From the NCBI GenBank assembly GCA_964016885.1, contig OZ024740.1, positions 179,676,001-179,740,000 of the forward strand: a stretch of DNA of 64,000 bases, written 5' to 3'. The notes under the pieces are model-generated. The model searched no databases, had not been told where the DNA came from, and worked only from the letters and a program-made list of their open reading frames with translations. Of the stretch, positions 1-64,000 are shown piece by piece (position 1 is the first letter of the stretch; every line of letters starts with the position of its first letter). This stretch comes from Eledone cirrhosa (taxonomy: Eukaryota). Both the position numbers and the translations under genes were made by a program.

Positions 1-355
1 TCGAGGAAGAGGTGGAGATGTCGTAGCCTGAGCGCGTGTCTGCGCATCATCAGCCACGGCATGCCCAGCCCTCCACGTAGCGGGTGTTGACAGCAGATGG
101 ACCGCCTGACCATCGGAGCGCGTCCCTTCCACAAGAAGCGAAAGAGCAAACGCTCCAGCGCAGTCAGGCGGGGCTTAGGACAAGGTACGACGGTCAGGCG
201 GTAGAAGATGACGGACGCGATGTACGCGTTAGCCACCTCCGCTCGACCTTTCAGGGATAGCTTCCTCTCGGCCCATTTCTGGATGAGAGAAGCCACCCTG
301 CTCGTCACCTCGTCCCAGTTGTTGTCCGTCTGGAGGTCTGGACCGAACCAGACCC

Positions 356-2611
356 CTAGCTATTTAACCGGTCCGTCCGTCCAGCGCCGACGACGCTGTT
401 GGACGGCATGAACCTGCCTCTCCAGGTGCCGAGCTGCAGGCCCACTGACTTTTCCTGGTTGATCATTGCTCCTGTCACCGCTTCGTATTCTGTTAGTGTA
501 GTGCCGATCGTCTCGATGTGTTTGGCGTTCGACACCACTACGGTGACATCGTTCGCATATGCTGACACGGATATTCCGCATCCTAGTTCGCGCGGGACCC
601 CCCTCAACGTCTCCAGTTTGTGCAGTAATGGCTCGAGAGTCAATACGTACAATAGGGACGAGAGGGGACATCCTTGGCGGACCGAGCGCATGATGTTGAA
701 CGGTTCCGAAAGGTGACCGTTCACTCTCACTACAGAGCAGATGTCGCTGTGCATGGCAGCGATCCAGCCTCTGAAGACGGGCCCAAAGCCAGCCACCCTC
801 AGGACTGCCGCTAGGTAACGATGGTCGACCCTATCGAAGGCTTTCGACTGATCTAAATTGATCAAAGACCCACCCGTGGCAAGTTCCCTAGCTACCCTCT
901 CTACGATGTATCGCATGAGGTGGAGGTTGTCGTGGATGGATCTGTCGGGAATGGCGCATGTCTGTGCCTCTCCCACCAGACCACCAACGACAAGCGCCCA
1001 CGTCTTTGCTAGCACCTTGGCCAAAATCTTGAACTCTGTGTTTAGCAGAGTTATGGGGCTGAAATTATCTATGTTATCCCCCTTGTTCGGATCCTTTCTC
1101 AGCAGTGCCACCGCTCCTTGGCTCACAGAACTGGGAATTCTCCCGTTCTGTTGCCAGTTGCAGTAGACGTCCGCCAAGAGGTCTCCGAACAAGTCTGGCA
1201 TCTGTACGTAAAGTTCATAGGGCAGACCATCCAAACCAGGCGATTTACCCCCTGTGCAGGCAGTCATTGCCTCCCGTACTTCAGCGGTTGTTATCGGCTT
1301 TTCGCAACACTCCGCCTCAGTGGGCGAAAGCCGCGGCAGTCCGTCGAGGTAGACACTAAAGTCCATCCCTCGATCCGGCCCGCCGCTGCCCCGGAACAGT
1401 TGAGCGAAGTGTCGCTGAAAAGCTTCACACATTTGCCCGTGATCGAGTAGCATGCGCCCGTCGTGGTCCACCAAATACCGGATCGTGGCTTTATTGCCAC
1501 GACACGCCTCCGCCACTCGGGCCCATTGAACGGCTTTCGTCCCCTCGTGTCTGAGAGCACGCACCCTAGCTCTGACAACGCAGCCTTCGTGCTTTGCATT
1601 GAAGAATTGGTCAAGGGCCAATTTCGCCGCAAGTACGTCGGTCGCGATGCCTTTGCTAAGCGCCTCGTCTAATTTTCTAACTAATTCTCCCTCTGCTCTA
1701 TTTTTCTCTATCACTAAAGCCTTACTAAACCTAATGGACTCTATTCTAATTGCTCTTTTCAGAGCAAACCACCACTTGTTGTTGATGATGGCCCCCGTCA
1801 ACGCCCGCTTAACTAGTTCGCTAATCCGGTCTCTGTAGGCCTTGCGCGCTGGTAAGGACGCGTTTAGCTTCCAGTAGCCGGGTCCTCGTCTATGAAGCCT
1901 ATCCAAGTCAAGCACACAGATCACGAATGTGTGGTCCGTGTAGCTAACTATCTTGAATTGTGGACAGCCTATGCTATACCTATCTATTTCCCTACAAAAT
2001 ACTCTATCTAGATATGATTTGGATGACCCTATACGATTTGTGCAAGTCCACATTGGTACATTCGGGAAATCCATTCGGTACCTGTCAGACAGTTCAAAAC
2101 GCCTGAGCAGGTTGGTGAGACTCTTTCACCCTCCTTCATAATCCACTAATCCCAGAAAATCCCAGCGTGCATCTAAGATCCCATTCCAGTCGCCCACTAA
2201 CACTAAAGAGCGGGACGTTCCAAGAAAGGTCTGCACACGCCGGAAGAAATCAGGCCGCCCTGCTCCTGTCGGGGCATAGACGGCCACTAACCTGAAAGCT
2301 TGCCCGTCTCCGCTGGTCACGTCCAGCACCACTAACTTACCTTCTGGATCCAGGAAGATGGCCCGTATGGCAAGATCCAAACCTCTCCGAAAAAGCACAG
2401 CAACTTCTCCCCCCGATCCCGGACGGCTGGGAGATGCGTACACATCGTAGCCGCCGAAGATCGGTGCGAAGGCCCGTGCTTCGGAGATTCTGGTCTCGCT
2501 GATGGCCACTACATCTATGTTTAGTGACCTGAGGTCGTTGAGCAGGTGGCCCTGCTTCCATGACGACTCCAAGCCACGCGCATTTATTCTGCCTATTCTG
2601 AGTGAGGTCAT
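356..2611 (-). pseudogene. Frameshifted Tx1 ORF2 (APE endonuclease plus reverse transcriptase)
   Basis: ORFs 2126..2611 (EN N-terminus) and 356..2074 (EN C-terminus plus RT). Confidence 0.9.
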
Positions 2612-3134
2612 GTTGAAAAGGAGTGGAAAAGATGGGAAAGACCACTTACCTTACTTCTCGTAGGGGAAAGACGGTTTTCCATCCTTTTCACTGCTTGTGG
2701 CCTTCTCAGGAAGGATGTCCTTATAAATCCTCCTGGAGAGTGCTTGTCGGAAGTCTCCGATGTCTTTGGCGAATTTTTGTTTTAGTGTCGTGTACGTTTT
2801 CTGTGTGATGCGAGTGATTTGGATGTGTGGAGGTGGTGTGAATTTTTGGGTTGTTGTGTAGTCTTTTTCTGTGATGCTGGTGTTGTGTTGGATGTAGTGT
2901 AATAATTGCTTGCTGTTCAAATTTAATGCTGTGTAGTGTGTATCGTTTTGGTTGTTTTGTTTTGTTTGCGTTTGTCGTGGTTTTGTTTCTGTTTCGCATT
3001 TTGGTGACTTTTGTGGTGTAGGTGATGTTGGTGTTGGGGTTAATGATGGTGATGGTGTTGGTGCTCGGGTTGATGTGGTTGGTGGTGCTGTTGTGGATGG
3101 TGGCATATCTGTCCTAACTTTTTTGTTTGTTAAT

Positions 3135-4154
3135 TTATTTGTTTCCCTCTGTATTTTGTTTTTGGAGGGGGAAGGAAGAGAATTTTTTTCTTTTTTGATT
3201 TCTTTTTTTTTTTCCTGATACCGTTTCCCACTCCTCGTCGTCACAATCTGTCTCCAGTTGTGATAGGCCGGGGAGTGGAAAATCCTCCACAGGCGTTAGT
3301 TTTGGTTGTGGCGTTGTGGATGGTGCAGGCGCTGGTGCTAGTTCTGAAGCGTTGGGTGGTGGTGGTGTTGGTTCTGCTGGTGGTGGTGGTGTTGGTTTTG
3401 CTACTGTTGCTGGGGTTGTTGCTGTTATAGTTGCTTCTGTTGTTGCTGCTACAGTTGTTGCTGCCATCTCTGCTACTGGTGGTGTTGATGGTTGTGTCAC
3501 TGGGGTGGGTAGGAGAGGTGGCCTCAACCTTTTAGCCTGAGGGCAGAAAGCCCTTAGGTGGGTTCCTTCACCACAAACGACACACCTAGGCCTTCTGCCC
3601 TCGACAATTACGGTGAGGTGGCTGCCGTCAGTGAGGTCTATTACCTCTGGGATCTCCTCAATGCTTTTTTGGTCCGCTTGGGTCAGGAGCTCCATCCCAG
3701 ATCCGGACCAGTTCTCCTGCTTTTCTTTTGCTATTGCTATTATCTTTGTGTTGGCTTCGATGCCGGCGATGACGGCCGCTATTAGCCAGGAAATTACGAT
3801 GGCCGGTGGAACGTGGGTCACCCTGCTCTTTACGAGTCTCTGGCCACAATAGCTCTGGACGAGTGTGAAGTCGTCACTTCTTAATGGGGCCATGGAGTGT
3901 TCTCTAGCCTCCTCTGGTGTTTCAAAGAACACGTCCACGGTTCCATACTTCTGCCCACGTCTGATGTGGGCTTTTCTTGCCCACACATGTCCCAAAGCTT
4001 TTTTGATTTGGGACTCGGATGCCCGTTCCACTCGGCGCGATTTTACATTTATTGTTCGATACGACACGGTGCATAGGCGCCGATGCTCCATTTTATTAGG
4101 TGGGGGTGGGGTGGTGGTGGGGTGGGGGGTGGGGGAGGCTGACCCTGTACCCAC
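3135..4154 (-). pseudogene. Tx1 ORF1 core (RRM-like region, CCHC zinc knuckle, Pro/Thr-rich tail)
   Basis: 339-aa ORF with VIVEGRRPRCVVCGEGTHLRAFCP; related copies near 41.6, 59.2 and 32.1 kb. Confidence 0.85.
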
Positions 4155-4859
4155 CTTTCTTTACCATTTGCTTGGCATTTTCTAAATCCTCCTGAGTTAC
4201 CGTAAATGCTTCGAACTGTTTTGCTACTCTGGCAAAACTCAGGGTTTTTAATGTCACTGTTGTTGCTATTGCTATCGTTATTTTTGTTATTATTAATTTT
4301 AGTTTCAGTTTTGGTGGTGGTGACGGCAGTCGTCTTTGGTGGGGAAGAGTTTTGCTTGATTTCATTTCGACATCTCGAGTTAATTTATTTTTTTCTTCTT
4401 ATGTTTCTGTTGTCGCGCTGGTGGTGGGGGTGATGGTTGTCGCGGTGGTGGTGGTGGAGGCTTTAACACCTGCAGTCATTGGTAATGGCGGGAAATGAAT
4501 GTCTGCCTGAGACAAATTTAAAATATTGCTACTGCTTATATTTTTTTTAGTGTTGGCAAACGTAGTAACATTTACAATGGTGGTGTCGGTGTGAGGTGTT
4601 AATTTGTGAGAAAGGTTTTCAGCTGCTTGGTGCAGTGGTGAATTAGCCATTTTTTTTCAAAGAAATTTTTTGATAATCATAAAAGTTTAAATTTTGGGCA
4701 CAAGGCCCCAATCTTTTTGGGTGTCCTTTTCGGAAAACAATGTATGTGCGCTTATATATAGTTAACAATAAAAGTTTTCCATAAATGGCAATTTTTAACA
4801 AACGGAAATAACAAACCTTTGCGGAGCTCTCGATGATACGATTTACTACGTAGGTCGCC

Positions 4860-4860
<1 letters not shown>

Positions 4861-4894
<34 letters not shown>

Positions 4895-4936
4895 GAAGAA
4901 GAAGAAGAAGAGGAAGAAGAAGATGAAGAAGAAGAA
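4861..4936. repeat. (AAT)n(AAG)n microsatellite at the Tx1 5' junction
   Basis: Read directly. Confidence 0.97.
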
Positions 4937-5539
4937 ATTTAGGAGGGTGAGAAGTGTATCTAGTAGATACACTTTAATTTATGCTTTCATTACATTGTAG
5001 ATTTTTACTTCAGTCGATGCACTTTATGAGAAAGAAATAAAGTTTCTTAACATTAATAACATAGAAGCCAGGAATATAAAAGAGTTTTTAGACTGCAGTT
5101 ATTGTTGTGCTAGAAAGCGACCAGAGTGTAAATAAATTACCATATTGCGCATTGTTTAGTATCAAATAAACATTGTATAGTCAAGCAGCTAAAACTACTT
5201 AAATACCTCATGAGGCAACCTATGAACAACCAAGCTGTTTGCCATATAATTACTCTTTTGTGAATTTGAAATTAAGAATATTTGTCAATTATATGTTTCT
5301 ATGAAATATGTATTTGTTATATATTTGTGCTCGCATACTTATAAAAGATATCAGTATTTGTTTAGCCAGTAAATTGGTTCTTTTTGGTAGTAGTTTATTT
5401 TTTTCTCATTTTATTGTGAATTGCAAAACAAACCAATATCTTTGCAGCATCTGTCTGCATGTATACATACGCACGCACACACGCACATATATATGTATAT
5501 ATATAAATACATACATATAAACATTTAAATATGTATATG

Positions 5540-5541
5540 TA

Positions 5542-5629
<88 letters not shown>

Positions 5630-5642
5630 TATATATCTAAGT

Positions 5643-5698
<56 letters not shown>

Positions 5699-5710
5699 AT
5701 ATATATATAT
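5540..5710. repeat. (TA)n/(TG)n microsatellite
   Basis: Read directly. Confidence 0.97.
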
Positions 5711-6904
5711 GTCTTAAGGTGGCTAAGATGCGTCCATAGGCGGTGTGCTGGTAAGCATTCTATGCTCCTACGGAGCAGAGTATGGTAAAATGGAAAAGGA
5801 AGAATCAGTGATGCATCGGAACTCAATTCATTACGTATTATAATTGTTTCTCCGGCGAACAGCTCGAGGTGCGATCTGTTTGTGCATCGAAGCTGACTCT
5901 GGATTCGCAAGTTCGTCGGATACGTATGTTGGTTTCAAAGCAAGTTCTCTTTCTAAAGGGTTCCGATCTTCCGAGTTTATATCGCCTGCCTTCATCCTGT
6001 TTGCGCACACACACAGGGACAGACATACACAGATAGAGCCTGCGTGCTTGCATTCGCACATGTACCTACACAAGCATATACACTTATCTATATATACATA
6101 CATAGTCACACAAATATACATGTACATGCACACACAGAGAGGCACATACCCACTATTGTATATATGCATATATATAAACACACACATGTGTACGTACATT
6201 CACCTACCTACCTACACACATACATATACATGTGCACACACACACACACATTTATATATATATATATACACACACGTATATATATATGGTGGCTGCCAAC
6301 TCGTTTTCGAGTACGGCCACTACTTTATATCCATGTAGGAGAACCTCTACAAATGCACTGAACGAGTGTGACATTTTAGTCCAGCCAGCGACTTGAAATC
6401 TCTGGTACAAACACTACACTTGTGACAATTATTGACACATAGTGCTGGGCCCATGGTACCATGTGATGACAAGTGCAGAGAGATCTCCAGATATAAAGCA
6501 ATGCCTGTGCCGTGAAGCTTTTATAGTGAGCAAATGCACTGCACAAAGTCAGTCCCACTCTTTTAAACAAGATGATATTTACCAAAAAGAAGAATAAGTC
6601 AACATCATTGGATACCATCAGTGTTGCAGGTGTTATATCAGAGTTTTCCTTCACCTAGAATTCTGCCTTGACAAAGGCTAAGGGGTCATCTCTCCCGGTG
6701 ATTTTGGATGGCCATTGACTCTTAAGAGCTCCTTTGCCCTTCGACAGTCCTGCAGGATGTCCAAAGTCACCCTCCTCACCAAGAAACCTTGGTGGGGTTG
6801 CCAGTTTAGTCGCCAACGACCCGACCATGGGACATATATATACATATATATGTACATACACACACATATGTATATATAAATATATATATATAGAGAGAGA
6901 GAGA

Positions 6905-8590
6905 GAATTCACAGGAATCAAAGTTATGTTCAAACCATTTATTAGCTTACACTTGTTTCATCCAAACCGAGGCTTGGAGTCTTCGGGGCATTTTTCAATG
7001 TTTGTAAACATACATGACCTCCTTTCCAACGCAAGAGACATACAGATACATATATATATATATACTTTTAGTATAATTACTTTCAATTACTTAGAGTGTA
7101 TTAAATCACTATATAATTATATGTAAACTTTAAACACCGAATTCAGCAATGTATTATTTGTGCAAATGTTGTTGTATGTATGGAGTGCTATCATTAGGTA
7201 AATAGAAGATTAATTTATTAACATAAACGAGCTGTATAACCTATATGTTGAGTACAATGAATTATGTACAAGTGGTGAGTTATACATACATGTATAACTT
7301 GATAGATAGATTAATGACATTGTAAGTGAGAAATGTTTTTTGGTCTACCCTAGAGATATTTAACTTTGCCATGCAATCAGCCATACGCTGACCCAGAGCT
7401 TACCAGGTGTTATATAGACGTGGTTCTAATAGGGCCCCTGACAGGTTCTGTGAGTAGATTACATTTACAAAGAGCTTTCATATGTAGATCTGACACTTCG
7501 TATGGAATATTCAGTTGTAGCACTCTATGATAGGGAGTAATCATCCTAATATAGATACCTTTAGTACTTCATGATAGAGTAGACTGTAATTAAAGATAGG
7601 ATACTTAAATTTGGAAACTGTATATAACCGTATATATAAGGGACTCAATTGAGACACCTTTTAATGTATGTTGGAATAATAAATTTAGTTATAGAAATCA
7701 GCTAGTTACCTCCCCTCACGCATTAACTCCCCTTAATCACACACATACTTCCGGATAATAAAACGATGTAAATTTTCGCAACAGAAACAACCTACTCTAT
7801 AAAATTGGATTAAAGAACACTGAGCCGCAACAAGCTGTAATAATTTAACTTAATACATCAAACATCCAATACGGAATCATCGTTAATTATGTGAAGGACA
7901 TATAAACTATATATTACGTTTCCTGAATTATGAAAATGGTGGTGTATACAAAAACCATAACATTATTTTGCTTCTCATTTATACTATTTTTCTGCACACA
8001 AGTTTCTTTATCATACAAAAAATACCTTACCACTACAACCTCCATAATACTCTTGATTACCCGCTTAAAGTGCTTGTATTGCATATAACACCCTGCCGCA
8101 CAATAATCATTTATAAATAAGACACACGTGCATGCCCCACGTGTAACTAATGCATACCATAACTACTACAACTGACTAACAAACTATCCTCTTGCATTAT
8201 CTACGTTAACTACCGATGTTGTATTTTAATTTTAATTTTGCTTTGATTCTGTTTTAATATGATTTTAATTTTTGAATTTAAATTGCCATTCAGAAATAAT
8301 ATATATATGTGACCCCACTGTACATCAATATATACATATGTATCTGTATGTCTCTTGCGTTGGAAAGGAGGTCATGTATGTATACAAACATTGAAAAATG
8401 CTCCGAAGACATCAAGCCTCGGTTTGGATGAAACAATGGTAAGCTAATAAATGGTTTGAACATAACTTTGATTCCTGTGAATTCTATATAACTGGTCTTT
8501 AAAACAACTGATGTTATTACATTGAGCTATTTATCTTACTGGTAATATGGTAGTAATAAATTACTGTCTTTCACTGTTTAGGGTTTAAAA
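6905..8590. mobile_element. Non-coding element with ~150-bp inverted termini (6905-7052 / 8336-8484) carrying a hammerhead-like motif; probable non-autonomous Penelope-like element
   Basis: The arms are reverse complements. They contain GCT-CCGAAGA, a stem (TCCAAGCC/GGTTTGGA in the left arm), then GAAAC-N4-GTA-AGC. Flanked by TA/GA repeats. Confidence 0.55.
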
Positions 8591-8669
8591 TATATATAAC
8601 TATAAAAAGTTTTAGTATATACATAACCATAAATAGTATTCTTAATATTATATATATATATATATATAT

Positions 8670-11600
8670 AACCATAACAATAGCAGGAAAGTGAGAAATA
8701 GTGATAATGGTAATAATACTAGCGATAGACAGAACAACAACAACCACAATAATAATAATAATAGAAACATTAACCACAGACACAGCAACAGCGACCACAG
8801 TAGTAATAACGGTAACAATACGAACAACAACAACAATAACCACAGTGGTAATAATGGAAATAGTACATGTAGCAACATCAATGATAGACACAACAAAAAC
8901 AAGAAACATAATAAAAGTAACAACTACAATGGTAGAAATAACAGTAACAACAACAACAATAATGGTGAGTAAACAACAATACATCTAGCAATCACAACAA
9001 TAATAATAATGCTAATGATAGGAACAACAACAACCACCATAATAAATATAATAGCAACAAACACAACTATGACGATAGAAACTATTCTTCAACCCAGCTG
9101 ACAAAACATATAAGATGGGTAATATCTATCCTACGAGGTTACCCTTTAATAAAAGAGTTTGCATACCACAACAAATAGATGACGAGACAGAGGCACAGTT
9201 CACCATAGCTAGAAATAAGATTAGACAAATAGTAGACAGGTATACTAAGAGACAGAGCAGACCAGAGGCCCAACAACTTGGGAGGAAACCTGTAGAAGGC
9301 TTGGTTAGCCTCAAGCAGCGCACAAGGGATGGTGAGGTAGTGTGCTACCCACAGATAAGTCTGGTAGGATGTCAATAGATAGCATGCCGAAATACATCGA
9401 GGCTATGCAACCCCACATCACCAACACGAGCGAAGTTGCACAACAAACACACGATGGGAGAGGAAAAATCCTCAACGCTCAAATGATGATGTGGACTGAT
9501 ATCCTAAAGCCAAGCAGACGCACTTCCAACAACTTCCAGGCGTCTAACAATGGCATACAACCCTTGTATGGACTCCGCAAAGACCACAAGACAGTCGACG
9601 ACCCGACAACAGGACCACCAACAAGACCCGTATGCGCAGCTAATATAGCTAGCAACTACAGGATCTCCTACTTCCTCTCAATGGTTATACGCCCCATAAT
9701 CAAGATGTCCCCAGATGTATGTGACAGTACAGAGGACCTCCTCAGCAGAATCAGTGAGTGCAACAAAAACAGGAGCCTATCCAACTGCATAATAGGCAGC
9801 ATGGATGTAGTATCACTGTACCCATCCATTAACATTGATTTTGCTGTGAAAAGATGTGTGGAGATGATCATTGAGAGTGAGGTGGAGTTCTGCGACGTCG
9901 ACACAGACGAACTGAGCCTCCTACTTAGACTTACCCACGACACTGACTACCCTAGACAGCCATGACCTTAGATGTTTCTGCCCTAGTAGACCCATAAGAG
10001 GTAACCCCCCTCCCCCACCATAACTTCAATGGCAAAAAGGACTCCCATGGCAAGGTGGATAGGGTGGACCAAAGCTATATGGACCCCCCAAAACAATGAT
10101 CAGGTAAGAAAAATGGTCGCATATGCAATAGAGGCTAGTTTCAAAACTACCCTAAAGGGCCACATATTTAAGTTCAATGAGAAAATCTACACCCAAAATG
10201 AGGGAGCAGCCATCGGCGTCAGCATAGCTGGTGATGTGGCCAACCTTTTCATGGTATGGTGGGAAAGGAGACTTAAAGATCTCCTTAATGAAAGCTCCAT
10301 AAACCTCATCATGTACTCTCGTCATGTAGACGATCTCAATATAGTTATAAGAACACCCCCACTAGAGAGCACTAACAAGTTTGATTTAGAACATAGCACG
10401 ATGGAAAGCATCCAGCAGATAGCTAATTCCATACACCAGAGTATAACTGTAACTATCGACTTCCCTTCCAAACACCCTAACAATAGACTACCTGTATTAG
10501 ACACAGAACTCTGGATTAACACTATAGACGAGAGAGCCCAAATTCTCCACTCACACTATACTAAACCCATGGCCTCCAAATACCTGATACTCAAAAACTC
10601 AGCAATGTCCAGTAGTGCTAAGTTTAATATTCTGATCGCAGATTTGGTACGAGTGATGAAGAATGTGTCCAGCATGTGCGACCCAACAGAAATGGAAAGA
10701 CACATCCAACAATTCATCAACCGCATGCAGTTCTCTGGCTACAACCAAAGAGACAGAGTCAGAGTATACGAAGGAGCCATGGAAAAGTATAAGACCCTCA
10801 TAGAACTGGACATGAAAGGAATTTGCCCATTATACAGGAGCAAATCATGGAATAGCTTAGATAGGGCTAGACATAAGATAGGGAAAGCCACCTCATGGTA
10901 CGACAACCAGAGATACCAGAGTGTCATGTTTGTGGACGCCACCCCTGGAGGGAAATTAGCTAACCAGTGTAGAAAGGCCCTGAGAAAGACACACTTAAAA
11001 ATAAATGTGGTAGAAAAGCCAGGAATCACCATAAAATCCCTGATCAGCAAAACCTACCCTTTTAAGAAAACCCACTGTACCAATAGGAAATGTATCATAT
11101 GTAAGATGAACCCCCGGATAAACTGTAAAACTAGAAACGTAGTCAAATAGCATAAGATGTACAGAGGGTACTTGCAGAAATATGACAACAACATACATAG
11201 GTGAGACAGCTCGTAGCATAGGTGAAAGGATAGACCAACACTGGGGGGAACTAAAAGGACGAAAAAACGGGTCAGTACTATACGAACATGCTAGACAACA
11301 ACATGACGGTAACATAGACAACATAGAAATTAGAATAATATCTAAACATAGAAATGACCCAGCAGATAGGCAAATCAGAGAGGCTAGTGAAATAGAAATT
11401 AGAAGACCAAAGCTAAACAGAAAGAATGAGTGGAATAGCAACAACACCCAAACAAACAACACTGACCTAAGAAAAGTATAAATAAGTAAATAAAATAAGA
11501 TAAATAAATACATACACAAGCACAATAACAACAAGCACATAAACACACACTAGTCACCCAGCAAACACAACACTATACACACTAGTCACACAGCAAACAT

Positions 11601-12046
11601 AACACTATACACACACGCAAACGCATGCGCAAAGAAGACAAAATAAAATAAACAAACAAGCAAATAAATAAATAAATATATAGACAGAATGAATAAAAAA
11701 TGGCGTAGACATACAACACAACAGGAGGAAAATATAACACCACTGACGATGTTGCAGATGTGCAACGAAAGATTTATGTAAATTATGTAAACTATATATA
11801 TGTGTTTATGTCTATATTGTATCTGTATTATTTTTGACCGTCGGTCAGTCAATGGCAACATTGAGGACCGAGTAAGCTAGATTGCAGATATAAAAGACAG
11901 CGAGAAGCGAAAACCAACCAAACAGTGAGTGTGTTCTGTTATTAATTCTGGCAATATTACACAAATATGACCCTCCCCAAGTATATCAATATTTGTTTCG
12001 ACACACGATTTCATATAAAAAACCTCGCTAAACTAATTCATCGCCG

Positions 12047-12047
<1 letters not shown>
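8670..12047 (+). mobile_element. Penelope-like retroelement (RT plus C-terminal GIY-YIG, Neptune-like), 5' truncated and frameshifted
   Basis: DKSGR, LYGLRKDHK, PTRPVC, SMDVVSLYPSI, YTQNEGAAIG, YSRHVDD; Cys cluster CTNRKCIICK; YIGETARS...LNRKNEW endonuclease (11182..11481); bounded by (TA)n. Confidence 0.9.
11736..11790 (+). ncRNA. Hammerhead ribozyme-like motif in the Penelope terminal region
   Basis: CTGACGA-T-GTTGCA-GATG-TGCAAC-GAAA; homologs at 16367-16420 (-) and 23101-23155 (+). Confidence 0.6.
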
Positions 12048-12260
<213 letters not shown>

Positions 12261-12582
12261 GAAAGTGTTAAACAAGATTCAATGAGTACATCAAAGAATG
12301 AGTTTTACAGTAGATTGGAAGCAGTCTACAGGGGATATTTTCCAGAGATATTAATATTAATTCAAATATTAACAAAATAGATATTCTTGTGATCAATTAA
12401 ATTTTATTATGACTACCTTGATTAAATCTTAACCATCTAACTTGTCAGGGTATGTCATGTATCCTTTTAATTTATCTGATGAGGACGTACTCTTAAACAT
12501 AATTCAGTACCTCTGAAATATGTATAATAAAATTTAATTGATCACAAGAATATCTATTTTGTTAATATTTGAATTAATATAT
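12261..12582. mobile_element. Small fold-back element with a 57-bp perfect inverted repeat (12354-12410 / 12524-12580)
   Basis: The arms are exact reverse complements; contains a hammerhead core; follows a (TA)n tract. Confidence 0.6.
12471..12531 (+). ncRNA. Type I minimal hammerhead ribozyme
   Basis: Stem I TTTAT/ATAAA, core CTGATGA, stem II containing GTACT/AGTAC, GAAA, self-complementary stem III ATATGTAT, predicted cleavage after 12526. Confidence 0.7.
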
Positions 12583-12587
12583 ACATA

Positions 12588-12782
12588 TCATTGCACTCAG
12601 TGCTCCTTTGGGAGCCCCTACATGGACACACTAGAAGGGGAAGACCAAGGTTAACATATGTTGATGCCCTTAGGACAGACACTGGTCTGTTGGAGATGCA
12701 GGATATGGCAGCGATAATGAGGGACAGAGACCGCTGGAGAGAACTCGTCCATGGATCTCGGGAATTTTACCCGCCTTAGATT
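12588..12782 (+). mobile_element. 3' fragment of an RTE-clade LINE
   Basis: Translation VLLWEPLHGHTRRGRPRLTYVDALRTDTGL...MRDRDRWRELV resembles RTE ORF C-termini; ends in (TA)n. Confidence 0.8.
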
Positions 12783-12894
12783 ATATATATATATATATAT
12801 ATATATATGCATATGTATGTACACGCACGCATACATACACACGCATATATATATATATTTTTTTTTTTTGAGCTTATAATTCAATATATATCTT

Positions 12895-12938
<44 letters not shown>

Positions 12939-13146
12939 CTTATATTTATTTGCGTGTGTGAATATGTAGAGGAGTAAATTTATGTATGTGTATGTATGTA
13001 CGTATGTATATATGTATGATTGTGTGAATGTATGTATGTATATATGTGTGTGTGTATGACTATTTTTGTGTATGTGTATGCTTGTACACACATGTATATA
13101 TATGTATGTGTATATGTATATATATATATATGTATATATATGTGTG

Positions 13147-13195
<49 letters not shown>

Positions 13196-13273
13196 ATGAA
13201 TGTATGTATGTGTATATGTGTATGTATGTGTATGTTTATATAAGTGTATGTTTTATATATATGAGTATGTGTA

Positions 13274-13340
<67 letters not shown>

Positions 13341-13372
13341 ATGTATGCTTTTGTGTTTTTGTGTGTGTGTTT
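12783..13372. repeat. Compound (TA)n/(TG)n/(TATG)n microsatellites
   Basis: Read directly. Confidence 0.93.
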
Positions 13373-13644
13373 GCATGTGCAGTTTTATTTTATTTTTCCT
13401 TTCCTTCTTCCTTCTGCAGCCTCACTTTCATATAGATTGCATTTTTGTTTTTTAAAATCCCAATTCAATAAACAAACCAGGATTTTTTCATTCTGAGGAT
13501 TGAAAGCAAAACCTTTTGCTTTTAAGAAACCACTGGTAAATGGAATAATTGCCTTATGTTGTTTATTACATAATAATAATTAAGCTCTGTTGCTTACATA
13601 GAGCACTCTTTTTTCCTGGAGATTTCCGACGGAATTACTTCATT

Positions 13645-13717
<73 letters not shown>

Positions 13718-14015
13718 CTGGAATAGAATGAAACGAAATTTCATTTCTCACTCTTAGTACGGCACTTACTTAAATGTAAGTATGTATGTATGTATCCGTA
13801 CATACATTTATTTGTACCGACGTACAGTAGTATGTATATATATACATACATGCACACATATATATATATGCTCGTATCGGTTTACCGAACATTTATTATA
13901 AAGCTCGGTTTGTTTGTTTGTAAACAAACAAACAGCCCGAATTACGTCGTACAGTGTTGAGGCAAACACGTCACCTTTTTGTTGAACACTGACACAGAAA
14001 CGATGTACTAGTTTC

Positions 14016-15909
<1,894 letters not shown>

Positions 15910-15985
15910 CGAAGGAAAAGTGGTAAGGAACCAGGTGGACCATAACGCACCAAAATACTCAATACTTAGGGTAGTAGAGTGGGTA

Positions 15986-16103
15986 ATAGGAGTAAGTAAT
16001 ACCCCGACGGCTGAGCTCAAGCCGTTTCGACGGCTAATTCTGTACTGAGTACAGAATTAGCCGTCGAAACAGCTTCAGCTCAACCGTCGGGGTCTTACTT
16101 ACT

Positions 16104-16108
<5 letters not shown>
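15986..16108. repeat. 123-bp near-perfect palindrome centred at 16047
   Basis: ATAGGAGTAAG...TGTACT-G-AGTACA...CTTACTCCTAT. Confidence 0.9.
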
Positions 16109-16164
<56 letters not shown>

Positions 16165-16172
<8 letters not shown>

Positions 16173-19100
16173 ATACTTTGGGAGGGTAATATTTGTGTAA
16201 GATTGCCAGAATTAATAACAGAACACATACACTGTTTGATTGGTTTTCAATCTTCGCTTCTGTGTCTTTTATATCGGTAATCTAATTTATTCGGTCCTCA
16301 ATGTTGCCATTGACTGACCAACGGTCAAAAATAATACATATACAATATAGACACAAACACATATATATAGTTTATCAAAGTTCTTTCGTTGCCCATCTGC
16401 AACAACATCAGTGGTGCTATTGTTTCCTCCCGTTGCATTGTATTTTCTACGCCTATCTTTATTTAGTCTGTTTATATATTTATTTATTTGTTTATTTTAT
16501 TTTGTCTTCTTTGCGCATGCGTTTGCGTGTGTGTATAGTGTTTTGTTTGATGTGTGTTCGTGATTGTGTGACTGTGTATTGGTTAATGTATTCTATCTTT
16601 ACTAGTGTGTGTTTATATGTGTTTGTTGTTATTGCGCTCGTGTATTTATTTATTTATTTATTTATTTATCTATTTATTTATTTATACTTCTCTTATGTCA
16701 GTGCTGTTTCTTTGGGTGTTGTTCTTATTCCATTCATTCTTTCTGTTTAGTCTTGGCCTTCTAAGTTCTATTTCACTGGCCTCGCTGATTTGCCTATCGG
16801 CTGGGTCATTTCTATGTTTAGATATTATTCTAATTTCTATGTTGTCTATGTTACCGTCGTGTTGTTGTCTGGCTTGTTCGTATAGTACTGAATCGTTTTT
16901 TCGTCCTTTTAGTTCCCCCCAGTGTTGGTCTATCCTTTCACCTATGCTACGAGCTGTCTCGCCTATGTATGTTGTTGTCATGTTTCTGCAAGTACCCTCT
17001 GTACATCTTATGCTATAGACTACGTTTCTAGTTTTACAGTTTATCCGGGCGTTTACCTTACATATGATACATTTCCTATTAGTAGAGTGGGTTTTCTTAA
17101 AAGGGTAGGTTTTGCTGATCAGGGATTTTATGGTGGTTCCTGGATTTTCTACTACCTTAATCTTTAAGTGGGTCTTTCTCAGGGCCTTTCTACACTGGTT
17201 AGCTAATTTCCCTCAAGGGGTAGCGTCCACAAACATGACACTCTGGTATCTCTGGTTGTCGTACCATGAGGTGGCTTTCCCTATCTTATGTCTAGCCCTA
17301 TCTAAGCTATTCCATGATTTGCTCCTGTATAATAGGCAAATTCCTTTCATGTCCAGTTCTATGAGGGTCTTATAGTTCTCCATGGCTCCTTCATATACTC
17401 TGACTCTGTCTCTTTGGTTGTAGCCAGAGAACTGCATGCGGTTGATGAAGTGTTGGATGTGTCTTTCCATTTCTGTTGGGTCGCACATGCGGAACACATT
17501 CTTCATCACTCGTACCAAATCTGCGATCAGAAAATTAAACTTAGCACTACTGGACGTTGCTGAGTTTTTGAGTATCAGGTATTTGGAGGCCATGGGTTTA
17601 GCATAGTGTGAGTGGGGAATTTGTGCTCTCTCGTCTATAGTGTTAATCCAGAGTTCCGTGTCTAATACAGGTAGGGTATTGTTAGGGTGTATGGAAGGGT
17701 AGTCGATAGTTACTGTTATTCTCTGGTGTATGGAATTAGCTATCTGCTGGATTCTTTCCAATTTGCTACGTTCTAAATCAAACCTGTTAGTGCTCTCTAG
17801 TGGGGATGTTCTTATAACTATATTGATATCGTCTACGTAACGAGAGTACATGATGAGCTCTATGGAGCTCTCATTAAGGAGATCTTTAAGTTTCCTTTCC
17901 CACCATACCATAAAAAGTTTGGCCACATCACCAGCTATACTGACGCCAATGGCTGCTCCCTCATTTGGGGTGTAGATCTTCTCGTTGAACTTGAATATGT
18001 GGCCCTTTAGGGTAGTTTTGATACTAGCCTCTATTGCATGTGCGACCATTTTTCTTACCTGATCATTGTTTTGGGGGGTCCGTATAGCTTTGGTCCACCC
18101 AATCCACCTTCCCATGGAGTGTTTTTAGCCATTGAAGTTATGGTGGGGGGTCTACCTCTTACGGGTCTACCTTGTGAAGAAACGTCAAAGGTCATGGCTG
18201 TCTAGGTAGTCAGTGTGGTAGGTAAGTCTAAGTAGGAGGCCCAGTTCGTCTGTGTCGACGTCGCAGAATTCGCCCTCACTCTCAATGATCATCTCCACAC
18301 ATTTTTCCACAGCAAAATTAATGTTAATGGATGGGTACAGTGATACTACATCCATGCTGCCTATTATGCAGTTGGATAGGTTCCTGTTTTTGTTGCACTC
18401 ACTGATTCTGCTGAGGAAGTCCTCTGTACTGTCACATACATCTGGGGGCATCTTGATTATGGGGTGTATAACCATTGAGAGGAAGTAAGAGATCCACTAG
18501 TTGCTAGCTATATTTGCTCCGCATACGGATCTTGTTGGTGGTCCTGTTGTCGGGTCGACGACTGTCTTATGGTCTTTGCGGAGCCCATACAAGGGTGGTA
18601 TGCCATTGTTAGACGCCTGGAAGTTGTTGGCAGTGCGTCTGCTTGGCTGTAGGATGTCAGTCCACATCATCATGTGAGCGTTGAATATTTTCTCTCTCCC
18701 ATCATGTGTTTGCTGTGCAATTTCGCTCGTGTTGGTGATGTGGGGTTGCATAGCCTTGATGTAGTTCGGCATGCTATCTATTGACATCCTACCAGACTTA
18801 TCCGAGGGTAGACATACTACCTTACCATCCCTTGTGCGCTGCTTGAGGCTAACCAAGCCTTTTAGAGGTTTCCTCCCAAGTTGTTGGGCCTCTGGTCTGC
18901 TCTGTCTCTTAGTATACCGGTCTACTATTTGTCTAATTTCTAGCTATGGTGTACTGTGCCTCTGTCTCGTCATCTATTTGTTGTGGTACGCAGACTCTTT
19001 TATTAAAGGCTAACCTCGTAGGATAGATATTACCCATCTTATATGTTTTGTCAGCTGGGTTGAAGAATAGTTTCTATCGTCATAGTTGTGTTTGTTGCTA

Positions 19101-20550
19101 TTATTGTTATTATGGTGGTTGTTGTTGTTCCTATCATTAGTATTATTATTATTGTTATGATTGCTAGATGTATTGTTGCTGTGATTGTTAGTTGTATTGT
19201 TGTTATGATTGCTAGATGTATTGTTGTTGTGATTGTTGTTTACTCACCGTTATTGTTGTTGTTACTGTTATTTCTACCATTGTGGTTGTTATTTTTATTA
19301 TCTTTCTTGTTTTTGTTGTGTCTATCATTAATGTTGCTACATGTATTATTTCTATTATTACCACTGTGGTTGTTGTTGTTGTTATTCGTATTGTTGCCGT
19401 TATTACTACTGTGGTCGCTGCTGCTATGTCTGTAGTTAATGTTTCTATTATTATAATTGTGGTTGTTCTGTCTATTGTTAGTATTATTTCCATTATTACT
19501 ATTTCTCACTCTCCTGCTATTGTTATTGTTATGACTATTACTATTATAGCTGCTATTTCTATACTCAGAGTTATTCTTGTTGTTAACTACCGTTATTATT
19601 GTTGTAGTTGGGAGGTGGATTGGCCGTATCGGTAGAGGGTCGGACACCATGCTTTCCAGCATAGTTACGTCCCTTTACGATCTGAGTTCAAATCCCGCCG
19701 AGGTTGACTTTGCCTTTCATCCTTACGGGGTCGATAAAATAAAGTACCAGTAATGGACTGGGTAATTGCTGGCCGTGTGCCTAAAGTAGAAACAATTATT
19801 GTTGTAGTTGTCCGTATAGTTGTTGTTGTTGTTTACTTTTGCATTCCAACGTATTTTTGTGAAACACTTTTCCAGCTCCGTTTTGCACTCTTTTTGTAGA
19901 TGGCAAATGTTAGTGGTAGCGGCAGGATTTGTTGTTCTTGTTCACTGATTAAAGTGCTCCCATAAATATTTACTGTGTGGTCATTGGTAAATTCTTCCGG
20001 TAGTTTTACATCAGTCATACAGATATTGTTGATGTTATCTGGGTATTTTTGAGAATGTTCTATTTTCCTTTCTTGTAGCTTTTTCTTATTCATCCATTCT
20101 AATTTCTTATTGAAATGCCTATTGCATTCGTTTCGGGCGTATTTCGTTTCACGTCGGATGGCGCTCATGAAGTCATCCCTTTCGTCTGGTGTGGTGAGAT
20201 TTTGGACTTCCTTAACGTTAATGCGTTTCTCTCTGTAAAGTTCGTTGACTTTTGTGTATGTTGTTCTTTTCATATTAACTGTTATTGTGTGTTTTAGTCG
20301 TTCAGCTTGTGTTTTGTTCAATAATAAATTATTTACTTGTTTTGATATGTTTGTTGTGTATATTTTGGAGGAAACACAGTGTTTTGAGAACCGTATTTGT
20401 TCTGTTGTTATCGTAGTTTTTATATAACAGAAAACAGTGTCTTTCAATAAGCTTTCAGCTTAGCATAAGATAATGCCATAACGGCGATGAATTAGTTTTG
20501 CGAGGTTTGTGATATGAAATCGTGTGTTGAAACAAATATTGTTATACTTG
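16165..20550 (-). mobile_element. Penelope-like retroelement, near unit length, decayed
   Basis: N-terminal ORF 19833..20447, Asn-rich linker, RT pieces 18497..18856, 18185..18475 and 17213..18115 (YSRYVDD), GIY-YIG 16682..16981. Confidence 0.9.
19611..19795 (+). mobile_element. tRNA-derived SINE inserted in the Penelope copy, ~15-bp TSD (TTATTGTTGTAGTTG)
   Basis: A-box-like TGGCCGTATCGG, B-box GAGTTCAAATCC, central GCCTTTCATCCTTACGGGGTCGATAAA, tail GTAGAAACAATT. Confidence 0.88.
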
Positions 20551-23394
20551 CATACCACAACAAATAGATGACGAGACAGAGGCACTGCTCACCATAGCTA
20601 GAAATAAGATTGGACAAATAGTAGACCGGTATACTAAGAGACAGAGCAGACCAGAGGCCCAACAACTTGGGAGGAAACGTGTAGAAGGCTTGGTTAGCCT
20701 CAAGCAGCCCACAAGGGATGGTGAGTTTGTATGTCTACCCACGGATAAGTCTGGTAGGATGTCAATAGATAGCATGCCGAACTACATCAAGGCTATGCCA
20801 GCCCACATCACCAAAACGAGCGAAATTGCACAGCAAACACATGATGAGATAGAGAAAATCCTCAACGCTCCCATGATGATGTGGACCGACATCCTAAAGC
20901 CAAGCAGACGCACTGCCAACAACTTCCAGGCATCTAACAATGGCATACCACCCTTCTATGGGCTCCGCAAATACCACAAGACAGTCGACGACACGACGGC
21001 AGGACCACCAACTAGAACCGTATGCGGAGCAAATATAGCTAGCAACTACAGGATCTCCTACTTCCTCTAAATGGTTATAGGCCCCATAATCAAGATGTTC
21101 CCAGATGTATGTGACAGTACAGAGAACCTCCTCAGCAGAATCAGTGAGTGCAACAAAAACAGGAACCTATCCAACTGCATAATAAGCAGCATGGATGTAG
21201 TATGACTGTACCCATCCATTAACATTGATTTTGCTGTGGAGAAATGTGTGGAGATGATCATTGAGAGTGAGGTGGAGTTCTGCGACGTCGACACAGACGA
21301 ACTAGGCCACCTACTTAGACTTACCTACGACACTGGCTATCTAGACAGCCATGACCTTAGACGTTTCTGCCCCAGTAGACTCATATGAGGTAGACCCCCC
21401 ACCATAACCTCAATGGCTAAAAAGACTCCCATGGGAAGGTTCGATTGAGTGGACCAAAGCTATACGTACAAAACAATGATCAGGTAAGAAAAATGGTCAC
21501 ACATGTAATAGGGGCTAGTATCATAACTACCCTAAAGGGTCACATATTCAAGTTCAACAAGAAGATCTACACCCAAAATGAGGGAGCAGCCATTGGCGTC
21601 AGCATAGCTGGTGATGTTGCCAAACTTTTAATGGTATCGTGGGAAAGGAGACTTAAAGATTTCCTTAATGAGAGCTCCATAGACCTCATCATGTACTCTC
21701 GTTACTTAGACGATATCAATATAGTTATAAGAACACCCCCACTAGAGAGCACTAACAAGTTTGATTTAGAACATAGCACAATGGAAAGCATCCAGCAGAT
21801 AGCTAATTCCATACACCAGATTATTACTGTAACTATCGACTACCCTTCCAAACACCCTAGCAATAGATTACCTTTATTAGACACGGAACTCTGGATTAAC
21901 ACTATAGACGAGAGAGTCCAAATTCTCCACTCACACTATACTAAACCCATGGCCTCCAAATACCTGATACTCAAAAACACAGCAACGTCCAGTAGTGTTA
22001 ATTTTAATTTTCTGATCGCAGATTTGGTACGAGTGATGAAGAATGTGTCCCGTATGTGCGACCCAACAGAAATGGCAAGACACATCCAATACTTCATCAA
22101 TCGCATGCAGTTCTCTGGCTTCAAGCAAAGAGACAGAGTCAGAGTATACGAAGGAGCGATGGAGAAGTATAAGACCCACATAGAACTGGACAGGAAAGGA
22201 ATTTGCCCATTATACAGGAGCAAATCATGGAATAGCTTAGATAGGGCTAGACATAAGATAGAGAAAGCCACCTCATGGTACGACAACCAGAGATACCAGA
22301 GTGTCCTGTTTGTGGACGCTACTACTTGAGGGAAATTAGCTAACCAGTGTAGAAAGGCCCTAAGAAAGACCCGCTTAAAGATTAAGGTGGTAGAATAGCC
22401 AGGAACCACCATAAAATCCCTGATCAGCAAAACCTACACTTTTAAGAAAACCCACTCTACTAAAAGGAAATGTATCATATGTAAGGTAAACCCCCGGATA
22501 AACTGTAAAACTAGAAACGTAGTCTATAGCATAAGATGTACAGAGGGTACTTGCAGAAACATGACAACAACATACATAGGCGAGACAGCTCGTAGCATAG
22601 GTGAACGGATAGACCAACACTTGGGGGAACTAAAAGGATGAAAAACGGTTCAGTACTATATGAACATGCCAGACAACAACACGACGGTAACATAGATAAC
22701 ATAGAAATCAGAATAATATCTAAACATAGAAATGACCCAGCAGATAGGCAAATCAGAGAGGCCAGTGAAATAGAACTTAGAAGGCCAAGGCTAAACAGAA
22801 AGAATGAATGGAATAACAACAACACCCAAACAGACAGCACTGACCTAAATAAATAGATAAATAAATAAATAAATACATACACAAGCACAATAACAACAAA
22901 CACATTTAAACACACACGAGTAAAGATAGAATACATTAACCAATACACAGTCACCCAATAACGAACACACATCAAACAAAACACTATACACACACGCAAA
23001 CGCATGCGCAAAGAAGACAAAATAAAATAAACAAATAAATAAATATATAACCATACTAAATAAAGATGGCGTAGAAGATACAATGCAACGGGAGGAAACA
23101 ATAGCACCACTGACGATGTTGCAGATGTCCAACGAAAGAACTTTGATAAACTATATATATGTGTTTGAGTCTATATTGTATCTTTATTATTTTTGACCGT
23201 TGGTCAGTCAATGGCAAGATTGAGGACCGAATAAATTAGATTACCGATATAAAAGACACAGAAGCGAAAAGCTAAAACCAACCAAACAGTGAGTGTGTTC
23301 TGTTATTAATTCTGGCAATATTACACAAATATGACCCTCCCCAATTATAACAATATTTGTTTCGACACACGATTTCATATCAAAAACCTCGCAA

Positions 23395-23398
<4 letters not shown>
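20548..23398 (+). mobile_element. Penelope-like retroelement, 5' truncated, joined head-to-head to the previous copy
   Basis: RT pieces 20690..21070 and 21445..22329 (YSRYLDD), GIY-YIG remnant around 22520-22856, terminal region ends in (TA)n. Confidence 0.9.
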
Positions 23399-23438
<40 letters not shown>

Positions 23439-23439
23439 T

Positions 23440-23762
23440 ATCAAAGGTATATATTGAGTTAGAATCTCAAAATAGTCTCTTACAATAAAATAGCTCTATG
23501 AAAGAGATTTTTCCGAGCCGTATATTATAACTGAATATAAGACAAAAACGAACACAGACATATATATGTTCAAATCGTAAGAGTTCAGTTCCGGTAAGGT
23601 GAAAAGAATACTAACTATAGACAATAGGGTTGCCAGACTCAAATTAAGAATAAATCAAGAAAGTAAATGCAAACCAGAATAGTGGTAACTACAATAACCC
23701 TTACGATTTGAACACATATATGTATATGTCTGTGTTCGTTTTTCTTTCATATTCAGTTATAT
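23440..23762. repeat. Small element with ~60-bp inverted arms (23526-23581 / 23700-23762) between (TA)n tracts
   Basis: AACTGAATAT...AAACGAACACAGACATA...GTTCAAATCGTAAG and its reverse complement. Confidence 0.7.
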
Positions 23763-23827
23763 ATATATATATATATTTATATATATAGAAGATCCGAAGG
23801 CATGGTATAAAATTCCAATCGTTTTAA

Positions 23828-23901
23828 TCACGACACATGTTTCAATAAGAGATATATCGATCATGTAGCCAACATCGATTATCACTGATCTCGTCAGGTG
23901 A
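23828..23901 (-). ncRNA. Type I hammerhead ribozyme with long stem II and a GUC cleavage triplet
   Basis: Minus strand reads TCAC-CTGACGA-[long hairpin]-GAAAC-ATGT-GTC-GTGA; stem I TCAC/GTGA; palindromic ACATGT stem III. Confidence 0.75.
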
Positions 23902-24097
23902 AAATGAATTGTCTTCAAATCCGCGATATGAGGGAGAAAATTAACGATATTCACTCACAGAATTTAGTCCCTCATATGAGAGACTGAACTCTGTGAGTGA
24001 ACATCGTTAATTTCTCCCTCATATGAGGGACTAAAGTCTGTGAGTGAACATCGTTAATTTTCTCCAGCATATCTAAGGATTTGAAGACAATTCATTT

Positions 24098-24171
24098 TCA
24101 CCTGACGAGGTCAGTGATAATCGTTGTCGGCTACACGATCGATCTATCTCTTATTGGAACATGTGTAGTGA
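24098..24171 (+). ncRNA. Second-arm hammerhead copy with a core mutation (GGAAC) and GUA triplet
   Basis: TCAC-CTGACGA...GGAAC-ATGT-GTA-GTGA. Confidence 0.6.
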
Positions 24172-24581
24172 TTAAAATGATTGGAAATGTATACCATGCA
24201 TTCGGATCTTTATTTTGATACAAATACTCCGTTTCATATCATCTAGCTGTTCCCATAAATGGAATTGGAGATATACAAAAGCGTGGAGAACTTAATATTG
24301 GTAACACAAATTTATTGGACCGTTTGACACAACAAATAATACACCATACTATATATATATATATATATATATGTGTATATATATATATATATAATAAAGG
24401 TCACACAATCAAAGTTGTTATGCATCAATTGTGAGAGTAATATGTAGTACTATTATATTTAGATGACACACAATCGATCTTACAATACGAAGTTTATAAA
24501 ATCTCACATACAACACGTAATATACAAAATCGTATAAGCCATGTGTTTCTCATAATCAGGCTTTTGCATTAATATGGTAAA

Positions 24582-24612
24582 TCTTCTTCTTCTTCTTCTT
24601 CTTCTTCTTCTT

Positions 24613-24681
<69 letters not shown>

Positions 24682-24692
24682 GTTATTGTTAT
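24582..24692. repeat. (TTC)n(TTA)n tract at the Dong-like 3' end
   Basis: Read directly. Confidence 0.97.
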
Positions 24693-27600
24693 TCCTTGAA
24701 TCTCAGTCATTGATGTTGGTTAACTGGAAAGTCCGTTGGATTGAATATCAAGCCACTACCTGCAGCCTCAGATATTCAGGACGTATCGGAGGGTTCTTGC
24801 TGTTCCAAGCAAGCATGCCTTTTGAAGCGTTCCAAAAAGCGTGAAGGGGCCGATTTTCTTTAACCATCCCTGGAAACCTTTGGAGATAGTCCCCAGTGCG
24901 CCTATGACAATCGGGATCACTTTGACTTCATGGCAGTTCCAAATCCTTTTCACCTCCCACTTTAGGTCCTGGTATCGGTTAATTTTCTCCCTCTCCTTCT
25001 CTTGCACTCTCGTGTCGAACGGGCAGGCCACATCCACAATCAGGCACGATCTTTTTTCTTTGTCCATAACCACCAGGTCAGGTTTATTGTGTTCCAGTTT
25101 TTTGTCCGTCTGTATCCTAAAATCCCACAGCACCTTCACCTGACTGTTCTCCATCACCGCCTCTGGCCTATGCTCATACCATTTCTCAGAATGTGGTAGA
25201 TTGTTTACTTTGCACAGGTGCCAGTGGATCACCCTGCCCATCACATCGTGTCTCCAGCCCTTATAGTGGGTCTGGGCTAGGTGTTTACACTCGGACACAA
25301 TGTGAGCCACAGTCTCCTCTCTCTCTCCACAGATCCTGCACAGTGGGCTAGCCTCCTCCTTGTAGATATGGTGCTTCAACCACTTCGTTTTGAGGGCCTG
25401 CTCCTGCGCAGCCATTAGCATTCCTTCTGTAGCCTTTTTGAGGTCTCCTCTTCTCAACCAGTTCCATGTCTGTGGATCTCTAAATTCAGTTTTCTCAAAG
25501 AAGGTACTATGAAGGGATTTTCCCTTAAGGCTGCTCTTCCTCCTTGATGTTATTTCCTCCTTGGACATCCCCTGGCCTACTGTCCCCTCCTTCAGTACAG
25601 TTCTGAGCATTGGCTCCTTACTATAGGTCACGTATTTGTATAGGTTGTTTTTCTCCATCTGAACACAGTCCTCTATGCTGATAAGACCTCTTCCACCCTC
25701 AGATCTCCTTAAGTAGAGTCTATCGAAATCACTCTTCTTGTGGAACATGTTGTAGATAGTCAATAGCTTCCTAGTCTTCCTATCCATTTCTTTTTGTTCA
25801 GCAACATTCCATCTCAGAATTCCCGCACTGTACCTAATAATAGACACAGCTCGGGAATTTACTGCGCTTATGGCATTTCTGCTGTTCAGATGTGACTTCA
25901 ATACGCTCCTTACTCTCCGAATGTATTCAGTTCTTAACAATTCCTTCATTTTTTTGTTCTTTATGCCATCAGCCTCCAGAACGCCCAAATACTTGTATCC
26001 TTCCTCAGAGTCAATTTCCTTTATCATCTCACCTGTTGGTATCTGGATCCCGTTACTTCTGCTCAACCTACCCCTCTTCATCACAATGACTCCACATTTA
26101 CCAATACCAAACTGCATACATATATCACTGCTGAAAATACGGACAGTGTCAACAAGCACATCCAACTCCTTCTCACTTTTCCCGAAGAGCTTAAGATCGT
26201 CCATGAAGAGGAGGTGATTGATGGTAAGCTCTCCCCTTCCCAACTTGTATCCTGCTCTCACTTTTCGCAGCATAATGGTCAAGGGCATCAGGGCAAGGAC
26301 AAACAACAGAGGGGACAGGCTATCTCCCTGGAAGATACCTCTCTTGATCTTCACGCTTCCCAAGGATACTCCAGTTGATGTCAACTCTGTCTCCCAGGAC
26401 CCCATACTCCTGCCCAGCAACTGTCTGATGTTATCTGCCACCCTGAAGACCTCCAGGCTTTTGGTGATCCAGGAATGAGGCACCATGTCAAATGCCTTTC
26501 TGTAGTCTATCCATCCCATGGCAAGATCAGAGTGTCTCCTCCTGCAATTCCCCATTACCATCTTATCAATAAGCAACTGGTCCTTTGTACCACGTGACTT
26601 CTTTCGGCATCCTTTCTGTTCGTCCGGTAACAAGTTGTTTGTGTGGAGGTGATGGTAGATTTCCTCAGACACAATGCTCGTCAACAGTTTCCACATTACG
26701 GGCAGACATGTGATAGGTCTATAGTTGGTAACATCATTACCCTTGATTCGGTCTTTCAATATCAGAACTGTGGTACCTTTTGTCAACCACTCTGGCACCT
26801 CACCCGACACCAAGCAGTCATTGAACATGGCCGTCAGCTTCGGGTGGAGGGATGTTAAATGTTTAATCCAATACCCCTGCACACCATCTGGGCCTGGTGA
26901 TTTCCAGTTGGTTAGTTTTTTGGCTTGCCCCTTAAGAGTTTCAACTGTGATACTCAAATCAGTCTGTTGTTGTGCCTTCTCACCGATCTCCCTCTGTACT
27001 GTCTCAATCCACCCTGCCTGGGCATTGTGTCTAACATCCTGCTCCCATATTCCTCTCCAGAATGTTTTAGCTTGTTCCGCCCCAGGGATCAAGTCGTTGC
27101 CTCTTTCTTTCCCCTCAAGCTGTCCAAACAGCATCTTCTGGTTGTTGTCGAACATGCGGTTCTGTTTATACTGACTGACTCTGTTCTCGTATCGCCTGAT
27201 TTTGGCACTCTTTGCTACAATGCGTTGCTTCAATTCCTCTATGATAATATTTAGCTTTTTACTCCTAGTTTTGTATTTTATTTCCAGTCTATTTTTAGTG
27301 CCTATGTTTTTTAGTGTCCCATTCAGTAGTGACTCAAGCTTTCCTATGTCATTTCTCATTTCCCCGATTTGCCCACTCAGTCGCTTCTTCCACCACGGCT
27401 CTGCTCTTTCTTGTCTGTTGTTTCCTCTCGCTTTTATACCAAGTAGTTTCCTCACCGTATTTGCTGTTGCTTTGAGGATATTGTTGCACTGGTGAAGACT
27501 CCTCGCCTCAAGGTATGGGATGACTTTGTTTACCTTAGCTGTTGTTTCTTTTAACTTTTTCCTGTCTACAAATCTTAGGTTCATAGGTCTCCCACTATCA

Positions 27601-29242
27601 TTGTTCAATTCATCTACCACTAGATTTAGGATGTCAACCGAATCTTGTCCTAGCCCGTCAGCATTCATCTCCTCAGTGGCCGTATCTCTGTTCCAGGTAT
27701 TATTTATCTCAGTATTCAGATCATTGTCTGCTTCGGGTGGTTCCTCCGTTCTCAGGACCTCCTCACCTTCATTTCCCACCGGCTCGCTTGTCTGGCATAC
27801 TACACCCGCCATCTCCAAGCCATTCTCTCTGCTCAGTTCCTCCAGTTCCAGCTCGCTTATCCACCCATTAGTTCTTATTACCCGAGCCTGCCCGGCCAAT
27901 TTTTGTTCATCTAATTTAAATAAACCAATCTCGTTCCAGATGTTATGCATCCGTCTCCTGTAGCCCCTCTCCTTGGGGATACTTTTCAGGTAGCATTGCA
28001 TAACAGTTCTATTCAATTCTTTCGTCCAGTTGGTTCTGGCCCCTTTCCTTCTTCTTCTTCCTCCAACATCAGCAGTATTTGGTTGACAGTCAGGTTCCTG
28101 CTGCTGAGCCAGGGGGCACCTGTTGGGTGAGAGTCTGTCACATGACGTTCTAGTCTCCATTTCACCGTTATTCGAACTGTTTATGTTCGATATTTAAACA
28201 CTCTTATCGAGGATTGGCGAATGTATGTTTACATAGCCATCTGTGGATCCGCCATCCCACTTGGCCCTTGTGTGGCATTATCACCACGCTGTATACGAAC
28301 ACACATAAACAAACAAACACACGGGCAGAAAGGGCCCCAAAAATGAATAAGCATAAGTTTCATTGTAATGTAGTATTCGAATGTCTGACTTAGTTTTTGT
28401 TTTTTAAGTTTTACTTTTTCCCCCCTCTTCTCTGCCCGTCCGCCTGCTTCTCTCTTCATTCTTATTTTCTTTACGTTTTTGGGGTTTCTTTTTTTGTTTT
28501 TGTTTTTCTCTGTTTGTTTTTCTCGTTTTTTGCTGTTGTTGCTGTGCTGCTTTGGTTTTGTTGTTTGTTTTTTCTTTTTTCTTTTGAGTCTATCTATATA
28601 TTTTGATGCCTTCCTCTTTGTTAGTAGTAGGGATTCTATAATGTGGAAGTCGTAGCAGCCAGCAGGGAGAAGTGGGAGGCTGGCGGCGCTGGCGATACTG
28701 AGACATTGGTGGTGGTGATGTCGATACCGAGGCAGTGGTGGCGGTGATGCGACCGTATTACTGTAGTGATGGTGCTGTAGCGGTGGCAGCAGCAGTGAAG
28801 GAGTGAAGGGGTGGTGGCGGCGGTGATGGGATAGTGGTGGTAATGATGGCCGTAGTGAGCGGTGGCGATGAAGGTGAAAATGCTGTTGTGTTTAGTGTAC
28901 ACAGATGATGGGGTGGATGGTGTATCTAGTTTCTGGTGTTGGTGAGTTTAGCTGTCCTATATAGTGTAGCCAGAGGAGAGGAGGGGGGGGGGGGGTTCTT
29001 CTTCTTCCATTTATAGCCATTTTTTTTTTTGGATATGCAGTGTACAATACAAAGTTGAATATTTGAATATTTGAGCCTTATACCAATATATTTTGGGTCC
29101 GAATTTTTGGGGGCTCAAGCCGGGTGCTTTACGTAGCATTTGTACTAAGAGTTGTTATTTCACAAATGATTTAAATATGTTAAAAATTCAAAACTTACGG
29201 GAGCGATTTCATGACCTCCGTTACCTCGTGCGTCTTCTTCCC
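24693..29242 (-). mobile_element. Full-length R4/Dong-like RLE non-LTR retrotransposon, family A
   Basis: Single long ORF, ~1.08-kb 5' region, short 3' UTR, (TTA)n at both ends. Confidence 0.92.
24768..28160 (-). CDS. Intact 1130-aa R4/Dong-like protein: N-terminal Myb-like region, RT, CCHC zinc motif, restriction-like endonuclease
   Basis: KSPGPDG, YRPITCL, DYRKAFD, QGDSLSP, LFMDD, YKYLG; CRICGEREETVAHIVSEC; RHD; KPDLVV...IVDVACPFD...KINRYQDL. Confidence 0.95.
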   Translation of the reverse strand: METRTSCDRLSPNRCPLAQQQEPDCQPNTADVGGRRRRKGARTNWTKELNRTVMQCYLKSIPKERGYRRRMHNIWNEIGLFKLDEQKLAGQARVIRTNGWISELELEELSRENGLEMAGVVCQTSEPVGNEGEEVLRTEEPPEADNDLNTEINNTWNRDTATEEMNADGLGQDSVDILNLVVDELNNDSGRPMNLRFVDRKKLKETTAKVNKVIPYLEARSLHQCNNILKATANTVRKLLGIKARGNNRQERAEPWWKKRLSGQIGEMRNDIGKLESLLNGTLKNIGTKNRLEIKYKTRSKKLNIIIEELKQRIVAKSAKIRRYENRVSQYKQNRMFDNNQKMLFGQLEGKERGNDLIPGAEQAKTFWRGIWEQDVRHNAQAGWIETVQREIGEKAQQQTDLSITVETLKGQAKKLTNWKSPGPDGVQGYWIKHLTSLHPKLTAMFNDCLVSGEVPEWLTKGTTVLILKDRIKGNDVTNYRPITCLPVMWKLLTSIVSEEIYHHLHTNNLLPDEQKGCRKKSRGTKDQLLIDKMVMGNCRRRHSDLAMGWIDYRKAFDMVPHSWITKSLEVFRVADNIRQLLGRSMGSWETELTSTGVSLGSVKIKRGIFQGDSLSPLLFVLALMPLTIMLRKVRAGYKLGRGELTINHLLFMDDLKLFGKSEKELDVLVDTVRIFSSDICMQFGIGKCGVIVMKRGRLSRSNGIQIPTGEMIKEIDSEEGYKYLGVLEADGIKNKKMKELLRTEYIRRVRSVLKSHLNSRNAISAVNSRAVSIIRYSAGILRWNVAEQKEMDRKTRKLLTIYNMFHKKSDFDRLYLRRSEGGRGLISIEDCVQMEKNNLYKYVTYSKEPMLRTVLKEGTVGQGMSKEEITSRRKSSLKGKSLHSTFFEKTEFRDPQTWNWLRRGDLKKATEGMLMAAQEQALKTKWLKHHIYKEEASPLCRICGEREETVAHIVSECKHLAQTHYKGWRHDVMGRVIHWHLCKVNNLPHSEKWYEHRPEAVMENSQVKVLWDFRIQTDKKLEHNKPDLVVMDKEKRSCLIVDVACPFDTRVQEKEREKINRYQDLKWEVKRIWNCHEVKVIPIVIGALGTISKGFQGWLKKIGPFTLFGTLQKACLLGTARTLRYVLNI

Positions 29243-29297
<55 letters not shown>

Positions 29298-29298
<1 letters not shown>

Positions 29299-30159
29299 GG
29301 CGACCTACGTAGTAAATTGTATCATCGTGATCTCCGCAAAGGTTTGTGATTTTCAGTTGTTTAAAATTGCCATTTATGGAAAATTTTTATTGTTAACTGT
29401 ATATAAGTGCACATACTTTGATTTCTGTAAAGGACACTCAAAAATAAACTTTTTATAATTATCAAACAAAAATTTTTCTTTGAAAAATAATGGATGACTC
29501 AGAGTCACTCCTTCCTCACAATCTAACACCTCACACCGACACCACCATTGTAAATATTGCTACATTTGCCAACACTGGAAATGTAAGCAGTAGCAATATT
29601 TTAAATTTGTCTCAGGCAGACGTTCATTTCCAGCCATTACCTATGACTGCAGGTGTTAAAGCCGCCACCACCACCGCAACAACCCCCCTCCCACCACCAC
29701 AGCGACAACAGAAACAAAAGAAAAAAATAAATTAACTCGTGATATCGAAATGAATTCAACCAAAATGAACTCTTCCACACCGAACACCACTGACGCCACC
29801 ACCACCACCACACCTGAAACTAAAATTAACAATGTGAAAAATAACGATGACAACAACAGCAACAATGAAATTAAGAAAACTACCCTGAGTTTTGCCAGAG
29901 TAGCAAAAACGTGCGAAGCGATCCAGGTAACTCAAGAGGAATTAGTAAAAGCCAAAGGAAGGTAAAGAAAGATGGGTACAGGGTCAGCCCCCCCCCCCCA
30001 CCTAATAAAATGGAGCAACGTCGCCTATGCACCGTGTCTAATCGGACAATTAACATAAAATCGCGCCGAGTGGAACGGGCATCCGAGTCCCAAATTCAAA
30101 AAGCTTTGGGACATGTGTGGGCAAAAATAACCCACATCAGACGTGGGCAGAAGTATGGA
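29298..30159 (+). mobile_element. Tx1-like family A, 5' portion only
   Basis: Starts TGGCGACCTACG directly after (TTA)n; ORF1 N-terminus runs to RRGQKYG and is then interrupted. Confidence 0.88.
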
Positions 30160-30199
30160 TTATTATTATTATTATTGTTGTTGTTATTATTATTATTAT

Positions 30200-31372
30200 T
30201 GCTCTTTGAGTCTCAGTCATTGATGTTAGTTAACTGGAAAGTTTGTTGCAATGAATATCAAGCCGCTACCTGCAGCCTCAGATATTCAGGACGTATCGGA
30301 GGGTTCTTGCTGTTCCCAGCAAGCATGCCTTTTGAAGTGTTCCAAAAAGCGGAGCGGGGCCAATTTTCTTTAACCATTCCTGGAAGCTTTTTGAGACAGT
30401 ACCTAGTGCGCCTATGACAATCGGGACCACTTTGACTTCATGGCAGTTCCAAATCCTTTTTACCTCCCACTTTAAGTCCTGGTATCGGTTAATTTTCTCC
30501 CACTATTCTCTTGCACTCTCGTGTCGAATGGGCAGGCCACATCCATAATCAGGCACGATCTTTTTTCCTTGTCCAAAACCACCATGTCGGGTCTATTGTG
30601 TTCTAACTTCTTGTCCGTCTGTATCCTAAAATCCCATAGCAACTTCACCTGATCCTTTTTTATCACCGGCTTTGGCCTATGCTCACACCACTTTTCAGAA
30701 TATGGTCAAGTGTTTACTTTACATAGGTGCCAGTAGATCACCCTGCCTATCACATCATGTCTCCAGCCTTTATAGTGAGTCCGGGCTAGGTGTTTACACT
30801 CGGATACAATGTGAGCCACAATCTCCTCTCTCTCTCCACAGATCCTGAACAGTGGTCTAGCCTCCTCCTTGTAAATATGGTGTTTCAGCCACTTCGTTTT
30901 GAGGGCCTGCTCTTGCGCAGCCATTAGCATTCCTTCTGTAGCCTTTTTATGGTCTCCTGTTTTCAACAAGTTCCATGTCTGTGGATCTCTGAATTCCGTT
31001 TTCTCAAAGAAGGTACTATGAAGGGATTTTTCATGAAGGTTGTCCTTACTCCTTGTTGTTATTTCCTCCTTGGACATCTCCTGGTCTATTGTCCTCTCCT
31101 TCAGTACAATTCTGAACATCGGCTCCCTACTATCAGTCACGCATTTGTGTAGGTTGTGTTTTACTCCATCTGAACACAGTCCTCTATGCTGATAAGACCT
31201 CTTCCACCTTCAGATCTCCTTAAGTAGAGTCTATCGACATCACTCCTCTTGTGGAACATGTTGTAGATAGTCAATAGCTTTCTTGTCTTCCTATCCATTT
31301 TTTTTTTGTTCAGCAATATTGCATCTCAGAATTCCCGCACTGTACCTAAGAATAGACACAGCTCGGTAATTT
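30200..31372 (-). mobile_element. 5'-truncated Dong-like family A copy
   Basis: ORFs 30706..31140 and 30472..30666 match the C-terminus of the 1130-aa ORF; same 3' end (GAGTCTCAGTCATTGATG on +). Confidence 0.92.
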
Positions 31373-31387
31373 GATTATTATTATTAT

Positions 31388-34300
31388 TTTTTTAAAGTGT
31401 TATTTTTTGTATTATCTTGTCGTTAATGAAACTTAAGGTACACATCTTGAGTTAAAGAGAGAGATACCTCTTAATATTAGGACTTTAAGCCCGAATATCC
31501 AGATTTATAAAAAAAAACTTCGAAAAAAAATCGCTTCCCCACCAAAAAAAATTATGGAAATTTTCGACCTTGAAACGGTAAACAACGTTCAGGTCAAAAG
31601 TTTAAAAGCAGCCACTGTAGATTTCACCACGACTACGACGGCTACAGTCATGCCTGTCATCCACTCTACTGAATGTGAAGGCAAAACTAAAAACTACCAT
31701 CACAACCATCTGTGATAGCATCAGTAACAGCTGAAAACGACATCACCACCACCGCCACCACGACCACCACAACCACAACAACAAGTCAGAGCAATAACGA
31801 CAATAACACCGACAGCATCAATGTAAACACGTATGGCGGTGGCAACAGCATCAACAAACAAAACAGCAACAACAACACCAATAACAACAGCAAGAATGAC
31901 AACACCAACAATAAGAGCATCAGAAGCACCACATTTGCTGCAGCAGCAGCAAAAACAAAGCGCTTATTGAATATTGATATTGATATTAGCGATAAAGACG
32001 AACAGTTGGCCCAAGCGTGGAGGCTAATTAAACGGGAGTAGTCCTGGGCAAACCTGACCATCCCGGACGAGGCAATAGCGGCCATGCAAAGGAGGACGGT
32101 GTTCTTTCGATGCATTTCGGTGCAGACATGAAAAGTGGACCTTGCCAGCCAAGCAGAGGTCGAGGCTGCTTTGGAGTGCATCGGAAGTAACATAGAGTAT
32201 ACAGCAAGAGACAAACAGTTCGGTACCATCTCGGTACTGTTCATAATCGAGGCCCCCGCTATTAAGCACTCGGTGACCCCCTGCAGAACGGAACGCATTA
32301 TCATGCATCCGTCCTACATGGGTAAAAGGACAGCAAAGGTCCGCATTCCCAGCATCCCACCAGGAATGAACATATGGTGGCTGCTGGTATGCGTAATCGA
32401 GGAGGGCACAGACACTACCTCCCTGGATATCAAAAGGACAGAGAGAGAGGACTGGTCCGGAATGGATTTGGAGATTCTTCTCCAAATGAAACCGGAGGAC
32501 ATGAACAACATCCCGGATTTTGCCTGCCTGCAGGACGGGACAACAATCCAAATAATCATTGACGGAAGAAGGCCACGCTGCTTCGTCTGCGGAGAAGCAA
32601 CGCATCTGCAAGCCTTCTGCCCTCACCGGAAAAATGCAGGGGGTCGCAAACCTTATTTGTTACCAACGCCAGTGTCAGCACGGAAAGCTGCACCACCACC
32701 ACCACCCAAAAAAAACACCAACAGAAACACGGACACCAACATCAAAAACAGCCGGATCATCACCAACACCAAAACCAATCCAAGGGGAATACGAGGAAAG
32801 CTCTCCCACTCCCCCTACCCCCAATTATACACATAGACAAAACAATAAACGCACACACAGACACTGAGACACTCACAGCCACAGACCCTTTGTCTTCCAG
32901 CAGCGAAGATGAAGGAAAACCCCAAAGTGCAAAAAAACAGAGAAAACTCACGAAAAAAAAGCCCCAACAAAACACAAAAACATACACAACAAGAAATACA
33001 GACACCACTAACGCAAACGCTTCCCCAATAACATCATCACCAACAGCAACGCGACACCACCTCCACAATCCCCGAAACGCAAACTACCTAAACAAACACA
33101 AGTACAAATAAACACACAAATACCTGAAATTGCAGACACCACACCTACAACAAATACAGACATACCCGAAAAAACACCACCAAAACCATCACCACCACAC
33201 TCACCAAAACGAAAACAAATAAAACCACACCAACAAAATGATAAAACTTCGTGCTTGTCAGAAGGGCCAAAGATAAACTGATGGCCCTCTTATCACGAAG
33301 CGAGGACATTCAAACAGAGGGGGAGATTTTTGAAATGATCTCATTTTGCGTGCCAGATTTGCTTCTGGTCCGAATGTCACTCAATTCCATCAAAGAAATT
33401 CGAGAGAGCTTTCCTCAAGACGTGGGAACCCCGAATGTGAAACCCACATCAAGACATTTAAAGGGGTTCCCAAAAGAAACCCCACCAACCATGGAGGTCG
33501 AACCACCCGACCTTCACAAGACCCTGGGAGGTAAGTAAACCTTCCCTCTCTCTCTTAGCTTACCAATATGGCTATATTAAGAGTAGGATGTTTAAATGTT
33601 CGCGGCCTGGGGTCACCCTGGAAGCAGGGTCTCCTGCTCAACGACCTCAGGTCACTGGAAATGGATGTGATTGCCTTCAGCGAGACCAGAATTTTCGACA
33701 CGCGCGCACTAGCCCCCATTTTCAACGACTATCAGATCTTCGCATCTGTTAGCAGACCGGGAATGGGGTGTGGGGTGGCAATGCAGTTTAGGAAAGGACT
33801 GGATCTCGGGGTAAGGTCGATCTTCCGGGACCCGGACGGTAAGTTGGTGGTCTTGGATGTGAGCAGTAGCGAAGGTGGTGCCTTTAGACTGCTGGCCGTC
33901 TACGCCCCTACATGGGCCGGACGACCGGACTTCTTTAGGCACCTGGAGACCTTTCTGGGTACGTCTCGCCCTTTACTGTTAGTGGGAGACTGGAATAGCA
34001 TCTTAGACGCACGCTGGGATTGGGTGCGAGTAGCCGATAGGAGTGGGGGGTGCAAAAGCTCAAGCAACTATTCAGCCAGTTCCAACTGTCTGACAGGTAT
34101 CGACTAGATTTCCCCAATGTGCCAGTATGGACATGGACCAACCGAATGGGGTCATCTAGATCGTATATAGACAGGATCTTCATTAGGAAAATAGATAGAA
34201 ATAGTGTGGGCTGCCCACTTTTTAAAACGGTCGCCTATTCAGATCACACATTTGTGATCTGTACGGTCGACCTAGATAAAACGCGTAGGTTAGGACCGGG

Positions 34301-37243
34301 TTACTGGAAGCTGAACATGTCATTTCCGGCACGTAAGGCTTACAGGGACCGTGTCAACAATTTAGTTAAGCAAAAGTTGACAGGGGGGATCATCAACAAC
34401 AGATTGTGGGTGTTCTCAAAAGAAAGATTAAAGTAACTTCGATAGAGTTCAGCAAAGAACTAGCGTTAGAGAAAAATAGAAAGGAGGGGGAGCTGGTAGA
34501 TAAGTTAGACGAGGCTATTTGTAGTGGCATCGCAACTGACGTGCTAGCGGCGAGAATGGCATTAGACCATTTCTTCAATGCGAAGCACGAAGGTTGCATT
34601 GTCAGAGCTAAGGCGCGTGCGCTGAAAAAACGAGGGAACCAAAGCTAGTCGATGGGCCCGCGTCGCGGAGGCGCAGCGTGGTAATAAAATCACAATTCGG
34701 CCTTTGGCGGACCGAAACGGACACGAGATAAGCCATTCCAAGCGGTTGTGTGAAGCCTTTCGCCAGCACTTTGCTCGGTTGTTCGGGGGGAGTGGCGAGT
34801 CAGAGAGAGTAGCGGATTTCAGTCCCTACCTTGAAGGTTAGCCGTGCATCTCGACGGTCGACGCTGAGCGCTGCGAAAGGCCGATTACTTCAGCCGAAAT
34901 TCAGGACGCCCTTGTCGGCTGCATAAGGCGCACGTCACCCGGTTTGGATGGCCTGCCCTACGAGCTTTACGTAAATATGCCAGACTTGTTCTCCGAACTC
35001 CTCGAAGCACTTGGTGCAGCAGAATGGGAGTATTCCCAGTTCTGTGAGCAGGGGAGTGGTGACGCTGATAAGGAAAGACGAGAACAAAAGGGATACATTA
35101 GACAACTTCAGGCCCATAACTCTGCTCAACACAGAGTTTAAGATTTTGGCCAAGGTGTTAGCAAAGAGATTGGGGCTTGTCGTCGAGGATTTGGTTGGGA
35201 AGGCGCAAACTTGCGCAATCCCAGCCAGGTCCATACACGACAATCTCTACCTCATGCGATACATAATAGAGAGGGTGGGGTGTAAACCTGGCTTCGGTGG
35301 GGCACTGATCAATTTAGATCAATCGAAAGCTTCGATAAGGTCGACCATCGGTATCTGGAGATTGTTCTCAAAGCAGATGGCTTCGGCCCTGTCTTCAGAA
35401 GCTGGATCGCTGCAATGCACAGCGGCACACGCTCGGTGGTCAAGGTTAATGGCCACCTCTCGGAACCATTTTGGCTCTAACGATCGGTCCGTCAAGGGTG
35501 CCCTCTCTCTTCCCTTCTGTACGTATTGACTCTCGAGCCTTTACAGCGGAAGCTGGAGCTATTGCAGGGCATCCCGCTCGAACCGGGACGTGGAAAGGCG
35601 GTGTCGGCTTATGCGGACGACATCACAGTGATGGTGTCGAACACCTCAGAAATCGAGGTGGTTGCACCTTATTGAAGAAATATGAAAGGTTGACAGGAGC
35701 CAAACTTAACCCGGAAAAGTCGGTGGGCTTGCAGCTCGGAACCTGGAGAGGCAAGCCCATGCCGTCCAATAGCGTCGTGGGGCGCTGGACGGACGGACCG
35801 GTAAAGTTGCTCGGGGTTTGGTTCGGACCAGACCTCCAGGTGGAAAAGAATTGGGACGAGGTAACGAGCAGAGTAGCCAGTCTCACCCATCAAGGGGCTG
35901 GGAAGAAGCTATCACTGAAAAACGCGCGGAGGTGGCGAATGCGTACATCGCGTCCGTCATCTACTACCGCCTGACCGTCGTGCCTTGCCCCCGTCCGCGC
36001 CTCGTCAAGTTGGAACGGCTCCTCTTCAAATTCTTGTGGAGAGGACAAGTTCCGTTGGTGAGGTGGTCCAACTGCTGCCAGCACCCTCTACGCGGAGGGC
36101 TGGGCATGTCGGGGTTAATGATGCGCAGACATGCGCTGAGGCAGCGACATCTCCAGATATTCTGCCTCAACCGTGAACAGGTGTGGTCGCCGTTTATCAG
36201 ACGGGCCTTTCCGCAGCTCATTTCTTTGACTTAGCTGCAGTCCTGGGTGAAGAAGAGACCGAGACTGTGTGACTGGCACCTGGAATGTTGCCAGGCACTC
36301 ACTGCCCTCTACCAAGCGGGAAATGCGATCAGTGGAACTTCCACTCTCCAGTTCTATAGAGGATAGTGGTGGGCAAGTGCGATGACGCACTCGGAGAAGC
36401 TTTGGGCCTCGACGAAGTCGAACTGACCAGTCTGTACCGGAGGACTTTTGAGCCGGGGACGATGGACAATTTCCAGAAATCCCTCGCTTGACAGTGCTAC
36501 CGGGGCACTGCCGGTTCGGGATACACTCTTCAGGCACGGAAGTGCTGTCAGACAGACCTGCCCAAGATGCGCACAGAACGACAAAACCGTTCTGCACGCA
36601 CTTGTCCAATGTCCGTGCATTACTGACTTGTGGAGTTATGTCGAACAGCTACTCTCGCGTGTGGAACGAATCCGGCTATCGGCCGAGTCCATAGTGAAGA
36701 TCGATCCCACGCCTTCCTTAGGTCAGGAAGAGCAGGAAATTTTCCTCTGTCTGGTGGCAGTTGCGAAAGAGGTTATATGGTGGATCAGGTTAAAAGGACT
36801 GAAGACAGACACTTTTCTCTTCGGCCAATCCCTCATCAACTTCTTCAAGTTTCACCTGGTGGAGAGAGAAGTGCTGCCCCCAGTACATTTGCTAAAAGGT
36901 GGGTGAATGCGGTGAGAATGGCTCGTGTGAATGGGCCTACTCTGACCATGAGCCTATAGGGTAGCTAACTTGAGGAGAGGGGTGCTCTCCCTAGGTGCCC
37001 TAGAAGCGCAGGGTGGTTCAGGATTGGTGGGGTACCCGAGTCACCCCAGGGTCGTCCACCCCCTATCGGGGAATTTATTTTGTTATATTTATGCGTATTT
37101 TATTTTATATTTTTATATTTTCATTGTTAAATCAGTCTTGCCATTGTGCACTTTATCTCGACCTTATTGTAAACCCCCACTGTCCCTGTCTTTGTATTGT
37201 CCCCTACATGTCGGCCTTTGTGACTAATAAATGAAATCATTAT
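31388..37243 (+). mobile_element. Tx1-like family B, full length, decayed
   Basis: ORF1 with CFVCGEATHLQAFCP; EN 33568..34107 (NVRGL, FSETR, VYAP, GDWN); RT pieces with YADD near 35610; C-terminal CPRC...H...C; AATAAA then TTATT. Confidence 0.92.
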
Positions 37244-37244
37244 T

Positions 37245-37388
37245 GGTGGATTGGCAATATCGGTGGAGGGTCGGACGCCATGCTTTCCGGCCGAGGTTGA
37301 CCTTGCCTTTCACCCTTACGGGGTCGATAAATAAGGTGCCAGTAATGCACAGGGTAATTGCTGGCCTTGTGCCTAAAGTAGAAACAAT
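37245..37388 (+). mobile_element. SINE copy with an internal deletion, directly after the Tx1-B 3' end
   Basis: Matches the 19611 SINE. Confidence 0.88.
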
Positions 37389-37407
37389 TATTATTATTTT
37401 TATTATT

Positions 37408-40075
37408 ACAGTTGCTTTATGTTCATACGAGTTATCACCAAGTCACAACCAGTGACCTCAAGAGACAACAAGGGCCCCCATGTTCAAGAAAGAACATACA
37501 TACACACACATGCATCTTTAGCTGATGTACTTAAATTGACAGAATCTTCCTTAGTATATTGGCAGTTCCCATTAGTACTATCTTTTGTATTTCTCCTATA
37601 CGCGGGTTTCCTGGGATTTGCAATAAGTAATCATTAGACCCTTTAGGTATCATTCCTAGAGCGCCTACAACCAGTGGTATTGTTTTAGTTCTCAATTTCC
37701 ACATTTTTCCAATTTCTATCTCCAGGTCCATATACTTGCTCAATTTTTCAAATGTTTTTATAAATACATTCTTCTCTATTGGAACGGACATATCGATTAA
37801 CAGGCATACCCTCTTTTTAAAGTCCTTCAGTATTATATCAGGTCTATTTGCATCTATTTTTCGGTCTGTTCGGATGCTAAAGTTCCACAAGATTGAGATG
37901 TGATCTTTTTCAAGTATGGGAGGTTGTTGATGCTCCCACCAATTCTTTTGATGGGGCAGGTCAAAATGCTTACACATTATCCAATGTATTTAATGTGCAG
38001 CTCTATCATGCCTGTTTAGGTATTGGGTTGGAGCTATAGGGCTGCACATTGAAATTATATGACCAATGGTCTCTGGTTGTTTTTTACATACATGGCATGA
38101 TGGGTTGCATCCACTTATTATTATGTTGGCTTGGTAAATTTTGTTGGCAGACACTGATCTTGTGATGATATAATCAGTCCTTCAGTCTCCGATTTCAGTC
38201 CAGACGATGCCAACCACGGATGGATTAAAGTTTTGTCAACATCAGGATTGTTAGCTCTTTCTGGGTATTTTCCATACAGAGGCATTTCTTGCCATTTCTT
38301 AGCCAGTTTCTGTAGCAGTTCTTTCTTTGCAGTTACTTTTACCTGCTTTGCTTTTCCTGTGTTTTCCATTTCAGCAGTAAATGGGACTTCTGAAATTTGT
38401 AGTCCATTACTGTATCTTTGTCATCTTTTGTAATGGAGTATGATCTTTTGATGCTTTCGTGTTTCAAAACGAGTTTGATCATCCAATCATGCGATTCCCT
38501 TAGATATGTAGATAATCCAATTGTTGCAGTTTTCAACGCAATATCTAACTGCATTAACCCGCGTCCTCCTTCTTTCCTAGGGAGATATATTCTATCTGTA
38601 TCAGTCTTAGGGTGATGCATTCTGTGCATGGTTAAGAATTTTCTAAATTTTGTATCGAGCCTACGGATCTCTGATTTGACCAGTTGATAAAAATATAACT
38701 GTAGGTTACTACTTGTATGGCAAGCGTGTTTATGACATCGATCCTATTCCTTGGATTCAATTCCGTTCTTAAGATTGCTCTTACTCTGCGGTAACATTCC
38801 TTCCTTATCCTTTCCCTCATTGTCGAGTGCTTGATTCCGTCTCCTTTTCAAACACCTAGATATTTGTAAGTTTCCTCTTGATCAAGTTCTCTTATCACAT
38901 TCCCCCGATCAAGATTAATGTCTGAACTTTTCAGCAGCTTTCCTCTGGTGAACGTTGCTTTGGCGCATTTATCTAGTCCAAACTCCATTTTAATGTCATC
39001 ACTCAACTGATCCACAGTAGATAATAGCCCTTGCAATTGTTCATGATTTTTTGCAAATAGATCCAGGTCATCCATGTAGAGCAAGTGATTAATGTTTTTG
39101 TCATAGACTTTATATCCATGTTTTGTTTCATTGAGCATTTTACTTAATGGCATAAGTGCGATGCAGAATAAAAGCGGTGATAAAGAGTTACCGTGAAAAA
39201 TTCCACAATTAATATTAACTTCTCCAGCTTCCAGTTATTCTTTTTCACTATTCAAAAGGAGTGTCGTTTGCCATGTCTTCATACTGAATGACAGGAACCT
39301 CCTCACAACGGGAGATATTTTGAAAATCTCTGAACATTTTTCAATCCAACTGTGTGGCAAACTATCGAATGCTTTTTTTATAATCTATCCAAGCAATTGA
39401 TAGATTTTTGTGTCTATTATGACAATCTTCCAGTATTAATTTGTTAACCAAAAGCTGATCCTTACAGCCATAAAAGCCTCGTTTACACCCTTTCTGCTCA
39501 TTGGGAAATAGATAATTTGTTATCAGGTGGTCATATGTATATTCAGTTAGGATTGATGTTAAAATGTTATACATTGTGGTCAAGCAAGTTATCGGTCTGT
39601 AATTTTTAGGATTGTTTGTCTCATCATTCTTCGAAAGCAGGAATGTAATGCCGTTAACTAGCCATGATGGTATTTTTTCTAGCTCTTTAATTATTTCAAT
39701 GTAAAGTTGGGCTAACAGCTCATGATACCCTGAGAAGACATTTATCCAAAAAATTGGTATTTTGTCTTTTCCTGGGGATTTCAATTTGCTGGTTTTTCTA
39801 ACAGCCAAACGCAACTATTCAACTGTTATATTTTCCCATCTTTGTTCCTCCAGGTGAGCTGTATCTTTCATTTGTCTGTCTATCCATAGGGCATGTATAT
39901 TATGAACTTTTTCTTATGCCAAGATCTTTTCCCAGAATTCTTGCACCTCCTCCTTGGGTGGTATTGATTTGGCAGTTATTGATGACTTGCAATTTTTCTG
40001 TAGAAGTTTCTCTGGTTGTTTTTCAACATATTATTGACCTTATAGAATCTAGATCGTTTTTCAAAGCGCCTTATA
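37408..40075 (-). mobile_element. 5'-truncated R4/Dong-like family B copy
   Basis: RT (YRPITCL, LYMDD) and RLE (NRPDII...LIDMSVP...KLSKY) fragments. Confidence 0.9.
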
Positions 40076-40130
40076 TGCTATTATTAATATTACTAATATT
40101 ATTAAAATTATTATTATTATTATTATTATT

Positions 40131-40538
40131 GTTCTTTGAGTCTCAGTCATTGATGTTATTTAACTGGAAAGTTTGTTGAAAGGATATCAAACCAATACCT
40201 GCAGCCTCAGATATTCAGGACGTATCGGAGGGTTCTTGCTGTTCCCAGCAAGCATGCCTTTGGAAGTGTTCCAAAAAACGGGGCGGGACCAATTTTACTT
40301 AACCATCCTTGGAAACTCTTTGAGATAGTACCTAGTGCGCCTATGACAGTCGGGATCACTTTAACTGAATGGCAGTTCCAAATCCTTTTTACCTCCCACT
40401 TCGGTTAATTTTCTCCCTCTCCTTCTCTTGCACTCTCGTGTCGAATGGGCAGGCTACATCCACAATCAGGCACGATCTTTTTCCCTTGTCCAAAACCACC
40501 AGGTCAGGTCTATTGTGTTCCATTTTCTTGTCCGTCTA
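40131..40538 (-). mobile_element. Short 3' fragment of Dong-like family A
   Basis: Matches 24693-25110. Confidence 0.88.
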
Positions 40539-40774
40539 TAATGTGGACAGGACAGGTGCACTTTGGATGTGGCAAGGGGTACGCATCATCATCTTCATCG
40601 TTAATTGCCTATTTTCCATGCCCACCTGGGACACATGCATCTGTCATGCTCTAAGATGATGCTGGTTATAGGGAGAGAGACTTACATGCGATAGATAGAT
40701 AGATATGCCAATTGTCGGGGTGGGGTGTTGACCTCCCACTGTAGGAACACCTGATTATGGGGGTGACCCTGAAG

Positions 40775-40811
<37 letters not shown>

Positions 40812-43800
40812 TGCGACCTACGTAGTAAATCGTATCATCGTGAGCTCCGCAAAGGTTTGTTATTTTCAGTTGTTCAAAATCGCCATTCATGGAAAATTTT
40901 TATTGTTAACTGTATATAAGTGCACATACATTGTTTTTTTAAAAGGATACCCAAAAAGATTGAGGCCTTGTGCCCAAAATTTAAACTTTTATGATTATCA
41001 AAAAATTTCTTTGAAAAAATCATGGCTGATTCACCTCTGCACCAAGAAACTGAGAGCCTTCCTCACAAACTAACACCTCACACCGACACCACCATTGTAA
41101 ATATTACTATGTTTGCCAACACTAAACATTTAAGCAGTAGCAATATTTTAAATTTGTCTCCGGCATACATTCATTTCCCGCCATTACCAATGACTGCAGG
41201 TGTTAAAGCCGCCACCACCACCACCACCACCACGACAACCACCACCCCCACCACCACCGCGACAACAGAAACAAAAGAAAAAAATAAATTAACTCGTGAT
41301 GTCGAAATGAATTCAATCAAAATGAATTCTTCCACACCGAACACCACAGACGCCACCACCACCACAACTGAAACTAAAATTAATAATAACAAAAATAACG
41401 ATAACACACACAGCAACAATGACATTAAGAAAACCACCCTGACTTTTGCCAGAGTAGCAAAACAGTGCGAAGCATTTCAGGTAACTCAGGAGGAATTAGA
41501 AGAAGCCAAAGAAATGGTAGAGAAAGATGGGTACAGGGTCAGCCCCTCCCACCACACACACACACGCACACCTAATAAAATGGAGCATCGGCGCCTATGC
41601 ACCGTGTCTTATCGAACAATTAATATAAAATCGCGACGAGTGGAACGGGCATCCGAGTCCCAAATCAAAAAATCTTTGGGACATGTGTGGGCAAAAAAAC
41701 CCATACATCAGACGTGGGCAGAAGTATGGGACCGTGGACGTGTTCTTTGAAACACCACATGAGGCTAGAGAACACTCCATGACCCCATTAAGAAGTGACG
41801 ACTTCACACTCGTCCCAAGCTATTGTGGCCAGAGACTGGTAAAGATCAGGGTCACCCACGTTCCACCGGCCATGGAAATTCCCTGGCTAATAGCTGCCGT
41901 CCTCGCCGGCATCGAAGCCAACACCAAGATAATCGAAATAGCGAAAGAAAAGCAGGAGAACTGGTCCGGATCTGGGATGGAGCTCCTGATCCAAGCGGAG
42001 CAAAAAGCATTGAGGGATCCCAGAGGTAATAGACCTCACTGACGGCAGCCAGCTGACCGTAATTGTCGAGGGCAGAAGGGCTAGGTTTGTCGTTTGTGGT
42101 GAAGGAACCCACCTAAGTGCTTTCTGCCCTCAGGCTGAAATGTTGAGGCCACCTCTCCTACCCACCACAGTGACTCAAACATCAACACCACCAGCAGCAG
42201 AGATGGCAGCAACAACTGTAGCAGCAACAACAGAAGCAACTGTAACAGCAACAACCCCAGCATCAGTAGCAAAACAAACACCACCACCACCCAACGCGCC
42301 AGAACTAGCACCAGGGCCTATACCCTCCATCCACCACGCCACAACCAAAACCAACGCCTGTGGAGTATTTTCCACTCCCCGGCTTATCGCAGCTGGAGAC
42401 AGATTGTGACGAAGAGGAGTGGGAAACGGTATCAGGAAAAAAGAAAAAAAGAAACCAAAAAAGAAAAAATCTCTTCCTTCCCCTCAAAAAACAAAATACA
42501 GAGGGAAACAAATAAATTATCGAACAAGAAAGTTAAGACAGATATGCCACCATCCACACCAGCATCACCAACCCCATCACCACAAACACCAACACCATCA
42601 CCATCATTAACCCCAACACCACCATCCCCAACACCACAAAAGTCACCAAAAAGCGTAACAGAAACAAACCCACAACAAACGCAAACAAAACAAAACAACC
42701 AAAACGATACACACTACACAGCATTAAATTTGAACAACAACCAATTATTACACTACATCCAACACAACACCAGCATCACAGAAAAAGACTACACAACAAC
42801 CCAAAAGTGCACACCACCTCCACACATACAAATCATTCGCATCACACAGAAAACGTACATGACACAAAAACAAAAATTCCCCAAAGACATCGAAGACTTC
42901 CGACAAGCACTCTCCAGGTGGATTTATAAGGACATCCTTCCTGAGGAGGCCAAAAGCAGTGAAAAGGATGGAGAAACCGTCCTTCCTCTACGAGAAGTAA
43001 GGTAAGTGGTCTTTCCCATCTTTTCCACTCCATTTCAACATGACCTCACTCAGAATAGGCAGCATAAATGCGCGTGGCTTGGGGTGGTCATGGAAGTAAG
43101 GCTACCTGCTCAACGACCTAAGGTCACTAAAAATAGATGTAGTGGCCATCAGCGAGACCAGAATCTCCGAAGCACGGGACTTTTCACCGATCTTCGGCGG
43201 CTACGATGTGTACGCATCTCCCAGCCATCCGGGATCGGGTGGAGGAATTGCTGTGCTTTGTCGGAGAGGTTTGGATCTCGCCATACGGGCCCTCTTCCTG
43301 GACCCAGAAGGTAAGTTGGTGGTGCTGGACGTGACCAGCGGAGACAGGCAAGCTTTCAGGCTAGTGCCTGTCTATGCCCCGACAGGAGCAGCGCGGCCTG
43401 ATTTCTTCCGGCGTCTGGAGACCTTTCTTGGAACGTTCCGCTCTTTAGTGTTAGTGAGCGACTGGAACGGGAAATTAGATGCACGCTGCGACTGTGTGGG
43501 ATTAGCGGATAGGGGAGGAGGGTGCAGAGCCTCACCAACCTTCTTGGGCGTTTTGAACTGTATGAGAGGTACCAATTGGATTTCCCGAATGTGCCAATGT
43601 GGACTTGGACAAATCGCATAGGGTCATCCAGATCATATCTAGATAGAGTATTTTTTATGGAAATAGATAGGTCTAGCATAGGCTGGCCACAATTCAAGAT
43701 AGTCAGCTACACGGACCACAAATTCGTGATCCGTGTGCTTGAATTAGATAGGTTTCATAGACGAGGGACCGGCTACTGGAAGCTAAACGCGTCCTTACCA

Positions 43801-46410
43801 GCGCGCAAGGCCAACAGAGACCGGATTAGCGAACTAGTTAAGCCGGCGTTGACGGGGTCCATCGTCAATAACAAGTGGTGGTTAGCTCTGAAAAGAGCTA
43901 TTAGTATAGAGTCCATTAGGTTTAGTAAGGCTTTAGCAATAGAGAAAAATAGAGCAGAGGCAGAACTAGTTAGAAAATTAGACGAGGCGCTTAGCAAAGG
44001 CATCGCAACCGACGTACTTGCGGCGAAATTGGCCCTTGACCAATTCTTCAATGCAAAGCACGAAGGCTGCGTTGTCAGAGCTAGGGTGCGTGCTCTCAGA
44101 CACGAGAGGAAGAAAGTCGTTCAATGGGCTCGAGTGGCGGAGGCGCATCGTGGCAACAAAGCCACGATCCGGTCTTTGGTGGACCACGACGGGCGCATGC
44201 TACTCGATCCCGGGCAAATGTGTGAAGCTTTTCAGCGACACTTCGCTCAGCTGTTCGGGGGCAGCGGTGGGCCGAGTCGAGCGATGGACTTTAGTATCTC
44301 CCACGACGGACTGCCGCGGCTTTCGGCCACTGAGTCGGAGTGTTGCGAAAAGCTGATAACAGCCGCTGAAATAAGGGAGGCAATGACTGGCTGCACAAGT
44401 GGTAAATCTCCTGGTTTGGATGGTCTGCCCTATGAACTTTACGTACAGATGCCAGACTTGTTCGAAGTCCTCTTGGCGGACGTCTACTGCAACTGGCAAC
44501 AGAACGGGAGAATGTCCAGCTCTGTGAGCCGAGGAGCGGTGGTACTGCTGAGAAAGGATCCGAACAAGGGGGATAATATAGATAATTTCAGGCCCATAAC
44601 TCTGCTAAACACAGCGTTCAAGAGTTTGGCCAAGGTGCTTGCAAAGAGGTTAGCGCTTGTCGTTGGTGGTCTGGTGGGAGAGGCGCAGACATGCGCCATT
44701 CCCGACAGATCCATCCACGACAACCTCCACCTCATGCGATACATCGTAGAGAGAGTAGCTAGGGAACCTGGCACGGGTGGGTCCTTGATCAATTTAGATC
44801 AGTCGAAAGATTTCGATAGGGTCGAGTATCGTTACCTAGCGGCATTCCTGAGGGCGGCTGGCTTTGGGCCCGTCTTCAGAGGCGGGATCGCTGTCATGCA
44901 CAGCGACATCTGCTCAGTGGTGAGAGTGAACGGTCACCTTTCTGAACCGTTCAATATCATGCGCTCGGTCCGCCAAGGATGTCCCCTCTCGTCTCTCTTG
45001 TACGTATTGACTCTCCAGCCATTACTGCACAAACTGGAGACAAAAACTGGGACGAGGTGACGAGCAGAGTGTCTTCTCTCACCAAGAAATGGGCGGAGAG
45101 GAAGCTATCCCTGAAAGGTCGAGCGGAGGTGGCTAACGCGTACATCGCCTCTGTCATCTGCTAACGCCTGACCGTCGTACCTTGTCCTAATCCCGGCCTG
45201 ACTGCGTTGGAGCGTTTGCTATTTCGCTTTTTGCGGAAGGGACGCGCTCCGATGGTCAGGCGGTCCATCTGTTGTCAACTCCCGCTACGTGGAGGGCTGG
45301 GCGTGCCATGGCTGATGACGCACAGACACGCGCTCAGGCTACGACATCTGCACCTCTTCCTCGACGGTGATCAGGTGTGGTCGCCGTTTGCTAGACACGT
45401 ATTTCCCCAGCTCTTCTCCTTGACGGAGCTGCAGTCAAGCGAAGACCGAGAGGGAGCGCCTGGAGACTGGAATGTATTCACGCGCTCATATCCCTCGACC
45501 AATCGGGCAATGTGATAGGTGGAAACTCGGCGTTCTATAGAGGATTAGTGGAGGGGAAGAGCGACGACATACTTGGGGAAACTCTAGGCGTCGACGAAAA
45601 TCAACTAGCCAATCTCTTCGGAAGAACTTTCGGGCCGGGGCCTATGGACAACTTCCAGAAATCTCTGGCTTGGCAGTGCTACCGAGGAGGCTTGCCAGTT
45701 CGGGATAAACTCTACAGGCATGGAGGTGCCGTCAGCCGGGCATGTCCGAGATGCGCGCAGGGCGACGAAACCGTCCTGCATTCTCTCGTCCGGTGTCCGA
45801 AAATTGCTGACTTGTGGGTTTATGTCGACACCTGCTGTCGCTTGAAGGACGGATCCCGCTATCATCTGAGTCCATCGTGAGGATTGCTCCGCCCCCTTCC
45901 TTTAGCCGGGGAGGGCAGGAAGTTTTTATCTGTCTGGTGGCCATGGCGAAAGAGATAGTATGGTGGACACGTATGAAAGGGCTGAAGACGAGCACTTACC
46001 TCTTCGGTGATTCCCTGATTGACTTTTTCAAATTTCATTTGAAAAGGAAAATCAGAGTAGAGAGGGAAGTACTCTCTTCCCAGCATTTTGTTGAAAGATG
46101 GGTGAGAGAAGCAAGAATGGCCCGAGTTAATGGGCCTACTCTGAGTATGTATCTGTAAATTAAAGGTGGAAAACTGTGAGAGGGCACTTGCCTTGGTGGT
46201 CAGGATCACTGTGGCCTTTTACTGGGCTTTCTCCACAAATGTCCCTCGGAAGTCTCCCCCCTATTGGGGAATTTTTCATTGTTATTTTTTTGTTACATCC
46301 TCTGTTTTTGTTTTTTCCACGCAGAAATACCCATTTGTACCGTCCTGTATTGACTTGCACTCTCCTTAATGTCTACTTTATGTAAACCCTGGTGGTTAAT
46401 AAAGAAATCC
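40812..46410 (+). mobile_element. Tx1-like family A, full length, with an internal RT deletion
   Basis: (TTA)n at both ends; ORF1 41022-43005 in pieces; ORF2 43040-46158 in pieces; the YADD region is missing near 45040. Confidence 0.93.
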
Positions 46411-46445
<35 letters not shown>

Positions 46446-46447
<2 letters not shown>

Positions 46448-48871
46448 AGTTGCATTTATCTTGCTTTATGTTCATACGAGTTATCACCAAGTCACAACCA
46501 GTGACCTCAAGAGACAGCAAGGTCCGCCATGTTCAAGGAAGAACATACATACTCACACATGCATCTTTAGTGTTTAGACTTGTGATGTACATATATTGAC
46601 AGAATCTTCCTTAGTATATGGGCAGTTCCCATTAGTACTATCTTTTGTATTTCTCCTATACGCGGGTTTCCTGGGATCTGCGATAAGTAATCATTAGACC
46701 CCTTAGGTATCATTCCCAGAGCGCCTACAACCACTGGTATTGTTTTAGTTCTCAATTTCCACATTTTTCCAATTTCTATCTCCAGGTCCTTATACTTGCT
46801 CAATTTTTCACATGTTTTTATAAATACATTCTTGTCAGACATATCAATTAGCAGGCATACCCTCTTTTTAAAGTCCTTCAATATTATATCCGGTCTATTT
46901 GCATCTATTTTTCGGTCTGTTTGGATGCTAAAGTTCCACAAGATTGAGATGTGATCTTTTTCAAGTATGGGAGGTGGTTGATGCTCCCACCAATTCTTTT
47001 GATGGGGCAGGTCAAAATGCTTACACATTATCCAATGTATGTATTGTGTAGCTCTGTCATGCCTGTTTAGGTATTCGGTTGAAGCTATAGGACTGCACAT
47101 TGAAATTACATGGTCAATTGTCTCTGGTTGTTTTTTGCATACACGGCATAATGTGCTGCATCCATTTTTTATTATGTTGGCTTGGTAATTTTTTGTTGGC
47201 AGACACTGATCTTGTGCTGATATAATCAGTCCTTCAGTCTCCGATTTCAGTCCAGAGAATGCCAACCACTGATGGGTTAAAGTTTTGTCAACATCAGGAT
47301 TGTTAGCTCGCTCTGGGTATTTTCCATACAGAGGCTTTTCTTGCCATTTCTTATCAGTTTCTGTAGCAGTTCTTTCTTTGCAGTTACTTTTACCTGCTTT
47401 GCTTTTTCTGTGTTTTCCATTTCAGCAGTAAATGGGACTTCTGAAATTTGTAGTCCATTACTGTATCTTTGTGCATCTTTTGTAATGGAATATGATCTTT
47501 TGATGCTTTCGTGTTTCAAAACGAGTTTGATCATCTAATCATGTGATTCCCTTAGATATGTAGATAATCCAATCGTTGCAGTTTTCAACGCAATGTCTAA
47601 CTAGATTAACCCACGTCCTCCTTCTTTCCTAGGGAGATATATTCTATCTATATCTGCCTTAGGGTGATGCATTCTGTGCATGGTTAAAAATTTTCGAATT
47701 TTGTTTATCGAGCCTACGGATCTCTGTGCTTGACCAGTTGATGACATTGTAACTGTAGGTTACTACTGGTATGGCAAGCGTGTTTATGGCATCGATCCTA
47801 TTCCTTGCATTCAATTCCGTTCTTAAATTGCTCTTACTCTGCGGTAACATTCCTTCCTTATCCTTTCCCTCATTGTCGAGTGCTTGATTCCGTCTCCTTC
47901 TAGATATTTGTAAGATTTTTCTTGATCAAGTTCTCTTATCACGTTCCCCCGATCAAGATTAATGTCTGAACTCTTCAGCAGCTTTCCTCTGGTGAACGTT
48001 GCTTTGGCGCATTTATCTAGTCCAAACTCCATTTTAATGTCATCACTGAACTGCTCCACAGTGGATAATAGCCCTTGCAATTGTTCATCAATTTTTGCAA
48101 ATAGTTTCAGGTCATCCATGTAGAACAGGTGATTAATGGTTTTGTTATAAACTTTATATCCATGTTTTGTTTCATTGAGCATTTTACTTAATGGTATAAG
48201 TGCGATGCAGAATAAAAGCGGTGATAAAGAGTCACCCTGAAAAATTCCACAATTAATATCAACTTCTCCAACTTCCAGTGATTTTGTTTCACTATTCAAA
48301 AGGAGTGTCGTTTTCCATGTCTTCATACTGAATGACAAAAAACCCCTGACAACGGGGGATATTTTGAAAATCTCTGAACATTTTTCAATCCAACTGTGTG
48401 GAAAACTATCGAATGCTTTTTTATAATCTATCCAAGCAATCGATAGATTTTTGTGTCTATTATGACAATCTTCCAGTATCATTTTGTTAACCAGAAGCTG
48501 ATCCTTACAGCCATATGAGCCTTGTTTACACCCTTTCTGCTCAATGGGAAATAGGTCATTTGTTATCAGGTGATCATATGTGTATTCAGTTAGGACTGAT
48601 GTTAAAATTTTATAATTGTGGTCAAGCAAGTTATCGGTCTGTAATTTTGGGGATTGTTTGTCTCATCATTCTTCGGAAGCAGGAATGTAATGCCGTTAAC
48701 TAGCCATGATGGTATCTTTTCTGGCTTCTTAACTATTTCATTGTAAAGTTGGGCTAACAGCTCATGAGACTCTGTGAAGGCATTTATCCAAAAGTTTTGT
48801 ATTTTGTCTTTTCCTGGGGATTTCCATTTGCTGGTTTTTCTTAGAGCCAAGCGGAACTGTTAAACTGTTAC

Positions 48872-48872
<1 letters not shown>
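46446..48872 (-). mobile_element. 5'-truncated Dong-like family B copy
   Basis: ORFs 47823..48629 (QGDSLSP, FYMDD) and 46567..47265 (CRVC...H...C, RHD, NRPD). Confidence 0.92.
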
Positions 48873-48953
<81 letters not shown>

Positions 48954-48954
48954 T
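48873..48954. repeat. (TTA)n spacer
   Basis: Read directly. Confidence 0.97.
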
Positions 48955-51900
48955 CATATATTTTGATTTATGTTCATACGAGTTATCACCAAGTTACAGC
49001 CAGTGACCTGAAGTAACAACAAAGTTCACTATGTTCAAGAAAGAACACATACAGACATAATATTTTCCTTTAGATGTTTAGACCTGTGATGTATTTATAT
49101 TGACAGATTCTTCCTTAGTATATGCGCAGTTCCCATTAGTACTATCTTTTGTATTTCTTCTATACGCGTGTTTCCTGGGATTTCGGATAAGTAATCATTA
49201 GACCCCTTAGATATTATTCATAGAGCGCCTACAACCCATGGTATTGTTTTAGTTCTCAACATCCACATTTTTCAAATCTTTATCTCCAGGTTTTATACTT
49301 GCTCAATTTTACAAATGTGTTTATAGATACATTCTTGTCTATTCGAACGGACATATCAATTAGCAGGCATACCCTCTTTTTAAAGTCCTTCAGTATCATA
49401 TCAGGTCTTTTATATCAGCTATTATATAGCATCTACCTTTAGATCTTTTTGGATGCTGTAGTTCCACAAGATTGAGATGCGATCTTTTTCAAGTACGGGA
49501 TATGGTTGATGCTCCCACCAATTCTTTTGAAGGGGCAGGTCAAAATGCTTACACATTATCCAATGTATGTTTTGTGCAGCTCTGTCGTGCCTGTTTAGGT
49601 ATTCGGTTGGAGCTATAGGACTGCACACTGAAATTATATGATCAATGGTCTCTGTTTATTCTTTGCATACACGACATAATGGGTTTCATCCATGTTTTAT
49701 GATGTTGGCTTGATAATTTTTCGTTGGCAGACACTGATCTTGTGATGATATAATCAGTCCTTCAGTCTCCAATTTCAGTCCCGAGGATGCTAACCACTGA
49801 TTGGATAAAGTGTTGTCAACATCAGGATTGTTAGCTCTTTCTGGGTAATTTCCATACAGAGGCTTTTCTTGCCATTTCTTAATCAGTTTCTGCAGCAGTT
49901 CTTTCTTTGCAGTTACTTTTAGCAATTTTTCTTTTTCTGTGTTTCTCATTTCAGCAGTAAAGGGAAGCTTTAGAATGTGTAGTTCATTACTGTATCTTTG
50001 TGCATCTTTTGTAATGGAGTATGATCTTTTGATGCTTTCATGCTTCAAAACGAGTTTGACGATTCAAACATGTGATACCCTTAGACATGTAGATAATCCA
50101 ATTTTGCAGTTTGCAAAGAAATATCTAACTGGATTATTCCACATACTCCTTCTTTCCTAGGGAGATATATTCTATCTGTAATTCCCCTGCGGTGATACAG
50201 TCTGTGCATGGTTAAGGATTTTCTAATTTTTATATCGAGCCTACGGATCTCTGTGCTTGACCAGTTGATGACGTTGTAACTGTAGGTTACTACTGGTATG
50301 GCAAGCGTGCTTATGGCATTGATCTTATTCCTTGCATTCAATTCCGTTCTTAAGATTGCTCTTGCTCTGAGGTAACATTCCTTCCTTATCCTATCCCTCA
50401 TTGTCGAGTGACTGATTCCGTCTCCTTCACAAACACTTATATATTTGTAAGTTTCCTCTTGTTCAATTTCTTATCGCATTCCCCCGGTCAAGATTAATGT
50501 CTGAACTTCTCAGCAGCTTTCCTCTGGTGAACGTTGCTTTGGCGCATTTATCTAGTCCAAACACCTTTTTAATATCATCACTGAACTGCTTCACAGTGGA
50601 AAAAAGCTCTAGCAATTGCTCATCATATTTTGCAAATAGCTTCAGGTCATCCATGTAGAACAAGTGATTAATGTTTTTGTCATAGCCTTTATAGTCATGT
50701 TTTGTTTCATTGAGCATTTTACTTAATGGTATAAGTGCGATGCAGAATAAAAGCGGTGATAAAGAGTCACCCTGAAAAATTCCACAATTAATATTAACTT
50801 CTCCAGCGTCCAGTTATTCTTTTTCACCATTCAAAAGGAGTGTCGTTTTCCTTGTCTTCATACTGAATGAGAGGAACCTCCTGACAACGGGAGATATTTT
50901 GAAAATCTCTAAACACTTTTCAATCCAACTGTGTGGCAAACTATCGAATGCTTTTTTTTGTAATCTATCCAAGCAATTGATAGATTTTTGTGTCTATCAT
51001 GACAATCTTCCAGTATCATTTTGTTAACCAAAAGCTGATCCTTACAGCCATATAAGCCTCGTTTACACCCTTTCTGCTCAGTGGGAAATAGATCATTTGT
51101 TATCAGGTGATCATATTTATATTCAGTTAGGACTGATGTTAATATTTTATACATTGTGGTTAAGAAAGTTATCGGTTTGTAATTCTTTATTTCTCTCATC
51201 ATTCTTCGGAAGTAGGAATGTAATGCCATTAACTAGCCATGATGGTATCTTTTCTGGCTTCTTAACCATTTCATTGTAAAATAGCTCACGAGACTCTGTG
51301 TAGGAATTTATCCAAATGTTTTGTATTTTGTCTTTCCCTGGGGATTTCTATTTGCTGGATTTTCTAACAGCAAAACGCAGATGTTCAACTTATATATTTT
51401 CCCATCTTTGTTCCTCCAGATGAGCTGTATCTTTCATTTGTTTGTCTATCCATAGGGCATGTATATTATGAACTTTTTCGGCCCAGATCTTTTCCCAGAA
51501 TCTTGCCCTTCCTCCTTGGGTGGTATTGATTTAACAGTTATTGTTGACTTGCCAATTTTTCTGTAAAATTATTTTTGTTTTTTTTAAACATATTATTTTC
51601 CTTATAGAATCTAGATCGTTTTTCAAAGCACCTTACACGAGTAGTTTTGACCGACATTTTTCATCATGTCTATGTCGCTTGTTGATCTTATATTGTATTT
51701 TCTTTTCAATTTTCTGACTTTAGTCTGTTTTACATGTTCACCTACATTGTAGTTTGCTAATATTTCTATGTCAGAACCGAGAATGTTTATTTGACGATTT
51801 TCTCTTTCCACGTAGGGTTTTTGTTGCCATTCCTTTGTTTTTTTCATTTTCACTCCTCATATGTGAGTGGTGACTTTAGCCGATGCATAATAGAGATGAT

Positions 51901-53649
51901 TTAGATGTTTACTTTATTTGTGATGCTTTGGTTTTGTTTGGAGTTCTGGATCCGAGGAGAATCCATGTCAGATTCTTTCATTTTCATCCATTCGATCATA
52001 ATTTCATTCTTCAAATAGGCGAGTTCATTCACATTCATTTCCTTATCATTGATGACCTCATTGTTTTCATTTTGAGTTTGATCTTGAACATGAACTCCTT
52101 CCAATTTGTCGATCCTTTCTTTAATTTATTCTAGTGTCAGTGATTCCGCACCGACCCTGGGATTTAAGGTGTTCCAATTTACTTTGTTTTCACTGACACA
52201 TGTTTCATTTTTCCCTTCGCTGACTTTGTGCTAATAGCTTGATCTGATCAATTTCTATTTTAGTTAGTAACTTCTTCTTAGCAATGTTTCTTCCTATAGT
52301 AGCTAGTTTGTTACTGTCAATATAGTCTCTGTTTTCAGGATGTTTCTTTTTCCAGTTAATATATGTCTGTTCTGTATTCTTTCTATTTGATTGGTAGTAC
52401 ATGGCAATGTAGAGAGCCTCAAGGACTTTATTATTGTCTTCTCTTGACCATTTTTCTGTCTTTTTCTTAGGATTTCTTGGTGGTGAGCATGGAGGGCCAT
52501 CAGTAGGAGTATTGCGGTTATGGGAGGTCTCCAGCTCCGAATTGATGTGAAGGTTTGAACCATTAGCTGATTCTTCGACCCCTGTCTGGTTACTCTCTGA
52601 GGGACGCGGTCCTTTTTGATCCGGGTGACGGCCGATCCGGTATGAGTTTTTATCATTTGACATTGGATTTATTTTGTTGCGTTTTAAGTGTCGTCCTCCT
52701 CTTAAGGCAGGGCTATTCCCCACCGGTCGCCATCACGGTATTTCTTGGTCACGGTTTGTTTTGTTTTTTTAAATTGTTATTATTATAAGTGATTCCTTAG
52801 TGTGAGCCCTGCCTGGCTAAGAAAGAAATTATTAATACAATATACTTGTGGATTTGTTGAAAATGCCTTTGTTGTTGTTGTTGGCTATGCCCGTGGCGCT
52901 GAGGCTTTTTCCGGAGGTAGGATGGGGGAGTTATATTGTTGATGGGGGACTTCAGTGCCATTGTAGCTTTTAATGTTGAGATGTTAAACATTTTCTTTTG
53001 ACCGAGTCACTAAGACAGTCTATTTATATCTTTTGGTAGTTTCTTCCTTTCTAGTCTAGTGTTACTGCTACCTTCCCTCTCCTTCTCATAAAATTTTATG
53101 TCAACTTTTATTAAGTTAACAGAAGATAGCGGAGGAATAGTGATGGGAGCAATGATGGAGTGGTGGCGGTGGTGATGGGGTAGGGATTCCGTAGTGATGG
53201 CGTTGTTGTTTGGTTTGATCTTCCTACATTTCCAATGTATTGTGTTTGTTTGATATTTTTGTTAGCAGTAGCTATGTCGTAGCTATATTTAATATACATG
53301 TTGACATATTTCATTAATATTTGAACTAAGCATTTTGAGAAAACGTGAGCTACAATAATAATAATTATTATTCTGCTGGGATTGGTGGTGGTGGTGGTGG
53401 TGGTAAATTTGCTGTTATTTGTCTGTTGTATTTGTAACCATTTTCGTTTTTGAATATAACATTTCTAATACAAAATTAAATATTTGAGCCATATGCCTGG
53501 GAGTTATGGGTTCTCACTTCCTGTGAGCTAAGGCAGGTGCATTATGTCCCATTTATAATAAGACTTATTCTATCACAATTCTTTTAAATATGTAAAGAAT
53601 CAAACACTTACGGGAGCTATTCCATAATACTCTATCCACCACGTGCCGC
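48955..53649 (-). mobile_element. Full-length decayed Dong-like family B copy
   Basis: N-terminus 52205..52723 (KWSREDN...TYINWKK...DSNKLA), RT/RLE fragments 49100-51400, 5' UTR abutting (TTC)n. Confidence 0.88.
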
Positions 53650-53800
53650 TTCTTCTTCTTCTTCTTCTTCTTCTTCTTCTTCTTCTTCTTCTTCTTCTTC
53701 TTCTTCTTCTTCTCCTTCTTCTTCTTCTTCTTCTTCTTCTTCTTCTTCTTCTTCTTCTTCTTCTTCTCCTTCTTCTTCTTCTTCTTCTTCTTCTTCTTCT
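53649..53800. repeat. (TTC)n spacer
   Basis: Read directly. Confidence 0.97.
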
Positions 53801-56800
53801 TTGAGTCTCAGTCATTGATGTTATTTAACTGGAAAGTTTGTTGAAATGAATATCAAGGCCGCTACCTGCAGCCTCGGATATTCAGGTCGTATCGGAGGGT
53901 TCTTGCTGTTCCCAGCAAGCATGCCTTGTAAAGTGTTCCAAAAAGCGGGGCTGGACTAATCTTCTTTAACCATCCTTGGAAACTCTTTGAGATAGTACCT
54001 AGTGTGCCCATGACAATCAGCACGACCTTGAATAAATGGCAGTTCCAAATCCTTTTTACCTCCCACTTTAAATCCTGGTACCGCTTAATTTCGTCCCTCT
54101 CCTTTTCTTGCACTCTCGTGTCATATGGGCGGGCTAGATCTACAATCAGGCACGACCTTTTTTCCTTGTCCAAAACCACCATGTCGGGTCTATTGTGTTC
54201 TAACTTGTTGTCCGTCTGTATCCTAAAATCCCATAGCAACTTCACCTAATCGTTTTCTATCACCGGCTCTGGCCTATGCTCACACCACTTCTCAGAATGT
54301 GGTAAAGTGTTTACTTTGCATAGGTGCCAGTAGATCACCCTGCCTATCACATCATGTCTCCAGCCTTTATAGTAGAGTCTGAGCTAGGTGTTTACACTCG
54401 GATACAATGTGAGCCACAGTCTCCTCTCTCTCCCCACAGATCCTACACAGTGGGCTAGCCTCCTTCTTGTAAATATGGTGTTTCAGCCACTTCGTTCCGA
54501 TGGCATGCTCTTGCGCAGCCATTAGCATTCCTTCTGTAGCTTTTTTAAGGTCTCCTCTTTTTAACCAGTTCCATGTCTGTGGATCTCTAAATTCAGTTTT
54601 CTGAAAGAAGGTACTATGGAGGGATTTTTCGTGAATGTTGCTCTTCCTCCTTGTTGTTATTTCCTCCTTGGACATTCCCTGGTCTATTGTTTTCTCCTTC
54701 AGTACAATTTTGGGCATTGGCTCCCTACTATCACTCACGTATTTGTGCAGGTTGTTTTTCTCCATCTGAACACAGTCCTCTATGCTGATAAGACCTCTTC
54801 CACCTTCAGATCTTTTTAAGTAGAGTCTATCGACATCACTCCTCTTGTGGAACATGTTGTAGATAGTCAATAGCTTCCTAGTCTTCCTATCCATTTCTTT
54901 TTGTTCAGCAACATTCCATTTCAGAATTCCCGCACTGTACCTAATAATAGACACAGCTCGGGAATTCACTGCACTTATGACATTCCTACTATTTAGATAT
55001 GATATTAATACGCTCCTTACTCTCCTAATGTTCTCAGATCTTATCAATTCCTTCATTTTTTGTTTGTTCCTGATGTCATCTGCTTCCAGAACACCTAAAT
55101 ATTTGTATCCTTCTTCAGTGTAAATTTCCTTTATCATCTCACCTGTTGGTACCTGGATTCCGTTGCTTCTGCTCAATTACCACTCTTCATCACCAGGACT
55201 CCACACTTATTAATACCAAATTCCATATATATATCATTGCTGAAAATACGGACAGCGTCAACAAGTTCATCCAACTCCTTCTCACTCTTCCCAAATAGTT
55301 TAAGATCGTCGACAAAGATGAGGTTGTTGATGGTAAGCTCTACTTTTCCCAACTTGTATCCTGGTCTCACTTTTCGCAATATAAAGTCAAGGGTATCAGG
55401 GCAAGGACAAACAGCAGAGGGGACAAACTATCTACCTGGAAGATACTTCTCTTGATCTTCACGCGTCCCTAGGATTCTCCACCCATGTTAACTCTGTTTG
55501 TCAGGACTTCATAGTTTTCCTCAACAACTGTATGATGTTATCTGCCATCTTGAAGATCTCTAGGCTTTTGGCTATCCAAGAATGAGGTACCATGTCGAAT
55601 GTCTTTTTGAAGTCTATCCTTCCCATGGCAAAACCACTGTGTCTCTTCTTGCAATTCCTCATTACCATCTTATCAATAAGTAACTGGCCTTTTGTGCAAC
55701 GGGACATGTGATAGGCCTATATTTGGTAAAATATTTACCCTTGATTCGGTCTTTCATTACCAGGACTGTGGTACCTTTTGTAAACCACTCTGCTATCTCA
55801 CCCGACATCAAGTAGCCATTGAACATGGTTGTCAGTTTCGGGCGGAGGGATGTTATATTTTTAATCCAATACACTTGCACACCATCTGGGCCTGGTGATT
55901 TCAAGTTGGTTAGTTTTTTGGACTGCTCTTTAAGAGTGTCAACTGTGATACTCAAATCTCCTTTTGAAATGGCTCAATCCACACTGCCTGACTATTATGT
56001 TCAACATCCTGCTCCCATATTCCTCTCCAGAATGTCTTAATCTGTTCCGCCTCAGGGATCAAGTCGTTGCCTCTTTCTTTCCCTTCAAGCTGTCAAAACA
56101 ACATTTTCTGGCTGTTGTCAAACATGCGGTTCTGTCTATACTGACTGACTCTCATCTCATACCGCCTAATCTTTGCACTTTTTGCTACAATGCGTTTCTT
56201 CAGTTCCTCTATGATAATATTTAGCTCCCCGCTTCCTAGGTTTGTACTTTATTTCCAATCTATCTTTAGTGTCTATGTTTTGTAATGTCCCATTCAGTAA
56301 GGACTCAAGCTTTCCAATGTCTTTTCTCATTTCCTTGATTTGACCATTCAGTCGTTTCTTCCACCAAGGTTCTGAACTTTCTTGTTCGTTGTTTCCTCTC
56401 GTTTTTATGCCAAGTAATTTCTTCACCGTATTTGCTGTTGCTTTGAGGATATTGTTGCATTGAGGAAGGTTCCTCGGCTCAAGGTATGGGATGATTTTGT
56501 TCACCTTAGCTTTTTTTCTTTTAACTTTTTTCCTGTCTACAAATCTTAGGTTCATAGGTTTTCTACTATCATTGTTCATTTTATCTACCACTAAGTTCAG
56601 GATATCAACCAAATCTTATTCTAGCCCGTCATCATCTATTTCCTTAATGGCAGTATCTTTGTACCAGAAGTTATTTATTTCAGCATTCAGATCAGTGTCT
56701 GCTTTGGATGGTTCCTCAGGTCTCTCTACCTCTTCACCTTCATTTCCCACTGGCTCGTTTGCCTGACATACTCCACTCTCCATTTCCAAGTTAATCTCTC

Positions 56801-57018
56801 TGCTTAGTTCCTCCAGGTTCCAACTCGCTTATCCATCCATTATTTCTTATTACCCGAGCCTGTCGGGTCAATTTTTGTTCATCTAATTTAAATAGACCAA
56901 TCTCGTTCCGGATGTTATGCGTCCGTTTCCTATAGCCTTTTTCCATGGGGTTACTCGTCAGGTAATATTTCATGACAGTTCTATTCAATTATTTCGTGCA
57001 GTTGGCTCTAGTCCCTTT

Positions 57019-57152
57019 CCTTCTTCTTCTTCTTCTTCTTCTTCTTCTTCTTCTTCTTCTTCTTCTTCTTCTTCTTCTTCTTCTTCTTCTTCTTCTTCTT
57101 CTTCTTCTTCTTCTTCTTCTTCTTCTTCTTCTTCTTCTTCTTCTTCTTCTTC
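57019..57152. repeat. (TTC)n expansion inside the Dong ORF N-terminus
   Basis: Replaces a 3-4 unit run seen at 28047-28060. Confidence 0.92.
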
Positions 57153-57662
57153 CAACACCAACAGTATTTGGATGACAACCAGGTCCCTGCTGCTGGGCCA
57201 GGGAGCACTTGCTGAGTTCCAGACTCTTTTTCACCGTTATTCGAACTGTTTAGGTTCGACATTTAAACACTCATATCGAGGATTGGTGAATGTATGGTTA
57301 CATAAACACCGGTGATTTTATCACCCCCGGTGATTTTAGCCGAACATAAATAAATAAACAAATAAATAAATAAAAATATAAAAAAAAAACATAAGTTTCA
57401 TTATAATGTTTGAATGTTTGACTTAGATTTTTTTTTTCCCTTCTTTTCCCCCTTTTTTTTCAAGGCCAGTAACATCGGTTACTAGTGGTGTTGTTGCTGT
57501 TGCTGCTGTTTTGATTTTAGCTACGCTAAGCTCGTTGTCATAGCAACGAGGGAGGTAGGGTGTGTTACGTTCAAAACTTTTGAAATTTATTTTTCTTTTG
57601 CTGTTGCGTTTGTTTTTGTCTGTGTTCTGTTCTGTAATGTTTCGACTTGTTGCTTATCATCA

Positions 57663-57752
57663 TTTGCCTTTCACTCTTACGGGGTCGATAAAATAAAGTA
57701 CCAGTATTGTACTGGATAATATGGGCTTGTGCTATATGTAGAAACAATTATT
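57663..57752 (+). mobile_element. Degenerate 3' half of the SINE in the Dong 5' region
   Basis: TTTGCCTTTCA...GGGGTCGATAAAATAAAGTACCAG...GTAGAAACAATT. Confidence 0.8.
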
Positions 57753-58348
57753 ATTTGACATCGTTTAAACTAAACGTCTTGAGAGAGTTTGGAGATACGA
57801 CAATAATTATTATGGTGTTGTTGTTAGCTGTTTGACCGGCTCACTAAATCAGTCTATGTATATCTGTTGGCGACTTCCTCGTTTCTAGTCATGTGTAGTG
57901 GCACTACTACCTCCCCACTCTTAACAGGAGGTAGTGAGGGAATAGTGGTGGTAGCGATGATGATGGAGTGGTGACGGTGTAGTAGTACTGTATTGATGGT
58001 GTTGCTGCTGCTGTTGGTTTGTCTCTAGCTAAACCTTTGTGGTAGTGGTGGTGGTTGCGGCGGCGGTGGTGGCGTTTGTGGTGAAATTATTTGGCTGTTG
58101 TTTTCTCCCATTTGTGACCATTTGTAACCATTTTCTTTTTTGACTATAACATTCCTAATACAAAATGAAAATATTTGAGCCCTATGCCATAGTGTTATGT
58201 GTTGTCACTTCCTAAGAGTTTTGACAGGTGTCTTATGTCCCATTTGTAATAAGAATTATTCTATTACAATTGTTTGAAATATGTAAAAAATCTAAAACTT
58301 ACGAGAGCGATTCCATAACACTCTATCCACCATATGCGTACTTTTCCC

Positions 58349-58379
<31 letters not shown>

Positions 58380-60293
58380 CATTATTATTATTATTATTGG
58401 CGACCTACGTAGTAAATCGTATCATCGTGAACTCCGCAAAGGTTTGTTATTTTCAGTTGTTTAAAATTGCCATTTATGGAAAATTTTTATTGTTAACTGT
58501 ATATAAGTGCACATACATTGATTTCTGAAAAGGACACTCAAAAATATTGGGGCCTTGAGCCCCAAATTTAAACTTTTTATAATTATCAAACAAAACAAAC
58601 TTCTTTGAAACATCATGGCTGACTCAGAGTCATTCCTTCCTCACACACTAACACCTCACACCGACACTACCATTGTAAATATTATTACGTTTGCCAACAC
58701 TAAAAATATAAGCAGTAGCAATATTTTAAATTTGTCTCAGCCAGACATTCATTTCCCGCTATTACCAATGACTGCAGGTGTTAAAAGCCGCCCACTCCGA
58801 ACGAACCCCACCCCCAAACCCCCACCAACACAGTGACAACCCCCATCACCACCACCACAGCGACAACAGAAACAAAATTTAAAAAATAAATTAACTCGTG
58901 ATATCGAAATGAATTCAACCAAAATGAACTCTTCAACACCGAACACTACTGAAGCCACCACCACCACCACAACTGAAACTAAAATTAACAATAACAAAAA
59001 TAATGATAACAACAACAGCAACAATGAAATTAAGAAAACTACCCTGATTTTTGCCAGAGTAGCAAAAACGTGCGAGGCATTCCAGGTAACTCAGGAGGAA
59101 TTAGAAGAAGACGAAGGAATGGTAAAGAAATATGGGTAAAAGTCAGCCTCCCCCCCCCACCTAATAAAATGGAAAATCGTCGCCTATGCACCGTGTCTTA
59201 TCGGAAAATTAAAATAAAATCGCGCCGAGTGGTATGGGCATCCTATTCCCAAATCCAAAAATCTTTGGGACATGTGTGGGCAAAAAACACACACATCATA
59301 CGTGGGCAGAAATATGGAACCGTGGACGCGTTCTTTGAAACACCACAGGAGACCAGAGAACACTCCATGGCCCCATTAAGAAGTGACAACTTCACACTCG
59401 TCCCAAGCTATTGTGGCCAGAAACTTGTGAAGATCAGGGTGACCCACGTTCCACCAGCCATCGAAATTCCCTGGTTAATGGCTGCCGTCCTCGCCGGCAT
59501 CGAGGCCAACACCAAGATAATTGAAATAGCGAAAGAAAAGCAGGAGAACTGGTCCGGATCTGGGATGGAGCTCCTGATCCAAGCGGACCATAAAAGCATT
59601 GAAGAGATCCCAGAGGTAATAGATCTCACTGACGGCAGCCACCTCACCGTAATCGTCGAGGGCAGAAGGGTAGGTGTGTCGTTTGTGGTGAAGGAACCCA
59701 CCTAAGGGCTTTCTACCCTCAGGCTAAAAGGTTGAGGCCACCTCTCTTACCCACCCCAGTGACTCAACCAGCAACACCACTAGCAGCAGAAATGGCAGCA
59801 ACAACTGTAGCAGCAACAACAGAAGCAACTGTAACAGCAACAAGCCCAGCAACAGTAGTAAAACCAACACCACCACTACCCAACGCCCCAGAACTGGCAC
59901 CAGCGCCTACACCATCCACCACGCCACAACCAAAATCAACGCCTGTGGAGAATTTTCCACTCCCCTGCTTATCGCAACTGGAGACAGATTGTGACGACGA
60001 GGAGTGGGAAACGGTATCAGGAAAAAGAAATCAAAAAAGAAAAGAATTCTCTTCCTTCCCCCTCCAAAAACAAAATACAGAGAGAAACAAATAAATTATC
60101 AAACAAAAAAGTTAGGACAGATATGCCACACCATCCACACCAACATCACCAACCCCATCACCATCATTAACCCCAACACCACCATCACCAACACCACAAA
60201 AGTCACCAAAAAGCGTAACAGAAACAAACCCACAACAAACCCAAACAAAACAAAACAACCAAAACGATACACACTACACAGCATTAAATTTGA

Positions 60294-60470
60294 GATTGGT
60301 AGTATCGGTAGAGGGTCGGCCGCCATGCTTTCTAGCATAGTTACGTCCCTTTACGATCTGAGTTCAAATCCCGCCGAGGTTGACTTTGCCTTTCATCCTT
60401 ACGGGGTCGATAAAATAAAGTACCAGTGAGGCACTGGGTAGTTGCTGGCCTTATGCCTAAAGTAGAAACA
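60294..60470 (+). mobile_element. SINE in Tx1 ORF1, TSD ATTAAATTTGA
   Basis: Matches the 19611 SINE; the empty site is visible at 42721-42745. Confidence 0.9.
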
Positions 60471-61910
60471 ATTAAATTTGAACAACAACCAATTATTACA
60501 ATACATCCAACACAACACCAGCATCACAGAAAAAGACTACACAACAACCCAAAAGTTCACACCATCTCCACATATACAAATCACTCGCATCACACAGAAA
60601 ACGTACACGACACTAAAACAAAAAAATCCCTAAATACATCGGAGACTTCCGACAAACACTCTCCAGGAGGATTTATAAGGACATCATTCCGGGGGAGGCC
60701 ACAAGCAGTGAAAATGATGGAGAAACCATCCTTCCTCTACGAAAAGTAAGGTAAGTGGTCTTTCCCATCTTTTCCGCCCTATTTCAACATGACCTCACTC
60801 AGAATAAGCAGCATAAATGCGCGTGGCTTGTGATCGTAATGGAAGCAGGGCCACCTCCCAACGACCTCAGGTCACTAAACATAGATGTAGTGGCCATCAG
60901 CGAGACAAGAATCTCCGAAGCACGGGCCTTCGCACCGATCTTCGGCGGCTACGATGTGTACGCATCCCCCAGCCGTCCGGAAGTTGCTGTGCAACTCCAG
61001 AAGTTGCTGTGCTTTTTCGGAGAGGTTTGGATCTCACCATAGGGGCCAAATTCCTGGTCCCAGAATGTAACTTGGTGGTGAACTTTCTTGGAACGTCCCG
61101 CTCTTTAGTGTTAGTGGCCGACTGGAACGGGATCTAGATGCACGCTGGGACTGTGTGGGATTAGCGGCTAGAGGAGGAGGGTGCAAGAGCCTCACCAACC
61201 TGCTCAGGCGTTTTGAACTGTCTGACAGGTACCGATTGGATTTCCCGAATGTGCCAATGTGGACTTGGACAAATCGCATTGGGTCATCCACATCATATCT
61301 AGATAGAGTATTTTGTAGCCTTACCACCTCCAACCCCCACACCTAATAAAATCGAGCAACGTCGCCTATGCTCCGTGTCATATCGGACAATTAACATAAA
61401 ATCGCGCCGAGTGGAACGGGCATCCGAGTCCCAAATCCAAATAGCTTTGGGACATGTGTGGGCAAAAAAAACCCACCTCACATGTGGGCAGAAGTATGGA
61501 ACCGTGGACGTGTTCTTTGAAACACCACAGGAGGCTAGAGAACACACCATGGCCCCATTAAAAGTGACGACTTCACACTCGTCCCAAACTATTGTGGCCA
61601 GAGACTTGTGAAGATCAGGGTGACCCACGTTCCACCAGCCATCGAAATTCCCTGGCTAATGGCTGCCGTACTCCAAAACAAAATACAGAGGGAAACAAAT
61701 AAATTATCAAACAAAAAAGTTAAGACAGATATGCCACCAGCATCACCAACCCCAACACCACAAACACCAAAACCATCACCATCATTAACCCAACACCACC
61801 ATCACCAACACCACAAAAGTCACCAAAAAAGCGTAGCAGGAACAAACCCACAACAAACGCAAACAAAACAAAACAACCAACACGATACACACTACACAGC
61901 ATTAAATTTG

Positions 61911-62087
61911 GATTGGCAGTATAGGTAGAGGGTCGGACGCCATGCTTTCCAGCATAGTTACGTCCCTTTACGATCTGGGTTTAAATCCCGCCGAGGTTGA
62001 CTTTGCCTTTCCTCCTTACGGGGTCGATAAAATAAAGTACCAGTAATGCACTGGGTAATTGCTGGCCTTGTGCCTAAAGTAGAAACA
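61911..62087 (+). mobile_element. SINE in the duplicated Tx1 ORF1, TSD ATTAAATTTG
   Basis: Same site as the 60294 copy. Confidence 0.9.
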
Positions 62088-62106
62088 ATTAAATTTGATA
62101 ACAACC

Positions 62107-62289
62107 GGTGGATTGGCAGTATCGGTAGAGGGTCGGACGCCATGCTTTGACGCATAGAGTTACGGCCCTTATCATTGTGAGTTCAAATCCCGCCGAGGTT
62201 AACTTAGCCATTCATCCTTACGGGGTCGATAAAATAAAGTACCAGTAATGTACTGGGTTATTGCTGGTCTTGTGCCAAAGGTAGAAACA
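62107..62289 (+). mobile_element. Second SINE at the same site, ~19-20-bp TSD
   Basis: Flanked by ATTAAATTTGATAACAACC and ATTAAATTTGAATAACAACC. Confidence 0.9.
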
Positions 62290-64000
62290 ATTAAATTTGA
62301 ATAACAACCAATTATTACACTACATGCAACACAACACCAGCATCACAGAAAAAGTCTACACAACAACCCCAAAATTCACACCACCTCCACACATACAAAT
62401 CACTCGCATCACACAGAAAACGTACACGACACTAAAACAAACATTCCCCAAAGACATCGGAGACTTCCAACAAACACTCTCCAGGAGGATTTATAAGGAC
62501 ATCCTTCCGGAGGAGGCCACAAGCACTGAAAATGATGGACAAACCATCCTTCCTCTACGAAAAGTACGGTAAGTGGTCTTTCCCATCTTTTCCACTCTAT
62601 TTTAAACATGACCTCACTCAGAATAAACAGCATAAATGCGCGTGGCTTGGGGTCGTCATGGAAGGAGGGCCACCTGCTCAACGACCTCAGGTCACTAAAC
62701 AGATGTAGTGGCCACCAGCGAGAGCAGAATCTCCGAAGCACGGATCTTCGGCGGGTACGATGTGTATGCATCTCCCAGCCGTGCTGGATCGGGGGGAAGA
62801 GTTCCTGTGCTTTTTCGGAGAGGTTTGGATCTCGCTATACGGGCCATCTTCCAGGACCTAGAGGGTAAGTTGGTGGTGCTGGACGTGACCAGCGGAGACG
62901 GCCAAGCTTTCAGGCTAGTGGCCGTCTATGCGGCGACAGGAGCAGGGCGGCCTGATTTCTTCCGGCGTCTGGAGACCTTTCTTGGAACGTCCCGCTCTTT
63001 AGTGTTAGTGGGCGACTGGAACGGGATGTTAGATGCACGCTGTAACTGTGTGGGATTAGCGGATAGGGGTGGAAGGTGCAAGAGCCTCACCAACTTGCTC
63101 AGGCGTTTTGAACTGTCTGACAGGTACCGATTGGATTTCCCGAATGTGCCAATGTGGACTTGGACAAATCGCATAGGGTCATCCAGATCATATCTAGATA
63201 GAGTATTTTGTAGGGAAATAGATAGGTCTAGCATAGGCTGACCACAATTCAAGATAGTCATCTACACGGACCATAAATTCGTGATCTGTGTGCTTGACTT
63301 AGATAGGCTTCATAAACGATGACCCGGCTATTGGGAGCTAAACGCGTCCTTACCAGCGCGCAAGGTCTACAGAGACCGGATTAGCGAACTAGTTAAGCGG
63401 GCGTTGACGGGGGCCATCGTCAACAACAAGTGGTGGTTTGCTCTGAAAAGAGCGATTAGAATAGAATCGATTAGGTTTAGTAAGGCTTTAGCAATAGAGA
63501 AAAATAGAGCAGACGGAGAAATAGTTAGAAAATTAGACGAGGCGCTTAGCAAAGGCATTGCGACCGACGTGCTTGCGGCGAAATTGGCGCTTGAACAATT
63601 TTTCAATGCAAAGGACGAAGGCTGCGTTGTCAGAGCTAGGGTGCGTGCTCTCAGACACGAGGGGACGAAAGCCGTTCAATGGGCCCGAGTGGCGGAGTCG
63701 CGTCGTGGCAACAAAGCCACGATCCGGTCTTTGGTGGACCACAACGGGCGCATGCTACTCGATCCTGGGCAAATGTGTGAAGATTTTCAGCGACACTTCG
63801 CTCAGCTGTTCGAGGGCAGCGGTGAGCCGGGTCGAGCGATGGACTTTAGGGTCTACCTCGACGGACTGCCGCGGCTCCCGGCCACTGACGCGGAGTGTTG
63901 CTAAAGGCCGATAACAGCCGCTGATATACGGGAGGCAATGACTGGCTGCACAAGGGGTAAATCGCCTGGTTTGGATGGTCTTCCCTATGAACTTTACGTA

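Follow-up and report, generated by a model that had tools for sequence, protein, structure and literature searches.

How do retrotransposons of two unrelated kinds come to lie head-to-head and tail-to-tail along one trinucleotide repeat, with every copy of a kind on the same strand? The question was raised by a 64,000-nucleotide stretch of Eledone cirrhosa DNA (hereafter the window, numbered from its first letter), in which an initial annotation had described seven Dong-like elements on the minus strand and four Tx1-like elements on the plus strand. All eleven were located with those strands, as Dong/R4-like LINEs of the RLE type and Tx1-like LINEs of the APE type. The limits given for the array held as far as the window end at 64000, but it runs on beyond that point, to an eighth Dong, and occupies 24584-68347 (44 kb). 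With its site at 179.7 of 442.9 Mb, the array is interstitial. Its Dong copies belong to two families (Dong-A and Dong-B, about 32-48% identical to each other in protein) and its Tx copies to another two (Tx-A1 and Tx-B), and the copies are unlike one another in age and breakpoint. The features are listed below.

24584..24694, +, left-edge (TTC)19(TTA)13 tract with imperfect units; unique DNA on its left
24695..29242, -, full-length Dong-A (RLE LINE), about 99% identical to copies elsewhere
24768-28193, -, open frame of this Dong-A, 1141 aa from stop to stop, with RT, CCHC and RHD/KPD/D/E-K endonuclease motifs
29243..29296, +, (TTA)18 separating the head-to-head 5' ends of Dong and Tx
29298..30159, +, Tx-A1, 5' part of about 860 bp; 3' side cut, probably by deletion or recombination
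30160..30201, +, TTA/TTG tract
30202..31372, -, 5'-truncated Dong-A, followed by (TTA)4 at 31375-31386
31387..37243, +, Tx-B (the other family of APE LINEs), nearly full-length, frameshifted, with APE, RT and zf-RVT
37244..37408, +, internally deleted SINE and a TTA tract
37409..40078, -, 5'-truncated Dong-B
40079..40134, +, imperfect TTA tract
40135..40540, -, 3' 400 bp of Dong-A
40541..40776, no strand, 236-bp piece with no match among the loci compared
40777..40809, +, (TTA)11
40810..46410, +, full-length Tx-A1, frameshifted, lacking about 280 bp internally; CCHC knuckle in ORF1, APE-RT-zf in ORF2
46411..46446, +, (TTA)12 separating the tail-to-tail Tx and Dong
46447..48867, -, 5'-truncated Dong-B, its breakpoint distinct from the other two
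48868..48953, +, (TTA) of about 28 units
48954..53649, -, full-length Dong-B; 5'-terminal region like that of Dong-A
53650..53799, +, (TTC) of about 50 units
53800..58348, -, full-length Dong-A of an older subfamily
57021-57152, internal (TTC)44 expansion in the older Dong-A
57663-57758, SINE fragment within the older Dong-A
58349..58397, +, TTA tract separating head-to-head 5' ends
58398..64000 in the window, +, Tx-A1 with internal duplications, ending at 66237 past the window
60294-60474, 61909-62091 and 62107-62293, three SINEs within the Tx-A1 from 58398
66275-68288, eighth Dong, a young Dong-A, then the right-edge TTA/GTA tract
1..4936, -, separate Tx-A1 copy outside the array, with a (TAA)11(GAA)n 5' flank at 4862-4936

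Both head-to-head junctions (29242/29298 and 58348/58398) were as claimed. The tail-to-tail contact at 46410/46447 was confirmed too, whereas at 37243/37409 a SINE separates the tails. Copies are mostly bounded by tracts, as had been stated, except that the 236-bp piece parts one Dong from its tract. The (TTC)44 run at 57021 was considered as a junction and rejected; it lies within Dong, and the other full copy has a counterpart, (TTC)4, at 28049. The Tx at 1-4861, on the minus strand with an (AAT)n 5' flank, does obey the same rule, whereas the statement that SINEs lie on the plus strand does not extend to the flanks, where SINEs were found on both. ARAGORN reported no tRNA over the window.

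Domains and class of the two elements

The 1139-aa Tx ORF2 of locus L144 matched Exo_endo_phos, RVT_1 and zf-RVT, with no RNase H match, while ORF1 carried a CX2CX4HX4C pattern and stayed below the Pfam cut-off. In PDB, which holds few other clades, the best match of ORF2 was human L1 ORF2p (171 bits, residues 5-855), and the endonuclease alone matched only L1 endonuclease chains. Tx has the layout of the Tx1 clade (L1 group), namely ORF1 and an ORF2 with APE, RT, a C-terminal zinc knuckle and no RNase H, and by these PDB matches it stands nearer to L1 than other APE clades do; its insertion is of the Tx1 type, target-specific and with target duplication.

The single Dong ORF gave RVT_1 at E 1.7e-23, and its best PDB matches were R2 proteins. 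Its residues include CCHC at 952, RHD at 981, KPD at 1037, D at 1054 and E-K at 1069. Elements of the R4 clade are not known to carry the C2H2 zinc fingers that R2 and NeSL/Utopia have at the N terminus, and of 121 proteins, the Dong query included, none showed a C2H2 pattern within its first 400 residues. A single ORF with RT, a C-terminal CCHC and a putative PD-(D/E)xK restriction-like endonuclease (RLE) points to the R4/Dong clade, and the target, with (TAA)n in the sense direction, is of the Dong type. The names Dong/R4-like and Tx1-like thus denote domains and target rather than a comparison with named R4, Dong or Tx1 sequences, none of which was among the matches of the homologue, cluster and Atlas searches. 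Domain, PDB and motif evidence agrees with the earlier proposal that the two endonucleases are unrelated, APE in Tx and RLE in Dong.

Known Dong elements (Bombyx, Anopheles, Biomphalaria; R4 clade) are described as targeting TAA microsatellites (PMC3812793), and the 5' junction of Bombyx Dong was amplified with upstream TAA repeats, TAA being on its sense strand as in the Dong studied here (PMC3774820). A single ORF with RT, CCHC and RLE motifs is also common to both. Unlike known Dong, the present one uses GAA-sense tracts too. A further, possible difference concerns the 5' end, where a self-cleaving HDV-like ribozyme, a feature of some R4/Dong members, is present in Bombyx Dong (PMC3774820): Rfam gave no ribozyme match on Dong (two sub-threshold matches were treated as chance), and two descriptors of our own, run with no positive control, gave 0/18 and 0/30 at Dong/Tx 5' ends. 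Folding of the Dong 5' region was no better than that of shuffles (3 copies).

Target tract and polarity across the genome

Both element types are high-copy, as contigs of two runs showed. In exact genome-wide counts, ATTATTG preceded 1323 of 1402 5' 28-mers of Tx-A1 and (ATT)4 preceded 1627 of 1687 5' 21-mers of Tx-A2, i.e., 94-96% of the full-length Tx 5' ends of these two subfamilies were ATT-flanked; as a background, 14 of 19,964 21-mers from 14 evenly spaced 10-kb regions matched (ATT)n at no fewer than 16 of 21 positions. Junctions were also scored by hand in copies picked by their 3' ends, all from one contig and found by exact match, hence younger. Expected-polarity tracts lay at 35 of 38 determinable Tx 5' junctions (28/28 full-length, 7/10 truncated; 2 of the 40 were not reached) and at 32 of 40 Dong-A 5' junctions, no clear tract being seen at the other 3 and 8, and an opposite-polarity tract at none. 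Full-length Dong 5' ends obeyed in 28 of 30 cases, five of which were loci seen earlier. At full-length and truncated 5' junctions alike, the sense strand reads ATT for Tx and AAT for Dong; tracts of a few further trinucleotides, CTT among them, also serve. An exact 12-base tract followed at 2817 of 5093 Dong 3' ends, a low count because the Dong 3' end is imperfect, and tracts were present in 30/30 sampled.

Neighbours sharing a tract gave the same picture, with 208 of 216 pairs obeying the polarity. The eight flagged pairs comprised three inverted tracts, two SINE mis-hits, one small inversion, one CAT tract and one real same-sense contact of Dong and Tx, which lies in a rearranged locus. 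Together, the exact counts, the hand-scored junctions and the neighbour pairs bear out genome-wide the fixed opposite polarity on a shared microsatellite that the initial annotation had proposed; neither random polarity nor a general lack of tract at the 5' flank, which it had set as the contrary outcome, was seen in the copies counted and scored.

A different reading of the tracts would be that they are simple-repeat tails carried by the elements, neighbours merely adjoining each other's tails. A tract does stand at the 3' end of nearly all copies, and the AAT run of one Dong abuts Tx interior sequence. However, 5' ends are flanked by tracts as well, those of truncated copies and of edge copies beside unique DNA included, and since truncated 5' ends are also on tract, the tract is the target and not a tail. 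Only one to three units are present at some 3' ends; some Tx 3' ends have a single ATT and then CTT, ACT or non-repeat DNA, so a long tract is not an obligatory Tx tail. The truncated 5' junctions largely refute the tail reading, and we consider it very improbable. Target regeneration, as proposed earlier, is supported by Tx target duplications of 16, 13 and 15 bp at three imperfect sites; these start with ATT and span about five repeat units, which explains how target is restored. No clean Dong target duplication was readable in the 24 copies in which one was looked for.

The SINE follows the same preference less strictly: 15 of 51 copies were on a tract, insertions also occur at short ATTA sites without one, and the three within Tx-A1 sit at ATTAAA sites, not in tracts. 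The SINE is abundant and is likely mobilised by the Tx machinery. A similar case is crocodilian SINEU, which has the target preference of Tx1-Mar in a form weaker than the LINE, although the target there is a DNA transposon and here it is ATT (PMC4494074).

Growth of the array and competing explanations

Another reading is that a Dong-Tx cassette was duplicated, segmentally or in tandem, to give the array. The tract-Dong-tract-Tx motif does occur twice (24584-30159 and 53650-60293), and cassette duplications are present in other arrays, where local tandem duplications have identical breakpoints (e.g., an 806-bp Dong-B piece found twice, 100% identical). However, identity between the two cassettes is only about 85%, the Dong truncation points all differ, and each of the 14 array segments with an in-array paralogue had a closer copy elsewhere (14/14). 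Cassette duplication, although it contributes in some other arrays, was therefore rejected for the present one, of which it is a most improbable source, and the earlier proposal of growth by separate insertions is borne out here.

Dong and Tx copies are clustered: of 55 Dong 3' ends, 36 had a Tx 3' end no more than 15 kb away (mean of 2.1 for uniform-random placement), and 31 of these 36 were antiparallel and 5 parallel to Tx. Pair types numbered 62 tail-to-tail, 55 Dong-Dong, 49 head-to-head and 42 Tx-Tx, where about 58, 58, 46 and 46 were expected (calculated by hand from the margins; the loci had been chosen on element ends). Being near random expectation, they led us to reject strict alternation of families. 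Head-to-head and tail-to-tail pairs are a by-product, because polarity is fixed and neighbour order random. The bipolar look is thus less surprising than the initial annotation had it: (i) two fixed-polarity families on an asymmetric repeat oppose half the time, (ii) neighbour order is random and (iii) TRAS/SART provide a published precedent. In Bombyx, these two groups of target-specific LINEs form arrays of opposite orientations in (TTAGG)n (PMC10088271). The likeness lies in two LINE groups entering a single short repeat in opposing directions and building arrays. The present system works similarly but is not a member, being interstitial, with an ATT target and an RLE partner; TRAS and SART are both R1-clade APE elements at telomeres, whereas here RLE and L1-group APE elements meet at thousands of loci.

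We conclude with considerable confidence that Dong/R4-like and Tx1-like elements occupy (ATT)n in fixed opposite polarity genome-wide and that the array was likely built up by independent insertions, one after another, into the tracts left on both sides of each. By target-primed reverse transcription, the AAT strand would serve as primer for Tx and the ATT strand for Dong, and slippage may re-lengthen the duplicated tracts, so that each insertion would add a landing site. Older arrays were presumably reworked by deletions, inversions and unequal exchange. Such a layout would require no host function.

The polarity does not reveal the strand preference of an endonuclease, because it would arise equally if the 3' end of the RNA paired with the primer. 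Of the interpretation in the initial annotation, opposite-strand nicking is a putative step, and divergent promoters, convergent transcripts and piRNAs are conjectural. Pairing (AUU for Tx, AAU for Dong) could thus stand in for strand-specific nicking, and the enzymes may cut TpA, present on both repeat strands, on either one; only the nicking step of our explanation would be replaced. Tx 3' ends always run on with ATT, Dong ends have a fixed imperfect AAC/AAT unit, and the SINE goes into short ATTA sites without tracts, all of which fit pairing. Against it, target choice in Tx1-clade and RLE elements is credited mainly to the endonuclease (PMC4494074), and the Tx LINEs keep to long tracts (35/38) much more closely than the SINE does (15/51). 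We regard pairing as a credible possibility, somewhat short of probable. It appears unlikely that the host keeps the arrays as dual-strand small-RNA sources, either strand carrying one family in sense and the other in antisense. The strand logic would follow directly from the polarity, Tx ends soon after an AATAAA-like signal and into a tract without poly(A), which makes read-through plausible, and telomeric retrotransposon arrays of Drosophila are described as piRNA clusters (PMC10088271); however, the layout is already accounted for by random neighbour order and neutral targeting. Similarly doubtful is a wider scheme in which APE and RLE elements sharing (ATT)n build thousands of self-extending arrays, every read-through being antisense to the other family, and these self-assembling, mutually silencing small-RNA clusters are a main cause of cephalopod TE hotspots; there, the SINE (>50,000 copies) would also be driven by Tx, and a 5' motif, promoter or splice-donor-like, would be common to both lineages.

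Relation to known targets and implications

Kibi, Koshi and crocodilian Tx1 families are APE elements described at (TC)n, (TTC)n, (TTCC)n and (TTTC)n (PMC4494074). Tx is like them in entering microsatellites, and CTT is its secondary target; unlike theirs, its main target is (ATT)n, which joins the target list of Tx1-like elements. No report of an (ATT)n-targeting Tx1 family was found in the literature searched. In O. vulgaris, Dong-R4 and L1-Tx1 are described as recently active and 288 TE hotspots were counted, while the available text of that account gives no target sequence, polarity or hotspot cause (PMC13282606). The targeting described here offers a simple cause for retrotransposon pile-ups in a 3-Gb genome whose major active families likely include Dong-R4 and L1-Tx1, and Tx is put forward as the likely LINE partner of a SINE of very high copy number. 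Since two unrelated endonucleases here naturally share one substrate, the system makes it directly testable whether polarity is set by the enzyme or by the RNA tail. A further prediction is that new Dong copies escape short-read insertion callers, because these copies land in repeats within arrays; this may bear on the low Dong polymorphism described in O. bimaculoides (PMC9115989).

Layout of the array and identity of its LINEs

The initial annotation had described seven RLE-type insertions on the minus strand and four APE-type insertions on the plus strand, and this layout was upheld between 24584 and 64000 by self-comparison, Pfam and translated searches, and junction read-outs. When the adjoining DNA was read too, the right end of the array was found at window coordinate 68347, giving about 44 kb with eight Dong (RLE) and four Tx (APE) copies, bordered by unique DNA on the left and by a TTA tract followed by a GTA tract on the right. 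Since its position (C1:179676001-179740000) lies well inside the 442.9-Mb contig C1 of a 2,996-Mb genome, the array is interstitial. The 3'-cut Tx at 29298 and internal duplications in the Tx at 58398 represent secondary rearrangement.

The RLE copies form two families, Dong-A and Dong-B (32-48% protein identity). In the Dong-A copy at 24695-29242, one frame stays open over 1141 residues and encodes RT, a CCHC knuckle and the RHD/KPD/D/E-K motifs; R2 proteins are the closest solved structures to its product. The APE copies likewise fall into two families; at locus L144, elsewhere in the genome, an intact ORF2 carries APE, RT and zf-RVT, with human L1 ORF2p as top match. By architecture, target and protein matches, the two groups are putatively assigned to Dong/R4 and Tx1. 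Subfamilies Tx-A1 and Tx-A2 (L144, L119) have ORF2 and the 3' UTR in common (about 94%) and differ in the 5' UTR and ORF1 regions, which resembles L1 5' replacement. A splice-donor-like GT motif lies 27-50 bases inside every LINE 5' end examined, namely those at loci L179, L142 and L144 and the following:

29190-29242, minus strand, LINE 5' end with GT motif
58295-58348, minus strand, LINE 5' end with GT motif
53600-53649, minus strand, LINE 5' end with GT motif

A near-identical 14-base stretch at this motif is common to Dong and Tx-C/D (shuffle p about 0.002, post hoc), and the motif may be an internal promoter or a U1-binding element common to unrelated LINEs.

Several other features were seen in the window. 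A coding (GAA)4 of the Dong N-terminal region has grown to 44 units in one copy (57021-57152). An element of 2.9-3.4 kb that contains an RT-like frame is present in three copies of alternating orientation and about 90% identity (8668-12088, 16106-19532, 20548-23439); it gave no match in a Pfam search, and by its motifs it may be Penelope-like. At 14105-15908, a 450-650 bp unit bearing a G-run and (GAA)18-30 tracts is repeated in both direct and inverted orientation at 97-98% identity, and is present at other loci too.

Tracts as insertion targets

Since a tract at the 3' end alone might be a tail, 5' junctions were scored by hand in 80 ten-kb regions picked by 3' end. Of 40 Tx junctions 38 were readable, and an ATT tract was present at 28/28 full-length and 7/10 truncated 5' ends, with none on AAT. 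For Dong-A, a tract reading TAA or GAA in the sense direction was present at 32 of 40 junctions, and none showed the opposite polarity; the others were weak (one), on a TAG tract (one) or without a tract (six). Full-length Dong 5' ends were on a tract in 28/30 cases (five loci overlap the earlier sample), and the background of ATT-like 21-mers was 14/19,964. Furthermore, a single ATT, followed by CTT, ACT or non-repeat DNA, is all that some Tx 3' ends carry, and just two AAT units are present at some Dong 3' ends. Because the 5' junctions lie on tracts and some 3' ends have so few units, the tracts are insertion targets, not tails, the samples all coming from C1 and being biased to younger copies.

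Exact-pattern counts across the genome (lower bounds)
Tx-A1 5' ends: at least 1402
Tx-A2 5' ends: at least 1687
Tx-A 3' ends: at least 6936
Dong-A 3' ends: at least 5093
Dong 5' ends: at least 1381

Genome-wide, ATTATTG directly precedes 1323 of 1402 Tx-A1 5' ends and (ATT)4 directly precedes 1627 of 1687 Tx-A2 5' ends, in exact patterns; three more Tx-type 5' ends in examined loci are ATT-flanked as well. One exact 12-base tract occurs at 2817/5093 Dong 3' ends, that end being imperfect, while a tract was present in all 30 sampled Dong 3' ends. The proposed opposite, fixed polarity of the two groups was borne out beyond the window: most 5' flanks carry the tract, and no hand-scored 5' junction had the opposite polarity.

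TRAS and SART are described in opposite orientations in Bombyx telomeric repeats (PMC10088271), an arrangement like that of Dong and Tx at the tracts here. RLE, Tx1 and R1 are listed as the three target-specific LINE groups (PMC4640811), with TAA as Dong target in three species (PMC3812793) and TC, TTC, TTCC and TTTC repeats as Tx1-clade targets (PMC4494074). Molluscan R4-Dong is reported as almost confined to cephalopods (PMC10294476). The family mix, together with octopus SINEs, makes a cephalopod host likely. In octopus, both Dong-R4 and L1-Tx1 are listed among families that have expanded or are active, the available portions of these sources giving no targets (PMC13282606, PMC8967140, PMC9115989); those of PMC3747384, PMC4758252 and PMC3124438 held nothing further on targets. 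A literature search, with Repbase outside its scope and a prior description possible, returned neither an (ATT)n-targeting Tx1 family nor mixed APE/RLE microsatellite arrays. The targeting pattern is real, genome-wide and mechanistically coherent; its single ingredients have precedent, and their combination and scale appear undescribed.

Origin and growth of the arrays

Duplication of one cassette, considered as the origin of the window array, was rejected: all 14 segments with an in-array paralogue have their nearest relative outside the array, and truncation points differ between all its Dong copies. Best identities to outside relatives run from 88% to 99%, so the copies were inserted over a long period. 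The youngest pair of Dongs (24695-29242 and 66275-68288, 99% to relatives) sit at opposite edges, hinting that this array, the only one so read, grew outward. In other arrays local duplication does contribute: an 806-bp Dong-B piece occurs twice, 100% identical and sharing its breakpoint, and a 1554-bp piece is repeated at 98% identity. Loci L193-L194 and L204 (C1:55.44 and 55.54 Mb) hold tandem duplications with identical breakpoints inside arrays; three to four full-length Tx-A2 copies, 98-99% identical, also follow one another there.

The window array is one of many; arrays some 25-45 kb long occupy two further C1 regions. Over the first 55 Mb of C1, a Tx 3' end lies within 15 kb of 36/55 Dong 3' ends (31 antiparallel, 5 parallel), compared with a mean of 2.1 and a maximum of 9 in 2000 uniform-random draws, a null that is blind to genome compartments. 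Among tract-sharing neighbour pairs, 208/216 obey the polarity rule, and the eight flagged pairs comprised three inverted tracts (each element true to its own side), two SINE mis-hits, one small inversion, one CAT tract and, at a rearranged locus, one genuine contact in the same sense. The head-to-head and tail-to-tail pairs noted initially do occur, but since the pair classes (62 tail-to-tail, 55 Dong-Dong, 49 head-to-head, 42 Tx-Tx) are consistent with random order, head-to-head pairs are not favoured. The ATT tail of a third repeat family is a landing site for Tx and Dong (upstream flanks of L117 and L185; L013, L055, L127), and other retroelements may seed new arrays via such tails.

Probable target regeneration and the SINE

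Target-primed reverse transcription, the established chemistry of LINE insertion, implies that the AAT strand primes Tx and the ATT strand primes Dong; the strand may be set by enzyme choice or by RNA ends selecting among nicks, the sequence being compatible with either. The idea that each insertion regenerates its target is supported for Tx. Three copies at imperfect sites have flanking duplications (16, 13 and 15 bp), each beginning with ATT, one of them around an antisense insertion in the AAC/AAT-rich ORF1 of another Tx. No clean duplication could be read in 24 Dong copies. In a perfect tract, a Tx duplication would copy about five units, so both sides would remain targets; the spacers between tract-sharing neighbours (median 10 units) would need slippage or long starting tracts. 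Any transcript across an array would be sense to one family and antisense to the other, a layout that might yield small RNAs. A 5' HDV-like ribozyme is described for Bombyx Dong (PMC3774820); none was found in Dong here with Rfam and our own descriptors, run without a positive control.

The SINE, whose 3' 30-mer has 53,840 exact matches genome-wide, occurs in the window at:

19614-19803, SINE copy
37244-37387, SINE copy
60294-60474, SINE copy
61909-62293, two SINE copies

ATT follows 47/51 full copies; 15/51 lie in an ATT tract and 0/51 after an AAT tract. Duplications of at least 10 bp (median 15) flank 15 of 36 non-tract copies, ten being scored as ATT-starting. Its 3' end resembles Tx-B (shuffle p 0.0005, which includes shared ATT letters), Tx-C (0.005) and Tx-D (0.023) in raw p values from eight tests, with a weak likeness to Tx-A (p 0.09) and none to Dong (p >0.39). 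These features suggest that the SINE is likely a Tx passenger, using Tx proteins with looser targeting. Its supposed restriction to the plus strand holds near ATT only; in the flanks, SINEs occupy both strands.
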